Shown one piece after another: positions 1 through 62,155 of a stretch of DNA of 62,155 nt. Every line of letters starts with the position of its first letter. Within the stretch, counting starts at the first letter, position 1. Made by a program: the position numbers and the translations under genes. Below the pieces are notes generated by a model. It was not told the DNA's origin and ran no database searches. It was given only the letters and a program-made list of their open reading frames with translations. The stretch is from a bacterium (GTDB lineage: Bacteria; Patescibacteriota; Minisyncoccia; Phycocordibacterales; VMGT01), in assembly GCA_030697645.1 (NCBI GenBank), contig JAUYPI010000009.1:1-62155 (forward strand), written 5' to 3'.

Positions 1-251
1 TTTTTGAGCGAGACGAGGAAAGTGAGCGAAATGATTCGACGCGTTACTCGAAGTACGACGAGGATCATTTTGCGATACTTTACGAAGTCGCAGCCGAAAA
101 TCAGAAATTGCAGCAGGAAGGGGTTTCGAAAGAAGTCTAATGCGCAACACCGAGTGTTGCACATTGTGTTGCACATTTCGGGCAAGGTCTTGTACAAAAC
201 GTCGCTCCATGAGCGCGATTGTAGCACTGAAAAATACTTCAGCCCAGCCGA

Positions 252-1307
252 ATGCCACGCCACCAAAAAACAACACAGAAGCAATCAAGAAGCATGGGCA
301 TGAGCAAAGGATGGGGTGGCGCATATTCTTTAGTACCTGCTACAATAGCTCTGATGTCTCCAGGCGAAAAACAACCCTTCGAGGAGAGCACGCCGCACTT
401 ACTGCGGCTTGAGATGGACGAACCATCTCATACGCTCCGCGAGATTCCCAATGAGGATCCGGTAGACCGCGCCATACGTGCGATCGAAGCTATCCGCACG
501 AAGGCGCTCGCCCTCCCGCCGCAAAGGCACGATGCGTTCGCAAACGTGCTCGATACAAACGCGGAGCGCATCGTCCGTGAGAGAAGCGAGCGCGAGCGGG
601 CAGTGCGCAATATCACCCAGTTCCTCAACTCCATCCGAGACCCGGAGCGCCTTTCGGCGCGCCGCTCTGCCATTGAAAAACAGCGACCGGACCTCGAAAG
701 CCACCAGCGTCTTGCCGATTGGGAGATGTTTCTCGCCGACCATATCTACTCGAACCCGCATCTATTCCGAGGCGCGCGCGGCGAGTCACGCCTCGGCGCG
801 CTCGACCGCGTGCTTACGAACTCGAAACTCGACATCGCCGGTCGGCCATTCGACCTCTCCGGCATCAAGGGGCTTGCGGGGGCAGTCTCCCTCATCGGCT
901 CAAAAAAGTACGTACCGTTTTTCCCCGACCCTCTGCTCGACGTCCTGCTCAAGGTCGACGCCCTCGGCCACAGAGAAGATACCGACCAACACATTCTTGC
1001 GCAAGTAAAAGCGCGTCGGGGCCTCGCGCCATCCACGCCGATCATAGACACGCCACGGGCATTTTTTGAGCGCCGTGACGTACGAAACAACTTCGACGGC
1101 GAACGCCTCTCGCGCCTCGCAGACGACGCCTTGGTGCTCGAGCTCACTGCCGAGGCACTCAGTAATAACTATCGCGGCAAATTCACACCGCTTCTCATTG
1201 TCATGCCCTCCTTCAATCCCGGCGACAATAATCCAGACTTCGATGCCGAGACCGGTTTGCCAAAGCGAGAAACCTTTGCTAGGATCAACTGGCCCAAAGG
1301 AATCTAA
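252..1307 (+). CDS. hypothetical protein (start uncertain; internal ATGs at 354 and 414)
   Basis: Long ORF with GC-rich third positions. No recognisable motif and no clear SD at any candidate start. Confidence 0.4.
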   Translation: MPRHQKTTQKQSRSMGMSKGWGGAYSLVPATIALMSPGEKQPFEESTPHLLRLEMDEPSHTLREIPNEDPVDRAIRAIEAIRTKALALPPQRHDAFANVLDTNAERIVRERSERERAVRNITQFLNSIRDPERLSARRSAIEKQRPDLESHQRLADWEMFLADHIYSNPHLFRGARGESRLGALDRVLTNSKLDIAGRPFDLSGIKGLAGAVSLIGSKKYVPFFPDPLLDVLLKVDALGHREDTDQHILAQVKARRGLAPSTPIIDTPRAFFERRDVRNNFDGERLSRLADDALVLELTAEALSNNYRGKFTPLLIVMPSFNPGDNNPDFDAETGLPKRETFARINWPKGI

Positions 1308-1328
1308 AGAATAGGGAGGTCAAACGAT

Positions 1329-1532
1329 ATGAACAAGCAGGACAGCCAACCAAACACCGAAGATACCCTCCCGCCGTTTCCCGCGCATCTCGAGCGGCCC
1401 GCGGAGACAAAAAGGGGCCTCACCGAGGATGAAGCCGATAGCGAGCTCAAGGAGGTCGCGCAGGCAATCGAAACTTTTGCGCGCAACGCACCGCCAGAAT
1501 CCGAATTAAAATCCGAGCCAGAAAAAGACTAA
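1329..1532 (+). CDS. small acidic hypothetical protein (67 aa)
   Basis: GGGAGG SD about 8 nt upstream of the ATG. Followed by a strong intrinsic terminator. Confidence 0.5.
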   Translation: MNKQDSQPNTEDTLPPFPAHLERPAETKRGLTEDEADSELKEVAQAIETFARNAPPESELKSEPEKD

Positions 1533-1565
1533 CGCAAGCAATCCGCCGTTCGGCCCACCGATACC

Positions 1566-1599
1566 AAGCGCACGCCCCACCGGCCGTGCGCTTTTTTTT
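1566..1599 (+). terminator. rho-independent terminator
   Basis: Perfect 9-bp stem AAGCGCACG/CGTGCGCTT followed by a T run. Confidence 0.75.
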
Positions 1600-1635
1600 C
1601 CGCAGTGTTCATGCCCAAAACAAAAATCCTTAAAT

Positions 1636-1665
1636 TTGACGACGACTAGTCTACGTGCTTATATT
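1636..1665 (+). promoter_or_regulatory. sigma-70-like promoter candidate
   Basis: TTGACG, 18-nt spacer, TATATT, about 50 nt upstream of the 1716 ORF. Confidence 0.35.
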
Positions 1666-1715
1666 GTGGCAGAGAAAAGGCCCCGCCCGATGGGGTCAAA
1701 AATAAGGAGGCCGTT

Positions 1716-2345
1716 ATGTCGGAAGGTACGTTTGAGGTCGCGCTCATCGGTAAGATTAAGCACAGCAAGCTCTACAAGCTCCTGCGCGAGAAGGGTTGGA
1801 GTCAAGCGGAGCTTGCGCGACAGCTTGGCGTGAGTCAAATGACTGTTTCGAAGTGGATGCTCCTCAAGGGCTATCCACGGAACGAGAACGTGCTGCGCAA
1901 GTTGATGGACCTCACCGGCGAGTCACCGTTTGATTTGTTCCCGCAGTTCATGCGCGAGGACGAGTGGCGAGAGCGCCTCGCAGAACTGCCGCGCGAATGG
2001 GCAGTGATCCGCGAGATCCAAATCAAGCAGCTCATGGGCGGCAAAATACTCGCGCTGCCCTCGGCAGAAGATGAATATGCTGAGCTCGAGTTTGAAGAGC
2101 GTCTCCGGGAGACTCTTAATCTTCAAATCAGCCAGTCCCTCACCCCGCGCGAGGGACAAATTTTAAACATGCGCTTTGGACTAAGTGGAGAACGTGAGCA
2201 CACACTCAGGGAGGTCGGCGACGCAATCGGCATCACACGGAAACGAGTGCACCAGATAGAAATCCGAGCTCTGAGAAAACTGCGCGGTTTCCGTCACGAC
2301 GGGGAAAAGGTGTCGTCGCCCATTGCCAAGCTCCTCGATAGGTGA
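1716..2345 (+). CDS. XRE-type HTH fused to a sigma-70 region 4-like domain (no region 2)
   Basis: AAGGAGG SD. N-terminus has GWSQAELARQLGVSQMTVSKW (XRE HTH). C-terminus has LTPREGQILNMRFGL...TLREVGDAIGITRKRVHQIEIRALRKLR, an RpoD region 4.2-like signature. Confidence 0.75.
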   Translation: MSEGTFEVALIGKIKHSKLYKLLREKGWSQAELARQLGVSQMTVSKWMLLKGYPRNENVLRKLMDLTGESPFDLFPQFMREDEWRERLAELPREWAVIREIQIKQLMGGKILALPSAEDEYAELEFEERLRETLNLQISQSLTPREGQILNMRFGLSGEREHTLREVGDAIGITRKRVHQIEIRALRKLRGFRHDGEKVSSPIAKLLDR

Positions 2346-2375
2346 AACACGCCACAGAGAGATCCGCTGCCCCCG

Positions 2376-2411
2376 TACCCTGACACATCCGTGTCAGGGT
2401 AGCGTTTGTTT
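2376..2411 (+). terminator. hairpin terminator candidate
   Basis: Stem TACCCTGACAC/GTGTCAGGGTA followed by GCGTTTGTTTT. Confidence 0.5.
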
Positions 2412-2487
2412 TAGGACTTACGCGTTTGGCGCATTTCTTTGTTGCCTTCGTCGCTCAAACGCGTAAGTCCTACGTTTGACTTTTTTT
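2412..2487 (+). terminator. second hairpin with T run (possibly bidirectional, between the sigma-like gene and pnp)
   Basis: 17-bp perfect inverted repeat TAGGACTTACGCGTTTG (2412-2428) / CAAACGCGTAAGTCCTA (2456-2472), then a T7 run. Confidence 0.5.
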
Positions 2488-2510
2488 GCAAAATTCTGAA
2501 TTGCGAACCC

Positions 2511-4742
2511 TCACCACCGCCGTCTATCGTCTCGGCGCTCGTCGCGTCCGCGCTGCGGCGGGCGGCGCGAAAAGCCGCCAGGGCCTCCGCGCTGCGCCCC
2601 GCCTCCACTCTCCGGCGGCTCTGGGAGAAAATTAGGATCCGCGTCTTTTATTGAAAGCGAAATTTTTCCGCCCTCCTTCGGCTCCTTCACCATGACCGGC
2701 ACTTCTTGCCCCTCACGGAGCACATCTCGCACGCTCTCGACGCGCCACGGCGCGATCTCCGAGACATGAACCAACCCCTCGCTGTGCGGCCCGATTTTCA
2801 CAAACGCGCCGAAGTCTGCGATGCGCGAGACCGTGCCCTGAAGCCGATCCCCGGGCAGATACTCCCGCGTCATTGACTCTATAATCTCCCGCGCGCGCTG
2901 CGGGCCGTCATTCTTGCCGGTGATAAACACCGACCCGTCGTCCTCGATCTCGATTTCGGTCTTCGTGAGCTCGCGGATTTCGTTGACTACCTTGCCGCCG
3001 GTGCCGATCACGAGCCCGATCTGCTCCGGCTTTATTTTCATCATCTCGATCATCGGCGCGTGCGGCGAAAGTGACGAGCGCGGCGCGGCGAGCTCCGCCG
3101 TAATCGTCTCGAGGATTTTGAGCCGCGCCACGCGCGCCTTCTCGAGTGCCTCGATCAGCACCGAAACAGGAATGCCGTCCACTTTCACGTCCATTTGCAC
3201 CGCAGTCACGCCACGGTTTGTACCCGCGACTTTGAAATCCATGTCCCCGTGCTCATCCTCCGGGCCCTGGATGTCGGTGAGAAGCGCGTAGCGCTCGGGT
3301 GACTCATACATGATGCCCGAGGCGATGCCGGTGACTGGCGCGCGAATCGGCACCCCGCCATCCATCAGGGCAAGTGTCGCTGCAGAAACCGAGCCCATCG
3401 AGGTTGAGCCGTTCGAGCTCATCACCTCCGAGACCACGCGAATGGTGTAGGGAAACGTCTCGCGCGGCGGGATCATAGGGGCGAGCGCCTTCTCCGCGAG
3501 CGCGCCGTGGCCGATCATGCGGCGATTCGCGCCCCCCATGCGCCCGGTCTCACCCGGGGCAAACGGTGGAAAGTTATAGTGATGCACAAAACGCTTTTTC
3601 GTTTGCACCTCCATTCCCTCAATGATGAGCGAGTCTTGTGGGCCCCCCAGAGTGAGCGCCGAGAGCACATGCGTACCGCCGCGGTAGAAAATACCGGTGC
3701 CGTGGAGGAGCGGCGAGACCCCGCCTGCCTGAGCAAAGAGTGGCCTAACCTCGTCGAGGCCGCGGCCATCGGGCCGCCTGCCGCGCTCGATTGCCTCTTT
3801 GTGAATAATCGCATTTACCTGCCCGTCGTAATAGTCACGTACGAGAGCCGGGGCGACGTCAGGTAATCGTTCTGCGACAAGTTTCGTCCACGTCTCGCCA
3901 AGCGCGCTGATTGAGCGCTTGCCTGCTCCGGCAAAGACTGCTCCGTCAAGCCGCGCCGCGATCTCTGCGTCAAACAGTGCCGCGAGAGCAGGAGGCACCT
4001 CGGGCACCCTGAGTACCTGCTTCTCCTTCCCAATCTCGGCGACAATACTCTCCTGCCACGCCTGCAAGCGATCCAGTTCCTCCCGCGCGCGCTCGAGTGC
4101 CTCGCCGAGCGACTCCTCACGCGCCTCGCACGCGCCGACCTCAATCATGTTGATGGAACCATCGCGGCCGCAGGCGACGAGATCGAAGAGGCACGGCAGC
4201 GGCTCCCCGCTGTCCGCCGGTCGCACAATGCCGCGCTCGGAAAACGTCGGATTCACCATAAGCTCACCCTCGTCGCTCCCCTTCCCGATCCGCACCGCGG
4301 CGACCGGCCCGCGCCAGGGGATGCTTGAGGTCGCAAGTGCGAGCGAGGCGGCGTTCACCGCAAGCACGTCAGGGTCGTGCTCGCCGAGCGAGAGGATCAT
4401 GATGATCACCTGAATGTCATTTCTGATGTGGTGGTCAAAGAGCGGCCGAATCGTCCGATCCACCACCCGGCCCGAGAGGATTGCCTCGTCCGACGGCCGC
4501 CCCTCGCGGCGGATGAAGCGGCTGCCGAGAATCTGCCCCGCAGCATAAAACCGCTCCTCGTAGTCCACAGTGAGCGGCAAGTAGTCGAGATTGGTCGGCC
4601 GCGCTGACATCACCGCCGTGGCATGAACCAGTGTGTCGCCATACCGCAGCATCACCGAGCCGTCCGCGAGTTCCGCGAGATCGGAGAAGATTGCCGTGAG
4701 CGTCTTACCGCCGATTTCCACACTAAATTCTCTCTTGTGCAT
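2511..4742 (-). CDS. pnp: polyribonucleotide nucleotidyltransferase (PNPase)
   Basis: Duplicated RNase PH-like core, KH (GLVIGTGGKVVNEIRE) and S1 (GTVSRIADFGAFVKI). Lies downstream of rpsO. ATG at 4742 (MHKREFSVEIGG) preferred over the TTG at 4778. Arg-rich C-terminal tail. Confidence 0.95.
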   Translation of the reverse strand: MHKREFSVEIGGKTLTAIFSDLAELADGSVMLRYGDTLVHATAVMSARPTNLDYLPLTVDYEERFYAAGQILGSRFIRREGRPSDEAILSGRVVDRTIRPLFDHHIRNDIQVIIMILSLGEHDPDVLAVNAASLALATSSIPWRGPVAAVRIGKGSDEGELMVNPTFSERGIVRPADSGEPLPCLFDLVACGRDGSINMIEVGACEAREESLGEALERAREELDRLQAWQESIVAEIGKEKQVLRVPEVPPALAALFDAEIAARLDGAVFAGAGKRSISALGETWTKLVAERLPDVAPALVRDYYDGQVNAIIHKEAIERGRRPDGRGLDEVRPLFAQAGGVSPLLHGTGIFYRGGTHVLSALTLGGPQDSLIIEGMEVQTKKRFVHHYNFPPFAPGETGRMGGANRRMIGHGALAEKALAPMIPPRETFPYTIRVVSEVMSSNGSTSMGSVSAATLALMDGGVPIRAPVTGIASGIMYESPERYALLTDIQGPEDEHGDMDFKVAGTNRGVTAVQMDVKVDGIPVSVLIEALEKARVARLKILETITAELAAPRSSLSPHAPMIEMMKIKPEQIGLVIGTGGKVVNEIRELTKTEIEIEDDGSVFITGKNDGPQRAREIIESMTREYLPGDRLQGTVSRIADFGAFVKIGPHSEGLVHVSEIAPWRVESVRDVLREGQEVPVMVKEPKEGGKISLSIKDADPNFLPEPPESGGGAQRGGPGGFSRRPPQRGRDERRDDRRRW

Positions 4743-4845
4743 GAATACTGCGGCGACCAGATTCCAGACTTGAATCAAGTAGCTAAGAAAGATTCAAATC
4801 AGCTATCTGACAACCGCTACCGAAGACTCTACCATACTACGCAAG

Positions 4846-4874
4846 AATAGCAAAACCCGCCGCACGGCGGCGGG
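4846..4874 (-). terminator. hairpin in the spacer upstream of pnp (terminator or processing site)
   Basis: 7-bp GC stem CCCGCCG/CGGCGGG (4856-4874) followed on the minus strand by GTTTTGCTATT. Confidence 0.45.
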
Positions 4875-5109
4875 CTCAACAAGGTGTTAAGGGACACACG
4901 CCAAAAAACGCCCAGCGGGTGTCCGCAAGGCGTACGTGGGGTCAAAAATTTTCACGTTCGTTTAAGCTCCGAATCGGCGTATACTTTCATTTTAAGCGGG
5001 GGCGTATAGACATGTACGGCACGCGCACGTTTCATCGTGGAATTGTTACCCATGATGTGGATAACGTCTGGTGTCTCAAACAGCATGTCTCCCTTCACGT
5101 GATAAGCGG

Positions 5110-5673
5110 TTATTCGTCACTCTCCCTTACCGCCGAGCCGCCTCCCCTCCCCCGCCGCCGAGCACGCCCACGGCCCAGCACGTAGCGCTCGGGTTTTGTG
5201 GAGAGATCGAGGAAGTCGTCCGCCGACTCACGCAGGCGCTGCGAGGCGGACTTGCCGAACGCGACAACCTCCACCTGGTTTTGATTTGCCTTCAAATACT
5301 CGACAAGCGGCACGAAATCGCCGTCTCCGGAGGCAATGACGATCGTATCGAGCCGCGGCGCAAGTTTGACGATATCAACCGCCATGCCAACGTCCCAGTC
5401 TGCCTTTTTCGATCCGTCAAAAAATATCTGCAAATCCTTCACTTTGGTCTCAATACCGAGCTTCTCAAGCGCCTCGAAAAACGCCCGCTCTTCCCCACTC
5501 TCAGTGCTGATCACGTAGGCAATGGCGCGGATAAGATCCCGCCCGGCAACGGCGTCCTTGAGCACGTTCCCGAAATTGACGCGTGCCTGGTAGAGGTTTT
5601 TGGCGCTGTGGTAGAGATTTTGCGTGTCAATGAATACGCCGACGCGATGATACTTGTACTTTGTCGCTCCCAT
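5110..5673 (-). CDS. NYN/LabA-like domain protein
   Basis: VGVFIDTQNLYHS and VIASGDGDFVPLVEYL motifs. RG-rich C-terminal tail. Sits between rpsO and pnp. Confidence 0.8.
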   Translation of the reverse strand: MGATKYKYHRVGVFIDTQNLYHSAKNLYQARVNFGNVLKDAVAGRDLIRAIAYVISTESGEERAFFEALEKLGIETKVKDLQIFFDGSKKADWDVGMAVDIVKLAPRLDTIVIASGDGDFVPLVEYLKANQNQVEVVAFGKSASQRLRESADDFLDLSTKPERYVLGRGRARRRGRGGGSAVRESDE

Positions 5674-5682
5674 AAGGGAAAA

Positions 5683-5955
5683 TTAACCTTTTTTGATAAG
5701 TCCTATTTTTTTCGCGATCGCCGCATAACGCCTTGGATTCTTCTTCTCGAGATAGGAGAGATGACGACGGCGGTTCGCAACCATCTGGAGGAGGCCCCGG
5801 CGTGAGTGTTGGTCCTTGTTGTGCCGTTTGAGATGTGAGGCCAGTTCTTCAATGCGCTTCGAGAGCACGGCGATCTGCACCTCCGCCGACCCCGTATCTT
5901 GTTCGTGAATTTGGGCCTCTTTGATCACCCTCTGTTTTTTCCGCTTCGTAAGCAT
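5683..5955 (-). CDS. rpsO: 30S ribosomal protein S15
   Basis: 90 aa with HLKRHNKDQHSRRGLLQMVANRRRHLSYL. Confidence 0.95.
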   Translation of the reverse strand: MLTKRKKQRVIKEAQIHEQDTGSAEVQIAVLSKRIEELASHLKRHNKDQHSRRGLLQMVANRRRHLSYLEKKNPRRYAAIAKKIGLIKKG

Positions 5956-6030
5956 GTTCCCATGGTATCACGCCCCGCTATCCACCGCAATGATGTTGTG
6001 CGACGTTACGTGAAAGCGTAAAGTTGCGGC

Positions 6031-6984
6031 ATGCCTAACGCACAAATCCATACGCTCAAACGTCAGTTTCTCGAATACCTCGAGATTGAAAAAGGCCGCA
6101 GTCTGAAGACGGTGCGTAACTACGAGCGCTATCTTGAACGCTTTTTTACTTTTGCGGGCATAGAAAGCCCTGTTCAAATAACAGACGACCTCGTGAGGCG
6201 CTACCGCCTCGCGCTCAATAGGCAACGGGTGCAAAGAGAGAAAACAACAGTAAACGACTCGCACGAAGACGAGGCGGGCACCATAAAGAAAAAAACCCAG
6301 AATTATTATCTCATCGCGCTCCGCGCATTCCTTAAATATCTCCAGCGCATCGACATCGTGTCGCTCTCGGCCGAGCGCATCGAGCTTGCTCGAGTCCCCG
6401 AGCGCGAGCTCGATTTAATCTCCTTTGCCGACCTTGAGCGCCTCCTCCGCTCTCCGGATGGAAGCGACGTCAAGGCGCTCCGCGACCGCGCCCTGCTTGA
6501 ACTCCTCTTCTCAACCGGCCTGCGCGTCTCCGAGCTCTGCGCGCTCAATCACGATCTCGACCTCACGCGCGACACATTTTCCGTGCGCGGCAAGGGAGAA
6601 AAAATCCGTGTCGTCTTCCTCTCTGAGACCGCCCGCATCGCGCTCCGCGCCTACCTCGGAAAGCGAACCGATCTTGCCGAGCCGCTTTTCGTGAGCTTCT
6701 CCCCGGCATCAAAAAATGTCGCTCCGCGCCGTCTCACATCTCGCTCCGTGGAACGCATAGTCAAGCACTTCGCAACAAAATCCGGCATCTCGAAAAAGGT
6801 AACCCCTCATACAATGAGGCATGTTTTTGCGACCGACCTCCTTGAAAACGGTGCCGACATTCGCTCGGTGCAAGCCCTCCTCGGCCACGCGCATCTCGCC
6901 ACCACCCAAATCTATACCCACGTCACCGACACCCACCTGCGGGACGTGCACAAAGCATTCCACGGCAAACGGCGGTCAAGATAA
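6031..6984 (+). CDS. xerC: tyrosine recombinase XerC/XerD family
   Basis: N-terminal SAM-like domain. Catalytic region HTMRHVFATDLLENGADIRSVQALLGHAHLATTQIYTHV (R..HxxR..H..Y). Confidence 0.9.
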   Translation: MPNAQIHTLKRQFLEYLEIEKGRSLKTVRNYERYLERFFTFAGIESPVQITDDLVRRYRLALNRQRVQREKTTVNDSHEDEAGTIKKKTQNYYLIALRAFLKYLQRIDIVSLSAERIELARVPERELDLISFADLERLLRSPDGSDVKALRDRALLELLFSTGLRVSELCALNHDLDLTRDTFSVRGKGEKIRVVFLSETARIALRAYLGKRTDLAEPLFVSFSPASKNVAPRRLTSRSVERIVKHFATKSGISKKVTPHTMRHVFATDLLENGADIRSVQALLGHAHLATTQIYTHVTDTHLRDVHKAFHGKRRSR

Positions 6985-7018
6985 AACCGTGAATTACCTA
7001 AAACCTAGAACCTAAACG

Positions 7019-8119
7019 TCACCTATTCATCGGCATCACGAGGTAGCGGAACGACTGATCGCCGACGCCGGAGAGCACGACCGGTTTTTCGGCACCATTA
7101 AAGCGGAGAATCAAACTGTCTGAATTAATCGCCTGTAGCGGGTCCATAAGGTAGCGGCCGTTGAAGCGCATCGCGACCTCATCGCCCTCGAGCGTCGCCT
7201 GAAGGAGCTCGGTGTGCGCGCCGACGTCGGTATTCTTGGTCTCAACCTCAAACACTCCCTCGACCGGACTAATCCGCATACTCACCTGGTGAAATTGGTC
7301 TGAGAAAATACTCGTTGCCTTGAGCGCATTGAGGAAGTCCTGACGCAGCACCACCACTTCAGTCTGTCTCCCCGTCGGCATAAATTGCTCATAGTCGGGA
7401 AACACGCCGTCAATAAGTCTGCTGGTGAGGTAGATGTCGCCACAGGAAATACTGCACTGATTTTTATCCACCACGAGAACTGCGTCTCCGTCGAGTCCGT
7501 CAAATATACGCACTATGTCCGCCGCGCTCTTTGCGGGAAGGAGAAACGTATCGAACGACATTTCCTTTTTGAGCCGGAGCCGCTTCTCAGCGAGACGAAA
7601 CGCGTCCGTTGCGGCACATACAAGAGAGCCGCCGCTGTATTTGAGAAAAATACTCGCGAGTTCTGGCTTCAATGTTGTGAGCGATGCGCTGTAGGCGACA
7701 GAGCGCAATGCCCGCAGTAAGTCCGCAACAGGAAGCAGGATACTGGAGCCGTCGCGGACTTGCGGCATTACCGGAAACTCCTCATGAGGAACCCTCCTAA
7801 TACGCGCAGTCCTGCCGCCGCCGGAAACCACCAGATCGCCGTCTCCAAGCGAGAATGCAATTCCGCGGTCATCACGGCAGAGTGAGACAAAATTACTGAG
7901 GATCGATCCGGAGACGGCGGCGGTCCCGGGCTTCTCGACGCGCGCCGGAAACCGAATCTCGACTCCAAGATCGAGGTTGCTCGACCGGACGACCACAACA
8001 TCTTTTTCCGCCTCAAGGAGTATGCACGAGAGTATTGGAAGTGTAGCGCTGCGCACGGTCACGCGAGCTGCTCGAGACAGTGCGTCATTTAGTTTGTTTT
8101 GTGTCGTAATAAATTTCAT
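7019..8119 (-). CDS. dnaN: DNA polymerase III beta sliding clamp
   Basis: 366 aa starting MKFITTQNKL and ending LVMPMNR. Position next to dnaA. Confidence 0.95.
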   Translation of the reverse strand: MKFITTQNKLNDALSRAARVTVRSATLPILSCILLEAEKDVVVVRSSNLDLGVEIRFPARVEKPGTAAVSGSILSNFVSLCRDDRGIAFSLGDGDLVVSGGGRTARIRRVPHEEFPVMPQVRDGSSILLPVADLLRALRSVAYSASLTTLKPELASIFLKYSGGSLVCAATDAFRLAEKRLRLKKEMSFDTFLLPAKSAADIVRIFDGLDGDAVLVVDKNQCSISCGDIYLTSRLIDGVFPDYEQFMPTGRQTEVVVLRQDFLNALKATSIFSDQFHQVSMRISPVEGVFEVETKNTDVGAHTELLQATLEGDEVAMRFNGRYLMDPLQAINSDSLILRFNGAEKPVVLSGVGDQSFRYLVMPMNR

Positions 8120-8368
8120 ATATATTCTTTATTGTTATTATTAACCCTGTGGATAGGTGGATAGCAATATTTTACATTGGAAACAAACACTTTAGATGGT
8201 ATGCCATGACTGGTATCGTGTGGAATGTATGGTACTAAATTATAGTATGTAAAAAATCTGAAATTTTTATCCACACACTACGTATACGTACGCCCGTGTA
8301 GTGTACATTTTAAGCACGCAGTTTTCCACAGACTTCTTGTATAACCAGTCTCGTCGCGAAATTTATAT
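8120..8368. promoter_or_regulatory. candidate oriC (DnaA-box cluster plus AT-rich unwinding stretch)
   Basis: Perfect TTATCCACA at 8267-8275. Near-boxes TGTGGATAG 8148-8156, GGTGGATAG 8156-8164, TGTGGAAT 8219-8226, TTTTCCACA 8322-8330. AT-rich run 8111-8145. dnaA-dnaN spacer. Confidence 0.7.
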
Positions 8369-9727
8369 TTATTTCAAAATTGCTCTGATCTGGTTTATTT
8401 CCTGTGCGAATTCCATATTTGTTTTTATCCCTTCTTTTACCTTGTCACAGGAGTGGATAACTGTGGTGTGGTCGCGTCCGCCAAGCCGCTGCCCGATGGT
8501 GGGGTAGGAAGTTTGGAAATCCTCCCGGAGAATGTACATAATGACCTGCCGCGGTTTGACGACCTCTTTCCGGCGTGTTTTTTCGTATATTGACGATTCT
8601 TCAATGCCGTAATATGACGCGATTGTTTTAATAACCTCTGCCGCAGCCATTGTTTTCTTCGGCCGGACGTTGTTCTTAATATATTGCTTTACATCGAGAA
8701 GGTTTGGGGCGCGGTCGTGAAGTTTTGCCTCGCAGAGGATCGAATTCATTGCGCCTTCAAGCTCGCGGATGTTTGCTGTAATAGAGTCCGCAAGTGTGGT
8801 AATCACATCTTCAGACACAGGAGCATTCGCGCCTTGCATCTTTTTTCTGATGATGAGCATACGCGATTCATAGTCCGGTTCCGTGATCTCAACAACCATC
8901 CCAGCAGCAAATCGCGACAGGAGTCGCGACTCAATGTCCGGAAGCTGGCTTGGATGGGTATCGGAGGAAAAGATTACCTGCCTATTACTGTCGTGCATGG
9001 TGTTGTAGAGGTGAAAGAGCTCTTCTTGTATCTTCTCTTTTTTTGAAAAGAATTGAATGTCGTCTATAAGTACCGTGTTGTAGCCACGGTATTTCTCTTT
9101 GAATTTCCCTGCGGTGCCGTTCTGGAGCGAGTCAACGTATTCCGTGGCAAATTGCTCCGAGGTGATATAGTAGACCCGCTCCTTTGCATGGGCGCGTTTA
9201 AGCGCGTTTCCGATTGCCTGAATGAGGTGTGTTTTCCCCCGGCCAGTGTTTCCGTAGATAAAGAGTGGATTATAGGCGACACCGGGCTTTTTGATTACTG
9301 CCTGCGATGCGGCATGAGCGAGTTCGTTAAATGAGCCGATAACGAATGTTTCAAATGTATAACGAGGATTCAAATTATCCTCTTTACTCACATAATATTC
9401 GGCAAACGGGAGCTCTTGTGCAATATTTTTGCCGTTTATATGAGAGGATACAGGCGTTGTCGTTTGATTAACTCTATGCTGCGACCCGACAATAATGTAC
9501 TCAATCGAGCGTACGCCTTCAATTCGCTCCCTAAGAAGGCGTAAGAGTGTTTTGTGGTGCTTCTCAACAATCCACTGTCGTACAAATTCATTCGGAATGC
9601 CAACCGTAGCGACCCCACCATCGTATGTTACGAGCGAGGCGTCTTTGAACCAAGTGTTGAACGTCGCCGGTGATACGGAGAGCTCGATTTCTACGAGAAT
9701 ACTATTCCATGTTTCGCGGAGATCCAT
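8369..9727 (-). CDS. dnaA: chromosomal replication initiator DnaA
   Basis: Walker A GNTGRGKTHLIQAIGN, Walker B VLIDDIQFF, C-terminal DNA-binding TIGQRLGGRDHTTVIHSCDKV. ATG at 9727; an alternative GTG is at 9736. Confidence 0.95.
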   Translation of the reverse strand: MDLRETWNSILVEIELSVSPATFNTWFKDASLVTYDGGVATVGIPNEFVRQWIVEKHHKTLLRLLRERIEGVRSIEYIIVGSQHRVNQTTTPVSSHINGKNIAQELPFAEYYVSKEDNLNPRYTFETFVIGSFNELAHAASQAVIKKPGVAYNPLFIYGNTGRGKTHLIQAIGNALKRAHAKERVYYITSEQFATEYVDSLQNGTAGKFKEKYRGYNTVLIDDIQFFSKKEKIQEELFHLYNTMHDSNRQVIFSSDTHPSQLPDIESRLLSRFAAGMVVEITEPDYESRMLIIRKKMQGANAPVSEDVITTLADSITANIRELEGAMNSILCEAKLHDRAPNLLDVKQYIKNNVRPKKTMAAAEVIKTIASYYGIEESSIYEKTRRKEVVKPRQVIMYILREDFQTSYPTIGQRLGGRDHTTVIHSCDKVKEGIKTNMEFAQEINQIRAILK

Positions 9728-9847
9728 AGTGTACACAATTACCGATTTCTAATTTCCAACTTCTAATTGTTTTTATTATAGCGCGAGTTTGGTGTGCACA
9801 AACTTGTGGTGTGTGTGGAACTATGTTAGGAATATGGGTACAACCTG

Positions 9848-9928
9848 TGGAAAGTAGAAAGTGGAGGGTAGAAAGTAGTTTTTGTGTTTTCGACTCCCCA
9901 CTTTCTACCCTCCACTTTCTACTTTCCA
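9848..9928. repeat. 29-bp perfect inverted repeat (word family GGAAAGTAGAAAGTGG), copy A1
   Basis: Arms at 9848-9876 and 9900-9928 are exact complements. It ends 3 nt before the rpmH ATG. Confidence 0.9.
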
Positions 9929-9931
9929 AAT

Positions 9932-10066
9932 ATGAAAGGCACCTATCAACCAAAACGACGCAAACGAGCGCGCACGCATGGATTTCGCGCACGCAGCAGC
10001 ACACCCGGAGGCAGAGCGGTTTTGGTGCGGCGTCGGCGTAAGGGGCGGGCAAGGGTTGCGGTGTAG
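9932..10066 (+). CDS. rpmH: 50S ribosomal protein L34
   Basis: [21 protein letters not shown]..., 44 aa. The longer track ORF from 9884 reads through the hairpin. Confidence 0.95.
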
Positions 10067-10119
10067 AGAGTGGAAAGTAGGATTACGTTCAACCCCTACT
10101 TTCTACCCTCTACTTTCTC
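10067..10119. repeat. imperfect hairpin of the same word family, copy A2
   Basis: GAGAGTGGAAAGTAGG ... CCTACTTTCTACCCTCTACTTTC, filling the rpmH-rnpA spacer. Confidence 0.75.
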
Positions 10120-10126
10120 GTCGTCC

Positions 10127-10462
10127 ATGCTTCCAAAAAAACACCGGCTTACCAGAGCGCAGGTTGCGGAGATTGTGAGGCGTGGGACGGCCTTCCACTC
10201 ACCGCATCTCACCCTACGCGTTTTACCGTCCCCTGACGGCTCCTACCGCTTTGGTTTTGCGGCCGGTAAAAAGGTCTCACGAGGTGCAGTTGGTCGCAAT
10301 CGGCTGCGCCGCCGCGGTTACGGAGCGCTTGAGCGCCTGCTCCCCGCTTCCCCGCCGCGTCTTGAGGGCATTTTTTTCTTTAAGCCCGGCTCTCTTGCGC
10401 TCACGCCGAGCGAGCTCAACGTGGAAATAGAGTCTCTTCTTAAGCGAATACTGTCGCGGTAG
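10127..10462 (+). CDS. rnpA: RNase P protein component
   Basis: MLPKKHRLTRAQ... and GKKVSRGAVGRNRLRRR. Position after rpmH. Confidence 0.9.
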   Translation: MLPKKHRLTRAQVAEIVRRGTAFHSPHLTLRVLPSPDGSYRFGFAAGKKVSRGAVGRNRLRRRGYGALERLLPASPPRLEGIFFFKPGSLALTPSELNVEIESLLKRILSR

Positions 10463-10486
10463 GCCGACTTCTGCTAGACTGTTTAC

Positions 10487-11227
10487 ATGATAGGATCGCT
10501 CTTTAATACCCTCCTCTACCAACCTTTCTACAACGGGTTGGTTTTTTTGATTTCCGTTATCCCCGGGGGCGATGTTGGCGTCGCAGTTATCGTACTTACT
10601 ATCGCAGTAAAACTCGGCCTGTTTTCACTCTCCTACCGCTCGATTATATCGCAACAACGCTTGAAAGAGCTTGGACCGGAGCTCGAGCGCATTAAGACGC
10701 AGTTTAAGAACGATAAACAACGCCAGGCCATGGAGACCATGGCGCTCTATCGGCGGGAAGGCGTCAATCCTCTCTCGACGATTCTCTCACTCCTCCTCCA
10801 GATACCGGTGGTATTGGCGCTTTACTTCGTTTTTGTCAAGGCTGGGCTCCCCGCGATCAATCACGAGCTCCTCTACGACTTCCTTGCCGAGCCGGGGGTT
10901 ATTTCCCTCTCGCTCCTCGGGCTTATTGATATTTCAAAAAAAAGCGTTATACTTGCCGTGCTTGCTGGAGCGACGCAGTACCTCCAGGCGCGGCTTATGA
11001 CGCCGCAGGCACCACAGGGCGAGCCGCGGGATGGGGAGCGCTCGCTCAAAGACGAGCTCGCGCGGAGTCTCCAGCTTCAGATGAAGTATGTGTTTCCCGC
11101 CCTCATTGGTTTTTTTGCATATAATTTCGGCGGTGCCGTCGCGCTCTATTTTGCGGCGAGCAACGCGTTCGCCATCGGGCAGGAGATGTATGTGAAGCGG
11201 GCTCGGGAACGGGAAAGTGGAAAGTAG
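10487..11227 (+). CDS. yidC: membrane protein insertase YidC/Oxa1 family (short form)
   Basis: 246 aa and multi-TM. Contains KELGPELERIKTQFKNDKQRQAMETMALYRREGVNP. Position after rnpA. Confidence 0.9.
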   Translation: MIGSLFNTLLYQPFYNGLVFLISVIPGGDVGVAVIVLTIAVKLGLFSLSYRSIISQQRLKELGPELERIKTQFKNDKQRQAMETMALYRREGVNPLSTILSLLLQIPVVLALYFVFVKAGLPAINHELLYDFLAEPGVISLSLLGLIDISKKSVILAVLAGATQYLQARLMTPQAPQGEPRDGERSLKDELARSLQLQMKYVFPALIGFFAYNFGGAVALYFAASNAFAIGQEMYVKRARERESGK

Positions 11228-11277
11228 AAAGTGGAGAGTAGTTGCAGTAGTTTCCACCTTCTACTTTCCACCCTCTA
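11212..11277. repeat. imperfect hairpin of the same word family, copy A3 (left arm overlaps the yidC stop)
   Basis: GGAAAGTGGAAAGTAGAAAGTGGAGAGTAG / TAGTTTCCACCTTCTACTTTCCACCCTCTA. The yidC C-terminus RERESGK-stop is encoded by the left arm. Confidence 0.8.
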
Positions 11278-11290
11278 TTCTTCAAACAAC

Positions 11291-11773
11291 ATGGACCCTC
11301 AAACAATCAAACAACTCATCGAAGAGGTCCTCGGGAAACTCTGTGTTTCCTGCGATTCTGTCGAGCTCACAGAAGACGCCGCGACGAAACGGCGGCAATT
11401 TTCAATAACGAGCAGCGACTCAAATCTCTTGATTGGCACTAGGGGCGAGAACCTCGCGGCGTTGAACCACATTGTCCGGGCGCTTGCGCGTCGGCATGGC
11501 GGCGACGAAGACGACGAGCTCAACTTTTCGATAGACGTCAATAATTATCGCCGCTCTCGCGTGGAGGCGGTGCTTACCGAGGCGCGCGAGGCGGCGGAGC
11601 GCGCTAGACTCTTCTTGCGTCCAATCGAACTCTCCCCCATGAGCTCCTACGAGCGTCTGGTCGTCCACTCGTTCTTTAGCGACGTACCAGATGTCACCAC
11701 CGAGTCATTCGGCGAAGGCAGGTTTCGGCGAGTGGTGGTGAAGTGCGCGACAGGCGAGGAGAGTAATGGCTAA
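11291..11773 (+). CDS. jag: Jag/KhpB-like KH-R3H RNA-binding protein
   Basis: Position after yidC. KH-like LLIGTRGENLAALNHIV and R3H-like YERLVVHSFF. ATG at 11291 lies just after hairpin A3. Confidence 0.85.
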   Translation: MDPQTIKQLIEEVLGKLCVSCDSVELTEDAATKRRQFSITSSDSNLLIGTRGENLAALNHIVRALARRHGGDEDDELNFSIDVNNYRRSRVEAVLTEAREAAERARLFLRPIELSPMSSYERLVVHSFFSDVPDVTTESFGEGRFRRVVVKCATGEESNG

Positions 11774-11838
11774 TAGGTTGCGTATAGCGGAACTGACTTC
11801 GGAGCACTTTTATAGACGGTGTTAGAACCTGCTTTGTT

Positions 11839-12147
11839 TTAAATCGGAAAGAAATACGGATATCCATATTGGCGTGTAATAAGAAATATTACGCCCCCTG
11901 TAATGGCAATCGCGGCCAACCAGAAGTAAACTTTTTTTGTCTGCCTCTCGAAGATGAAGTAAGCCAATCCTAAAATTATTGCTGTTAGGAAAAACCATTG
12001 GTTTATTTCACTGAACTTCATCTGCGCGGTTCGTATGTGATACCACGGAATCCCTGCAAAAATGAAAAAACAGAAAGCAACTAACGCCAAAAAAGAGGCA
12101 CCCGTTTTTTTATTCCACGAACGCGGCGAAAGCAAAAGGAATCTCAT
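11839..12147 (-). CDS. small integral membrane protein, AT-richer than its neighbours
   Basis: 102 aa with three hydrophobic segments. Abuts tRNA-Gly. Confidence 0.55.
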   Translation of the reverse strand: MRFLLLSPRSWNKKTGASFLALVAFCFFIFAGIPWYHIRTAQMKFSEINQWFFLTAIILGLAYFIFERQTKKVYFWLAAIAITGGVIFLITRQYGYPYFFPI

Positions 12148-12151
12148 ATTG

Positions 12152-12222
12152 TGCGGGCAGGGAGAATCGAACTCCCATCTACTGCTTGGAAGGCAGTCAT
12201 TTTGCCACTAAACTATGCCCGC
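12152..12222 (-). tRNA. tRNA-Gly (anticodon TCC), no encoded CCA
   Basis: Hand-folded cloverleaf: acceptor GCGGGCA/TGCCCGC, anticodon loop CTTCCAA, T-loop TTCGATT. Confidence 0.9.
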
Positions 12223-12287
12223 ATTGTAGGGCGTGCGTCTCCGGAGCTTCAATGTGGCGTGGTTGCGGTTGAGCCATACTGCCCCCA

Positions 12288-13520
12288 CTACATACTCGCC
12301 CGCAGCACCTCCTCTGGCGTCGTGATGCCGGCGTAGACCTTTTTGAGTCCGTCTTCGCGAAGCGTCTTGAGGCCCTTCTTGTGCGCCACCTCTTCGATTT
12401 CTGCGGCTGAGGCGTTATTGATTATCATGCGCTGGAGCTCGCCATCGACATCAAGCACCTCGAAGATACCTACACGGCTGCTGTAGCCGGTATCGAAGCA
12501 CACCTCACAGCCAGCGCCGTGGACGATACTCGCGCCCCGATCGATCCCCAAAGAGCTTCGTATTTCCTCAGATGGTTGGTACGCCTCGCGGCACGACCCG
12601 CAGATTTTTTTTACCAGGCGCTGCCCAATGACGCCGGAGAGCGCATACGCAACCATATCCCGCTCTATTTTCATGTCTATAAGCCGCGTGATGGTGCCTA
12701 TGGCCGAGTTCGCATGGAGCGTCGAGAGGAGGAGCCGACCAGTGAGCGATGCGCGGATTGCATTTTCCGCGGTTTCATAATCGCGGATTTCGCCGACCAT
12801 GATGCTGTCCGGGTCTTGGCGTAGGATTGAGCGTATGCCGACAGCAAAGGTGTAGCCCGTGTGTGGCGAGACCTGGCTCTGGCGTACAAAATCGAGATAG
12901 TATTCGACTGGATCCTCGAGTGTGATAATCGTACGGCTCTCCCCCGCGAGCTCACGGAGGATTGAATAGAGCGTCGTTGTCTTTCCGGTACCCGCCGGAC
13001 CCGAGACGAGTACCATGCCGTGCGATCGGCGGGAGATTGATCGCACCAGGCCGAGATCCTCAGCACCGAAGCCAAGATCCGAGAGGTTGAGGAACGACTC
13101 AACGCGATTGAGAAGTCGGAGCACCACCGCCTCGCCATGGACCGTCGGGAAGAACGAGGAGCGAACCGCAAGCACGCGAGCTCCTGAGGCCACCGCGGCA
13201 CTTGTGCTGGACGGTGCCACCCATGCGAAGTAGCCCTCTTGGGGTGTCGCACGGTGCGCGATATCAAGACCACTGAGCACTTTGAGGTGGGAGATAAAAG
13301 TATCATATTCGTCTTGCGGCCGTCTTGTCCATACATGGAGCACACCGTCAATGCGGAAGCGAATCAAGAGATGTTGCTCTGTTGGGTCGATGTGGACGTC
13401 CGAAGCCTTATTCATGACCGCCTCTGCGATCATCGCGTCTTTGAGCTCCTCCGCCGCAGAAAACGTTCGCGCGTCCACGCCTTGATTTTTTTGTTTTTCG
13501 TCTGAAGTGGTTTTTGCCAT
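12288..13520 (-). CDS. GspE/PilB-family type II/IV secretion ATPase
   Basis: Walker A VSGPAGTGKTTTLYS, Walker B IMVGEIRD, His box STLHANSA, tetra-Cys CGSC...CEVC. Confidence 0.9.
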   Translation of the reverse strand: MAKTTSDEKQKNQGVDARTFSAAEELKDAMIAEAVMNKASDVHIDPTEQHLLIRFRIDGVLHVWTRRPQDEYDTFISHLKVLSGLDIAHRATPQEGYFAWVAPSSTSAAVASGARVLAVRSSFFPTVHGEAVVLRLLNRVESFLNLSDLGFGAEDLGLVRSISRRSHGMVLVSGPAGTGKTTTLYSILRELAGESRTIITLEDPVEYYLDFVRQSQVSPHTGYTFAVGIRSILRQDPDSIMVGEIRDYETAENAIRASLTGRLLLSTLHANSAIGTITRLIDMKIERDMVAYALSGVIGQRLVKKICGSCREAYQPSEEIRSSLGIDRGASIVHGAGCEVCFDTGYSSRVGIFEVLDVDGELQRMIINNASAAEIEEVAHKKGLKTLREDGLKKVYAGITTPEEVLRASM

Positions 13521-13649
13521 ACAATATGCGCCCCACTTTTTTAGATATGACTGGATTACTGTGCGGCGAAAAGTGGAACACTCGCCTTTATTGCATCATA
13601 GCATACCGCGCGGTTCTCGCGCGCGATTTAAGGCACACCGTATGCATTT

Positions 13650-13720
13650 TCGGGGTGCCGAGACTCGAACTCGGACTAAATCCTCCCAAAGGACTCGTGC
13701 TACCATTACACTACACCCCG
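13650..13720 (-). tRNA. tRNA-Pro (anticodon TGG), no encoded CCA
   Basis: Acceptor CGGGGTG/CACCCCG, anticodon loop TTTGGGA, T-loop TTCGAGT. Confidence 0.9.
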
Positions 13721-13739
13721 GCACTTCGTTATTTAAAGC

Positions 13740-14141
13740 CTATAGGACAATGTCCTCAAGATAGCGTATCCGCGCCTTTTTTGCACCGCGATCGAGCAAT
13801 ACCGCGATGACACCAAACTGCCATTCCGGGTCGTCCTTCCTTCCCGCCAAATACGTTGCTACTGCTCGTGCGAGTCGTTTGAGCTTTCTCGGGTGGACGT
13901 TTTCTTCAGGACGATAGGCGTCAATACTGTCGCTGCCATCCGTACCAAAGACGCTCGAAACCGTCTTCACCTCGATAAAGTGGAGCAGGTCATTTCTCGA
14001 CGCAATAATGTCGATCTCCCCCCACTTTCGGAGAAAATTACGCTCAATAATCCGGAACCCGCGCTGAGTCAGATAGCGACATGCGACATCCTCACCGAGT
14101 TTTCCCACCTCCTGCTTCTGCGTTCGCGTTGACTCAGCCAC
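13740..14141 (-). CDS. yraN: YraN-family (UPF0102) endonuclease-like protein
   Basis: GKLGEDVACRYLTQRGFRIIERNF...GEIDIIA...FIEVKT. Confidence 0.85.
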   Translation of the reverse strand: MAESTRTQKQEVGKLGEDVACRYLTQRGFRIIERNFLRKWGEIDIIASRNDLLHFIEVKTVSSVFGTDGSDSIDAYRPEENVHPRKLKRLARAVATYLAGRKDDPEWQFGVIAVLLDRGAKKARIRYLEDIVL

Positions 14142-14363
14142 AAGTTTTTGGTTTTTAAGACGTAGCGATGTTTCTTAAGAAACATCCAGAGTCTTTTATG
14201 AGCGACTTTTTAAAACCTATATTTTGAGCCGTTTTTATGAGTGCAGTCCTTTTTCAATTAGATATTAAGGACGTCCTTTATACACATGTCCCCAACGTTA
14301 TCCACAATCCCTTACTTTTAAGCCATTTTTCTTAGGGGCGCTACTTGGGCAGACCTACCCGTC

Positions 14364-14765
14364 TTATATGAGGCTCTTTTGGGCAATTTCCCAAACATAC
14401 TTATCGAGCCCAGCACACTTTGCTATTTCCTGTTTTGGCAGCCACCTATGCTCACTATGTTCTTTTTGGTCAAGTACTAGCACCCCTTCAGCAGATGTGC
14501 GATAGGTCAGTCGCACCACATGCTTATCGGGGCGCAAAATGTCCTGCGCTGCAACAAGTTCCGGCTCGCCGACCATTTTAAGCCCCGTTTCTTCTTCGAT
14601 CTCCCGCTTTAAGTTTTCGGATAGTGACACCCCCGGATTGATTCTGCCGCCCGGTATATCCCACAGATTGTTAACATCGGGATACGCTTCCGGGGACCGC
14701 TTGAGGAGCAAAACCTCCCCTTTTTTGTTTAAAATCAACGCCTTAACGCCGACCTGAAGAATCAT
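14364..14765 (-). CDS. NUDIX hydrolase
   Basis: Nudix box GGRINPGVSLSENLKREIEEETGL. Start moved to MILQVGV because the upstream extension overlaps tRNA-Gly. Confidence 0.85.
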   Translation of the reverse strand: MILQVGVKALILNKKGEVLLLKRSPEAYPDVNNLWDIPGGRINPGVSLSENLKREIEEETGLKMVGEPELVAAQDILRPDKHVVRLTYRTSAEGVLVLDQKEHSEHRWLPKQEIAKCAGLDKYVWEIAQKSLI

Positions 14766-14793
14766 AGGTTTTTCAGTCCCCAACTTTACCTTG

Positions 14794-14864
14794 TGCGGGC
14801 AGGGAGAATCGAACTCCCGTCTACAGAATGGCAATCTGTCATTTTACCACTAAACTATGCCCGC
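14794..14864 (-). tRNA. tRNA-Gly (anticodon GCC), no encoded CCA
   Basis: Same acceptor and T-arm as the TCC isoacceptor. Anticodon loop TTGCCAT. Confidence 0.9.
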
Positions 14865-14988
14865 GTTTTTCGTATCTGCCCCAAAAAGCAAATTCGGATG
14901 ATCTGTTGGAGTGCTTTTTTCTTCTTGGTTTGTGCACAACTCCAGCATACTCGCACACTGCGTTTTTGCAACGGCATTTTAGCCGCTG

Positions 14989-15393
14989 TTATGTTAAGTC
15001 CATAAATGGATTGAAGACCACCTCCCACAAATATCCGTCTGGGTCGGCAAAATATCCTGAATACCCGCCCCAAAATACTTCCTGTGGTTTCTTGATCAAC
15101 CTTGCTCCAACACTTATCGCCCGTTCAATCACCCGGTCGACCTCTTCTTTGGTTTGCACATTGTGAGCCAATGTAATACCACCGAATCCAGACCCAGTTG
15201 CCGGGACCATAGCATCTTCGGCAAGCTTTTCCTTTAGGTAGAGAGCGAGCCACGTCCCCATCATCTCGAAGAAAATCACACCTTGTCCATCTTTGTAATT
15301 GTGTACGGGGAAACCAAGCCCATCACGATAAAATCGTAATGATTGTAGAAGGTCGGATACCCCAAGAGTAACAAGGCTGATTTTGGCTTTCAT
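14989..15393 (-). CDS. VOC/glyoxalase-family protein
   Basis: 134 aa with MKAKISLVTLGVSDLLQSLRFYRDGLGF and C-terminal GYFADPDGYLWEV. Confidence 0.8.
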   Translation of the reverse strand: MKAKISLVTLGVSDLLQSLRFYRDGLGFPVHNYKDGQGVIFFEMMGTWLALYLKEKLAEDAMVPATGSGFGGITLAHNVQTKEEVDRVIERAISVGARLIKKPQEVFWGGYSGYFADPDGYLWEVVFNPFMDLT

Positions 15394-15406
15394 GCTGGAA
15401 ATTTAA

Positions 15407-15478
15407 CGCCCCCGCCAGGATTCGAACCTGGAACGTTTGCTTCGAAGGCAAAAATGATATCCATTTCACCACGAGGGC
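15407..15478 (-). tRNA. tRNA-Arg (anticodon TCG), no encoded CCA
   Basis: Acceptor GCCCTCG/CGGGGGC (one G-U pair), anticodon loop CTTCGAA, T-loop TTCGAAT. Confidence 0.85.
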
Positions 15479-15536
15479 AGCACATAAATCATAGCAATGA
15501 TTAGCGTAAAACAAAAGGATACAGTACAATTTCGGC

Positions 15537-17045
15537 ATGGAATTGCGCACAAATTCAAAGATGCCGCAAAAAGTTGTAGCCGTATCGGAGACGCTCACGA
15601 AAGCCGGTTTCGAGGCATACCTTATCGGCGGGTGCGTTCGGGATCTCATCATGGGCAAGGTACCCAAGGATTGGGACTTGACGACAAGCGCTAGGCCGGA
15701 ACAAATACTTGAGCTCTTCCCCGGTTCATTTTACGAAAACGACTTCGGCACCGTCGGTGTTGTCTTTGAAAATCTAAAGGACATAAACATAAAGGACAAA
15801 TATATAAAGGACATAACTACAGAAGTAATTGAAGTGACTACCTACCGATTAGAGGCAAAGTATTCTGACTCGCGTCACCCAGACTCGGTTACATTTAGCG
15901 ATACACTTGCGGATGACCTCAAGAGACGTGACTTTACCGTAAACGCAATCGCCTACGACGTTTCTCGTGAAAACACCATAGACTTATTTCACGGCCAAGA
16001 GGACATCAAAGACCGCGTAATACGAGCGGTTGGCGATCCTGGTGAGCGTTTTTCTGAAGATGCCTTACGTATGATGCGTGCGGTGCGCTTCGCCTGTGAG
16101 CTTGATTTTTCGATTTCACAAGAAACATCCGAAGCTATATGTTTGCACACAAAGAGCTTGCAAAATATAGCGATAGAGCGCGTGCGAGCCGAGCTTATCC
16201 GCATTCTTGAGTCAGATATTCCAATGCGAGGCATAGAATTCCTGCACGAGCTCAAACTCCTCCCATATATCATCCCCGAGCTTGAGCGAGGGATAGGGAT
16301 TGAGCAAAATCAGGCTCATAAGTATGACGTATGGGGGCATAATATACGAACTGCCCAGCACGCTGCAGATAAGGGCTGGGATTTAGACTTGCGTATTGCC
16401 GCCCTATTTCACGATATTGGAAAGCCGTCAACGCGTCGTTTTGCAAAAGAGAGGAACGACTGGACTTTCCACGGGCACGACGTCGTTGGTTCACGAGAAA
16501 CTCGGAAAATCATGGAGCGTCTGAAGTTTCCCGTGAAAACAATCGAAAAAGTATCGAAGCTTGTCCGTTGGCACATGTTTTTCTCTGACCCGGAGAAAGT
16601 AACGCTTTCTGCAGTGCGTAGAATGGTACGCAATGTTGGCGAAGAGAACATATGGGATCTTATGAACCTACGGGCGTGTGACAGGATAGGAACCGGAAGG
16701 CCAAAGGAGCAGCCGTATCGGTTTCGGAAATACAAGTCAATGATCGAGGAAGCACTCCGCAGCCCGACGTCGGTGAAGATGATAGCGATAAATGGTGATA
16801 AAATAATGGAAATCACCGGACTCAAGCCGGGGCATAAGGTCGGGTATATTCTCCACGCCATGCTGGAGGACATACTCGATGACCCAACAAAAAATACACC
16901 GGAGAACCTTAGAAATCGAACGCTGGAGCTCGCGCAGTTGTCAGACGAGGAACTTATGGCGCTCGGCGAGCATGGGCGTAAGCGTAAAGTTTCTCAAGAA
17001 ACAGAGGCGGTTGGTAAGATACGGAAAAAATACTGGGTCGAGTAG
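15537..17045 (+). CDS. cca: CCA-adding enzyme / tRNA nucleotidyltransferase with HD domain
   Basis: GGCVRDLIMGKVPKDWDLTT head motif and HD motif AALFHDIGKP. An alternative ATG is at 15561. Confidence 0.9.
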   Translation: MELRTNSKMPQKVVAVSETLTKAGFEAYLIGGCVRDLIMGKVPKDWDLTTSARPEQILELFPGSFYENDFGTVGVVFENLKDINIKDKYIKDITTEVIEVTTYRLEAKYSDSRHPDSVTFSDTLADDLKRRDFTVNAIAYDVSRENTIDLFHGQEDIKDRVIRAVGDPGERFSEDALRMMRAVRFACELDFSISQETSEAICLHTKSLQNIAIERVRAELIRILESDIPMRGIEFLHELKLLPYIIPELERGIGIEQNQAHKYDVWGHNIRTAQHAADKGWDLDLRIAALFHDIGKPSTRRFAKERNDWTFHGHDVVGSRETRKIMERLKFPVKTIEKVSKLVRWHMFFSDPEKVTLSAVRRMVRNVGEENIWDLMNLRACDRIGTGRPKEQPYRFRKYKSMIEEALRSPTSVKMIAINGDKIMEITGLKPGHKVGYILHAMLEDILDDPTKNTPENLRNRTLELAQLSDEELMALGEHGRKRKVSQETEAVGKIRKKYWVE

Positions 17046-17439
17046 GGTGCTTGTGAATTCACTGGCGTGTGGATTTTTTAGGACTCGTTTGATTTCACGG
17101 GAAACAAATAACCCACTATGTAAGTGGGCAACATAGTGGGCGATTGCTGAAGAATCACCCAGAATAAAATGCTCGGGGCGCGAAAGCGCTAAAATCTATA
17201 AGACGTATAGAAGTTTGGGGCGCTTCGTGCTCGCCAAGATTATCTTATTCCAGACGACCTTCTATGGAGAATATGAAAAGATCTTTTCCTTGGAAGGATC
17301 TGATAGCGTTGTCCTTTTGTAACGCTCTCTGTCCTTTATGATATTTTCTATAAAGGACATTGTAAAGGACATGACTGTGGATAAAAAAGTGTCCTTTAGA
17401 AATTTGATTGTGTCAAGTGCCCACCCACAACCACTCACG

Positions 17440-17600
17440 CCTATTATTTTTGTGTTCGTGCTGGAAGTGTTTGGAAATGGCGTCGCCTCGCTTGACGCAA
17501 AACGCAGAACTCGACTTCCCTCGGGGCTCGGCCTCAGACATCTGCATTTTCCTCGGCTCGCCATTTTCTAAACACCTCTCGCAACGCACAAAAATAAAAG
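17440..17600. repeat. long imperfect hairpin element, family F copy 1
   Basis: GTGTTTGGAAATGGCG (17467-17482) pairs with CGCCATTTTCTAAACAC (17559-17575). Outer arms TTATTTTTGTG/CACAAAAATAA. Homologous to 57786-57905. Confidence 0.8.
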
Positions 17601-17631
17601 ACGTGAGCGATTACAACGGGTGTGTGTTTAG

Positions 17632-17880
17632 TTGAGGATTATGAAAGATATCAGTATTTACATTCAGAAATATGTACATCTGCCGCACCCGGAGCTGCGG
17701 CTCAAAGAGGCGGCGAAAAAAGCGGCAGAGCATATCCTCGGCACCGATGTGCCAATTGAAAATATTCGCGTAAAAAATGGTACTGTACAGCTCACCCTCT
17801 CCTCGGTCGCCCGCGCCGAGCTTTTTCTTCACAAGCAGGAGTTTGACTTCTTATTTCAGAGTGAAATGAAAAACCATTAA
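17632..17880 (+). CDS. hypothetical small protein
   Basis: 82-aa ORF. GAGGA sits just before the internal ATG at 17641. No confident family call. Confidence 0.45.
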   Translation: MRIMKDISIYIQKYVHLPHPELRLKEAAKKAAEHILGTDVPIENIRVKNGTVQLTLSSVARAELFLHKQEFDFLFQSEMKNH

Positions 17881-17921
17881 GAGATCAGGTTTCCTGGGGT
17901 TTGTAATTTTCACCCTGTGGA

Positions 17922-20489
17922 TTACGGTGTTGTTGTTGCCGCGGCTCCTCCGGTAACCGAAAGTGTGGTGCGATACTCACCGCGGTTGAGGACGCTGTCG
18001 TAGCCGATGATAAGGAGTTCGTTGTCGCCTTCGAGAGCGCCGGCGTCAGCGGGTATTAAAGAGAACGAGAGGGGAGGGGTCTGTGTGGAGCCGATGAGGG
18101 TGCCGTTGAGGAATACCTCGGCGCGCGCGAGCGTCGATGCTCCAGCACCTGAGACCGTGAACAGTACTCGCTCCGAGGCGTCGTAGGCGCCGGGGTGAAG
18201 TCCTTGTACTTCAAGCTTCGGGGCTTTTTCCTGTATATGGACGTCGTCTTTTTCATTTGGGATAATTTGCGGCGTCTCACGATTGATTTTCTGTCTTTCG
18301 ACCCACACTGCGACTGGCGCTTCCCAGAGGCGATATTGCGGGTCGAGTGTTGGATTTTCCGGCCTCGGCCCGAGGGGGTTTTCGCGGTTTACCCAGTGGA
18401 GAATCGTGTGCGGATCAACGACGACGCGCTCTTCACGGAGCTCTTGGGGAGTAAGGTCGGTCGCGATCTTCCCGGAGATTTTATCGACGACGTACGACAC
18501 GCCACCCTGCCACCGGCCGCGGAGGATCGGCGCTAATTCCAGGCTGTCCGGGAGCGTATGCGGCTTGATGAAGGAGACCTTTTTTTGAGAGACAAGGACC
18601 TTGTTTATGAACTCGTGCCAGAGCGGCGCGACGATAAACCCAGCAACCTTTTTCTCCATCGGTGAATTATCATTGTTTCCTGCCCACGCACCGACCGCGA
18701 TAGTTGGCGTGTAACCCACGATCCATGCGTCGCGGTAGTCGTTCGTGGTTCCGGTCTTTGCCGCGACATCGTAGCCGGGAAAGTAGAGGAACGACTGCTC
18801 GCCGAATGCCGGTGTGCGCGCTTCATTATCGGCGAGAATATTGGTCACGGTCCGCGCAATCTCACTCGGGAGCACACGGAGCGGGCGTGGTGTGTGCTCT
18901 TCAAGCACCGTTCCGTCCGTCCGCACAACCTTAAGGATCGTTGCCGGCGGGACACGCACGCCGTCGTTTGCAAATATTCCATAAGCGCTCGTGAGATCAA
19001 AGAGTGTTACCTCGCCGCCACCAAGAACGAGCGTCAGGCCATAGCGGCGGATGTCTTTGAGAGTAGAGATACCCATGCGCTCCGCGATCTCGAGGGAGTC
19101 CTTGAGTCCGGCAAGGTAGAGTACTTTGACCGCCGGCACATTAATTGATTGCGCGAGGGCGTTTCGGAGCGAGACCGGACCGCGAAAGACATTATCATAG
19201 TTCGTCGGTTTATAGCAGATCGCCCTCGGCGAGATCGGTGAGCCGTCCGGAGTGCACTCAGTCGAGAACTCAGTCTCGAGATCGAAGACTACCGTCTCCG
19301 GCCGGTACCCTTTCATAAACGCGGTGGCGTAGACGAAGGGCTTAAACGCGGAGCCCGGCTGGCGCTCGCCGAGCACGACGTTAAAGTTGCCGTCAATCTC
19401 TTTATCAAAGTAGTCGCGCGAGCCGACCATAGCGAGTATCTCTCCCGTACGCGGATCGAGCGCGATAAGCCCCGCGTTCTCGGCATTGAACTTTTTTTTA
19501 TTCTCAAGCGCGAATTGTTTAACAACACGCTCCGCATCTGTCTGGAGTTTACTATCGAGCGTCGTTACGATCGTGAGCCCGTCGCGTTCGATCGTCTCCC
19601 GTCCGTATTTCTGCTCGAGATACTCCCGCACATACATCACAAAATGCGGCGCTTGGATACTACTCTCGCTCCGTGGCAGAAATGTCGGTTCCTCGGCGAG
19701 TGCGGCGGCGCGTTCTTCTTCCGTAATGAATCCTTCCGCGAGCATTCGTTCGAGGACGAGGCCCTTGCGTGTCTCAAGGGCGTCGCGGTGGTTGCCGTAG
19801 GGGGAGTAGTAGGTTGGCGCCTGCGGGAGCGCAGCGAGATAGCTTGCCTCCGCGAGCGTTACATCGCGGGCGCTCTTCCCGAAAAATTGTTGACTCGCTT
19901 CCTCGACACCATAGACGCTGCCGCCGTAGGGTGCCTCGTTGAGGTAGAGTTCGAGGATACCTTCTTTACTCATCTGCTGCTCCAGCTTCGCTGCGAGGAT
20001 CCACTCTTTAAGCTTGCGTGCCAGGCGCTTCTCACGCGTGAGGATCGAGTTTTTAACCACCTGCTGCGTGATGGTCGAGCCGCCTTGCTCAAATCTGCCA
20101 GAGAGGATGTTTTTCAATGTCGCACGCACGACCGCGAGCGGCCGGATGCCTTTGTGTTCGTAGAACGTTGCATCCTCGATGGCCACGGTTGCATTTTTGA
20201 TGCGGCGTGAAACCTCCTCGATACCGACCACCGTGCGTTTTGTATCGGCGTTGACGTCGAAGAGTAAGATCTTTCCGGTGCGGTCGAAGATTTTCGTAGA
20301 CTGTATGATGCGGCGGTCCTCAAACGCCGAAAAGTCGGGGACAGTGAGCGTGGCGGCCCAGAGGAGCGCCGCGCCCGTCCCCGAGAGAGCGAGGGCGAGT
20401 GTGATCAAAAATACACTTCGCAGAGTGGAGCGGCGCGTTTTATGACCGTCAGTATTACTCATAAAACCCAGTATAGCAGTACGCAGCAT
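17922..20489 (-). CDS. class A penicillin-binding protein (transglycosylase/transpeptidase)
   Basis: GT51 motifs AIEDATFYEHKGI and GGSTITQQVVKN. Transpeptidase motifs SAFKP and KTGTT. N-terminal TM segment. Confidence 0.9.
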   Translation of the reverse strand: MLRTAILGFMSNTDGHKTRRSTLRSVFLITLALALSGTGAALLWAATLTVPDFSAFEDRRIIQSTKIFDRTGKILLFDVNADTKRTVVGIEEVSRRIKNATVAIEDATFYEHKGIRPLAVVRATLKNILSGRFEQGGSTITQQVVKNSILTREKRLARKLKEWILAAKLEQQMSKEGILELYLNEAPYGGSVYGVEEASQQFFGKSARDVTLAEASYLAALPQAPTYYSPYGNHRDALETRKGLVLERMLAEGFITEEERAAALAEEPTFLPRSESSIQAPHFVMYVREYLEQKYGRETIERDGLTIVTTLDSKLQTDAERVVKQFALENKKKFNAENAGLIALDPRTGEILAMVGSRDYFDKEIDGNFNVVLGERQPGSAFKPFVYATAFMKGYRPETVVFDLETEFSTECTPDGSPISPRAICYKPTNYDNVFRGPVSLRNALAQSINVPAVKVLYLAGLKDSLEIAERMGISTLKDIRRYGLTLVLGGGEVTLFDLTSAYGIFANDGVRVPPATILKVVRTDGTVLEEHTPRPLRVLPSEIARTVTNILADNEARTPAFGEQSFLYFPGYDVAAKTGTTNDYRDAWIVGYTPTIAVGAWAGNNDNSPMEKKVAGFIVAPLWHEFINKVLVSQKKVSFIKPHTLPDSLELAPILRGRWQGGVSYVVDKISGKIATDLTPQELREERVVVDPHTILHWVNRENPLGPRPENPTLDPQYRLWEAPVAVWVERQKINRETPQIIPNEKDDVHIQEKAPKLEVQGLHPGAYDASERVLFTVSGAGASTLARAEVFLNGTLIGSTQTPPLSFSLIPADAGALEGDNELLIIGYDSVLNRGEYRTTLSVTGGAAATTTP

Positions 20490-20520
20490 AGTAGCGTATT
20501 CTATGATAGAGTTTTAGTCA

Positions 20521-21723
20521 ATGAACGAGCGTTTACAGGGTACCGAAGCGGCGATTACCGAACTCCTCACGCGCGGCGTTGAGGCGGTGTACCCGAGCGC
20601 TGATTTTTTGCGCGAGCGGCTCGAGAGCGGCAAGCCGCTCTCGATCTACCTCGGCATTGACCCGACAGGGGCGCTCCACTTAGGGCACGTCGTGGTGCTC
20701 GGGAAGCTCGCCGCTTTCCAGAAGCTCGGTCACCGCGTGATTCTCCTCATTGGTGATTTCACCGCGATGATCGGCGACCCAACGGATAAGACCGCGACCC
20801 GACGTTCTCTCTCGCGTGAGGAGGTGCGAGTGAATCAGGAGCGCTATCTCGCCGGGGCGGCGCTATTTTTACACTTTGACGGCGAGAATCCGGCGGAACT
20901 GCGGCGCAATAGCGAGTGGCACGACACGCTTACGTTCGAGCGCGTGCTTGAGATTGCCTCGCATCTCACCGTTGACCAGCTCCTCAAGCGCGACATGTTC
21001 GAGCGCCGCAGCGCGGGAGGGAAGCCAATTTACCTTCACGAATTTCTCTACCCGCTGATGCAGGGGTACGATGGCGTCGCGCTTGAAGTCGACGGGGAGA
21101 TAGGCGCTTCGGACCAGACGTTCAACATGCTCGTGGGCCGGACACTTGAAAAACAACTCCTCGGCCGTGAGAAATTCGTCCTTACAACAAAACTTCTCAC
21201 AGATCCCACTGGCCGCAAGATGAGCAAAAGTGAGGGAAATGTGATCTGGCTCAGTGATACGTCCGACGAGCAGTTTGGGAAAGTGATGCGCTGGCCGGAC
21301 ACGATGATTGTGCCGGGGTTTGAGCTTTGCACTGAGCTCGCATACGAAGAACTCCATACGATTCAGGACGAGCTTCAAGGAGGCGCGAATCCGCGTGATT
21401 TGAAACTCCGCCTTGCACGAGAGGTCACCGCACGTCTTTCGGGCGAGGAGGCAGCACATGAAGCCGAGGCGCGTTTTCTTGCGACATTCTCTGGCGGCGA
21501 AGCACCGGAGGATATGCCGGAAATCGCGGCCAAAGAAAACGAGGCCTTGATTGATGTGCTCGCGCGAAGCAGTCTCGTCGCGTCAAAAACCGAAGCGCGC
21601 CGGCTCATTGAGAGTGGCGCGGTTGAGACCGCGGCGGGGGAGCGGCTCACCGACCCTCGAGCAGTAGCGCCCCGAGGCGGCGTGCTTCGAATCGGCAAAC
21701 GGCGATTTCTCAGGATTCGTTAG
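20521..21723 (+). CDS. tyrS: tyrosine--tRNA ligase
   Basis: HIGH-type HLGH, KMSKS, and a C-terminal S4-like domain. Confidence 0.95.
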   Translation: MNERLQGTEAAITELLTRGVEAVYPSADFLRERLESGKPLSIYLGIDPTGALHLGHVVVLGKLAAFQKLGHRVILLIGDFTAMIGDPTDKTATRRSLSREEVRVNQERYLAGAALFLHFDGENPAELRRNSEWHDTLTFERVLEIASHLTVDQLLKRDMFERRSAGGKPIYLHEFLYPLMQGYDGVALEVDGEIGASDQTFNMLVGRTLEKQLLGREKFVLTTKLLTDPTGRKMSKSEGNVIWLSDTSDEQFGKVMRWPDTMIVPGFELCTELAYEELHTIQDELQGGANPRDLKLRLAREVTARLSGEEAAHEAEARFLATFSGGEAPEDMPEIAAKENEALIDVLARSSLVASKTEARRLIESGAVETAAGERLTDPRAVAPRGGVLRIGKRRFLRIR

Positions 21724-21732
21724 AACAACAAA

Positions 21733-21766
21733 CACACCCTCGAGACAGATGTCTGCGGGGGTGTGG
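21733..21766. terminator. bidirectional hairpin between convergent genes
   Basis: CACACCC...GGGTGTG outer stem with an inner GACA/TGTC stem. Confidence 0.4.
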
Positions 21767-21788
21767 CATTGGTTGGGGTATTGATTAT

Positions 21789-21938
21789 TTAATCGCTTTC
21801 CTCCTCCTCTTCATCTTCAAGCGCAACGTCGTCGTCTTTTTCCTCCTCGTCGTCTTCGAGATCGTCATCTTTGTCGGCGATGCGGAATTCGTCTTCGTCG
21901 AGCCCGCGCGCGAAGCGCGCTTCGAAATCATTACTCAT
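21789..21938 (-). CDS. small highly acidic protein (49 aa)
   Basis: MSNDFEARFARGLDEDEF... followed by a D/E-rich tail. The internal ATG is preferred to the 78-aa extension. Confidence 0.4.
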   Translation of the reverse strand: MSNDFEARFARGLDEDEFRIADKDDDLEDDEEEKDDDVALEDEEEEESD

Positions 21939-22118
21939 AACGTATAGTGTGTGGCACTGAATCGTTCGAGTTGATAACGGCGACCCCAGTGGTAGAGCCT
22001 CGCGCATTCTGCCACGACGCTCCACCAGTTTTGGTAGCCACTATTTTCACAAATCAATTTTATTTTGCAAGGTTGTAAATATACTGTACGACATAATTTT
22101 ATAATGTCAATCGTTACC

Positions 22119-22619
22119 TCATGCGCCCCATACAGCGTGTGGTATGGGTTTACGATAGACTGCAAGGTGCGTTAGCCCAACCGCGATCGCGTCAATCTCG
22201 TCATCGTGGCGGGAGCGCTCGGGGAGCTCAATGAGCCGCGCGACCATCGCGGCAACTTGCTGCTTCGTGCCGCGGCCGTAGCCGGTAACCGCGATTTTCA
22301 CCTGAAGCGGCGTATATTCGTGTACCTCTAGCCTCGCTTCGCGCGCAGCAAAAATGATCACCCCACGCGCCTCAGAGACCGCAAGCGCGGTACGTTGGTT
22401 CGTATTAAAAAAAAGCCGCTCGAGCGCGAGCGAGCGCGGCTCGTAGAGCGCAATCAGCCGTCGCACCTCTTCTCCAATCTGCGAGAGCCGCTCGGCGTGC
22501 GGGAGTGCTTTGTCTGTCATGAGGCACGACGAGTAGAGCAGCGTATCTTTGTTGGCATTTCGTCGAAGTACCGCCATCCCCACCCGAGCGTACCCGGGAT
22601 CAATTGCGAGAACATTCAT
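22119..22619 (-). CDS. ruvC: Holliday junction resolvase RuvC
   Basis: MNVLAIDPGYARVGMAV and later acidic catalytic residues. Overlaps the yebC stop by 4 nt. Confidence 0.9.
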   Translation of the reverse strand: MNVLAIDPGYARVGMAVLRRNANKDTLLYSSCLMTDKALPHAERLSQIGEEVRRLIALYEPRSLALERLFFNTNQRTALAVSEARGVIIFAAREARLEVHEYTPLQVKIAVTGYGRGTKQQVAAMVARLIELPERSRHDDEIDAIAVGLTHLAVYRKPIPHAVWGA

Positions 22620-23155
22620 GCTCGAAAATTCGCGTTCGTGTACACCGCCTGCACCTCGTCGCTCTCTTCGAGCGCCTCGACGAGCGCGGCAAGTGCGATT
22701 TGCGTTTTTTCATCGAGTGAGAGGGGAGTGGTCGGTTCCCAGCCGGTGTCGGTTTTTTTGAACGCCCAAAGAGCGGAGCCCGGGGCGGCGAGCGAGCCGC
22801 CGTGCTCGGAGAGAGCGTGTTTTATTTCTGCGACGGCGCGATTTTTGTTGTCAGTGACTGCTTCGATGATGAGCGCCGCGCCGCCCGGGCCGTACGCCTC
22901 GTAGGTGACGGCCTCGAGCGCGGCCTCCTCGCCCCCGGCGCCGCGCTTGATTGCACGCTCGATATTCTCTTGCGGCATGTTCACGGCGCGCGCTTTCGCA
23001 ATGATAGCTGCAAGAGAGGGAGCTCCTGCGTCGCCTTTCGCGAGGCGGGACTCGACGGCGATGAGCTGCGCAAGCTTCCCGAATACCTTGCTCTTATGGG
23101 CGTCAGTCGCCTCCTTGCGGTGCTTCACTTTTGACCATTTATTGTGGCCGGACAT
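22616..23155 (-). CDS. yebC: YebC/PmpR-family transcriptional regulator (short)
   Basis: MSGHNKWSKVKHRKE. The track ORF is extended to 23287 only by reading through the repeat element. Confidence 0.9.
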   Translation of the reverse strand: MSGHNKWSKVKHRKEATDAHKSKVFGKLAQLIAVESRLAKGDAGAPSLAAIIAKARAVNMPQENIERAIKRGAGGEEAALEAVTYEAYGPGGAALIIEAVTDNKNRAVAEIKHALSEHGGSLAAPGSALWAFKKTDTGWEPTTPLSLDEKTQIALAALVEALEESDEVQAVYTNANFRA

Positions 23156-23204
23156 ATAAAGAAGTGTAAAGCGTAAAGCGAAAAGTGCAAAACAACACAG
23201 CAAA

Positions 23205-23349
23205 ATTCGAATTTCCAACCAACAAGCTCCAAACCAAATAAATTCCAAGCTCCAACCAACAAGTTCCAAACAAATTTCAAATTCCAATGCATCAAATCTT
23301 AAACACGCACGTCGTGTTTGGAAATTGTTTTTTGGAATTTGGAAATTCG
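23205..23349. repeat. TTCCAAA-word palindromic element, family E copy 1
   Basis: Outer arms TTCGAATTTCCAA/TTGGAAATTCGA. Apical hairpin AAACACG-cacgt-CGTGTTT. Shares 23-nt and 26-nt identical blocks with 42129-42262. Confidence 0.85.
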
Positions 23350-23350
23350 A

Positions 23351-24343
23351 TTACAGTAGTGTTTTCTGTGTGCTCGTCGGTATCGCGATACCAAGGTGCT
23401 CATAGGCGAGCGCGGTCACCATGCGGCCCCGCGGGGTGCGCTCAATGAGACCGGCGCGCATGAGGTAGGGCTCGTGCACCTCCTCGATCGTCTCGGTTTC
23501 CTCCGCGAGCGAGGCGGCAATCGTGCCGAGGCCGACCGGGCCGCCGCTGAATTTAGTGATCAGGGTCTCGAGAAGACGCCGGTCCGCGGGGGTGAGGCCG
23601 AGCTCGTCTATTTCAAGGAGCGCGAGTGCCTCGGACACGGCTTTACGCGACAGGTCACATTTACGTATCTGGGTGAAGTCGCGGCAGCGCTTGAGGATGT
23701 AGTTTGCGGTTCGGGGGGTAAAGCGGCTGCGCCGCGCGATCTCCTCGGACGCCTCCGGCGCGACTCTGACTCCAAGAATCGTCGCCGATCGGGCGACGAT
23801 TCTTGCGAGTTCGTCCTCGCTATAGAACTCGAGCCGGAATACGCCGCCAGAGAAGCGCGAGCGCAGCGGCGAGGAGAGGAGCGCGACGCGCGTCGTCGCG
23901 GCAAGGAGCGTGAAGGGCGGCAGGTCGAGCTGGATCGTGCGCGCCGACGGCCCTTTGCCGATGATGATGTCGAGCACCCCTGACTCCATTGCGGGGTAGA
24001 GCACTTCCTCGACCGCCTTATTCAACCGGTGGATCTCGTCTATAAAGAGCATGTCGCCTGCCGCGAGGTTTGTGAGGAGCGAGGCGAGGTCGCCCACCTT
24101 CTCGATTGCCGGTCCCGAGGTGATCTTGATCTGGGCACCCATTTGCCGGGCGACGAGGTGCGCGAGCGTGGTCTTGCCGAGACCGGGCGGGCCGTAGAAG
24201 AGGAGGTGCTCCGGTGGCTCCGCGCGCTCGCGGGCAGCAGAGAGGAGGATCGAGAGATTGCGTTTGATGTGCTCCTGGCCTATATAATCGTCCCATGCGG
24301 TGGGCCGGAGTGCGCGGTCGAGGTGGTCATAGTCGCTTGACAT
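23351..24343 (-). CDS. ruvB: Holliday junction branch migration ATPase RuvB
   Basis: FYGPPGLGKTTLAHLVA and LFIDEIHRL. Confidence 0.95.
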   Translation of the reverse strand: MSSDYDHLDRALRPTAWDDYIGQEHIKRNLSILLSAARERAEPPEHLLFYGPPGLGKTTLAHLVARQMGAQIKITSGPAIEKVGDLASLLTNLAAGDMLFIDEIHRLNKAVEEVLYPAMESGVLDIIIGKGPSARTIQLDLPPFTLLAATTRVALLSSPLRSRFSGGVFRLEFYSEDELARIVARSATILGVRVAPEASEEIARRSRFTPRTANYILKRCRDFTQIRKCDLSRKAVSEALALLEIDELGLTPADRRLLETLITKFSGGPVGLGTIAASLAEETETIEEVHEPYLMRAGLIERTPRGRMVTALAYEHLGIAIPTSTQKTLL

Positions 24344-24752
24344 AGAAATTTTTTTATGCTAACCTTCCCCAATGTTCTCTTTGGTTCTTTTTTGCTTATA
24401 CACCTCTAAGCAATGCCGCCCACAGCACAGGCAGAGGACGTTTTGTCCTCGGATGGAGCTATCCTTATGTCCGTGCTACCTAATCTAATTATTTTTAGAT
24501 CAGGTGTTGCTTAGAGATGCGTGAGCGAAAAATTTTTTTACTCGCGTGCAGACAGTAAAGCACAAACACACTCGCCGTGAAAGCCAGGGCAGAGTGTGTT
24601 TGTGCTTCGACGCGCATGTTTTCAGTCCGTATGACAGCGCAGGCCAAAAAATCGACAGCAAATATACTTTTTGCTATCATATAAAGTGGAAATGTTCGCC
24701 AAAAGTGTATGTTTGGCGAAAACTAAAACAGCAACCATGGAGGGAATGGGCA

Positions 24753-25124
24753 ATGAAGTTCTACGAACGTTCGCTATTTTGGACATGCGTTTTGGCGATT
24801 TTGGGCGGCTTTATCGGTTGGGCGGTAGCCGAATCGCCTCCGGATCCTGGGGCGACAGCCGGGGCGTGGATTCGGATGTGGTTTTTGGTTCTGCTGATCC
24901 ACATTACCCTCGGTTTTCGAGGAGTACGGTATGACGACACTGCTTTTATTGCCGGAGAGGTTGTGGGGTTTCTCGTAATGGCGCGCACACCAATAGTGCC
25001 TTTTGCTGCTGCTCCATATGATGCCCTGCTCGCGGGTACGATTATCACCGCGACCGTTCTGCTCGCCGTGTTGTTCAACCTCAAATGTCTTCCGGTGTTG
25101 TACCGGTGGGGTCATTTCGCATAA
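24753..25124 (+). CDS. integral membrane protein, unknown function
   Basis: GGAGGGA SD 8 nt upstream. Four hydrophobic segments. Confidence 0.55.
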   Translation: MKFYERSLFWTCVLAILGGFIGWAVAESPPDPGATAGAWIRMWFLVLLIHITLGFRGVRYDDTAFIAGEVVGFLVMARTPIVPFAAAPYDALLAGTIITATVLLAVLFNLKCLPVLYRWGHFA

Positions 25125-25154
25125 GGGAGTTTGCATAGGGGGAGGCGTACGATT

Positions 25155-25499
25155 ATGGCCATCTTTGTCGTCTCGGTTGTACTTCTTGCGTTGCTCGTCG
25201 GATCATTCACGGTGCTTGCGGCGCGGGGAGCGTGGAGCGAGGATAGTTTGGCATACGCCCTGTACCAGCTTGTTACTGGTAAAACACACGATGTGGTTGA
25301 AGTCGGCTTGATAGTGTTTGTGGCGCTTGTGTTGTTTGCGTTTGCGTACTTTGCGGCATGCGGCCTACAGAGCTTCGTGGCAGAAATCGGGCTGAAGACG
25401 TTTGTCGTATTTATGTCTACGACGATTGGCGCTTTGGCGCTCGGGTCTATTGTAAGCGCGTTTATATTTCCAAGCCTACTGCAGCTGATCGGCAGGTAA
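25155..25499 (+). CDS. integral membrane protein, unknown function
   Basis: GGGGGAGG SD 9 nt upstream of ATG 25155. Hydrophobic throughout. Confidence 0.55.
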   Translation: MAIFVVSVVLLALLVGSFTVLAARGAWSEDSLAYALYQLVTGKTHDVVEVGLIVFVALVLFAFAYFAACGLQSFVAEIGLKTFVVFMSTTIGALALGSIVSAFIFPSLLQLIGR

Positions 25500-25540
25500 C
25501 GTGCCGAACTGTGTGTAATAACGCAGAGAGAAAAACAAAA

Positions 25541-25576
25541 GGCGGACATCATCGTGATGTCCGCCGTGTCATTTTG
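25541..25576 (+). terminator. rho-independent terminator
   Basis: 10-bp stem GGCGGACATC/GATGTCCGCC followed by GTGTCATTTT. Confidence 0.65.
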
Positions 25577-25640
25577 TGCGTCAATAGTTTCCCAAGACTA
25601 AAGTTCGACAAAAAACGTTTTTGCGGTATACTGGAATTAG

Positions 25641-26098
25641 TTCTTGTGCTGGATAGCCGCCCAGCCGCAAACACAGCGGCCCGCGGGAGGAAAGTCCGGG
25701 CTCTCGCTGGCGCAATTTCCAATTTACAACAACCGATTTCCAATTATTGGAAGTTAGAAGTTAGTGGTTGGCAGTTGCGTGAGCAGGGGTGCGATCAGAG
25801 ACGCCTGATTCCGAAAGGATAGGGCCTCCGGCGTCAAAACCGGAGGAGTACCACGGTAACGTGCGTAGTGAAACGGCTAAATCCCTACCTGGGAGCAAGA
25901 CCGAGCCGTTGGCAACAGCCAATTTACAACAGCTGATTTCCAATGTAATTGGAAATCAGAAATTAGTAATTGGTTGTTGTGTAAACGGAGTGTCGCTCGA
26001 GCTGCACAGCAATGTGCGGCCCAGATAAATGGCTATCACCTTGCGGAGTGCCACGCGAGTCTCCGCGAGGAACAGAACCCGGTGTATAGGCACAAGAA
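25641..26098 (+). ncRNA. rnpB: RNase P RNA (bacterial type) with two long AU-rich hairpin expansions
   Basis: GGAGGAAAGTCCGGGCTC (P4 5' strand) and ACAGAACCCGG (P4 3' strand). P1 pairs TTCTTGTGC with GCACAAGAA. GGTAACGTGCGTAGTGAAACGGCTAAA and CCCAGATAAATGGCT are conserved-core-like. Confidence 0.85.
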
Positions 26099-26106
26099 AC
26101 CGCGTC

Positions 26107-26173
26107 GACGCTCGAATTTTTGTTCGAGCGTCGCCATAAACGCAACCGCCCCGCTCGAAAGCGGGGCGGTTGC
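26107..26173. terminator. two tandem GC hairpins between rnpB and the convergent HIT gene
   Basis: GACGCTCGAA/TTCGAGCGTC (26107-26132) and a 14-bp stem GCAACCGCCCCGCT-cgaa-AGCGGGGCGGTTGC (26142-26173). Confidence 0.5.
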
Positions 26174-26199
26174 CTATAATCTTCCTTGAACTCACATTC

Positions 26200-26607
26200 T
26201 CACGCGAGCACAGCACGAATTTTTTCCGCCACCTGCTCGATTTCCCCATTTTTATACGGCGCGCCTTTCCAGTGGCGGAAGCCGTCGGCCATGAGGCGCG
26301 GGACGATGTGGAGGTGTATGTGGGGGATGAGTTGGCCTGCGGCGCGGCCGTTATTAACCATAAGGTTGATACCGTCGGCACCAACTGCGGCGCGGATCGC
26401 CGGGGCGAGGCGTTTCGTTGCCGCAGCGACGTCGCAGAAGGTTTCCTCCGTAACGTCAAAGATATTCTCGAAGTGCGCTTTCGGCACGACTAGCGTATGC
26501 CCGGGATTCGTCGGGTTGATATCGAGAAACACGGCGACCTTCTCGTCTTCGTAGACGAAGACAGCCGGAAACTTTTTGGCGATGATATTACAAAATAGAC
26601 AATCCAT
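26200..26607 (-). CDS. HIT-family (histidine triad) protein
   Basis: HTLVVPKAHF and HIHLHIVPR. Start taken at MDCLFCNII. Confidence 0.85.
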   Translation of the reverse strand: MDCLFCNIIAKKFPAVFVYEDEKVAVFLDINPTNPGHTLVVPKAHFENIFDVTEETFCDVAAATKRLAPAIRAAVGADGINLMVNNGRAAGQLIPHIHLHIVPRLMADGFRHWKGAPYKNGEIEQVAEKIRAVLA

Positions 26608-26790
26608 GATTGAACGACATGTGACCTTTAACATTTGACCCCTGACTTTTTCGTCGTCGTGCCGCCGCGTTGTCAAAGGTTAAATGTCAAAGGTTAAATG
26701 TTGCGCCCGTGGACGCTTGTATTTCTGGAACTTATATTTCACTGTACCTTATTCTCCTCACATTTTCCAATTTCAAGTATACTGGTTGCT

Positions 26791-28722
26791 ATGACGCATT
26801 ACCGCATCCGCGACCCCATACCAGAGAGCGCGGATGCGGCGCTCGCTGAATACTCGCCGCTCGTACGAGCGCTTCTCTTTCGCCGGGGCATCTCAGAGGC
26901 CGAAGACGCGCGGAAGTTTCTCGCACCGGACTATACGCGCGACACGCACGATCCCTTCCTCATGAAAGATATGGAGCGGGCGGTTGACCGTATTCTCGAA
27001 GCGATCGAGCGCGGCGAGCGCATTGTGGTCTACAACGACTATGACTGCGACGGCATCCCGGGCGGCGTGATTCTCCACGACTTTTTTCAAAAAATCGGCC
27101 ATAACAATTTTACGAACTATGTGCCACATCGCTACTCCGAGGGCTACGGGCTCAACAGCGAGGCGATCGAGCAGTTTCGCGTCGAGGGCGTCTCGCTCGT
27201 GATTACTGTTGATTGCGGCATTACAGATGTTGCGGAGGTGACTCAAGCGCAGGGGAGCGGGATCGACGTCATCATCACAGATCACCATCTGCCGCTCGTT
27301 GACCAGCTAAGCGGCGAGCAAGTTATCCCCGCAGCGTATGCGGTGATTAACAACAAGCAGCGCGACGACGGGTATCCATTTAAGGAACTCTGCGGGGCAG
27401 GGACGGCATTCAAGCTCGTGCAGGCAGTACTCATGCGTTTGCGTATGGGCGCGAGCGGCGGCGAAGGAATGTCCAGACTGGGATGCAGTGCGAGGCACGA
27501 GCGAGAAACGGAAAGAGGTGTACTCGAAGCTACGGCGAGTGAGTATCGCAGCCGCGAGCGGAGCAATGCGCCCAATCTGGACATTCCTAAAGAAGGATGG
27601 GAGAAATGGCTTTTGGATATGGCAGGCCTCGCGACGATTGCCGACATGGTACCGCTTCATGGCGAGAATCGAACGCTTGTGCATTTCGGGCTCACGGTGC
27701 TTCGTAAGAGCCCGCGTCCGGGCTTCCAGCAACTGCTGCGTCGCGCGCGCGTGGCACAGCGCTCACTCACCGAGGACGACGTCGGCTTCATGGTGGCGCC
27801 GCGAATCAACGCGGCAAGCCGGATGGGAGAGCCCATGGAGGCACTGCGCCTCCTTGCGACGCGGGACGTGCTCGAGGGCGGAGTGCTTGCGGAGGAGCTC
27901 CACGCGCTCAATGAGCGGCGCAAGGGGCTTGTGGCAGGAATGGTGCGCGAGGCGAGAGCGCGGTTTGAGGAGTACCTCCGCGAGCGCGAGGCACGCCTGC
28001 TCGTCGTGCTCGGAAGTCCTTCGTGGATGCCGGGACTTCTCGGGCTTGCGGCTAACTCGCTTGTCGAGGAGTACCAGCGGCCTGTTTTTCTTTGGGGGAG
28101 GGCGGGAAGCGAGACCATTAAAGGTTCGTGCCGCTCGGACGGGAGCGTGAACGTGGTCGAATTGATGAGTGCGGTGAGAGCGGATGTATTTCTTGATTTT
28201 GGCGGCCACGAGCGATCCGGCGGTTTCTCAATTTCGCACGAATACATCCACACGCTCGAGGCAGCGCTCGAGGAGGCGCATGGAAAAATTCTCGGCGGAG
28301 AAGGTCTTGCGCCGGTTAGTGCGGGAGCTGCGGGTATGATACACAAAGTGGATGCCGAGCTCTCACTCGCCGATCTTAGTTGGGAGACTTACCGAGAGAT
28401 TGCCGCGCTTGCGCCGTTCGGTATCGGGAACCCGAAGCCGCTGTTTGTCCTGCGTGATCTTACTATCACACGCGTTCGCACGTTTGGGCGTGATGGTGGG
28501 CATCTCGAGATTAGGTTTAGTGATGTTGGTAAATATCCGATGTCTATCACCTCAAGCCGGACGACAATTTCCCCGGTTCCTGCAGTCGGTTTTTTTATGA
28601 AGCCGGATGGATTTTCCGTTGCGCTTGAGCAGGGCGCGCGCATGAACCTCCTCGCACATCTAGAGGCCTCGTACTTTCGCACCACCCCGGAGCTTCGATT
28701 GCGTATAGTTGACATTTTTTAG
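26791..28722 (+). CDS. recJ: single-stranded-DNA-specific exonuclease RecJ
   Basis: DHH motifs VVYNDYDCDGIPGG, ITVDCGI, IITDHH, then DHHA1-like GGHERSGG. Start at MTHYRIRD. Confidence 0.9.
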   Translation: MTHYRIRDPIPESADAALAEYSPLVRALLFRRGISEAEDARKFLAPDYTRDTHDPFLMKDMERAVDRILEAIERGERIVVYNDYDCDGIPGGVILHDFFQKIGHNNFTNYVPHRYSEGYGLNSEAIEQFRVEGVSLVITVDCGITDVAEVTQAQGSGIDVIITDHHLPLVDQLSGEQVIPAAYAVINNKQRDDGYPFKELCGAGTAFKLVQAVLMRLRMGASGGEGMSRLGCSARHERETERGVLEATASEYRSRERSNAPNLDIPKEGWEKWLLDMAGLATIADMVPLHGENRTLVHFGLTVLRKSPRPGFQQLLRRARVAQRSLTEDDVGFMVAPRINAASRMGEPMEALRLLATRDVLEGGVLAEELHALNERRKGLVAGMVREARARFEEYLREREARLLVVLGSPSWMPGLLGLAANSLVEEYQRPVFLWGRAGSETIKGSCRSDGSVNVVELMSAVRADVFLDFGGHERSGGFSISHEYIHTLEAALEEAHGKILGGEGLAPVSAGAAGMIHKVDAELSLADLSWETYREIAALAPFGIGNPKPLFVLRDLTITRVRTFGRDGGHLEIRFSDVGKYPMSITSSRTTISPVPAVGFFMKPDGFSVALEQGARMNLLAHLEASYFRTTPELRLRIVDIF

Positions 28723-28816
28723 CGTTTGTGCTATACATGTAGCAGATTACGTCCCCCGTATTTTTTTGTATGGCTCACAGGGGCGACTGGCGTCATTTGG
28801 TTGAGGAGAGCGACTC

Positions 28817-29209
28817 ATGAGCATCGGAGATTTGATGGAGTGTTTCGCGAATCGGCCGCAGACATGGGCTGAACGCCGGAAACAATTAGAGGAGGAGGGT
28901 CGCACAGGACGGGCTAGCAAGGGCGCGTATCCAAAGCTGCTCACGCTCTTCGAGGTCGGTACAGAGAAGGAGTTCTGGCGTGCACAGGAGATGACGAACG
29001 CCCCGGTGGCCTTGAGTGAGGAGCGTTATCCTGATGCTCCGAATGATGCGCTGATGTACATCACCGGGGATCTGCCACCGGATTCTGGCCTGCACGAATT
29101 CTGGCAAGTTTATTGGCACCTTACGAAGGCCGTGCATCACCACGAGTGTAATTGGGTGTGTCAAAAATACGAGCTGTCCGAGCCTGGTCGTCAAGGAGCA
29201 GGCTACTAG
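28817..29209 (+). CDS. hypothetical protein
   Basis: GAGGAG SD. 130-aa orphan followed by a hairpin. Confidence 0.5.
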   Translation: MSIGDLMECFANRPQTWAERRKQLEEEGRTGRASKGAYPKLLTLFEVGTEKEFWRAQEMTNAPVALSEERYPDAPNDALMYITGDLPPDSGLHEFWQVYWHLTKAVHHHECNWVCQKYELSEPGRQGAGY

Positions 29210-29215
29210 TGCACC

Positions 29216-29245
29216 CCCCACCGCAGCTCCTAAGCTGCGGTGGGG
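29216..29245 (+). terminator. hairpin terminator candidate
   Basis: 12-bp stem CCCCACCGCAGC/GCTGCGGTGGGG. Confidence 0.5.
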
Positions 29246-29315
29246 TAAAATGTTTGGTAGAGTACGAGCACGAGGGTCGAAGTAATTTTTTTGAGCAGTA
29301 TTTTGAGAAATTTTT

Positions 29316-29498
29316 ATGGAACAAACACCAACAGTAGGGAACGAAGCATCCAATGAGAACGCCGTACAGAGCGAGGAACACACACGCGAAGAGGCGGTTG
29401 CCATCGCTGAGAAAATGTTTGCCGACCTCTACCGAGAGGACCCGGAGGTAGCAGAGGAAGCGTGGGAGCGCGCGAAGCGAAATCGAGACATGCAGTAG
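29316..29498 (+). CDS. small acidic hypothetical protein
   Basis: 60-aa ORF with no motif. Confidence 0.35.
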   Translation: MEQTPTVGNEASNENAVQSEEHTREEAVAIAEKMFADLYREDPEVAEEAWERAKRNRDMQ

Positions 29499-29538
29499 CA
29501 TGCGTGACTTCTCGCAGGCAATACGAGCGGAGACACGG

Positions 29539-29585
29539 TTGACAGCCCTCAAACGACGATTATAATGGGATTATAATCGTCGTTT
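29539..29585 (+). promoter_or_regulatory. consensus promoter overlapped by a 16-bp-arm palindromic operator (TA operon control region)
   Basis: TTGACA (29539-29544), 16-nt spacer, TATAAT (29561-29566). Palindrome AAACGACGATTATAAT-ggg-ATTATAATCGTCGTTT at 29551-29585. Confidence 0.65.
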
Positions 29586-29598
29586 TGTTGTTTTGTAT

Positions 29599-29829
29599 AT
29601 GACTCAGAAAATTATTAAAGTCGGCAGTTCGGCGGCAGTAACGCTTTCGCGGGAAACCCTTGGGGCTCTCGGACTTGACATTGGTGACAGGGTAGAGGTC
29701 GCCACAGACGCCGTACGGCGCAAAATCGTTGTTGTGCCATCGGTACAGTTTAATCCAGAGCTAGTGAGTTGGACACGAAATTTTATCCGCCGATATCGAA
29801 AAGCGCTTGATGCTCTCGCGCGGCAGTAA
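29599..29829 (+). CDS. AbrB/MazE/SpoVT-family antitoxin
   Basis: MTQKIIKVGSSAAVTLSRETLGALGLDIGDRVEV. Overlaps the toxin gene. Confidence 0.8.
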   Translation: MTQKIIKVGSSAAVTLSRETLGALGLDIGDRVEVATDAVRRKIVVVPSVQFNPELVSWTRNFIRRYRKALDALARQ

Positions 29830-30232
29830 TGTGCGCTACCTTTCGCAAAACGACATTCTTGCGATCCATGCGCTCCTCATCGAGAGCACGGGAGGGAGTG
29901 ACGGTGTTCGCGACATCGCCCTGTTTCGATCCATTGTTGCGCGGCCGCGCCAAAAGGCGTTTGGGCAAGAAGCTCATCGAGGCGTTTTTAATAAAGCAGC
30001 CGCATACCTTGAGTCAATTGCGCTGTACCACGTGTTTGTCGATGGCAACAAGCGCACATCCATTACCGTTGTCGCGCGATTTTTGAGTTTGAACGGATAC
30101 GAGTTCTCTGTTACGAACGCAGAGATGGAGTGTTTTGTTTTGCGGGTAGTGGTGGAAAAGCTCCCGACAGACGACATTGCCCTGTGGCTTACATCACATG
30201 CAAGAAAAATTCCTAAACGAAAAAAGGGCTAG
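29807..30232 (+). CDS. doc: Doc (death-on-curing, Fic-fold) toxin
   Basis: HVFVDGNKRTS Fic/Doc motif. Start is ATG 29807 or GTG 29831. Confidence 0.85.
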   Translation: MMLSRGSNVRYLSQNDILAIHALLIESTGGSDGVRDIALFRSIVARPRQKAFGQEAHRGVFNKAAAYLESIALYHVFVDGNKRTSITVVARFLSLNGYEFSVTNAEMECFVLRVVVEKLPTDDIALWLTSHARKIPKRKKG

Positions 30233-30650
30233 GATAACTGTCTTCACCGACGGCGGGGCGCGGGGGAATCCGGGACCGGCGGGCGCTGGGGTTTACATCG
30301 TCGGCACCGATGGTAAGCCTCTACGGAGTATTGCGCAGTTTCTCGGCCGTCAGACGAACAACTGGGCGGAATATCAGGCCGTGATCCTTGCACTTGAGGC
30401 CCTGAAGAAACTTTTTAGCAAGGTGCGCCTGCGCGAGATTGACGTCGAGCTCAAGCTCGACAGCGAGCTTGTGGCGCGGCAGCTCCGGGGCGAGTACCAG
30501 ATCAAAGAGCCGACGCTCTTTCCGCAGTATATTCGAGTGCACAACCTTCGGGTGAGCGACATCCCGAATTTCATAATCACACATGTTCCTCGGGCGCACA
30601 ATAAAGACGCGGATCGCCTCGCAAACGAGGCGATGGACCGCGGGGCTTGA
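30198..30650 (+). CDS. rnhA: ribonuclease HI-like protein
   Basis: VFTDGGARGNPGPAGAGV, NNWAEYQAVILALE, HNKDADRLANEA. Its 5' end overlaps the doc 3' end. Confidence 0.85.
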   Translation: MQEKFLNEKRARITVFTDGGARGNPGPAGAGVYIVGTDGKPLRSIAQFLGRQTNNWAEYQAVILALEALKKLFSKVRLREIDVELKLDSELVARQLRGEYQIKEPTLFPQYIRVHNLRVSDIPNFIITHVPRAHNKDADRLANEAMDRGA

Positions 30651-30711
30651 CTTTTTTAATTTGGGCGTGTTGTATATAGACAAGTGAGAGTTCCTAGACT
30701 CCTTTTGTCGC

Positions 30712-30966
30712 ATGGAGGTTGTGATGGACAGCAAGCGAAGTCCTTTAGTCGACGTAATGTTTGAAGAGGTGACGCGGCACGAATCAGCGCGCTCGGTTGT
30801 TCTGCAGACAACGCTCGAGGGCCTTGTGGAGTTCGCGCAGTGCGTCACGGGGTCGGTGGAAGATCGCGATGTCGTTCCCTGCGTCGCGTGGCTTCTTTCT
30901 CAGTATCGCATCACCATTGAAACGCCACGGGGGGTACGGATCGAGCTGGTTATGCCCGAGGCATAA
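30712..30966 (+). CDS. hypothetical protein
   Basis: 84-aa ORF with no motif. Confidence 0.35.
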   Translation: MEVVMDSKRSPLVDVMFEEVTRHESARSVVLQTTLEGLVEFAQCVTGSVEDRDVVPCVAWLLSQYRITIETPRGVRIELVMPEA

Positions 30967-31096
30967 AAACACCAAGAGGGGAGATTATGACGAGCGAGCG
31001 TCACGGCCCTGCACTCATAGATCGGTGCAGGGTCGAAACCATTTGGACTATTGACGGAGATGCTCGCACGTAGTGGTACACTGGAGAGAGCGCTCT

Positions 31097-32593
31097 ATGC
31101 GCGTGTCTCTTATGCCTCCATCACCCGATGGTTTTGATCGTGCCGGTTTGCGCTTTACGTTCGTGGTTACGGCCGGGATCGCAGCGCTTCTATTCGCCGC
31201 ATCGTACGGCCCGCGCTTGCTCTGGGGGCTGCCGCCGTTTGACTCCGATGCAAACGAGACGCGTGAGGTAGTACAGTTCGATGCGGCCATCGCGGAAATC
31301 CGCTCTCGACGCGGCGCGAGAGAAGCCGCGGCACTTGCCGCGGAGCAGGAGCGCAATCGTGTGCTCGACCCAAGCGTCATCAGCGCCCCATCTATTACCG
31401 AGCATATTCCGAAGCAGGGGAAGTTTATCGGCATTGACCTTGCGGCGATGGAGCTCTCGCTCTATAAGGACAGAGAGCGTATCGGGCGCTACCCCGTACT
31501 CTCAAAAGGCCGCCCGGGCTCGCACTGGGAGACGCCGACCGGAAACTACACCGTGCTCATGAAATCGCCGAATCACTTCTCCTCGATCGGCGGCGTTTTC
31601 ATGCCCGAGAGTATGCAGTTCTTCGGCAACTTTTTTATCCACGGCTGGCCGTACTATTCGGATGGGACGCTGGTCGAGAGGGGCTACTCTGGCGGTTGCA
31701 TCCGGCTCTCGACCGACGACGCGAAGCAGGTGTTTGCGTTTGCGGAGCGCGGCACGCCGCTCTTCGTCGCGGCTGCGGGAGATGCGACAGCGGCGCCACG
31801 TGGCTACGATGTACGCGTCCGCAACCGGCCGCGGCCTTCAGTCAGCGCCCGCGCCTACATTGTCGCCGATGTCGCGAGTGGCGCGGTTTTTGGCGAGCGT
31901 GAGGCAGAGCGCGAGCGGCCGATCGCCTCGATTACGAAGCTCATGAGCGCAATCGTTGCAAACGAAACAATCAGCTTCGATAGGCCGATCAGCATTATTG
32001 ACCCGCAGGCCCGAGGGGTTGGGGATTACGGCACGCTGCGACAGGGTGCTAAGTTTCTCGTGGGCGATGCGCTCTACCCACTTCTCCTTGAGTCGAACAA
32101 CGCCGTCGCGCACGCGCTCGCGCGAGAGCTCGGGGAGGAGCAGTTCCTCGCCGCGATGAACGCCAAAGCCGCGGCGCTCAGTATGCACTCGACGCGCTTT
32201 GCCGACGCCTCAGGCATCTCCGCTGGTAGCGTCTCGACCGTGCGCGATCTCGTCTCGCTCGCGCGCTACCTTGTGGCCACTAAGTCGTTTATCCTCGGAA
32301 TTACCCGGACGAAAACAAAGGACGTGACCGCGCTCGACGGCACGACATACACGTTCGCAAACCGCAACCATTTGCTCACGCACGAGCTTTTTCTCGGCGG
32401 CAAGACCGGCTTTACCGAAGAGGCAGGCGAGACGATGCTCACCCTCTTTGACGTGCCGATCGGCGGCGGGAGAGCGACCAGTACGCTTGCGATTATCGTG
32501 CTTGGCTCAGGCGAGCGTGAGGAAGACACAAAAGCGCTCCTTGGGTGGTTTAAGAGCGCCGCGGTTGCGGTGATGAAGGGTGGTGATGGATGA
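31097..32593 (+). CDS. membrane-anchored fusion of L,D-transpeptidase (YkuD) and D-alanyl-D-alanine carboxypeptidase (S11)
   Basis: YkuD motif HGWPYYSDGTLVERGYSGGCIRL. S11 triad SITK, SNN, KTG. GGAGAGAG SD before ATG 31097; a GTG lies at 31073. Confidence 0.85.
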   Translation: MRVSLMPPSPDGFDRAGLRFTFVVTAGIAALLFAASYGPRLLWGLPPFDSDANETREVVQFDAAIAEIRSRRGAREAAALAAEQERNRVLDPSVISAPSITEHIPKQGKFIGIDLAAMELSLYKDRERIGRYPVLSKGRPGSHWETPTGNYTVLMKSPNHFSSIGGVFMPESMQFFGNFFIHGWPYYSDGTLVERGYSGGCIRLSTDDAKQVFAFAERGTPLFVAAAGDATAAPRGYDVRVRNRPRPSVSARAYIVADVASGAVFGEREAERERPIASITKLMSAIVANETISFDRPISIIDPQARGVGDYGTLRQGAKFLVGDALYPLLLESNNAVAHALARELGEEQFLAAMNAKAAALSMHSTRFADASGISAGSVSTVRDLVSLARYLVATKSFILGITRTKTKDVTALDGTTYTFANRNHLLTHELFLGGKTGFTEEAGETMLTLFDVPIGGGRATSTLAIIVLGSGEREEDTKALLGWFKSAAVAVMKGGDG

Positions 32594-32729
32594 TTGATAC
32601 GTCCTACAGAGTACGACGCAGGGGCGCGCACCCTATTACGGTACTTTGGCAAAAATTGAACAAAAAGACCACCCGTGGCTCAACAGAGCCGCGGAACGTT
32701 CTGAAGCAGCAATTTTTTTACAAAAGTAT

Positions 32730-32758
32730 TTGACAAGATTAACGACCCATGCTATCTT
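32730..32758 (+). promoter_or_regulatory. sigma-70-like promoter
   Basis: TTGACA, 17-nt spacer, TATCTT. Confidence 0.45.
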
Positions 32759-32806
32759 TTAAACGGAAATACAGCACTGAATAAGGCTACTAACGGAGGG
32801 ACTGCT

Positions 32807-34216
32807 GTGGAAGTGAAGCATGAGATGTTTGAAAGAAATTTGATTGCCGGTTCGGGTAAGGAAAACCTTCAAGATGCGGCGCCGTTCTGGGAACTGCATC
32901 ATGTTGGAGTTGTCGCCAGTGGTAAACGGGAAAACTGCCAGCTTTGCCACACGCCGTTGCTCAAGTTTGCGGTTATCCGCAACCATGAAACCGACATCCG
33001 CAAACTGATTGGTTTCGACTGCTACGCTAAGCTCTTGCGGTATTTGGAGACGCATCACATAACCTCGAGCAGGTTGCGCAAGCTTGATGAGCACGAACGC
33101 GAACAGCGTGAGTATGTCAAGCGACACATTAATGCTTCGATGCTCGCGTGGCTTCGGAGCCAGTCGGATCTGCCGGACCATGCGCGTTTGTCGCTTGAGG
33201 TGATCGACACGCTCGGTTATCCGCCAAGCCTCGTCGCCGCGGAGCTCCTCGTCGGATATTACCGTACTCATCGGCACTTTTCCCTCGAGAACACCGAGCT
33301 CGTAGCGAACGAGACACGCGCGTTATTGAGGCGTTATCCGGATCGTGGTTCATTACCGCAACGGGTGAACTTCAATGGGCTCAGCCAGATTGAGGCGATG
33401 CTTGAAGTATGGGGCAAGGCCGACAAGGCACAGCGCGAGCAAGATGATATCGAGGCGCGTTTAGAAATCATAGCGCCGAAGGACGGCGGGCGAGTCATTA
33501 CGCCGCGGTATACAGGTTTTTTGGCGCACCCAGCCGTCGAGTCGGTGTACAAGCGGTTGAATGTTTCCGTTGTTCTGGACAATGAGCGGCATGATTTTGC
33601 TGTCGAACTTTGGAAGGAGCATCCGCTTGAGCAGAGGGTAACCGACGTGAGGTCGCGAGAACTTTTAGCGAGCTGCGCAAGTTTATACGGCACGAGTCTT
33701 GAGGGTACGATGCCGCCAACTTTTCGAGTAGTTCGTGGCCCGAACGGTACCATCCGCGTGGCTGATCGAGATCTGGAGGCATGGGCAGACCGCGCGGAGA
33801 AGGAACTGGTGCGTCTTATTGACCTCGAGTTTCGAAACATTGCAAAAGCGCGAGTGCGAAGAGAGTCCAAGTACGGTCTTGAGTTTATCGCCACACACCG
33901 TGTGGCTCTTCGGAATCGTCTGCGCCAGGAGCGGTGGATGGTTGTGCAGTGGACCGGTGCTCTCTGTGGCGACCACTGGGATGAGTGCCTCCCCTTACTT
34001 CAAAAGAGGTATGGGGAAAAGCGCGGGAATGAGATATACGATATGTCTATTCTTGCCTCGCGGGAGATTTCAGCGGAGTACTTGCTACACAACATCGTTG
34101 CGGGTTACTCGACACGCTGTGTTTGTTATACGTTGACCAAGAAGTCAGCGCGGTGCGAGAGGGAGTTTAAGATACTTTCCGACTCGGACAATCACGACAA
34201 TCAGCACGAGGCATGA
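32807..34216 (+). CDS. orphan 469-aa protein, unknown function
   Basis: GTG start 6 nt after GGAGGG. N-terminal CxxC...C cluster (CQLCHTPLL...GFDCYAKL). Has its own promoter and terminator. Confidence 0.6.
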   Translation: MEVKHEMFERNLIAGSGKENLQDAAPFWELHHVGVVASGKRENCQLCHTPLLKFAVIRNHETDIRKLIGFDCYAKLLRYLETHHITSSRLRKLDEHEREQREYVKRHINASMLAWLRSQSDLPDHARLSLEVIDTLGYPPSLVAAELLVGYYRTHRHFSLENTELVANETRALLRRYPDRGSLPQRVNFNGLSQIEAMLEVWGKADKAQREQDDIEARLEIIAPKDGGRVITPRYTGFLAHPAVESVYKRLNVSVVLDNERHDFAVELWKEHPLEQRVTDVRSRELLASCASLYGTSLEGTMPPTFRVVRGPNGTIRVADRDLEAWADRAEKELVRLIDLEFRNIAKARVRRESKYGLEFIATHRVALRNRLRQERWMVVQWTGALCGDHWDECLPLLQKRYGEKRGNEIYDMSILASREISAEYLLHNIVAGYSTRCVCYTLTKKSARCEREFKILSDSDNHDNQHEA

Positions 34217-34239
34217 TCTAGTGGCGTGATGCCTTTCAC

Positions 34240-34282
34240 GGGGGGAAGCTTGTTGCAAGCTCCCCCCCCCATTTTTGCTTTT
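34240..34282 (+). terminator. rho-independent terminator
   Basis: GGGGGGAAGCTTG-ttg-CAAGCTCCCCCC followed by ATTTTTGCTTTT. Confidence 0.8.
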
Positions 34283-34353
34283 AAGCACAAGCCACCGTTT
34301 TTGGATATTGGAACCTTGCTACAAACGCTCGGCATAAGCGGCACGCGTGGCAT

Positions 34354-35901
34354 TTAATGTGCTTGTTGTTTTCGACGTGAAAACCACATGAGTGCCGCGC
34401 TTATGCAGCCGTAGGAGAGCACAACTCCATATACGGGGAGCGGCGGTAGTGCGATTGAGGCAAATGGAAGCGAGGAGAACATACTGGTAACAGTAAGCAT
34501 ATAGCCGAGGAGCGCGGTTGCGAGCCAGGCGAACGGCGTGGCCAGGACCATACTTACCAAGCCGACCACACCAGCGAGAAACCCAAGCAGCATTGTTGCT
34601 GGGACTGCGAGCAATACAAGGAGGTTCGCTGGCAAGGAGACGACCGAAAGTTGTCCTGACTCGAAGAGGAGGAGCGGCAGCACGAAGATCTGCGTTGCGA
34701 TAGTCGCGGTTGCAATCTCGCGAAGTTTGAAGCGCTCGGGAATCAGCGTGAGGTGTGGAGTAATGCGGGGCGCAAGGAGTATCAGCGCGAGCGTCGCGAG
34801 GAAGGAGAGCTGGAACGAGGGGTCGAAGAGAAGAATGAGGGGGTTGTGAAGCGTCATCGCGACTCCGGCGAAGATGAGCGCGCGTGTCATGTCGTAGACG
34901 CGGTCCGTGGCGCGGGCGAGGATTGCGATCACGGCCATCGCGCTCGCGCGGACGACCGTAGCGGACCCGCCGGTCATCAGCGCAAAGAGTACGATACAGA
35001 GCGTTGCGACGAGCCAGGTGAAGCGGCGCGGGAGGACGAGCAGTGAAAAGCGCCTCACCGCGTCCGCAACGATTGAGATATTGTAGCCGGAGAGGACGAC
35101 GACATGGATCAGTCCCACGGCGCGAAAACGATCGAGCAAGTTTTCGCCGAGCGAACGGCGAGCGCCGAGGATGAGACCTCCGAGGAGCGAGGCGTGCGGC
35201 TCCGGGATGAGACGGCTCACACGCTCAAGGAAAGCGCTTTTTAGCGCGAGGAGCGCGCCGACGAGCGTGCTCCCGCCGCCATGAAAGAGGAGCTCGACTT
35301 TTGCCCGTTTGATCTCGAATCGGATGCCGTCTTTGGCGAGGTAGCTTGCGTAGTCGAAGACGCGGCCAGTTCCACTTTCAAAATTTTTTGGTTGCTGGAG
35401 CTCGCCTTCAATCTCGAGTCGGTCGCCGTAGGAGAGTTTTGGAAAAGATGGTGCGACAACGAGCGCGTTTCCGCGGACCGGGAGCGGCGCTCCGCTCCCG
35501 CCGTCGAGTTTTTCGAGCCGTACGGTAAGTCGCGTAGAGCTTTCGCGTTCGTCCGGCTCGGCGACGATGAGACCGGAGACACGCACATGTTCGCCGATGT
35601 GCGCGGCTAGCAGCGAGTCGAGCGGCTTGGCGATTGCCGCGTGCGTGCGGAGTATGCCGAGCGAGAGTGCGATGAAAAAGAGAGCAGCAAAGAGCGCGGG
35701 AGTAAAAGCGCGTGTCGCGCTCACACTTCTCGCGCGCGAGCGCGACACGTCAAGGTACCCCCACGCGCCGAGCACTCCGCCGAGGAGGAGCGTAAACCAA
35801 ACAAAAACAAGCCCGAAGTCGGCAACCGAGCGCAGGAGAATCCCGAGAAAAAATCCGCCGAGCACCGCCGTGACGAGCGTGCGTCTCATCGGCGGTATCA
35901 T
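34354..35901 (-). CDS. comEC: ComEC/Rec2-family DNA internalisation channel (no beta-lactamase domain)
   Basis: 515 aa and polytopic. N-terminal OB-like segment, then a competence-domain pattern of hydrophobic helices. Confidence 0.8.
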   Translation of the reverse strand: MIPPMRRTLVTAVLGGFFLGILLRSVADFGLVFVWFTLLLGGVLGAWGYLDVSRSRARSVSATRAFTPALFAALFFIALSLGILRTHAAIAKPLDSLLAAHIGEHVRVSGLIVAEPDERESSTRLTVRLEKLDGGSGAPLPVRGNALVVAPSFPKLSYGDRLEIEGELQQPKNFESGTGRVFDYASYLAKDGIRFEIKRAKVELLFHGGGSTLVGALLALKSAFLERVSRLIPEPHASLLGGLILGARRSLGENLLDRFRAVGLIHVVVLSGYNISIVADAVRRFSLLVLPRRFTWLVATLCIVLFALMTGGSATVVRASAMAVIAILARATDRVYDMTRALIFAGVAMTLHNPLILLFDPSFQLSFLATLALILLAPRITPHLTLIPERFKLREIATATIATQIFVLPLLLFESGQLSVVSLPANLLVLLAVPATMLLGFLAGVVGLVSMVLATPFAWLATALLGYMLTVTSMFSSLPFASIALPPLPVYGVVLSYGCISAALMWFSRRKQQAH

Positions 35902-35951
35902 AGCACGGTGGCAAAAAGTAATCAGGCGAGCGTCCCAGGGTGTTCGCCAGG

Positions 35952-36191
35952 TTACTTTTTGTCGCCAGGTGGTCCTGACGAGTGCTTTTCACGTCGGGCT
36001 CGTTTGAGGATCGCGGCAAATCGCTCGGGGAGTAGTATGCGTACGCCGAGGAGTTCAAAGCCGATGAGCGCAAGCCAGGAACCCGGAGTGAGTGGCGTGA
36101 TGAGGGCGAGAACTCCAACAATGATGAGCACGACGCCCACGACCTTTTTTATCTTTGGAGAGCGCAAGAGCGCGACGATTCGTGTTTTCAT
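35952..36191 (-). CDS. small membrane protein (PGPGW-like)
   Basis: MKTRIVALL...ITPLTPGSWLALIGFELLG with two TM segments. Confidence 0.45.
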   Translation of the reverse strand: MKTRIVALLRSPKIKKVVGVVLIIVGVLALITPLTPGSWLALIGFELLGVRILLPERFAAILKRARREKHSSGPPGDKK

Positions 36192-36271
36192 GTGTTTAGC
36201 CAGCGGTAACTCATTCGTAACAAGGAATAGCACCGGTTGTCAATGGGTTGTGACGCTGCTATGGTTGAGCC

Positions 36272-37639
36272 ATGGAACGGGAAACACTCGAGAATGTTGG
36301 TCGCATACATTTTGTCGGCGTTGGGGGGATCGGGGTTTCCGCGCTTGCGCGGCTCATGCGCTCGCGAGGGGCGCGCGTCGGCGGCTCGGACGCTCTAGAC
36401 TCGGAGCTCCTCGACGCCCTTCGCCGCGAGGGAATCGCGGTTGCGGTCGGCCACGACAGAGGAAACGTACCGGAGGACACAGAGCTTCTCGTGTACTCCA
36501 GTGCAGTACCGGAAGATAACCAGGAACTCGCGCGCGCACACGAGCTCGGGGCACTCGTCTTGAGCCGCGGCGCCTTCCTCGGCCTTCTCTCGCGCGGCTA
36601 TTACACGATCGCCGTTTCTGGCACGCACGGGAAAACCACAACGACTGCGATGCTTGCGAAGGTGCTTGCCGACGCGGGGCTTAAACCGACGGTACTCGTG
36701 GGGAGTCTTCTTGCCGAGTCGGGGACAAACTTTCTGCCCGGCGGGGAAGTTGAGACGCCGCAGGGTCCGCGGCGCTATCTCGTGGTCGAGGCGTGCGAGT
36801 ACCGGAGGGCGTTTCTTGCGCTCGCGCCTTCTATGGTGGTGATTACGAACATCGAGGAAGACCACCTTGATTATTTTAGAGACATCGCCGACATCGAGCG
36901 CGCGTTTTTGGAGCTTGTAAAGAAACTCCCGCGCGGCGGCGTGTGTATTGCCACCAACGATGTTAAACATCGGATGTCTAACATTTTGAGTGGTGGTGAA
37001 AATGTTCAACACTCGGTGTTGAACACCGACGACGCTCAATGCATTGATTATAACAAGGTTTCCTCTGCTGGGCTTCGCTTGCGTTCTCCTGGCAGGCACA
37101 ATATCGAAAATGCTCAGGCGGTGCTTGCGGCCGCCGAAGCGCTTGGCGTTCCGCGTGCGAGCGCGGTTGTCTCACTTAACGACTTTCGCGGCACATGGCG
37201 CAGGTTCGAGTACAAGGGGCGCATCGACGGGAATGGCGCGCGCGTGTACGACGATTACGCGCACCACCCGAGCGAGATCCGCGCGACGCTTCAGGGGGCG
37301 CGGGAGCTTTTTTCCGGCGAGAAAATTATCGCCGTATTCCAGCCCCATCTTTTCAGTCGTACGCGCCAACTTCTTAAAGGTTTCGCGCAGAGTTTCGGCG
37401 ACGCAGACGAAGTGTTCATCGCAGATATCTATGCTGCTCGTGAGCAGGATGACGGCAGTGTTCACAGCCGCGATCTCGTCGCGGCAGTCGAGAAGCACCA
37501 CCCGCGCGTGCGCTACGGCGGCACGCTTGCACACATCACGGACATACTCAAAAAAGAAACCGCGCCCGAGGACGTCGTCGTCCTCATGGGCGCGGGAGAT
37601 GTGGGGGAGGTGGTCGCTATGTGCAATAGTCGTCTATAG
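36272..37639 (+). CDS. murC: UDP-N-acetylmuramate--L-alanine ligase
   Basis: HFVGVGGIGVSALA, GTHGKTTTTAM, and Mur ligase C-terminal motifs. Confidence 0.95.
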   Translation: MERETLENVGRIHFVGVGGIGVSALARLMRSRGARVGGSDALDSELLDALRREGIAVAVGHDRGNVPEDTELLVYSSAVPEDNQELARAHELGALVLSRGAFLGLLSRGYYTIAVSGTHGKTTTTAMLAKVLADAGLKPTVLVGSLLAESGTNFLPGGEVETPQGPRRYLVVEACEYRRAFLALAPSMVVITNIEEDHLDYFRDIADIERAFLELVKKLPRGGVCIATNDVKHRMSNILSGGENVQHSVLNTDDAQCIDYNKVSSAGLRLRSPGRHNIENAQAVLAAAEALGVPRASAVVSLNDFRGTWRRFEYKGRIDGNGARVYDDYAHHPSEIRATLQGARELFSGEKIIAVFQPHLFSRTRQLLKGFAQSFGDADEVFIADIYAAREQDDGSVHSRDLVAAVEKHHPRVRYGGTLAHITDILKKETAPEDVVVLMGAGDVGEVVAMCNSRL

Positions 37640-37650
37640 GGTCTTTTTTT

Positions 37651-38724
37651 CTACTGTGTCGCCACCGCGCCTTCTTTTTCGAGAAATTGGAATACGGCTT
37701 CATTGGCGAGCATCATTGTGATGTGGGCGCGCGCAGCTTCCGGGTCAGCTTTTGGCTCGCGCTTGAGCGCGAGAGTGGTGAGGCGTTCGATTTCCTTATT
37801 CTGTGGTCGGAGATTCTCGGCGCGCGCGATTTCGTTGAGAACGACTTGGAGTTTTGCATTTTTGTCGGCCTTCGGCCGGAGATCGCGACGGATGTCCTCC
37901 TCGCTTTTCCCGATGTGTGCGAGGTAGTCCGGGAATGCGGCGCCGGAGCGCTCGATGTCGTGCATGAAACGCGCGAGCAAGGCTTCAAGCTCGCTCTCGG
38001 TTATCACCGCGGGTATGGTCGTCTGCGAGCGCTCGACGAGCCGCTCACTCGCCTCGATGCGTTTTTTTTCCGCGAGCCGGAGGCCCTTCTCGTACTTGAT
38101 CTGCCCGCGAAGTTTCTCAGTGAAGTCGGCGACGCTCGCGAACGAACCGATGTCTTTCACGAGCTCGTCTGTGAGCTCGGGGGGCGGCTCGGTATTCTTA
38201 TCGCCATCGACAGCAGCCGCGTTTCTCTTCTGTCGAGTCGCGAGCGCTTGGCGAATCTGAAGCAGTGCATCCGCGACTTCCTGCTCCGTGATTTCGACAG
38301 CGACTTCCTTTCCCCCGAATATCTCGCGCGCGATCGCGCGATAATCTGGAAGTGTTACGGTCGGCATGAGTGCGGTGCGAATGAGGAAGCCGACAGGGTT
38401 TCCGGGGGCACAGCGCGTCAGGCTCACTGATGGCTTTCCAATCGGCGCGAGCCTCTGCTCTTCGATAATGCGCGGATACGCCTCGCGGATCGCGAGCTCC
38501 GCCATGTCCTCAAAGAGGGCCGCTTCGCCGACGTGCGAGAGCAGGATGTTTTCGGAGATGTGCCCCGGCCGAAAGCCGGGAAGACTCACGCGGCCTTGGA
38601 GCGCGCGGAGTACTGCGGCGCGGTGGTTCTCCACTCTCGCAAGTGAGATTTCACCGCGGATTTCAGCCTCGGCGGGGCCGGTTTCGCGAATGACAATATT
38701 GGCGTAGAGCGGTTCGTCAGCCAT
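37651..38724 (-). CDS. tig: trigger factor lacking the PPIase domain
   Basis: N-terminal ribosome-binding signature LPGFRPGHI. The C-terminal arm domain follows directly after a short linker. Start at MADEPLY. Confidence 0.8.
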   Translation of the reverse strand: MADEPLYANIVIRETGPAEAEIRGEISLARVENHRAAVLRALQGRVSLPGFRPGHISENILLSHVGEAALFEDMAELAIREAYPRIIEEQRLAPIGKPSVSLTRCAPGNPVGFLIRTALMPTVTLPDYRAIAREIFGGKEVAVEITEQEVADALLQIRQALATRQKRNAAAVDGDKNTEPPPELTDELVKDIGSFASVADFTEKLRGQIKYEKGLRLAEKKRIEASERLVERSQTTIPAVITESELEALLARFMHDIERSGAAFPDYLAHIGKSEEDIRRDLRPKADKNAKLQVVLNEIARAENLRPQNKEIERLTTLALKREPKADPEAARAHITMMLANEAVFQFLEKEGAVATQ

Positions 38725-38825
38725 TGAGGGCAAGGATAGCAGATACGGAGCAGCATGCAACAGGCAGTATACGGCACGCACGAAACGGCGCTAGTATAGT
38801 GTGCTTATTGCTTGCTGCGTACTGC

Positions 38826-39149
38826 TTATTGCCCGTTTAATTCTGCGTTTATCGCCCCGGTTTCTGCGTCGAGCGAATTGAGAGTGGTCGCGTTGAGATC
38901 GGCATCGATCGCGTCGAGCTCATCCGATGTGCCAACGCTCTGGAGCGATTCGAGGGCGGGATCCCGCTCTGTGGTACTATCGGTCGGAGTCGGCTCGGCG
39001 GCTTCTTTGTCCGCGCGCTCTGCAACGCGGCCGCCGACGATGTAGAGGGCGCCGAGCGCAAGGAGGAGCAGAATCACGATGATCGCGACCGTCGGCCCGA
39101 CTGGTTTGCGGGTCGTTTGCGTCGTTTGTGTAGTGTCTGCGGTGTCCAT
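38826..39149 (-). CDS. membrane-anchored hypothetical protein
   Basis: MDTADTTQTTQTT, then one TM segment (VAIIVILLLLALGALYIV), then an acidic tail. Confidence 0.45.
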   Translation of the reverse strand: MDTADTTQTTQTTRKPVGPTVAIIVILLLLALGALYIVGGRVAERADKEAAEPTPTDSTTERDPALESLQSVGTSDELDAIDADLNATTLNSLDAETGAINAELNGQ

Positions 39150-39186
39150 ATTGAGATACAAGTTTAGCGCACGAGTAGTGATTGTA

Positions 39187-40062
39187 TTATTCGTTTTCCG
39201 TTGTGGTCGCTCCTCCGGCACCCGCGCCTCGACCGGTGTTTGCGCGGATTGCGACGATCGCTTCAACGAGCGCTTGGTGCGCTTTGCGTACAGCGTCTTT
39301 TGCTTCGCCTATTGCCTCGTGTATGGCTTGAAATGCAGCGCGCGGATCTTCCTCGGCGACAGCGGCTTCGAGGTTCGCGCGGATGGCAGCAAGCGTAGCC
39401 GCCGCGGTGTCAATCTCTATCCTCGCTGCGGCGAGGAGCTCTTTCGCGCGCGAGAGGGCTATACTACGGGCTGTCGGTCGTGTGTTCGGCTCTGTGTCGA
39501 GTTTTTCAATGCGCGAGCCTACGCGATCGGCGAGGTTGCGGAGACGCTCGATCGCGGCGTCAAATCTGCGGAGCATGCGCTCCATCAAAGCGCGGACTTG
39601 CGCGCGGGCTGCATCACGGAGCGTCTCTCGGCGCTCGTCTCGGCGTGTCTCCATTTCGGCACGGTTCGTTTCGCGACGCGCATTCATACGAGCACGCAGG
39701 GTCTCTGCGGTCGTCGTACCCATGCGCCGACCGGCACGCTCGCCGCTGCCTTGCATCATAGGGCGCATATTCGCTGGTATGGGCATGGACGTGGGCGTTG
39801 GTTGCCCCGCGTTTTCTCCCCCTTGATTTTGTGCTCTGCTGCGGGTATTTCGGAGTGCATCAAGGCGCTCGGAGCGTTCGATCGGGCGTGCAGGGTCTGC
39901 GGGTGTTGGCGGGAGAAGCGCTGGCGGAGGCGGTGGAGTTCTCGGCGGCTCCTGGGCTCCGGCGAGAGGTACCATCGCCGAGATAAGCATGACGAGAGTA
40001 CTGCCTGCGGCTAGTATAAAAGCGCGACGACTACTCGTGCGCGCATCTGGTACTTGCGACAT
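39187..40062 (-). CDS. secreted or anchored alpha-helical R/E/A-rich protein
   Basis: Signal-like N-terminus, a Pro-rich linker, then long helical repeats. The upstream extension to 40245 would overlap ppa. Confidence 0.5.
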   Translation of the reverse strand: MSQVPDARTSSRRAFILAAGSTLVMLISAMVPLAGAQEPPRTPPPPPALLPPTPADPARPIERSERLDALRNTRSRAQNQGGENAGQPTPTSMPIPANMRPMMQGSGERAGRRMGTTTAETLRARMNARRETNRAEMETRRDERRETLRDAARAQVRALMERMLRRFDAAIERLRNLADRVGSRIEKLDTEPNTRPTARSIALSRAKELLAAARIEIDTAAATLAAIRANLEAAVAEEDPRAAFQAIHEAIGEAKDAVRKAHQALVEAIVAIRANTGRGAGAGGATTTENE

Positions 40063-40162
40063 ATGAGTAAAAATGTTAGATGAGTAAAGCTGCCCCCAGG
40101 ATACACTAAAGCGCGGGGTTTCCGCCACCCCGCGCTGTTGAAAACCCCCCTTGACGATGTTG

Positions 40163-40696
40163 CTATTTTTTTGCCGAGCTATAGCGCTCGCGGTAGAGCT
40201 TTTGCCCCCGCGCAAACGCCGCGCGCGCAGCGCTCGCGCCCGCAAAACCGGTTACTTCAACCACTTTATTCTGGAGCTTTTTGTAGGTTGAGTAAAAGTG
40301 CTCCATTTCGCGAAGCGTGTGTTTGTTGATGTCTCGGAGGTCCTCTGTATCGCCCCAGCGCGGATCGTCGCGCGGCACGGCGATCAGCTTATCGTCCCCC
40401 TCGCCGCCGTCAATCATTCTCATGAGCGCGACAGGTCGCACCCTGACGAGAATCCCCGGGAGCAGCGGATAGGTCGTGAGCACAATGACGTCGAGGGCAT
40501 CGCCGTCGTCCCAGAGCGTCTGCGGCACGAAGCCGTAGTCGAACGGAAAATCCTGCGCCGTGTGTGCGACGCGGTCAAGCGCGATGAGGCCAGTCTCCTT
40601 GTCGACTTCGTACTTATTCTTCGAGCCTTTATTGATCTCGATAATGACGTTGATCGCGTCCGGTTTCCCGGGACTGATGTCGTGCCAGAGGTTCAT
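40163..40696 (-). CDS. ppa: inorganic pyrophosphatase (family I)
   Basis: NVIIEINKGSKNKYEVD and DGDALDVIVL. Confidence 0.95.
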   Translation of the reverse strand: MNLWHDISPGKPDAINVIIEINKGSKNKYEVDKETGLIALDRVAHTAQDFPFDYGFVPQTLWDDGDALDVIVLTTYPLLPGILVRVRPVALMRMIDGGEGDDKLIAVPRDDPRWGDTEDLRDINKHTLREMEHFYSTYKKLQNKVVEVTGFAGASAARAAFARGQKLYRERYSSAKK

Positions 40697-40763
40697 AGTG
40701 GAAATTAAAAATCAAAATGTAAAATGACAATGCAAAATAAAAGAATTATGACATCTCGATGTG

Positions 40764-42122
40764 TTATTTTTCAGGAGTATCATTTGGAATTTTTTCATTG
40801 TCATTTTGATCTTTGATTTTTTCATTTTGCATTTCCTCCAGACTCTCTTCTGATGCCGCCGCAGTATTTTCTATAGAGGCGTCTGTTTCTTTGTCTTCGC
40901 TCTCAGCTCCCTGCGCCGACCTAATGTCAATCTTCCAGCCGGTGAGCTTTGCCGCAAGGCGTACGTTCTGGCCGCCTTTGCCGATCGCGAGCGACTGCTG
41001 TTCCGGGGCAACGGTCGCCGTGGCGCGGTGATCTTGTTCGTCGAGTGCGACCTCAAGCACCCGCGCCGGGGAGAGAGCGTCCTCGATGAACTCAGCCGGA
41101 TCTTCCGACCATTCTATAATATCAATTTTCTCGCCGCCAAGCTCGCTTGTCACAGTGGACACACGTACGCCTCTCTGCCCCACGAGCGATCCCACCGGGT
41201 CCACATGCGCGTCGCTTGAGGCAACGGCGATTTTCGAGCGGGAGCCGGGCTCGCGGGCGATCGTCTTCACCTCGACGGTGCCGCTTGCGATCTCCGGCGA
41301 CTCGATTTCAAAGAGGCGTTTCAGAAATTGTGGGTGCGTGCGCGAGAGGCGGAGGTAGACACCGCGCGGCGAGTCGTCGACGGCGTAGAGATATGCCCGC
41401 ACCCGCTCGCCCTGCCGATAGCGCTCGCCGGGTATTTGTTCCTCGCGCGCGAGGAGCCCCACGGTGCGCCCGAGGTCTATAAAAATATTGCCGCGCTCGA
41501 TGCGCTGCACCGTGCCGGAGACGATTTCCCCCTGCTTGCCGCTGAATTCGCCGAGTACCGACTCACGCTCGGCTTCGCGGAGTTTCTGGATGACGACCTG
41601 CTTTGCGGTCTGCGCGGCGATGCGTCCGAAATCCTCCTTTGGCTCGAGCGGGAAGACGATCTCGTCGCCGAGTGCAACGTCGCGTTTGATCTTGCGGGCA
41701 TCCTCGATGAAGATATGGTGCTCGGGGTTGAAGTTAACGCGCTCGTCTTTCTCCCCGTCCTCGGTATCGTCTCGACCGTCTTCGGGCTCCACCCCTGTCT
41801 CCTCCGAGCTTCGCGCTGTGAGCTTTACGCCGGCTCCGATACTCTTCTCTTCCGCCTTTTCGATCTCACGTGCGCGCTCGTCTTCGCGCTCCTCTGGAGT
41901 GCGGACAAGTGTCTCGTCCACGACTTCTTTCACCTGCTCGAAGGCGGTCGTGCCGGCGTCGGTACTAAAGCGGGCGCGCACGATTTGCCCGCGCTTGCCG
42001 TACTCTTTTTTGTAGGCAGTGGCGAGGGCTTGCTCAATCGCGTCAATAATTTTTTCTCTCTCGATGCCGCGTTCGGATTCAAGCTGTTCGAGTGCGGCAT
42101 TGAGGGCTTTGAGGTCCAACAT
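40764..42122 (-). CDS. nusA: transcription termination/antitermination factor NusA
   Basis: MLDLKALNAALEQLESERGI, S1 (GEIVSGTVQRIERGNIFIDLG), two KH (GQRGVRVSTVTSELGGEKIDII; AIGKGGQNVRLAAKLTGWKIDI). Acidic insertion and an AT-rich-encoded tail. Confidence 0.9.
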   Translation of the reverse strand: MLDLKALNAALEQLESERGIEREKIIDAIEQALATAYKKEYGKRGQIVRARFSTDAGTTAFEQVKEVVDETLVRTPEEREDERAREIEKAEEKSIGAGVKLTARSSEETGVEPEDGRDDTEDGEKDERVNFNPEHHIFIEDARKIKRDVALGDEIVFPLEPKEDFGRIAAQTAKQVVIQKLREAERESVLGEFSGKQGEIVSGTVQRIERGNIFIDLGRTVGLLAREEQIPGERYRQGERVRAYLYAVDDSPRGVYLRLSRTHPQFLKRLFEIESPEIASGTVEVKTIAREPGSRSKIAVASSDAHVDPVGSLVGQRGVRVSTVTSELGGEKIDIIEWSEDPAEFIEDALSPARVLEVALDEQDHRATATVAPEQQSLAIGKGGQNVRLAAKLTGWKIDIRSAQGAESEDKETDASIENTAAASEESLEEMQNEKIKDQNDNEKIPNDTPEK

Positions 42123-42128
42123 AGGATT

Positions 42129-42262
42129 AAATTTCCAAATTCCAAAAAACAAGCTCCAAACAAATTCCAATGATTCAAATTTAATTTCCAAACACGACGT
42201 TCGTGTTTGGGATTTAACGCATTGGAATTTGTTTGGAACTTGTTGGTTGGAAGTTGGAGCTT
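42129..42262. repeat. TTCCAAA-word palindromic element, family E copy 2
   Basis: Long imperfect hairpin centred on CCAAACACGACG-ttcg-TGTTTGG. Lies between the clpP terminator and the nusA ATG. Confidence 0.85.
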
Positions 42263-42291
42263 ATAAAGAAATGTCCGCTCTTCGCGGACAT
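42263..42291 (-). terminator. clpP terminator
   Basis: ATGTCCGC/GCGGACAT stem followed on the minus strand by TTCTTT. Confidence 0.6.
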
Positions 42292-42334
42292 CCATGAGAT
42301 AAGTGTAGCAGCGCGCGGCACTCCTGTCAATCTT

Positions 42335-42919
42335 CTATTGTTTCGTTTTATAAATCGTGTCAACGATGCCGTATTTTTTGGCGTCCTCGGCGGTCATGAA
42401 GAAGTCGCGGTCCGCGTCCTTCTCCACCTTCTCGAGCGGCTGGCCGGTGCATTTGGCGAGAATTTTGTTGAGCTTCTCTCGCATCTCAACGATGTGCTTT
42501 GCGGTGCGTTCAATGTCCGCGGCCTGGCCTTGGACGCCCCCCCACGGCTGGTGAATCATCACTTCGGCGTTCGGGAGCGCGAAGCGCTTGCCGCGCGTGC
42601 CGCCGGCAAGGAGTATCGCTGCTCCCGAGGCTGCCAGGCCGACACAGACGGTCGAGACGTCCGGTTTGACGTAGTTGAGCGTATCGAGTATCGCGAGCGT
42701 CGCCGTGACCGATCCGCCCGGGGAGTTGATATAGAGGCTGATGTCTTTCTTTGGGTCCTCAGAGGCGAGAAAGAGAAGCTGGGCGATCACGATATTCGCC
42801 GAGTAGTCTTCGATCGGCCCGCCAAGGAAGACGATACGGTCTTTGAGCAGACGTGAATAGATGTCATACGCCCGCTCGCCGAACTGCGATTTTTCGATAA
42901 CGGTTGGAATGAGAATCAT
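42335..42919 (-). CDS. clpP: ATP-dependent Clp protease proteolytic subunit
   Basis: [36 protein letters not shown]. Confidence 0.95.
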
Positions 42920-43040
42920 GGTGCCAGTATTATGTAAAAAGTTGGCGCAAGATGCAATAGCTTATAGATTACGTTGGTCAGACACGAGCTTTTAGCACGA
43001 CGAACGCTGTCCCTAAAAGCTAACAGCTCTAAGCTAAAAG

Positions 43041-44237
43041 CTAAAAAGGATTTCTCGCTCCGCGGACTTCGAAGTGGAGGTGTGGGCCGGTTGCTTTGCC
43101 GGTCGCGCCGATGTAGCCAATGACTTCCCCCCGCACGACGCGCTGGCCAAAGCTTACCACGTTCAGGCTGTTGTGCGCGTAGAGCGTCTGGGTGCCATTC
43201 TCATGCGCGATGACGATATAGGTGCCGTAGCCGCCATTCCAGCCGTCTCTCTTTGAGAGTATTACTTCACCATCCGCAGCGGCGAGAATTTCAGTGCCGA
43301 CCCGCGCCCCAAGATCAATGCCGTTGTATCCGTGGATCCCTTGGGTGCGGCGACCGCTCAAGACAGGCCGGAGGTAGTAACCTTCGTAGCTCGGGGTGCT
43401 TCGAGCGCTGCGCCCCGAGGCGGCGGCAGTGGGCACAGATCGTGCGATCTCGCCGTCCGGGATGATCACCGTGTCCCCGACCGCAAGCGTCGCGCCCTCT
43501 TCGAGGTCGTTATATTGTCGGATCTCGTCGAGATCACCCTTGTAGCGGCTCGCGATGCTCTTAAGCGTATCGCCGGCGCGCACCTCGTAGCGCACGCCGG
43601 AGACGGGGAGTATGACGAGCGTTTGCCCGGCGCGAACCAGGTCGTGGCGCTCGATATCGTTCGCCCAGACAATGGTGTTGACCGAGACGCCGAACATATC
43701 CGCGATCTCAGAGAGCGAATCGCCCGGCCGCACCACGTAGATGCTGATTTGATCACTCCCGCCTCGCCGGTCACCACTTGTGATGTCTGCTGGTCCAGTC
43801 TCGGAGAGAAGCGCGGTGCCGCTTACGATCGTGATTGAGTCATCGCGAAGCGCTCGTGCCGGATCCGCTACGGGGAGAGATGAGAGGAGCGGCAGGAGCT
43901 GCGAATCTGCGCGTGCGATGATGGGGGGCTCCCGATCGGCAGTCTCTGCCGCGGCGTGCTCACCAAAGATGGACGAGAAAAATCCTAGAACACTCGCCTC
44001 GGCGGCGGGAACGGGCGCGAGGAGGAGCCCCGCAGCTAACAAGGAGGCCACAAAGTTCACCAGCCGGCAGTTTGGGTGCCGGCTTTTGGTGGCTCTGTGG
44101 AGCCGCTCTGTCGCCCGGCTGCCGTTCTCATGCGTCGGCGCGCCGGGGTCCTGTGGATGGAGTATAATAAGCCAAATGATTAGGGAATTTCGGCTTTTTC
44201 TTCCAAAATGGCCCTGTTGAGCCATATGTCCATTCAA
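43041..44237 (-). CDS. LysM-LysM-M23 peptidoglycan endopeptidase (start uncertain)
   Basis: Two LysM repeats (VVRPGDSLSEIADMFGVSVNTIVWAN; YEVRAGDTLKSIASRY). M23 motifs GIDLGARVGTEILAAADGEV and GPHLHFEVRG. Confidence 0.85.
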   Translation of the reverse strand: MNGHMAQQGHFGRKSRNSLIIWLIILHPQDPGAPTHENGSRATERLHRATKSRHPNCRLVNFVASLLAAGLLLAPVPAAEASVLGFFSSIFGEHAAAETADREPPIIARADSQLLPLLSSLPVADPARALRDDSITIVSGTALLSETGPADITSGDRRGGSDQISIYVVRPGDSLSEIADMFGVSVNTIVWANDIERHDLVRAGQTLVILPVSGVRYEVRAGDTLKSIASRYKGDLDEIRQYNDLEEGATLAVGDTVIIPDGEIARSVPTAAASGRSARSTPSYEGYYLRPVLSGRRTQGIHGYNGIDLGARVGTEILAAADGEVILSKRDGWNGGYGTYIVIAHENGTQTLYAHNSLNVVSFGQRVVRGEVIGYIGATGKATGPHLHFEVRGARNPF

Positions 44238-44395
44238 TCAGCAAGTCACATTTTCCACTATACTCGAAGGGGGGAGGGAGTCAATCTTGACTGTGGACAA
44301 GTTAAGCGGCAAGCAATAAGCAGCATGCAGTAAGCACGTGCAACTCGTTTGCTTACTGCTTGGAGTTTTATTGCGGCGTGTGGTACGATGGCGCC

Positions 44396-44764
44396 ATGAT
44401 ATGCGATTACACTGTCTATAAAACGCGACTGCTAGCAGAACAAGAGCGTCTCGAGCGCGAGATGTCGGGCATTGGGCGGCAGAATCAGGCGAACCCCGCT
44501 GACTGGGTGGAGAAGGAGGACACGATGGACATCTTGCGGTCAGATAAAAATGAGGTTGCCGACCACATCGAGGAGCTGGTAGACAACAGGGCGGTCCTCA
44601 ACGAGCTCGAGGCCGAGCACACCGAAGTGCTCGCCGCGCTTGAGCGCATCGAAGCCGGAACCTACGGCACCTGTGAGACTGGCGGGGAGGAAATCCCGCT
44701 CGAGCGACTCGATGCGTACCCCGCGGCGCGGGCGTGCATTAATCATGCGGTGAATCTTACATAG
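44396..44764 (+). CDS. DksA/TraR-family protein with a degenerate zinc finger
   Basis: Coiled-coil N-terminus. C-terminal AALERIEAGTYGTCETGGEEIPLERLDAYPAARAC has only two Cys. Confidence 0.65.
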   Translation: MICDYTVYKTRLLAEQERLEREMSGIGRQNQANPADWVEKEDTMDILRSDKNEVADHIEELVDNRAVLNELEAEHTEVLAALERIEAGTYGTCETGGEEIPLERLDAYPAARACINHAVNLT

Positions 44765-44783
44765 TGCTGCTGCATACGTAGAC

Positions 44784-44816
44784 AGGGCGCACGCTCAAAA
44801 CAACGTGCGCCCTTTG
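44784..44816 (+). terminator. hairpin terminator candidate
   Basis: AGGGCGCACG/CGTGCGCCCT stem with a short T tract. Confidence 0.5.
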
Positions 44817-44851
44817 GCGTATGTGATTTTCACTATACGCGGGTTATTTTT

Positions 44852-45826
44852 CTATTCGATCGCGCCGAGGAGGATTTTATCAAAAATTTTATTGCCAAAC
44901 TCCCAGTAGCCGCTCGTGGCGTATACTGCATCCGCGCCAGCAGCGCGATAGTCCGCTACGTCGCGCCATGTCATGATACCTCCGGCGCCGATTACAAACT
45001 GATCCTCCCGGAGCATCGGGCGCAGAAATCGGATGTTTTCAAGCGCAATCGGCTTTAATGCCGGGCCGCCGAGTCCGGCAAGGCCGTCGAGGTAGGTTAT
45101 TGCCGGTGTGCCGTCCTCAGCCAGGCAGAGCGTATTACCGAGCGTGTTTGTTAAAGTCACACCAGCGCACAACTCCGAGGTGGCGATGATGCCGCCGATG
45201 CGCTCCAAGACCTCGAACCCAAAGAGCGGCGTCCGGTCTGTAACGAGTGAGTGGATCGGCTCAAGGAGATCCTCAGTGACGAACGGTGAAAGTTTCACCC
45301 ACACCGGAATCGCGGGTTTGCCGACACGACGCTCTATCGCATTGAGCGTCGCTTCAATGGACTCCGGGCTGTAGCTCATGATTGGTTTTTGGACGCCGGC
45401 AACCCATACGTTTGGACAACCTCCATTGATCTCTATACCGTCAACACCTCCTTCGAGTGCCAACTCGACTAAGATTGCCGATTCGTCCGGAGTAAAACCC
45501 GCGGCGTTCTCAAAAAGCAGTTTTCCTGCATCATGGGTGATCCGCACCATCTTCGGCATATCACGTTTGAGAGCAGCGCGTCCTCTGTTCGGCATGCCGA
45601 GAGAATTTTGCGTATGCAGCAAACTTCCGTCCCTCCGGTCTAGATGCCGGTGGTATACGACCCCTTCGTTTTGGTGCCGCTCATCGAACGTCGTTGCGCC
45701 GTGTATGATGAAAGAAGCTTTCGATTGAGCAGCAATCTCTACATCACGTACGGTTTTACATACGCCCGGGCCGAGTCCGACTGGGTGAGAAAGAATCTTC
45801 CCGCCAAGATTCACCAGAAAATTCAT
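44852..45826 (-). CDS. dihydroorotate dehydrogenase / dihydropyrimidine dehydrogenase-family TIM-barrel flavoenzyme
   Basis: NSLGMPNRG, EINGGCPNV, GLGGPALKPIAL, VIGAGGI. Confidence 0.75.
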   Translation of the reverse strand: MNFLVNLGGKILSHPVGLGPGVCKTVRDVEIAAQSKASFIIHGATTFDERHQNEGVVYHRHLDRRDGSLLHTQNSLGMPNRGRAALKRDMPKMVRITHDAGKLLFENAAGFTPDESAILVELALEGGVDGIEINGGCPNVWVAGVQKPIMSYSPESIEATLNAIERRVGKPAIPVWVKLSPFVTEDLLEPIHSLVTDRTPLFGFEVLERIGGIIATSELCAGVTLTNTLGNTLCLAEDGTPAITYLDGLAGLGGPALKPIALENIRFLRPMLREDQFVIGAGGIMTWRDVADYRAAGADAVYATSGYWEFGNKIFDKILLGAIE

Positions 45827-46043
45827 AACAAATCTCCCTCGCAGTTATTTGGTATTGGGCGCAGGCAGTTTTTGTAACTATGCCGCTTCCCACGCTCTAA
45901 GCGACACTCCTGTATCAGCATTCTGCGTAGATTTGTACCACACCACCGACGTTAGTGCACGCACATCACACGTCGCCGTTGTAGGGCTAAAAAACGTTCC
46001 TCGTATTTGCGGGAAGAAAAGCGGTCATGCTACTATTTCCCCC

Positions 46044-47618
46044 ATGTCCTATGCGAAGGTCTACGCGGCACAGAGTGTACTCCTCAGGGCGCATATCATC
46101 GAGGTGGAAGTGGATCTCGGCAAGGGGCTCCACGCTTTTTCTGTAGTGGGTCTCCCAGACAAGGCGATCGAGGAGTCACGCGATAGGGTGAGCGCCGCGA
46201 TCAAGAACGCCGGCTTTAAGCCGCCGAAGCAGTACAATAAGAAAATTGTGGTGGCCCTCGCTCCGGCGGACCTTCGCAAAGAAGGCCCGCTTTTTGATCT
46301 TGCGATTGCGCTCTGCTTTCTTCGCGCCGCAGGCGATATCGCGTTCGATTCCGCGGGGCGGCTTTTTCTCGGCGAGCTCTCGCTTGATGGCGAGGTGCGG
46401 GGAGTCAGAGGCGTACTTCCCCTTGTGCTTGAGGCAAAGCGCCGCGGATTTCGCGAAGTCTATGTGCCGGCGGTGAACGCCGTCGAGGCCGCGCTTGTCG
46501 AAGGCATTGCGGTCTTCGGAGTCGGCTCGCTCCGCGAGGTCATCGGGCACCTCAGCGAGGAGGCGGATCCGGAGACAATCGAGGGCGGCAGCGCTCGAGG
46601 CGGCTTTATTGCGCCGCAGCACCGGACGGAAATTTTTGACGCGGTAGACGAGCCGGACATTGACCTCTCGGATATCAAAGGGCAGGAGACGGCAAAGCGC
46701 GGTCTTGAGATCGCCGCTGCGGGCGGGCACAATATCGCGCTCTTTGGTCCAGCAGGGACCGGGAAGACCATGCTCGCGAAAGCCCTTGCTGGCATCCTTC
46801 CACCGCTTGATTTTGACGCCGTGATTGAAACCACCGGCATATATTCGAGCGCGGGACTCTTGAACGAGGCTATAATGACGCGGCCGCCATTTCGCGCTCC
46901 GCACCACACGACCTCTTATGTCGCGATGGTCGGCGGCGGGACAATTCCGAAGCCGGGGGAGGTAACGCTCGCGCACAACGGCGTCTTGTTTCTCGACGAG
47001 TTTCCGGAGTTTGACCGGAAGGTGCTCGAGACGCTCCGCCAGCCGCTCGAAGAGCGGGTCGTTTCGATTTCCCGCGCACGCGGCTCCTCGCTCTTTCCGG
47101 CGAATTTTATTCTCGTCGCCGCGATGAACCCCTGTCCCTGCGGCAATGCCGGTACCGCGAAGCCCTGCGATTGCGCTCCGCAGCATATCGCGCGCTACGA
47201 GCGGCGCCTCTCCGGCCCGATCATGGACCGTATTGATCTCTGGATCGAGGTCTCGAAGATTGATTACGAAGCGCTTGCCGAGGGGCGGCGTAGCGAGGGA
47301 GAATCCGCGCTAATGCGCGAGCGCGTGAGACGTGCACGTGAGCGCGCGCGGGAGCGCTACGCAAGCGCGACGAAGCCGCTTCGGTTCAATAGTGAGCTCT
47401 CGGCGCGCGACCTCTCGCGCTACGTGCCCCTTGCACCCGAGGCGAAATCCATGCTCACTGATGCTGCGCGCTCCTGGGGTCTCTCGGCGCGCTCATTCCA
47501 CCGCATGATCAAGCTCGCCCGCACGATCGCGGACCTCAAGGGCGAGAGGGATGTCACCGGGGCACACATTAACGAGGCGTTCACGTACCGCCCGCGGAAG
47601 CTCTTCGCGCGGCTTTGA
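46044..47618 (+). CDS. comM: ComM/YifB Mg-chelatase-like AAA+ protein
   Basis: Lon-like N-terminus SVVGLPDKAIEESRDRV, Walker A LFGPAGTGKTMLAKAL, Walker B GVLFLDEFPEF. Confidence 0.9.
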   Translation: MSYAKVYAAQSVLLRAHIIEVEVDLGKGLHAFSVVGLPDKAIEESRDRVSAAIKNAGFKPPKQYNKKIVVALAPADLRKEGPLFDLAIALCFLRAAGDIAFDSAGRLFLGELSLDGEVRGVRGVLPLVLEAKRRGFREVYVPAVNAVEAALVEGIAVFGVGSLREVIGHLSEEADPETIEGGSARGGFIAPQHRTEIFDAVDEPDIDLSDIKGQETAKRGLEIAAAGGHNIALFGPAGTGKTMLAKALAGILPPLDFDAVIETTGIYSSAGLLNEAIMTRPPFRAPHHTTSYVAMVGGGTIPKPGEVTLAHNGVLFLDEFPEFDRKVLETLRQPLEERVVSISRARGSSLFPANFILVAAMNPCPCGNAGTAKPCDCAPQHIARYERRLSGPIMDRIDLWIEVSKIDYEALAEGRRSEGESALMRERVRRARERARERYASATKPLRFNSELSARDLSRYVPLAPEAKSMLTDAARSWGLSARSFHRMIKLARTIADLKGERDVTGAHINEAFTYRPRKLFARL

Positions 47619-47698
47619 AATCGCTTGACGAAAACAGGATGGCGGTTACGCTAAGGTTGTACCATTGTTTAACCTCAAGTGTTTTAACCTCAAGACTC

Positions 47699-47917
47699 AT
47701 GGGCATAAGCATCATAGGCATCAAGCAACTTCATAGGGATATGAAAAAAGTTGTACGTGCTGCGCGGCGCGGCCGGTCGTTTACTGTTGTGCGCAACGCG
47801 ACCCCTGTCTTTCGCATTGAGCCGATCGAGCAGCCACCCTACGGCGTCTTGGGGGAGTCTTTGGACCAAACGAGGAAGAAAAACCACACGCTTGCGGATT
47901 TCGATAAGATTCGTTAA
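47699..47917 (+). CDS. Phd/YefM-like antitoxin, no adjacent toxin
   Basis: IGIKQLHRDMKKVVRAARRGRSFTVVRNATPVFRIEP pattern. 72 aa. Confidence 0.5.
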   Translation: MGISIIGIKQLHRDMKKVVRAARRGRSFTVVRNATPVFRIEPIEQPPYGVLGESLDQTRKKNHTLADFDKIR

Positions 47918-48049
47918 GAAATCGCAAAACAAGCGGAGCAGCGAAAGCGCCCATGAGGAGAATACTCTTCATGAGCGCGGGATGTGGGGACGTTGGCGCG
48001 CGTTCAAAATACGTGTGCTTCTATCTTGACGTACTTGTTGTTGAATTTG

Positions 48050-48262
48050 TCAAAATGAATCGAGCGCCTTGCCCCAGTTGAGCGGGGTTTTGCCAGCATT
48101 TTGCATTTTCGCTCCACAATGGGGGCAGAATTTTACGGTCGGGTTCTGATATTTACAGCGCTTTTTGCAACTGGAACATGCGATCACAACTCCTATCCAT
48201 GGGTGGTAAGCTGTTGCAATCCAGTTCGCCGGTACTTTTTGAGTGATTGGAGCCTCTGCCAT
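48050..48262 (-). CDS. zinc-ribbon protein
   Basis: CSSC...16 residues...CPHC. AGAAGGAAAC SD before ATG 48262. Confidence 0.5.
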   Translation of the reverse strand: MAEAPITQKVPANWIATAYHPWIGVVIACSSCKKRCKYQNPTVKFCPHCGAKMQNAGKTPLNWGKALDSF

Positions 48263-48332
48263 GTCGTTTCCTTCTGTGTTTGGTAGCTCTGTCTGACTTA
48301 TCTCCGGGTATATTAATTCCCCAAAGGGCAAC

Positions 48333-49043
48333 ATGTCAACTTTTTACATAGTCGCAACCCCCATCGGCAACCTCGAAGACATCACGCTTCGGGCGCTGCG
48401 TGTGTTGCGGGAGGTAGATTTCATTCTTTGCGAGGACACGCGGGAGACGAGGAAGCTCCTTCAGCGCCATGGGATCACGACGTCGACAATGGCCTATGGT
48501 TTCGATACGGTGCGTCGGGGCAAGCGGCAGGAGCGAAATCCAAAGATTGAGCGCGTGATCGAGCTGCTCGAGGAGGGGAAAAATCTCGCGCTCGTGTCGG
48601 ACGCAGGGACACCGGCGATATCGGACCCGGGGGGTGTGCTCGTCTCGACGGTGAGGGAGAAACTTGGCGATCGAGTCACGGTGGTTCCGATTCCGGGCCC
48701 TTCTGCCGTTATCGCCGCACTCTCGGCGGCGGGCGTGCCATCGTCTGAGTTTCTCTTTCTCGGCTTCCTGCCGCACAAGAAAGGGCGCGCGAAACTGTTT
48801 GCTGATATTGCGGCCGCAGAGCGCACCGTAGTCTTCTACGAGTCGCCGCACCGGATTCTGAAATCGCTCGAACAGCTCCTGGCGGTGCTTGTTAACCGAC
48901 CGAAGCAGGTAGTCATTGCTCGAGAGCTTACCAAAATTTATGAGGAGTTCGTGAGTGGCAGCGCCGCGGAGGTGCTCGCGTATTTTGCTCAAAATCCAGA
49001 CAAAGTCCGCGGCGAGTTCGTCGTTATCGTCTCCCCAAAGTAG
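48333..49043 (+). CDS. rsmI: 16S rRNA (cytidine1402-2'-O)-methyltransferase
   Basis: ATPIGNLEDITLRALRVL and SDAGTPAISDPG. Confidence 0.9.
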   Translation: MSTFYIVATPIGNLEDITLRALRVLREVDFILCEDTRETRKLLQRHGITTSTMAYGFDTVRRGKRQERNPKIERVIELLEEGKNLALVSDAGTPAISDPGGVLVSTVREKLGDRVTVVPIPGPSAVIAALSAAGVPSSEFLFLGFLPHKKGRAKLFADIAAAERTVVFYESPHRILKSLEQLLAVLVNRPKQVVIARELTKIYEEFVSGSAAEVLAYFAQNPDKVRGEFVVIVSPK

Positions 49044-49086
49044 CATGCACGGGGCGCGCGATATATACTATGGCCATATACAGGAT

Positions 49087-49200
49087 AAATTTTCAAATTT
49101 TCAATATGCGTCCGCGTCCTATTTCTAACGGGATGAACCAATTTTCAAACGACGAACGTCGTCGTGTTTGGAAATTGAAAATTGGAAATTGGTAATTTCG
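49087..49200. repeat. TTTCAA/TTGGAAA-word palindromic element, family E copy 3
   Basis: Apical hairpin CAATTTTCAAACGACGA-acg-TCGTCGTGTTTGGAAATTG. Outer pairing AATTTTCAAT/ATTGAAAATT. Confidence 0.75.
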
Positions 49201-49203
49201 CTT

Positions 49204-49659
49204 ATGTCTTCCCACGCCACTCTATTTCTCATCGGCATTTTTCTTGCGGTGCTCCCGTTTCTCGGGCTTCCACGCTCCCTCGACAGTGCGTTCATCGCGG
49301 TCGCGGGGGCGGCGTGTTTCGTGATCGCTTTTGTGGTGCGGAGCGAGCGCGCGCGAGCTCTGAGAGGCGCGCTTAAGGCAGAGGGGAGAGCGGAGGTGTT
49401 TGTCGAAGCGCGTCCAAAGCGCGCTCGACGCACGCGCCCTCGCTCACTCTCCGACGTGATCGAGCCGCGCGACGTTGACCATGTGACGGCCCCTGCCGTT
49501 GCTGAGGCATGGCCCAATCCCACACCGGATCGTGTGGGGCTGGACGCGGCGCAACCACCGGGCCCCGCGTCGGTTACCGTAGGAGCCGACGCGCCAGCTA
49601 TTGAGAGAGCGGATTTTCCACGCGAGCATGAACCCACCACCGTCGAGGCGAGCGTCTAA
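49204..49659 (+). CDS. membrane protein with a Pro/Ala-rich tail
   Basis: MSSHATLFLIGIFLAVLPFLGLP and a second TM segment. Start placed after the repeat element. Confidence 0.45.
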   Translation: MSSHATLFLIGIFLAVLPFLGLPRSLDSAFIAVAGAACFVIAFVVRSERARALRGALKAEGRAEVFVEARPKRARRTRPRSLSDVIEPRDVDHVTAPAVAEAWPNPTPDRVGLDAAQPPGPASVTVGADAPAIERADFPREHEPTTVEASV

Positions 49660-50905
49660 TTCTCCTTTTGTTGCCGGAGCAGTACTTGCCGGCGCGCTCG
49701 CGGCCGGCTTTTTTGGTGCACCTGATGTCGCGCGCACGCGCTATGAACTTGCGGCAGCAGGAGCGGGAGCGAGTGGGGTTGCCGTCGAGGCGGCGGCCGA
49801 ACCGGCGCTTGAGCCGAAGCGTGAGCCGCCGCCGATTTACCTCCCGACCCCGGAGCCCCTCAAGGCGATCTACATGAGCCAGTGCGTTGCAGGCACACCC
49901 TCATTCCGCGATCGGTTGGTGCGATTGATTGACGAGACCGAGCTTAATGCTGTGGTGATTGATGTGAAGGATTACAGCGGCGGCATCGGTTTCCCGACCT
50001 CACACCCGATGCTTACCGAGAGCGTCTCAGCGAAATGTGGCGCGCGCGATATGCGCGCATTTCTCCGTACCCTCAAAGAGAAGAACATCTATGCGGTCGC
50101 GCGCATTACGGTCTTTCAAGATCCGCACTACAGCGCGCTCCACCCCGAGCTTGCGGTCACAAAAGCGAGCGCGACGACGACGCTCTGGCGGGATAACAAA
50201 GGTCTCTCGTTTATAGACGTCGGCGCGCGTCCGTACTGGGAGTACATCGTCGCGGTCGCGAGACAGACGCATGCGCTCGGCTTTGATGAGCTCAATTTTG
50301 ACTACATTCGCTATCCCTCAGACGGCCCGATGGGCGACATCTATTTCCCGTGGAGCGATGCGGCGCTCCGCGCTGACCCGGAGCGCGGCGATGCGCGGAT
50401 GCTCCGCGACTTTTTCGCATACCTTCGCGAGGAACTTGTCGAGCAGGTACCCGAGGGGGAGCATGCACCGGTGCTCTCGGCTGATCTTTTCGGCATGACC
50501 ACAACGAACGAGGATGATCTCAACATCGGCCAGCTCCTCGAGTACGCGCTGCCCTATTTCGACTACATTTCCCCCATGGTCTATCCGTCGCACTACCCGC
50601 GCGGCTTCCGGGGACTTGCGAATCCGGCCGCCGAACCGTATGAGGTCATTCACTACTCGATGGGGAGAGCAGTCGAGCGAGTTGTCTCGTATCGGGAGAG
50701 AGCTTCAACAACTGCTGCCGTAGCAGAGGGGAGGATACGCACGCTCCAACTCCGGCCGTGGCTCCAGGACTTTGACCTCGGCGCGATCTATACCCCCGAG
50801 CTCATCCGCGCCGAAATGCAGGCGGTCTACGACAGCGCTCTCACGAGCTGGATGCTCTGGGATCCGGCGAATCAGTATACGCGAGAGGCCTTGACAAATG
50901 AGTAA
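49628..50905 (+). CDS. membrane-anchored glycoside-hydrolase-like TIM-barrel protein (GHL/DUF4015-type)
   Basis: KAIYMSQCVAG...LNAVVIDVKDYSGGIGFPT...ARITVFQD...FDELNFDYIRYP. Confidence 0.6.
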   Translation: MNPPPSRRASNSPFVAGAVLAGALAAGFFGAPDVARTRYELAAAGAGASGVAVEAAAEPALEPKREPPPIYLPTPEPLKAIYMSQCVAGTPSFRDRLVRLIDETELNAVVIDVKDYSGGIGFPTSHPMLTESVSAKCGARDMRAFLRTLKEKNIYAVARITVFQDPHYSALHPELAVTKASATTTLWRDNKGLSFIDVGARPYWEYIVAVARQTHALGFDELNFDYIRYPSDGPMGDIYFPWSDAALRADPERGDARMLRDFFAYLREELVEQVPEGEHAPVLSADLFGMTTTNEDDLNIGQLLEYALPYFDYISPMVYPSHYPRGFRGLANPAAEPYEVIHYSMGRAVERVVSYRERASTTAAVAEGRIRTLQLRPWLQDFDLGAIYTPELIRAEMQAVYDSALTSWMLWDPANQYTREALTNE

Positions 50906-50924
50906 GAATTTGCTCAAATAGCAA

Positions 50925-51287
50925 ATGGATAGAACGTCCGCAAACGACACTCCGGAGTATCGGAGCAGAGGAGGAAGGAAGATGGGGGGTTTTTATACTG
51001 ATGGTGTCCCCAACGACGAAGACGTGCGTAGACAGTTGAGCGACGTTGAGAAACTCAGGATTGCCGCAATGAGGACGCATCTTTCTGTCGCAGCAGACAC
51101 GAGGGAGATGTTTTCGGAGCGGCTCTCGCGGCTGCGGAATGCCTACATTATGCTCGCGGCACGACGCCAGCTACTTGAACTGCCGGAGTATGCGACATTC
51201 GTGACTTTGTATAACGACGTGCGTTCGAAGCTTGCCGCATCCCTCCATCCAGGACGTGAGTTGGTGCCCCCTCGGATCCGCGCATAG
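50925..51287 (+). CDS. hypothetical protein
   Basis: 120-aa ORF followed by the hairpin GCCCGCCCT/AGGGCGGGC. Confidence 0.35.
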   Translation: MDRTSANDTPEYRSRGGRKMGGFYTDGVPNDEDVRRQLSDVEKLRIAAMRTHLSVAADTREMFSERLSRLRNAYIMLAARRQLLELPEYATFVTLYNDVRSKLAASLHPGRELVPPRIRA

Positions 51288-51355
51288 CGCGATCGCGAGC
51301 AGAAAACACTTGAAGCCCGCCCTCAAGAAGGGCGGGCGCGTGCTATACTTTTCTC

Positions 51356-53731
51356 ATGGTACATGCGATTAATTTTAACGAAGAGCGCGTAACCCACTTT
51401 GCAAAGACCGACGCGCGCGGGAAGCACATCCCCTTCGGCATCAAGGCAAAGGACAGGACCCGGCATGTCTATGTGATTGGTAAGACCGGCATGGGAAAGT
51501 CGACCTTGCTTGAGAACATGGCGGTGCAGGATATCAAGAACGGCGAGGGGTTTGCGTTCGTTGACCCGCACGGCAAATCAGCCGACCTCCTCCTCGACTA
51601 CATCCCTCCCGAGCGCGTCAAAGACGTGCTCTACTTTGCCCCCTTTGACCTTGAGTATCCCATCGCGTTTAACGTGATGGAGGACGTCGGCTACGACAAG
51701 CGGCATCTTGTGGTAAGCGGGCTCATGGCCGCGTTTAAGAAAATCTGGGTGGATGTGTGGAGCGCGCGCATGGAGTACATTCTGCAGAACACGCTCTTGG
51801 CGCTCCTCGAGTACCCGGGGGCGACTCTGCTTGATGTGAACCGCATGTATACGGACAAGCGGTTCCGCGAAAAAGTAGTGGGAAGTCACGGGAGCGTGCG
51901 CGAGGATCGCGTGGAGGGAATGGTTAAAGATCCGCTGGTGAAGTCATTCTGGCTCGATGAGTATGCGACCTACACCGACCGCTACACGCAGGAAGCAACG
52001 CCCGCGATCCAGAACAAGATCGGCCAGTTCACCGGCAACCCTCTGATCCGCAACATTGTAGGACAGAGCACGTCGACGTTCGATCTCAGGACCATGCTCG
52101 ACGAGCGCAAGATTCTTATAATTAATCTCTCGAAGGGCAAAATCGGCGAGGGAAACGCGAACCTGCTTGGCAGCATGATCATCACGAAGCTCTATCTTGC
52201 GGCGCTCTCGAGGGCGGATATAGCGGATCGCGAGATGACGAAGCTCCCCAATTTCTATCTCTATGTTGATGAGTTTCAGTCGTTTGCGAACGAGAGCTTT
52301 GCGGATATTCTCTCCGAGGCGCGCAAGTACAAGCTGAACCTCACCATGGCGCACCAGTATGTGGAGCAGATGAGCGAGGAGGTGCGGGCGGCGGTGTTCG
52401 GCAATGTGGGCACGATGATCGTGTTCCGCATCGGCGCCTTTGACGCCGAGGTGCTCGAGAAAGAGTTTGCGCCGCAGTTTACGGCAGAAGACTTGGTAAA
52501 CCTCGGCTTCGCGCAGATTTATCTCCGGCTGATGATCGATGGTGTATCGTCGCAGCCGTTCTCTGCGGTCACTTTGCCGCCGATCGCGCCGCCGGAGCAC
52601 TCTCTGCGGGAGCAGGTGATCGAGAATTCGCGCGCGCAGTTTGCGCGGCCGCGCTCTGGAGTTGAGGCCGAAGTGCGCGAGCGCTACGAGGGCCAGCAGC
52701 GGGATCGCGAGCGCGTAGCAGCGGAGCAGTCCGGGCGTGCGCGAGCGGAGAACGTCGGCGCGGGGGAGCGCTCCGAGCGGCCGCAGGGGGGCGGACGCGG
52801 GTTTGAGGGCGGCGCGACACGGCGAGCGGTACGTATGTCTCATGACCGACCTCCGACATATGCCCGCAGCGCTCGCGAGGAGTACCGTTTGCCGACGCGT
52901 CGTGCTCCAGACGCCGTATATTCGCGGGATAGCGGCGAAGAACCGCGGCATGAGAGAGTTGGCGAGAGAGAGCGAACACCACAGGGCGAGCCGCCGGGCG
53001 GCGAGCGGAGAGCGACTTTGCAGCTGGAGCGTGAGGCGTCGCAGGACTTTTCTCGTGAGTCACACCAGAGCGATCGCCCTCGGCAGCCGCATGGCGAGCC
53101 GTTTCGTGAGGTGCGGGATGAGAGGCAGCGCACCGCGCGCGAGGAGAGTTCCTCGCCGCGCGCTCCCGTGCGCGGCGACGGACGTCCCCGAGAATATCGA
53201 CCGTCTGAGCACCGAGAAGAACCGGAGGCGCACCGTCCCTTCTCCGGCGCGCTTCGCGACGCGCTGCGGCGCGCGCAGGAGCGAGAGGTGCCTCAACAAG
53301 GTGGCGACGCGCGGCGCGGCGAGGCCGAGCAGGGTCCTTCCGTCAGGATGCGTGAAGATGGTATGCATCGCGATCGCGTCCAGCACCTTCCGCGGAAGGT
53401 GCTGGACGATCGCGTGGCCGGAGCTCCGGCCACGGCACTGGGTAATATATCACCGCCGACGCACCCCATCACCCCCCGTTTTGACCGCTCGGCACGGCCC
53501 GAGACGCTCTCAGGCCTGCGTGATGCGCTCGCAAAGGCGACGGGGAGTAGCAGCGCGCGAGAGCCGAGCGCGGGCTCGAGCGCCCCAAGCGTCGAGAAAG
53601 AATCGATGCGCGAGCAGGATCAAAAATCAGAAAGAAAAGAGGAACAAAAGCGCGAGGAACCGCCGCAGACCCGGGTTCCGAGTGAAATCCCCGAGGAAGA
53701 ACTTAAAAAAATACTTGACGTGGGGAAGTGA
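51356..53731 (+). CDS. soluble TraD/VirD4-like (type IV coupling protein family) P-loop ATPase with a long low-complexity tail
   Basis: Walker A VIGKTGMGKSTLLENM, Walker B FYLYVDEFQSF, MAHQYVEQM. No N-terminal TM segment. The last ~330 aa are R/E/G/P-rich. Confidence 0.8.
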   Translation: MVHAINFNEERVTHFAKTDARGKHIPFGIKAKDRTRHVYVIGKTGMGKSTLLENMAVQDIKNGEGFAFVDPHGKSADLLLDYIPPERVKDVLYFAPFDLEYPIAFNVMEDVGYDKRHLVVSGLMAAFKKIWVDVWSARMEYILQNTLLALLEYPGATLLDVNRMYTDKRFREKVVGSHGSVREDRVEGMVKDPLVKSFWLDEYATYTDRYTQEATPAIQNKIGQFTGNPLIRNIVGQSTSTFDLRTMLDERKILIINLSKGKIGEGNANLLGSMIITKLYLAALSRADIADREMTKLPNFYLYVDEFQSFANESFADILSEARKYKLNLTMAHQYVEQMSEEVRAAVFGNVGTMIVFRIGAFDAEVLEKEFAPQFTAEDLVNLGFAQIYLRLMIDGVSSQPFSAVTLPPIAPPEHSLREQVIENSRAQFARPRSGVEAEVRERYEGQQRDRERVAAEQSGRARAENVGAGERSERPQGGGRGFEGGATRRAVRMSHDRPPTYARSAREEYRLPTRRAPDAVYSRDSGEEPRHERVGERERTPQGEPPGGERRATLQLEREASQDFSRESHQSDRPRQPHGEPFREVRDERQRTAREESSSPRAPVRGDGRPREYRPSEHREEPEAHRPFSGALRDALRRAQEREVPQQGGDARRGEAEQGPSVRMREDGMHRDRVQHLPRKVLDDRVAGAPATALGNISPPTHPITPRFDRSARPETLSGLRDALAKATGSSSAREPSAGSSAPSVEKESMREQDQKSERKEEQKREEPPQTRVPSEIPEEELKKILDVGK
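53707..53731 (+). repeat. direct repeat, left copy (last codons and stop of the ATPase gene)
   Basis: AAAAATACTTGACGTGGGGAAGTGA, identical to 54353-54377. Confidence 0.9.
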
Positions 53732-53854
53732 ACAAGAGGAGCGAGAAAAACAGGGGATCACACGCAAAACATGGTTTTGGCCGACTCACGTTCGTCTTTG
53801 CGAGGAACGCAGCGGAGCGGAGCGACGAAGCAATCCAGGATTAAACCTCAAAAC

Positions 53855-54340
53855 ATGCAGATCAATTTTTTTGTCGATTCCGATCTTGGGGATTATGAGG
53901 CGGGGCGCGCGGAGTACGAGGCGATTTGGAATGAAGACGGTGAGCGCATTCTTGCGACACTCGAGAGGGTAAGCGGTTTTGCGTTTCATGAACACACGAT
54001 CAACGCCATCGTTTTTGATGGTCGGGGAAGATCGCATCCGCTCAGTCTCCGACACGACCTCCCGCTCGACCGTAAACGCTCATCGCTTGTGCATGAGCTC
54101 GGACATCGTCTGCTCCACGGTCGTGAGCGCAAGATGGCGACAAGCGACGAGCGGCACCGTTTTCTCTTTCTGATACTTTTTGACGTTTTGGTAGAGCTCT
54201 ACGGCGAGCAGTTCGCGCGCGAGACTGTCGCGTGGGACAGCAGGCCCGAACTCAAGTTTTGCTACAAGAATATTTGGGATGAGGCGCTTGCGTTTACCGC
54301 AGAGGAGCGCAGAGCCGAATTTGAAAAGCTCAAAAAGTAG
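53855..54340 (+). CDS. putative zinc metallopeptidase-like protein (HExxH)
   Basis: SLVHELGHRLLHG. 161 aa from MQINFF. Confidence 0.55.
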   Translation: MQINFFVDSDLGDYEAGRAEYEAIWNEDGERILATLERVSGFAFHEHTINAIVFDGRGRSHPLSLRHDLPLDRKRSSLVHELGHRLLHGRERKMATSDERHRFLFLILFDVLVELYGEQFARETVAWDSRPELKFCYKNIWDEALAFTAEERRAEFEKLKK

Positions 54341-54352
54341 ATATCAGAACTC

Positions 54353-54377
54353 AAAAATACTTGACGTGGGGAAGTGA
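54353..54377 (+). repeat. direct repeat, right copy
   Basis: Exact 25-nt copy of 53707-53731. Looser similarity extends about 10 nt upstream (AGAACT-Y-AAAAA). Confidence 0.9.
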
Positions 54378-54470
54378 GTACGGCATTCTGGCGTTAGAAG
54401 CTTCGATGGTTTTTCAGGCAACAGGGGAGGTGGTAATGGCAACGGTAACTCACCACGAAGGGAGTAAAGG

Positions 54471-54854
54471 ATGAGTACGTGGAAGGACGACATTATTGGA
54501 CTATTCACCGGAACTTCGCTCGGTATTGCCCGGGAGTGTGTTGACTGGACGGGCATGGGCGGCCTGCTTTGTAGGTGGGATGTAGCGTCGCCGGACGAGC
54601 GCTCTAAAATACGGGATGCGCTCGCGGAGATCATAGCGGAGGAGAAGAGCGCAAGTACGGACTGGGGCGTTGTCCTTGACGCCGCGTACTTTGCATACAC
54701 GCAGAGCATTTGGGACCAGAACGTGTGCCATGCGATCTTGGCCCTCAAGATAACCACAGCTCCCCCGGAGTGGCAGGATCGGGTTGAGTACGTTAAGGAT
54801 TGCTACATTGCAGGCTATATGGGCTACATGCGCGCAAAAGTCGTGACCACTTGA
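54471..54854 (+). CDS. hypothetical protein
   Basis: 127-aa ORF with a GGGAG-type SD, followed by a strong terminator. Confidence 0.5.
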   Translation: MSTWKDDIIGLFTGTSLGIARECVDWTGMGGLLCRWDVASPDERSKIRDALAEIIAEEKSASTDWGVVLDAAYFAYTQSIWDQNVCHAILALKITTAPPEWQDRVEYVKDCYIAGYMGYMRAKVVTT

Positions 54855-54873
54855 GATGCGTGCGCACAACTCG

Positions 54874-54912
54874 CCCGACAGCTCCGAGGAGCTGTCGGGT
54901 GTTCGGTTTTTT
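54874..54912 (+). terminator. rho-independent terminator
   Basis: CCCGACAGCTC-cgag-GAGCTGTCGGG followed by TGTTCGGTTTTTT. Confidence 0.8.
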
Positions 54913-55005
54913 AGGCGTGCACTCGCTACTAAAAGCCGATAATGGTATTGTAATGAGCGGAGTTTCAAATACGAAGAAGGCTCAAAATTTTAAGGGAGTA
55001 GGAAG

Positions 55006-55836
55006 GTGAGAAAACACGCAGACGTTGTAGGCGAAACGTATCGAAAGTTTCTTGCACAGTTCCTTGTCGATCGGCCAGAGTTTGCACGTGGCGATACGCA
55101 GCCTATAGTGCGTAAACCGCGGTGGACCAGTGCACTTATGCGCACCGTAGCGGAATGGGAAACAACGCTCAAGAAAGGCGATGGCGTCCTTCGGCTCATG
55201 ACGCGATTTGACGCGGATACGGGCGAGCCGCTCTCGTGGGCGCTCCGGAAAGACCTCTCGTCTAATATCGTGCTCATTGACCGAGAGTATGCACGAGCGC
55301 AGGCGTGTGTCGAACGCGACCGTTTTCTGCGCCTTGCGAGCGGGGTGGCGGAATCCTTGCACAGCTTCGAGGACGGGCCATCGGTTGAACTTATCGAGCC
55401 CGTTCGTGGCGAGCGGAGATTTGCAGTGTCGTGGACTCACCGCGTCGATTCTCTCTTTGTTGCCGACCCTCTTCTTGTCGAGGACGACCATCTGACCATC
55501 GAGATCGACCCCACTGACGGCGATGTCGTCTCACTTGCCTACGAGTGGCACGCAGTTACGCCACAGACGATGCCACTATCGGAGGAAGAAGCGTACAGGC
55601 ACGTACTGTTTTTCTCACAAAAGCCCTACGGCGATCTACCTACCATATCCGTTGGTAGAAAAGTTTTTGGCTCGCTTCGCTATGTTCCCGTACTGGAAAA
55701 TCGACCGAAGAAAAACCCCGTTTTTCGACCGATGTGGTTTTTCCGTGTGCTTGAGCACGATAACCCCGACTCCCACTTTTGGGATGTATATGTAGACCAG
55801 AAGTGTTGCGTTTACAAGTTTGTCCGAAGTCGGTAA
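55006..55836 (+). CDS. hypothetical protein (276 aa)
   Basis: GTG start after GGGAG. No confident motif. Followed by a terminator. Confidence 0.5.
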   Translation: MRKHADVVGETYRKFLAQFLVDRPEFARGDTQPIVRKPRWTSALMRTVAEWETTLKKGDGVLRLMTRFDADTGEPLSWALRKDLSSNIVLIDREYARAQACVERDRFLRLASGVAESLHSFEDGPSVELIEPVRGERRFAVSWTHRVDSLFVADPLLVEDDHLTIEIDPTDGDVVSLAYEWHAVTPQTMPLSEEEAYRHVLFFSQKPYGDLPTISVGRKVFGSLRYVPVLENRPKKNPVFRPMWFFRVLEHDNPDSHFWDVYVDQKCCVYKFVRSR

Positions 55837-55873
55837 CGCTGCCGGTTTCGGTTTTATCGTTTGCGTAGGGGTT

Positions 55874-55912
55874 CGCCAGACAGCTCTCAGAAGCTGTCTG
55901 GCGACAATTTTT
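55874..55912 (+). terminator. rho-independent terminator
   Basis: CGCCAGACAGCT/AGCTGTCTGGCG stem followed by ACAATTTTT. Confidence 0.75.
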
Positions 55913-55950
55913 GCCTCGGCGTCGTACAACACATTGTGCAAAATTCTGAG

Positions 55951-55978
55951 TTGCGTTTTGTCGTCGAGCCACTATACT
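55951..55978 (+). promoter_or_regulatory. promoter candidate placed for a leaderless TA transcript
   Basis: TTGCGT, 16-nt spacer, TATACT ending 6 nt before ATG 55985. Confidence 0.4.
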
Positions 55979-55984
55979 GTATAC

Positions 55985-56209
55985 ATGGTGACGGAAACAG
56001 TACAACTGAATACTCTCCCACTCACATTGTATCCTTCGACGAAGAAAAACAAAATCGTCGTGGAGATGGACGCGGATCGCTTCGAGCGCTTGGCAGCAGC
56101 GTTCGGTTTTTTTAACCCGGAATTTCTTGAGAGCCTCGATCAGGCGGAACGTGAGATTGCGCACGGTAAAACGAAACGCCTCAAAAGCCTACAGGATCTC
56201 CGCAGTTAA
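55985..56209 (+). CDS. putative antitoxin of the RelE-like toxin
   Basis: 74-aa ORF ending 2 nt before the toxin ATG. Confidence 0.55.
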   Translation: MVTETVQLNTLPLTLYPSTKKNKIVVEMDADRFERLAAAFGFFNPEFLESLDQAEREIAHGKTKRLKSLQDLRS

Positions 56210-56211
56210 AC

Positions 56212-56490
56212 ATGCTCGAAATCAGATACACTCCGGAGTTCAAAAAGCGCTACGGTGAGTTACCAGGCGCGGTGCAAAAGAAAGCGGAGCGGCGCGAAAA
56301 CGTGTTTCGTCAGAACCCGTTTCATCCTGCACTCCGAACAGAAAAACTGGAACCCCGCCGTAAGGAGTACTGGAGTTTCCGTATTGACCGAACGTACCGC
56401 ATCCTCTTTCGTTTTCGAGACCAAAACACTATCTACTTTCTCACGTGCGGTCACCATAAGTGGATTTACCGCTACGTTGATCGGCACTGA
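56212..56490 (+). CDS. RelE/ParE-superfamily toxin
   Basis: YTPEFKKRY...YWSFRIDRTYRILFRF...IYFLTCGHHKWIY pattern. 92 aa. Confidence 0.75.
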   Translation: MLEIRYTPEFKKRYGELPGAVQKKAERRENVFRQNPFHPALRTEKLEPRRKEYWSFRIDRTYRILFRFRDQNTIYFLTCGHHKWIYRYVDRH

Positions 56491-56567
56491 TAAACTGACA
56501 AAGAGACCGCGGTGTTCTCCTGGAAAATCTGCGCGGAAAAATAGTCGTGCGTGGTAGAATACCTCTG

Positions 56568-57734
56568 ATGGCACCGGAGCAGAGTAATGAGCGCGGCGAA
56601 ACGCCGTACCAGGCACCTTCCGCAGCGCGCGCGCTTGAGGCGGCACGGATGGCGCCGCCTCGAGTAGAGTCACTCGTACCGCACGTGCGAGAGACGCGTT
56701 TTGAAACCGCGCAAGGTCCACGCTTTGTGATCCGGACGATGCAGCGCGACATCGAGGCGACACTCCGGAGAGAAAAGACCTCGCTCGGCACGGTCGTACT
56801 TGCTGAAGAGCGGCGCCGACGCGCTCGGAGTACCGCGGGAGAGGGGAATGAGCCTTCGCGCATTGAGCCCGTCGAGCAGTCTCGGCGTGTCAGCATCGCG
56901 ACACTCGCGATCGTCGGCGGCGCAGTCCTCATGCTCGGCGCGGTTGCGGTAGTTGCGTTTGTCCTCCTGAAGCCCACCGCACCGCAGACAGCGCCCGGCC
57001 CCGTTGCAAACGCAGTGGTGCCCGTTGACGGCTCCGTCTCGCCACTCACATTGAGCGGCCTCACCGAGTTTGTGATCCGCTCCCGGCTGCGCGAGGCGGT
57101 CCAAAACGCGAAGACGCCGATCAATACAGTTTTTGCGATCCCGCTCGTTGATCGCGGCCAGCTCCTCCCCAAGGAGAAAGGCGCGATTTTGGTTGAGCTG
57201 ACGACTGATGAATTTTTTCGTCGCATAGCGCCGGAGGCGCCCGCGGCTCTGCGTCGCGCGCTCGATCCGGCGTTCACCTTCGGCGTTTATGCGTTCAATG
57301 GCGATACTGGCTTTCTCGCCTTCGGCGTCCAGTCGTTTGAGATTGCCTTTGCCGAGATGCTTCACTGGGAGCGTACACTCTCGCTCGACCTCGGGCCTAT
57401 TTTTAGACGGAGCGGGTCGCAAGCGTCTCGCGCGTCGGAACCGGTGCTTCCCAAGAGCTCTGCCGGCGCGCTCGAGCACGGCGCGACGACCACTGCCTCC
57501 GGCATCGGCACGAGCACCACAGAGGAGTCTCTACCGCGGCGTACGCTCTACTCCGGAGCGTCGCGTTTTGAGGATATGGTGGTTAAAAATTACGATGTTC
57601 GTGTGTTCCGGGACGAGCGCGGCGAGCCGACCATCCTCTATACATTTCCGAATCGCTCAACGCTTCTCATTGCCGGGAGTACCGCGACACTCGAAGAGCT
57701 CATCCGCCGTCTCACAACCCTCAAGCGCGAGTAG
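56568..57734 (+). CDS. single-pass membrane protein, unknown function
   Basis: Cytoplasmic N-terminus (FVIRTMQRDIEA), TM segment IATLAIVGGAVLMLGAVAVVAFVLL, large extracytoplasmic domain. A GTG alternative lies at 56547. Confidence 0.55.
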   Translation: MAPEQSNERGETPYQAPSAARALEAARMAPPRVESLVPHVRETRFETAQGPRFVIRTMQRDIEATLRREKTSLGTVVLAEERRRRARSTAGEGNEPSRIEPVEQSRRVSIATLAIVGGAVLMLGAVAVVAFVLLKPTAPQTAPGPVANAVVPVDGSVSPLTLSGLTEFVIRSRLREAVQNAKTPINTVFAIPLVDRGQLLPKEKGAILVELTTDEFFRRIAPEAPAALRRALDPAFTFGVYAFNGDTGFLAFGVQSFEIAFAEMLHWERTLSLDLGPIFRRSGSQASRASEPVLPKSSAGALEHGATTTASGIGTSTTEESLPRRTLYSGASRFEDMVVKNYDVRVFRDERGEPTILYTFPNRSTLLIAGSTATLEELIRRLTTLKRE

Positions 57735-57748
57735 GGGGTGGTGGAGGG

Positions 57749-57926
57749 CAACCGCTCACTCCTTCAAATTTCACGCTCGAGCTTCGGTGTTTGGAAATGA
57801 TAGTCGCCTCATCGACGAAAAACGCATAACTCGCCTGCAGGCTCAAACAGATGCGTTTTTCTATTCGGCTCCTTCATTTCCTAAACACCTCTCGCTATGC
57901 GTGAAATTTGAAGGAGTGAGCGGTTG
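57749..57926. repeat. 178-nt hairpin element with 28-bp perfect terminal inverted repeats, family F copy 2
   Basis: CAACCGCTCACTCCTTCAAATTTCACGC (57749-57776) is the exact complement of 57899-57926. The inner part is homologous to 17467-17583. Confidence 0.9.
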
Positions 57927-57969
57927 CGGTGTAGGAGTATGTTTAAGTGAGATGCTATTTCACGCCGCT

Positions 57970-60018
57970 ATGTCTTACCTAGACGATCTTAACGCAGCGC
58001 AGCGCGATGCGGTCCTTGCCACTGAAGGACCGCTTCTCGTTGTTGCCGGTGCCGGGGCAGGGAAGACGAAGACGCTCACGTACCGGATACTCCACCTGAT
58101 CGTGACGAAAGGCGTTCGTCCGGAGCACATCCTCGCGATCACGTTTACAAACAAAGCGGCACGCGAGATGCGCGACCGCGTGCACGCTCTACTTGCATCG
58201 GCTGGCGTCCAGTCGGCGATTTCCCACTCTCCAGTTTCTACTTTCCACTCTCCAATCGTTTGCACTTTTCACTCCCTCGCGGTCTTGATGCTCCGCGCGC
58301 ACGGCGCGCGTATCGGCATTCAACGTCGGTTCACGATCCTGGATCGCGCTGACTCGACGAGGGCGATGCGCGAGGCGGTGAAAAGTGCCGGTTTTGATCC
58401 AAAACTCTGGGACCCGGGGAAAATCCTCGGTGCGATCTCGCGGAAGAAGGGCGATGCGCTCTCGCGCGCAGCGTTTTCGGAGATAGCGTCGAGCTACCCC
58501 GAACGCGTCATTGCAGACGTCTGGGAGCGCTATGAGGGTATCCTCGTGCGCGAGCGCGCACTCGACTTCGACGATCTGCTGCTCTCCGCGCTCACACTCC
58601 TCGCTGCCCAGCGCGAGGTGCTCACGCACTACCATGAGCGTTTCCGCTACATACACATAGACGAGTACCAGGATACGAACCGCGTGCAGTACGAACTCTC
58701 GCGTCTCCTCGCCGCGCGCTACCGCAACATTTGCGCCGTGGGCGACAGCGACCAGAGCATCTATTCCTGGCGCGGCGCCGACCTACGGAATCTGCTTGAT
58801 TTCGAGCGCGACTACCCGGAAGCCCGGGTAGTGCTGCTTGAGGAGAATTACCGCTCGACCAAGACCATTCTTGCCGCGGCGAACGACGTGATCAAGAAGA
58901 ACGTGCTGCGGAAAGACAAAACGCTCTACACGCGCAATGCGGACGGGGAGCGGATCGGCATCTCGAGCTGCTACGACGAGGCGCACGAGGCGCGTTTCGT
59001 GGCAGGGACAGCGCACTCGCTCGTCGAGGGCGGCACGGCACCTGAGGAGATCGCGGTGCTCTACCGCACCAATTTTCAGTCGCGCGCGCTTGAGGAGGCG
59101 TTTCTCAACGAGGGTGTTTCCTACCAGGTGGTCGGCGTACGTTTTTTTGAGCGTAAGGAAGTGAAAGATGCGCTCGCGTATGCGAGAGTGGCGTTTGCGA
59201 TTGCGGAGCGGGAGAGAGAGGAGACGGGGAGCGACGGCGAGGACGTCTCGGCGCCGCCCGCGGGCGGCGCCGAGACTCCACAGAGGAGCGTCTCATCACT
59301 CTCTGACCCCGCCCTCGCGAGCGAGCTCGCGCGTATCATCAACGTCCCGCCGCGCGGCATCGGGAGGGCGACGCTCCTCAAACTTTTTGCCGGGCGAGCA
59401 ATTCCCGTCGCCGCGGCGCGCCGCGCCGCGGAGTTTGAGACGCTCCTCAGCGAGCTCGCCTCACGAGCGGCGACCCTGAAGCCCTCGGAGACTGTGCGGC
59501 TCATTGTTGAGAAAACAGGCATGGCGGAGCATTTTCGGGACGGCAGCGAGGAGGGAGCCGAGCGGGAGGCGAACATCCGCGAGCTCGTGACGCTAGCCCT
59601 TAAGTATGACGAGCTCGCGCCGCTTGCGGGCCTCGAGCGGCTCATTGAGGACGCGGTGCTTGTGAGCGACCAAGACACGCTCGAGAGCGCGAAGAGCGCG
59701 GTGCGCCTTATGACGGTGCACGCGGCTAAAGGGCTCGAGTTCGACCACGTCTTTATCACCGGCCTCGAGAGTGGGCTTTTTCCGCACGAGCGGAGCGGCG
59801 ATGCGACGGATGACGAGCGCGAGGAGGAGCGGCGGCTTTTTTACGTGGCGCTGACGCGAGCGCGGAAGCGCGTGCACCTCACGTGTGCATCCATTCGTAC
59901 CGTCTTCGGCTCCCGAAACGTCGCGCTCCCGTCAGAATTTCTCGCGGACATCCGTGACGAGCTCCTGGAGGTAGTCGAACCGGCATCACACGGGGATGAA
60001 AAAGTTATACGATTTTAA
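57970..60018 (+). CDS. pcrA: UvrD/PcrA-family ATP-dependent DNA helicase
   Basis: VVAGAGAGKTKTLTYRI, IHIDEYQDTN, VHAAKGLEFDHVFI. Start at MSYLDDLNAAQ; the track ORF is extended through the repeat. Confidence 0.9.
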   Translation: MSYLDDLNAAQRDAVLATEGPLLVVAGAGAGKTKTLTYRILHLIVTKGVRPEHILAITFTNKAAREMRDRVHALLASAGVQSAISHSPVSTFHSPIVCTFHSLAVLMLRAHGARIGIQRRFTILDRADSTRAMREAVKSAGFDPKLWDPGKILGAISRKKGDALSRAAFSEIASSYPERVIADVWERYEGILVRERALDFDDLLLSALTLLAAQREVLTHYHERFRYIHIDEYQDTNRVQYELSRLLAARYRNICAVGDSDQSIYSWRGADLRNLLDFERDYPEARVVLLEENYRSTKTILAAANDVIKKNVLRKDKTLYTRNADGERIGISSCYDEAHEARFVAGTAHSLVEGGTAPEEIAVLYRTNFQSRALEEAFLNEGVSYQVVGVRFFERKEVKDALAYARVAFAIAEREREETGSDGEDVSAPPAGGAETPQRSVSSLSDPALASELARIINVPPRGIGRATLLKLFAGRAIPVAAARRAAEFETLLSELASRAATLKPSETVRLIVEKTGMAEHFRDGSEEGAEREANIRELVTLALKYDELAPLAGLERLIEDAVLVSDQDTLESAKSAVRLMTVHAAKGLEFDHVFITGLESGLFPHERSGDATDDEREEERRLFYVALTRARKRVHLTCASIRTVFGSRNVALPSEFLADIRDELLEVVEPASHGDEKVIRF

Positions 60019-60101
60019 TCATCGACACCAATTTAGAGCGAACGCATAAAATTGGTGTCAATGTGAAGGTGATAGCCTCTACCTTCTCTATTTTTTGGAA
60101 T

Positions 60102-60923
60102 ATGCCAGCACGCCTCGGTCAACACTTTCTTACATCTCGTCGCGCGCTCGCGCGCATTATTGACGCCGCGGAACTCACGAGCGCGGACACGGTGCTCGAG
60201 GTGGGGCCCGGCACCGGCTTTCTCACGGAAGCCCTCCTCGCTCATGCAGGCCGCGTCATCGCGGTCGAAAAAGACGCACGTCTCGTCGCTCGCCTCATCG
60301 AGCGCTTTGCCGCGGAGATTGCCTCCGGCCGTCTCACGCTCGTCCATGCTGATATCCGTTCGTTCGCCCTGTCGAAATACAAGATACAAGATACAAGATA
60401 CAAACTTGTCGCCAACATTCCCTACTACCTTACCGGCCACCTTCTCCGGCAGTTTCTCGGTGCAGAGACGCAACCCTCCCGCATGGTATTGATGCTCCAA
60501 AGAGAAGTCGCCGAGCGCATCGTCGCGCGAGACGGCAAAGAGAGCTTGCTTTCCATTAGCGTAAAGGCATACGGCACGCCGCGGATCGTCGCGCGCACTG
60601 GAGCGGGGGCGTTCTCTCCGCCGCCGAAGGTGGACTCGGCGGTACTTGTCGTTGAAAACATCTCGCGGCATTTTTTCGATGAGTACACAAAAAATGTTCA
60701 ACACTCGGCGTTGAACACAATAGATGCTTGCAGCGTAGAAGGCCGTTTTTTCGCTGTTGTCCGCGCTGGTTTCGCGCACAAGCGAAAGCTCCTCGCGGGG
60801 AATCTAAAGCCGCTTATTCCCAATGCGCGAGAGGCGCTTGATGCCCTTGGTATTAACCCCCGCGCCCGGGCGGAAAATCTTACGCTCGCCGACTGGCGCG
60901 CTCTCGCCACGCACGTTTGTTGA
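60102..60923 (+). CDS. rsmA: 16S rRNA (adenine1518/1519-N6)-dimethyltransferase
   Basis: LGQHFL, VLEVGPGTGFLTEAL, VANIPYY. Confidence 0.9.
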   Translation: MPARLGQHFLTSRRALARIIDAAELTSADTVLEVGPGTGFLTEALLAHAGRVIAVEKDARLVARLIERFAAEIASGRLTLVHADIRSFALSKYKIQDTRYKLVANIPYYLTGHLLRQFLGAETQPSRMVLMLQREVAERIVARDGKESLLSISVKAYGTPRIVARTGAGAFSPPPKVDSAVLVVENISRHFFDEYTKNVQHSALNTIDACSVEGRFFAVVRAGFAHKRKLLAGNLKPLIPNAREALDALGINPRARAENLTLADWRALATHVC

Positions 60924-60978
60924 ACACCTCGCTTGCGTCACCGAGAACTCAAAATCGCGCGACTCTTCAAACGGCTGC

Positions 60979-62155
60979 TTACTCCGTTACCGTCACGGTC
61001 ACGTCCTTCGACGTCGTGCCGCCCGTGCCCGTGCACGAAAGGGTGTAGACATTCGTTATGGTGGGATTAACCACCTCGCCTCCGGAGAGAGCCCGGGTGC
61101 CGGTCCAGCCGCCGGAGGCAGTGCAGGAGGTTGCGTTTGTTGTGGACCAACTCAAGGACGAGAACTCGCCTGGGGCGATACTCGTTGGGGCCGCAGAGAG
61201 CGTTATGGTGGGCAGAGCTCCTTTATTCACCGTCTTGTACCAGAAGTCGTTTATGCCCCACTTGTTTGTCGCGTCTTTGTACCAGATCCGGAGCCACACT
61301 GTGGCTCCCGTGAGCGGAATCTTCGTCGCGGTGTAGGTGGTGACGTTGCCGAGTGTGCCGGAGTCCTCGATATCGTTCCCGCCCAGCTTGGTACCAAGCT
61401 GTACCCAGTACGCGACGGCGTTCGTCACCGCACTCCAAGTGAATGTCTGCGTTGCGCTGGCGAGATACCCGCCTGGAGGCGGAGAGACGGTGGTCACGGT
61501 TGTTCCGCCACCAGTCGTGGTGCCACCGGTCGTTGTCGTACCGCCGGTCGTGGTTGTGCCGCCCGTGGTAGTAGTTCCTCCCGTGGTTGTCGTCCCTCCT
61601 GCATTCGCCGTTGTGTACGAGAAGTCATTGGATCGCCATATACCCGTTTGGTCCTGATACCACACCCGGAGCCACACCCTACCTCCCGTGAGCGGAATCT
61701 TCGTTGTGGTGTAGGTGGTCACGTTCCCGAGTGGGCCAGAATTTACGATCTCGGCGCCGCCCTGCGTCGTTCCGAGGTAGACCCAATAGGCGACCGTATT
61801 CGCCACCGCATTCCACGTAAATGTTTGTGTTGAGGAGGTGAGCGGGACTGGGCCAGGCGGCGGGAAGACGAGGGTCACGCCGTCAGTGGTCCCACCGGTC
61901 GTGGTGGTACCACCCGTGGTAGTAGTTCCTCCGGTGGTTGTCGTCCCTCCGGTATTCGCCGTTGTGTACGAGAAGTCATTGGATCGCCACACTCCACCCT
62001 GATCTTGATACCATACCCTGACCCACACCATCTCTCCGGTGAGAGGAATCTTCGTTGTGGTGTAGGTTGTCACATTTCCTAAAGGCCCGGTGTTCTCGAC
62101 CTCTTTCCCGCCCTGTGTCGTGCCGAGATAGACCCAGTAGTCGACAACATTCGTC
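60979..62155 (-). CDS. secreted/surface tandem-repeat protein, 5' end outside the window
   Basis: At least 3.5 copies of an ~85-aa module (TQTFTW..V.N.VAYWV.LGT..GG..I..SG.LGNVTTYT.TKIPLTG..VWLR.WY...W..NDF.YTT). Modules are joined by (TTTTGG)n linkers. C-terminal Ig-like segment. The frame stays open to 62155. Confidence 0.75.
   Translation of the reverse strand, partial: TNVVDYWVYLGTTQGGKEVENTGPLGNVTTYTTTKIPLTGEMVWVRVWYQDQGGVWRSNDFSYTTANTGGTTTTGGTTTTGGTTTTGGTTDGVTLVFPPPGPVPLTSSTQTFTWNAVANTVAYWVYLGTTQGGAEIVNSGPLGNVTTYTTTKIPLTGGRVWLRVWYQDQTGIWRSNDFSYTTANAGGTTTTGGTTTTGGTTTTGGTTTTGGTTTGGGTTVTTVSPPPGGYLASATQTFTWSAVTNAVAYWVQLGTKLGGNDIEDSGTLGNVTTYTATKIPLTGATVWLRIWYKDATNKWGINDFWYKTVNKGALPTITLSAAPTSIAPGEFSSLSWSTTNATSCTASGGWTGTRALSGGEVVNPTITNVYTLSCTGTGGTTSKDVTVTVTE

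Follow-up and report, generated by a model that had tools for sequence, protein, structure and literature searches.

Palindromic and heptamer-built repeats in the spacers, the RNase P RNA gene, and the protein genes of a Paceibacteria genome

How might a small genome come to carry long AT-rich hairpins not only in its spacers but also within a structural RNA gene and, in frame, within essential protein genes? Here, we addressed this question in a 62-kb stretch of DNA (hereafter, the window, meaning the whole of it) whose host belongs to the Paceibacteria (Parcubacteria, candidate phyla radiation), small and uncultured. Our preferred reading, to which we give a probability of roughly 0.55, is that this genome has been colonized by non-autonomous, mostly AT-rich palindromic repeats built from heptamer arrays and small hairpin cores; their mobility we infer from their distribution.

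Abundance of hairpins and words, and assembly checks

The original prediction of long hairpins was borne out, since an ungapped scan (score ≥14) found 16 of them in the window, against an average of 0.2, and never more than 1, in 20 local dinucleotide shuffles. Folding energies from RNAfold are −26 to −65 kcal/mol for spacer elements, the two F elements reaching −86 and −105 kcal/mol, and the heptamer hairpins are indeed AT-rich, with a GC content of 0.25–0.46 versus 0.56 for the window. Likewise, every word quoted in that prediction is enriched over the expectation from 100 shuffles: GGAAAGTAG (7 observed vs. 0.35 expected), CGTGTTTGG (4 vs. 0.52), GTGTTTGGAAAT (5 vs. 0.01), TAAAGGACA (7 vs. 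0.19), GTTCAACAC (4 vs. 0.30), and TTCCAAA (20 vs. 7.7).

Could chance low-complexity sequence or faulty assembly produce such a pattern? Short-read assembly is error-prone in AT-rich low-complexity DNA, and Logan contigs are broken within several of the hairpins. This explanation is nevertheless already contradicted, and we hold it to be extremely improbable, as hairpins are 80-fold above the local-shuffle expectation, words are enriched 8- to 500-fold, all coding inserts keep the reading frame open, and related elements are present in other samples and species. Moreover, three independent assemblies are identical base for base over most elements: an NCBI MAG contig and the Logan contigs of two sequencing runs agree at 99.99–100% over A1–A3, E2, E3, the hairpin between nusA and ppa, the palindromes of murC, and the P17 insert of rnpB (A1 being reproduced by Logan contig L212, and the P17 insert at 100% identity by L214). 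Assembly artefact was rejected as the source of the elements because independent assemblies reproduce them.

Heptamer architecture and small hairpin cores

The families, initially counted as five, do include multi-copy ones, but their arms are better unified as heptanucleotide tandem arrays (table 1). Indeed, the AT-rich words are degenerate tandem heptamers, and this is their unifying feature: over 26 pooled arms, self-identity at lags 7 and 14 is 0.59 versus 0.32 after shuffling, TRF gives a period of 7 or 14 to 16 of 45 non-overlapping arrays, and most heptamer arrays come in inverted pairs. An excess of heptamer simple repeats, sometimes inverted, is found in many bacteria (PMC4692102). 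The F elements show no heptamer periodicity and, together with the TAAAGGACA set, which lacks it too, may be unrelated things.

The E family, the F family, and the GTTCAACAC palindrome have one core in common, TTC(C)AAACAC-loop-GTGTTTG(G)AA. Copies can be very similar, whether E1 and E2 (84% identity over 76 nt, non-repetitive apex included), the murC and rsmA palindromes (27/28 nt, in the same reading frame), A1 and A3 (24/25 nt), or the rnpB P8 and P17 inserts (24/26 nt), although families with only 2–4 copies in 62 kb count against the preferred reading. The small palindromes, whose core is AACAC-triloop-GTGTT, display compensatory stem changes, 7 of 11 pairs changing on both sides (27–49% in slid controls). 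The covariation check suggested with the original prediction gave 89.8% paired cells across 8 copies versus 71.8% in shuffles, none of 500 being as high. The E apex also differs between the window (CCAAACACGAC/GTCGTGTTTGG) and the relative L221 (CCAGACACGAC/GTCGTGTCTGG). Covariation in a DNA palindrome can nonetheless be a product of the copying mechanism and is no proof of a selected RNA hairpin.

Table 1. Repeat elements and associated features of the window
Feature	Position	Strand	Description
Small palindrome copy	137..164	.	diverged AACAC-triloop-GTGTT, reverse orientation
(ACCTAAA)x3 direct array	6985..7018	+	between convergent xerC/D and dnaN
Degenerate heptamer array	9733..9770	+	adjoins dnaA start; 67% identical to rnpB inserts
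A1 hairpin	9848..9928	.	arms 29/29 complementary, each (GAAAGTA)x4
A2 hairpin, family A	10063..10118	.	rpmH stop codon (10064-10066) in left arm
A3 hairpin, family A	11208..11280	.	left arm is last yidC codons and stop (11225-11227)
cca insert, 11 aa	15775..15816	+	15-nt direct tandem repeat x2.8, TAAAGGACA words
Two hairpins	17325..17400	.	inverted TAAAGGACA / TGTCCTTTA words
F1	17425..17616	.	rod-like palindrome, ~190 nt; inner stem GTGTTTGGAAAT / ATTTTCTAAACAC; homologous to F2
(AAGCGTA)x3.4 array	23160..23188	+	immediately upstream of yebC
E1 hairpin	23190..23366	.	TTCCAAN heptamer arms; apex AAACACG-CACGT-CGTGTTT
Possible third F-like palindrome	24385..24535	.	diverged; upstream of ruvB
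rnpB, bacterial type A	25641..26102	+	RF00010, 86 bits, E 1e-25
P8 hairpin	25711..25772	+	CAATTTC / GAAGTTA units; takes place of rnpB P8 apex; 42-nt insert
P17 hairpin	25913..25982	+	paralogue of P8 insert, at rnpB P17 apex; ~60-nt insert
recJ-upstream hairpin	26618..26702	.	14-nt units, GTCAAAGGTTAAAT x2.2
recJ insert, 135 nt (45 aa)	27457..27591	+	18-nt terminal inverted repeats (27465-27482 / 27571-27588), 17/18 matching
murC palindromes, two adjacent	36958..37028	+	ATGTTAAACAT-CGG-ATGTCTAACAT and TGTTCAACAC-TCG-GTGTTGAACA, in frame
nusA–ppa hairpin	40705..40836	.	A-rich heptamers, GC 0.25
E2 hairpin	42124..42262	.	~60 bp, dG -65; nusA 5' leader
M23 peptidase–clpP spacer hairpin	42985..43048	.	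(CTAAAAG)x4.9 arm
E3 hairpin	49087..49200	.	3' arm (TTGGAAA)x4.3, TGGTAATTT at end
F2	57745..57930	.	palindrome, ~186 nt; 29/29 terminal inverted repeats; terminator-like apex; just upstream of pcrA
pcrA insert, 13 aa	58216..58254	+	AISHSPVSTFHSP; heptamer array CCACTCT x4.4; extra relative to PDB 2pjr
rsmA heptamer array	60377..60403	+	perfect (ATACAAG)x3.9, in frame, variable loop
rsmA insert, 10 aa	60690..60719	+	KNVQHSALNT; GTTCAACAC palindrome copy; extra relative to PDB 6ifs (KsgA structure)

Insertion sites and their occupancy in relatives

In spacers, A1 occupies the divergent dnaA–rpmH interval, E1 overlaps the final ruvB codons and stop (23351) with yebC (23155) about 39 nt downstream, and E2 sits between an attenuator-like terminator (42290-42272) and nusA. 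One loop of the two hairpins at 17325..17400 contains a perfect DnaA box. Two of the isolated examples originally listed had to be reinterpreted: the element at 26620-26700 is a hairpin but not the recJ insert, the probable start of recJ (26791) being about 90 nt further downstream, and the one at 6985-7018 is a direct array without inverted partner rather than a hairpin; in relatives L020, L036, and L047, its ACCTAAA heptamer occurs both in arrays and in hairpins. Within rnpB, the two elements that had been anticipated are heptamer hairpins lengthening helices P8 and P17. The gene, which has a promoter-like site upstream (25605-25632), falls under the RF00010 gathering score because of these inserts.

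With regard to protein genes, in-frame insertion was recovered as predicted in cca, recJ, pcrA, and rsmA, and as palindromes in a murC loop. The 11-aa cca insert is missing from 5 orthologues and is a direct 15-nt tandem repeat, not the palindrome it was taken for; the 45-aa recJ insert, itself a hairpin, is missing from 8 orthologues, has a normal GC content, and has no second copy within the window. The pcrA insert resembles the reverse arm of family A and in part duplicates the adjacent TFHS motif, and murC encodes ∼11–13 extra aa versus distant Paceibacteria MurC. The coding inserts are lacking from orthologues of cca, recJ, and MurC and from the PcrA and KsgA structures. As for C-termini, the tails of both YidC and NusA are supplied by hairpin arms. 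Such arms also contain the rpmH and yidC stops, and one arm of the nusA–ppa hairpin encodes the final 23 aa of NusA together with the stop codon. A distant relative (L027) has an element similar to that hairpin.

Comparisons between sequences support the view that the elements are lineage-specific additions, missing at orthologous positions in relatives. The yidC–jag hairpin (A3) is present in the window, diverged in L086, and absent in L085 and L087, despite YidC being 84–87% identical in L085–L087, and L290 lacks E2 at the corresponding site upstream of nusA. The families of the window are also carried at other loci by a related species (MurC 75% identical). In L221, one E-like hairpin precedes rplJ and another separates it from rplL; in L291, a family-A array follows a gene near tsf; and in L290, a CTAAAAG hairpin downstream of ppa, a different locus, matches 29/31 nt of the M23 peptidase–clpP element. 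A MurD-like ligase of this species bears heptamer arrays at four loops, at two of which its L293 orthologue (72% identical) has arrays of other heptamers. The ATACAAG array of rsmA recurs in a Mur ligase gene of L290, and at the murC palindrome site both L290 and L293 have palindromes with other stems. Two species with arrays at matching protein loops, and several distant relatives with a hairpin upstream of nusA, could point to selection for function rather than neutral tolerance. At the population level, 2 SNPs and one G-run indel, all outside the elements, separate four assemblies of the window's clone, and 4 SNPs separate three near-identical population samples of a relative, whose array lengths are unchanged. 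Neither set showed polymorphism in copy number or presence, so that slippage is not fast.

Possible functions, spread, and precedents

The position of the hairpins raises the hypothesis that they are cis-acting RNA structures under selection, for instance intercistronic sites for processing by RNase III or other enzymes, 5′ stabilizers, attenuators, or insulators, by which each cistron would get its own 5′ end near the AUG for leaderless or SD-less initiation, with −10-like hexamers that may lie on 3′ arms. Six hairpins stop 1–20 nt upstream of start codons: A1 3 nt from rpmH (ATG at 9932), A2 8 nt from rnpA (10127), A3 about 10–20 nt from jag (11291), E2 1 nt from nusA (42122), the nusA–ppa hairpin 10 nt from ppa (40696), and E3 6 nt from a gene of 151 aa (49204); the rplJ–rplL hairpin of L221 is placed likewise. 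In this genome without SD, TAnnnT occurs 4–10 nt upstream of the ATG in 20 of 41 genes (background 5.7%), and in or just after the 3′ arm for five of the six hairpin-preceded genes. Five elements show a clear strand difference, and in four of them (E1, E3, rnpB P8, and rnpB P17, not nusA–ppa) G-U pairs give the sense strand the better fold; some long hairpin precedes nusA in many distant relatives. However, the spacers are short, so any insert is forced near a start codon, and AT-rich sequence commonly contains TAnnnT. A1–A3 and E2 fold equally on both strands (perfect palindromes are uninformative in this respect), two close relatives do without the yidC–jag hairpin and L290 without E2, and elements of the same kinds lie in both orientations inside coding regions and rnpB, where such roles are senseless. 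As for start codons without SD, they do not characterize the hairpins, as had been proposed, since nearly all genes of the window lack an SD, a genome-wide absence explained by promoters of the leaderless type. Selection for RNA function is an unlikely explanation of the elements, even if some regulatory use of the predicted hairpins, as processing site, insulator, or promoter carrier, is possible.

A somewhat better, still doubtful candidate is that the repeats are REPIN- or MITE-type miniature mobile elements, REPINs being an already described class, moved by a hairpin-recognizing enzyme encoded elsewhere in the genome (e.g., a Y1 HUH transposase of the RAYT or IS200/IS605 kind) that would bind the AACAC-loop-GTGTT core, the heptamer arrays being secondary decoration. 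The core hairpin is indeed kept across families and species when outer stems vary and covary, the same families occupy different loci in two species, both orientations are seen (L293 pal1 vs. pal2, window 137–164), and E1 differs from E2 and E3 in orientation relative to transcription. The terminal inverted repeats of F2 and of the recJ insert point the same way, as do same-clone k-mer contigs that stop inside hairpins at 9934, 25757, 42153/42156, and 49135, as expected of multi-copy or palindromic DNA. Against this, the ORFs scanned in the 62 kb yielded no transposase, RAYT, or reverse transcriptase domain, consistent with the original prediction, and visual inspection showed no target-site duplications. 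The elements vary far more in length and sequence than REPIN or MITE families do, core-less pure heptamer arrays (rsmA, pcrA, MurD-like loops) fit poorly with transposition of a defined unit, and the E 18-mer is missing from 185,579 species representatives, barring 4 chance matches.

Under the preferred reading of colonization by non-autonomous repeats, there are two recurrent building blocks, namely a small hairpin core of the TTC(C)AAACAC-triloop-GTGTTTG(G)AA type and a degenerate heptanucleotide array, usually with an inverted copy, giving 20–60-bp stems. New sites would receive copies of the units, in either orientation, through template switching, gene conversion, or an enzyme encoded outside the window, and slipped-strand duplication would lengthen the arms in a 7-nt register, as their lag-7/14 periodicity suggests. 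Arm complementarity is kept, as seen in the arms of A1 and in compensatory changes between copies, by a cause that may lie in the copying itself. Copies are seen only at permissive places, that is, spacers, apices of the peripheral rnpB helices P8 and P17, variable surface loops, and protein C-terminal tails, in-frame inserts comprising whole codons (30–135 nt) relative to homologues. Once transcribed, the elements would form hairpins of great stability, in many cases no more than 10 nt 5′ of a start codon.

The elements behave as non-autonomous repeats comparable to STRR, REP, and Rickettsia palindromic elements (RPE). They are lineage-specific, multi-copy, located in spacers, rnpB, and essential genes, and without a transposase in the window, and the expression "RPE-like behaviour" is therefore a fair description. 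The likeness to RPE lies in palindromic repeats in frame inside essential protein genes. The closest precedent, at least as much as RPE, is however the cyanobacterial STRR, which are heptamers also found inside rnpB, like the rnpB inserts of the window; STRR within cyanobacterial rnpB are reportedly a finding of Vioque in 1997. With AT-rich hairpin repeats, mostly of 7-base words, apparently copied into spacers, into the gene for RNase P RNA, and in frame into essential protein genes, one genome mixes behaviours so far known from cyanobacterial STRR and from Rickettsia palindromic elements.

Hairpin elements and their heptamer architecture

The presence of numerous hairpin-forming elements in the window, first proposed from the sequence alone, was borne out by shuffles, word counts, and independent assemblies, which all agree that the elements are real. 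An ungapped inverted-repeat scan found 16 hairpins with a score of at least 14, when the control (20 shuffles in 200-nt blocks) averaged 0.2; nine hairpins scored at least 16 and three at least 20, when no shuffled hairpin attained either score. The folding energies computed with RNAfold are −51 kcal/mol at 9845-9931, −65 at 42122-42264, −32 at 49080-49200, −52 on the sense strand of 23190-23366, and −86 and −105 kcal/mol for F1 and F2, two palindromes of ∼190 nt. Every word quoted in the original prediction is likewise enriched over dinucleotide shuffles (observed vs. expected: GGAAAGTAG, 7 vs. 0.35; GTGTTTGGAAAT, 5 vs. 0.01; TAAAGGACA, 7 vs. 0.19; GTTCAACAC, 4 vs. 0.30; CGTGTTTGG, 4 vs. 0.52).

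The same DNA was also found in independent assemblies. The NCBI MAG contig JAXMIX010000156.1 is 99.99% identical to the window over 30765-52122, these 21 kb differing only at 34261-34271 (a change in the length of a G run and an adjacent SNP) and at 35441 (one further SNP), and Logan (k-mer) contigs from two sequencing runs are 100% identical to it over 2443-13701, 9934-11948, 25757-38722, 36039-42156, and 42153-49135. All these assemblies of the organism represent one clone, in which no difference beyond 34261-34271 and 35441 was found. The elements are therefore not assembly artefacts, and an artefact of any kind is an extremely improbable explanation. Several of the same-clone Logan contigs end inside hairpins (2443, 9934, 25757, 42153/42156, and 49135), that is, the elements systematically break short-read assemblies.

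According to Tandem Repeats Finder, the arms of the hairpins are degenerate heptanucleotide arrays, with units such as GAAAGTA, ACTTTCT, TTGGAAA, CAATTTC, GAAGTTA, CTAAAAG, ACCTAAA, AAGCGTA, ATACAAG, and CCACTCT, along with 14-nt units. The period is 7 or 14 in 16 of the 45 non-overlapping arrays (11 and 5, respectively), 7 being the modal value, and self-identity across 26 pooled arms reaches 0.59 for lags of both 7 and 14, compared with 0.32 in shuffled arms and 0.23–0.39 at other lags. The usual arrangement is an array followed by its own inverted copy, and it is because most arrays are paired in this way that hairpins arise. The two F elements are non-periodic, and the insert in cca has a period of 15 nt. 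Overall, heptamer-built hairpins have a GC content of 0.25–0.46, elements range in size from 28 to ∼190 nt, and conservation between copies is confined to short cores and words.

Similarity between multiple copies is found within families and, for some, across them. The GAAAGTA-type hairpins A1, A2, and A3, which lie in one operon, have stretches of 21–25 nt in common with 95–96% identity; E1 and E2, built from TTCCAAN words, are 84% identical over 76 nt, asymmetric apex included, and the 17-mer CGTCGTGTTTGGAAATT common to them is found in E3 too; the two rnpB inserts are identical at 24 of 26 nt and the murC and rsmA palindromes at 27 of 28 nt. In addition, the 12-mer GTGTTTGGAAAT connects E with F, and in a relative the sequence of the murC palindrome is CAACACCGAGTGTTTGGAAA, so that TTC(C)AAACAC-loop-GTGTTTG(G)AA is a core common to E, F, and the "GTTCAACAC" palindrome. 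The TAAAGGACA set (cca and 17325-17400) is separate from the other families.

Other identities were considered for these structures. At the gathering threshold, Rfam matches only tRNAs in the window, and the microRNA-family matches that the long hairpins yield are meaningless. The elements were also rejected as intrinsic (Rho-independent) terminators: their AT-rich stems of 20–60 bp are without a U tract, and a consensus terminator scan has its canonical sites outside them (25541-25565 and 35925-35948 among others), the apex of E1 being the only part of the elements that it flags. A small ORF in the F elements (an SD-like GAGAGGTG followed by ATG, on the minus strand) was set aside, since the DNA of F1 and F2 is conserved and the peptides are not. 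Finally, terminal inverted repeats, a feature of MITEs, delimit F2 (29/29), F1 (22/26), and the recJ insert (17/18), and no convincing target-site duplications were seen by eye at the ends of the E, F, and recJ-insert elements. The window contains no IS element, and no RAYT (Y1 transposase) gene was found in the scanned ORFs of its 62 kb. That the elements would belong to a system of the REPIN or MITE type, served by an enzyme from another part of the genome, is an unlikely reading, although the terminal inverted repeats would suit it.

Gene context and insertions in rnpB and protein-coding genes

The window is an entire contig, with a GC content of 0.56, of an uncultured Paceibacteria/Parcubacteria bacterium, whose NusA finds its best matches (62–64% identity) in Kaiser-, Taylor-, and Adlerbacteria MAGs in a search of 185,579 species genomes. 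A map based on NCBIfam and Pfam profiles plus database gene calls confirmed the gene names assigned from the sequence alone, the order being pnp, rpsO, xerC/D, dnaN, dnaA, rpmH-rnpA-yidC-jag, pilB-like, four tRNAs, cca, PBP1A, tyrS, ruvC, yebC, ruvB, rnpB, recJ, mazE/doc, comEC, murC, tig, ppa, nusA, clpP, M23 peptidase, dksA-like, yifB, rsmI-like, TraD-like ATPase, pcrA, and rsmA. There are 16 DnaA boxes (TTATCCACA, at most 1 mismatch), when 5.5 would be expected, and they cluster in the dnaN-dnaA spacer (8148-8460, 30% GC), which is the likely oriC; others are found at 14278-14306, 17376-17384, and 17916-17924, and one TAAAGGACA hairpin has a perfect box in its loop. Cumulative GC skew reaches its minimum near 15–16 kb, not at dnaA. 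The map also holds repeats of other kinds: a perfect 17-bp hairpin (TAGGACTTACGCGTTTG, 27-nt loop) that is not heptamer-built, between a sigma-like/HTH gene and pnp (2412-2472); two exact direct copies of the 25-mer AAAAATACTTGACGTGGGGAAGTGA, the first at the TraD-like gene's 3′ end (53707-53731) and the second 646 nt downstream (54353-54377); and, within the last unannotated ORFs (61157-62153), a unit of ∼268 nt present three times in tandem (spacing 351–378 nt, 64–81% identity), probably a repeated protein domain.

The rnpB gene, which has a promoter-like site 9 nt upstream, matches RF00010 (bacterial RNase P class A) over model positions 1-367 of 367, with the conserved P4 strands present (86.3 bits, E 1e-25). 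Its inserts and a missing P14, as judged from the type-A consensus alignment, bring it under the gathering score (100), and the gene is accordingly detected with E-value thresholds only. The two heptamer hairpins it carries, which are inserts relative to the Rfam family consensus, are more stable when folded as the rnpB strand (−14.1 and −32.6) than as its complement (−11.0 and −27.3, respectively). A P4-motif search found no orthologous rnpB in 80 relatives' loci.

Settings of the elements and of start sites (coordinates in the window, forward strand, unless a locus of another organism is named)
Feature	Coordinates	Size or sequence	Setting	Compared with
rnpB heptamer hairpin 1	25711-25772	42-nt insertion	in place of P8 loop	type-A consensus alignment
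rnpB heptamer hairpin 2	25913-25982		P16/P17 apex	type-A consensus alignment (cmscan)
cca insert		LKDINIKDKYI (11 aa); 15-nt repeat x2.8		missing in 5 orthologues
recJ insert	27457-27591	45 aa		missing in 8 orthologues
pcrA insert		AISHSPVSTFHSP, 13 aa, heptamer array	directly before conserved TFHS motif	PcrA structures
rsmA palindrome insert		KNVQHSALNT, 10 aa		gap at that place in B. subtilis KsgA
GAAAGTA array-loop-inverted-array hairpins	L121 1290-1520 and 5560-5720; L162 1300-1460; L117 4300-4453			
TAnnnT/SD-less start examples	10487, 20521, 35889(-), 36272, 38724(-), 46044, 51356			

In protein-coding genes, the reading frame is preserved: recJ, pcrA, rsmA, and cca hold in-frame inserts with an intact ORF, as does murC with its palindromes, a feature of Rickettsia palindromic elements (RPEs). 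The recJ insert is a 135-nt hairpin at the DNA level (−57 kcal/mol), with 18-nt terminal inverted repeats and a normal GC content, and has no second copy within the window. The perfect (ATACAAG)x3.9 array of rsmA, located in a variable loop, brings a net gain of only ∼2 aa, and the two adjacent palindromes of a variable loop of murC represent no net insertion with respect to PDB MurC but ∼11–13 extra aa with respect to more distant Paceibacteria MurC. Several gene ends also fall within hairpin arms, namely the stop of rpmH, the final codons of yidC with its stop, the final codons of ruvB, and the final 23 codons of nusA, the NusA tail being 52 aa long in the window and widely variable in relatives (median 34.5 aa).

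The stems of these palindromes show compensatory changes. When eight copies of the small palindrome (the AACAC-triloop-GTGTT core hairpin) are aligned on the triloop, 89.8% of the pairs are standard, against 71.8% after shuffling (0 of 500 shuffles as high) and 27–49% in slid-register controls; both sides change in 7 of 11 pairs, and the covariation score is 0.526 vs. 0.221. The apex of E likewise passes from CCAAACACGAC/GTCGTGTTTGG in the window to CCAGACACGAC/GTCGTGTCTGG in the relative's locus L221. In DNA palindromes, such changes may reflect either hairpin selection or a copy mechanism that itself makes palindromes.

Distribution among relatives and at gene starts

The presence of these elements is lineage-specific, when that of their words need not be. 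The 18-mer of the E family has only 4 chance matches in 185,579 species genomes, and a 17-mer of the same family has 75 matches in JGI metagenomes, one of which is real (L221). The array (GAAAGTA)x3 is found in >120 contigs from many phyla, a count expected from the general excess of heptamer repeats, and the heptamer GAAAGTA is therefore not lineage-specific. Acidobacteria, Blastocatellales, and a Heliobacteriaceae MAG even carry perfect (GAAAGTA)n arrays facing inverted (TACTTTC)n arrays over 45–90-nt loops (dG −55 to −70), so that the architecture of A1 is matched in unrelated phyla. Heptamer arrays are less frequent across 80 loci of more distant relatives (4.7 per 62 kb vs. 16 in the window), where they reuse units of the window (AAGTAGA in L002; AAAACCT in L020, L036, and L047; CTAAAAG in L021 and L065); L027 also holds a match to the nusA-ppa element.

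Closer to the window, the elements occupy different loci in related species. Among three relatives with 84–87% YidC identity, a diverged family-A hairpin lies between yidC and jag in L086 and none in L085 or L087, jag overlapping yidC in L085. Two of these loci have other peculiarities, namely a PemK toxin gene inserted between rnpA and yidC in L085 (485-886) and a (CTCCCCCC)x3 octamer array within rnpA in L086 (about 55-80). In a related species whose MurC is 75% identical (JGI samples Ga0114945 and others), no E element is found upstream of nusA, and the nusA-ppa spacer has heptamers other than those of the window. The same species carries a CTAAAAG hairpin downstream of ppa that matches the M23-clpP element of the window at 29 of 31 nt, a family-A array near tsf identical to A1 at 30 of 32 nt, heptamer hairpins between rpsB and tsf and also after tsf, and two E-like hairpins, one upstream of rplJ and one between rplJ and rplL, the latter ending ∼10 nt before the rplL ATG. 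Its MurD-like ligase (L290 2338-3966) contains a hairpin inserted in frame (39 aa, AACATCCGGTGTT/AACACCGGATGTT cores), together with four perfect heptamer arrays (AGATACA, CAATTTT, AAACCAG, and ATTGGAA), and the orthologue of another species (L293 3628-5112, 72% identical) has different heptamers (AACCGGG and ATACAAA) at two of the four array loops. As for the murC loop, palindromes are present in three of three species, with the same apex and different stems. Array lengths do not vary among three near-identical population samples of the relative (4 SNPs apart), which argues against fast slippage.

Hairpins end 1–20 nt 5′ of rpmH, rnpA, jag, nusA, ppa, and gene 49204, and a link had been proposed between such hairpins and starts that lack an SD. 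This link does not hold, because almost no gene of the window has an SD: an SD-like motif precedes 3 of the 42 starts examined. Instead, a TAnnnT hexamer ends 4–10 nt upstream of 20 of 41 confirmed starts (background, 5.7%), with the TGnTAnnnT form (also written TGCTAnnnT-N6-8-ATG) in eight of these 20, a placement that suggests widespread leaderless transcripts. The hexamer lies in or just after the 3′ arm for five of the six hairpin-preceded genes, which in AT-rich sequence is weak evidence. In the nusA leader, on the minus strand, lies a promoter-like site, TTGACA-17-TGnTACACT (42330-42302), followed by an attenuator-like terminator, TGTCCGCGAAGAGCGGACATTTCTTT (42290-42272), a counterpart of which is conserved upstream of nusA in four distant relatives (L028, L034, L050, and L055); E2, being downstream of both, is therefore in a transcribed leader. 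That the elements would be selected regulatory RNA hairpins is very doubtful; the yidC-jag hairpin is missing in two close relatives and E2 in L290, and elements of the same kinds also lie within reading frames and rnpB.

Nature of the repeats and comparison with known systems

The best-supported reading is that these elements form a class of non-autonomous repeats, both palindromes and heptamer arrays, which would be copied between loci, would lengthen in a 7-nt register while keeping the complementarity of their arms, and would survive only at permissive sites; we infer slippage, template switching/gene conversion, or mobilisation in trans as the underlying process. A more speculative and plainly unlikely version is an undescribed hairpin-propagating system in Paceibacteria of the window's clade, in which the AACAC-triloop-GTGTT core would be recognised and copied by a hypothetical enzyme, with subsequent accretion of heptamers on both arms. 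Such a system would continually remodel RNase P RNA as well as MurC, the MurD-like ligase, RecJ, PcrA, RsmA, and Cca, and might be co-opted to set stable hairpins, possibly −10 elements or processing sites, directly upstream of starts in a leaderless, SD-less genome.

Candidate-phyla-radiation (CPR) genomes are tiny and thought to be strongly streamlined. Summed over the parts list, palindromic or heptamer repeat DNA makes up about 2.2 kb, or roughly 3.5% of the 62-kb window, and sits inside a ribozyme and six essential enzymes, which shows that selfish or self-generating repeats persist even in such a genome. In practice, the hairpins break short-read assemblies, drop rnpB under the Rfam gathering score, and lengthen protein loops, effects to be reckoned with when these organisms are annotated or binned and their structures modelled. 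Should the hairpins prove to be processing or promoter modules of leaderless genes, they would also bear on SD-less translation within operons. Full-text literature searches returned no description of heptanucleotide or palindromic repeats in Patescibacteria/CPR.

Among known systems, the intervening sequences (IVS) of 23S rRNA and the Correia elements of Neisseria are hairpin extensions of helices or hairpin repeats of mRNA leaders that RNase III can cleave. The window elements resemble them as hairpin extensions of stable-RNA helices or as mRNA-leader hairpin repeats, but their sequences and architecture are unrelated; by analogy, cutting by RNase III would be a possible fate of the rnpB and leader hairpins. 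REP/REPIN elements lie outside genes and rely on a RAYT gene present in a single copy. Like REP/BIME/REPIN, the small palindrome is a short imperfect palindrome, dispersed, with a conserved core (here AACAC-triloop-GTGTT), in which inverted pairs of units give larger hairpins and which would be transcribed as part of mRNAs; unlike them, it is not confined to extragenic space, with copies in murC, rsmA, recJ, and rnpB.

Heptamer simple repeats are over-represented in many bacteria, polymerase slippage being their proposed cause, and the GGGAATC of Xanthomonas and GGGGAYT of Nostoc form intergenic arrays, sometimes as inverted pairs able to form stem-loops (PMC4692102). The window shares with them over-represented intergenic arrays, some with inverted pairs and stem-loop potential, but the Xanthomonas and Nostoc repeats are G-rich and quadruplex-forming, with no report from ORFs or rnpB.

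The RPEs of Rickettsia, reportedly described by Ogata et al. in 2000, are known above all for palindromes inserted in frame. As in RPEs, the present elements are palindromic and without a transposase of their own, and are found at permissive positions in spacers, in stable RNA genes (two in rnpB), and in frame in essential protein genes. RPEs, however, measure about 100–150 bp and have a family consensus, whereas the window elements span 28 to about 190 nt and most of their arms are heptamer arrays; since the host lineage is unrelated, no RPE membership is claimed.

The cyanobacterial STRR heptamers (short tandemly repeated repetitive sequences), with units CCCCAGT, TTGGTCA, and CAACAGT, extend helix P12 of rnpB, and Vioque is said to have described them in 1997 (Nucleic Acids Res 25:3471) inside rnpB of heterocyst-forming cyanobacteria. 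Both systems consist of 7-nt units in tandem, located for the most part in operon spacers; in both, inverted arrays give long hairpins, and arrays within the gene for RNase P RNA prolong a peripheral helix at its apex. They differ in their units, which are AT-rich here (GAAAGTA, TTGGAAA, CTAAAAG, ACCTAAA, ATACAAG, and others), in the rnpB helices concerned (P8 and P17 here), in the additional presence here of in-frame copies in essential protein genes and of a tie to a small palindromic core, and in the host, Paceibacteria instead of cyanobacteria. With both the cyanobacterial units and a heterocystous host missing, the window elements are therefore an analogue of STRR, not a member. Overall, STRR-like and RPE-like behaviours are combined in a streamlined CPR genome, which offers a second, independent lineage for the question raised by STRR (why heptamers, and why rnpB) and for that raised by RPEs (in-frame palindromes).
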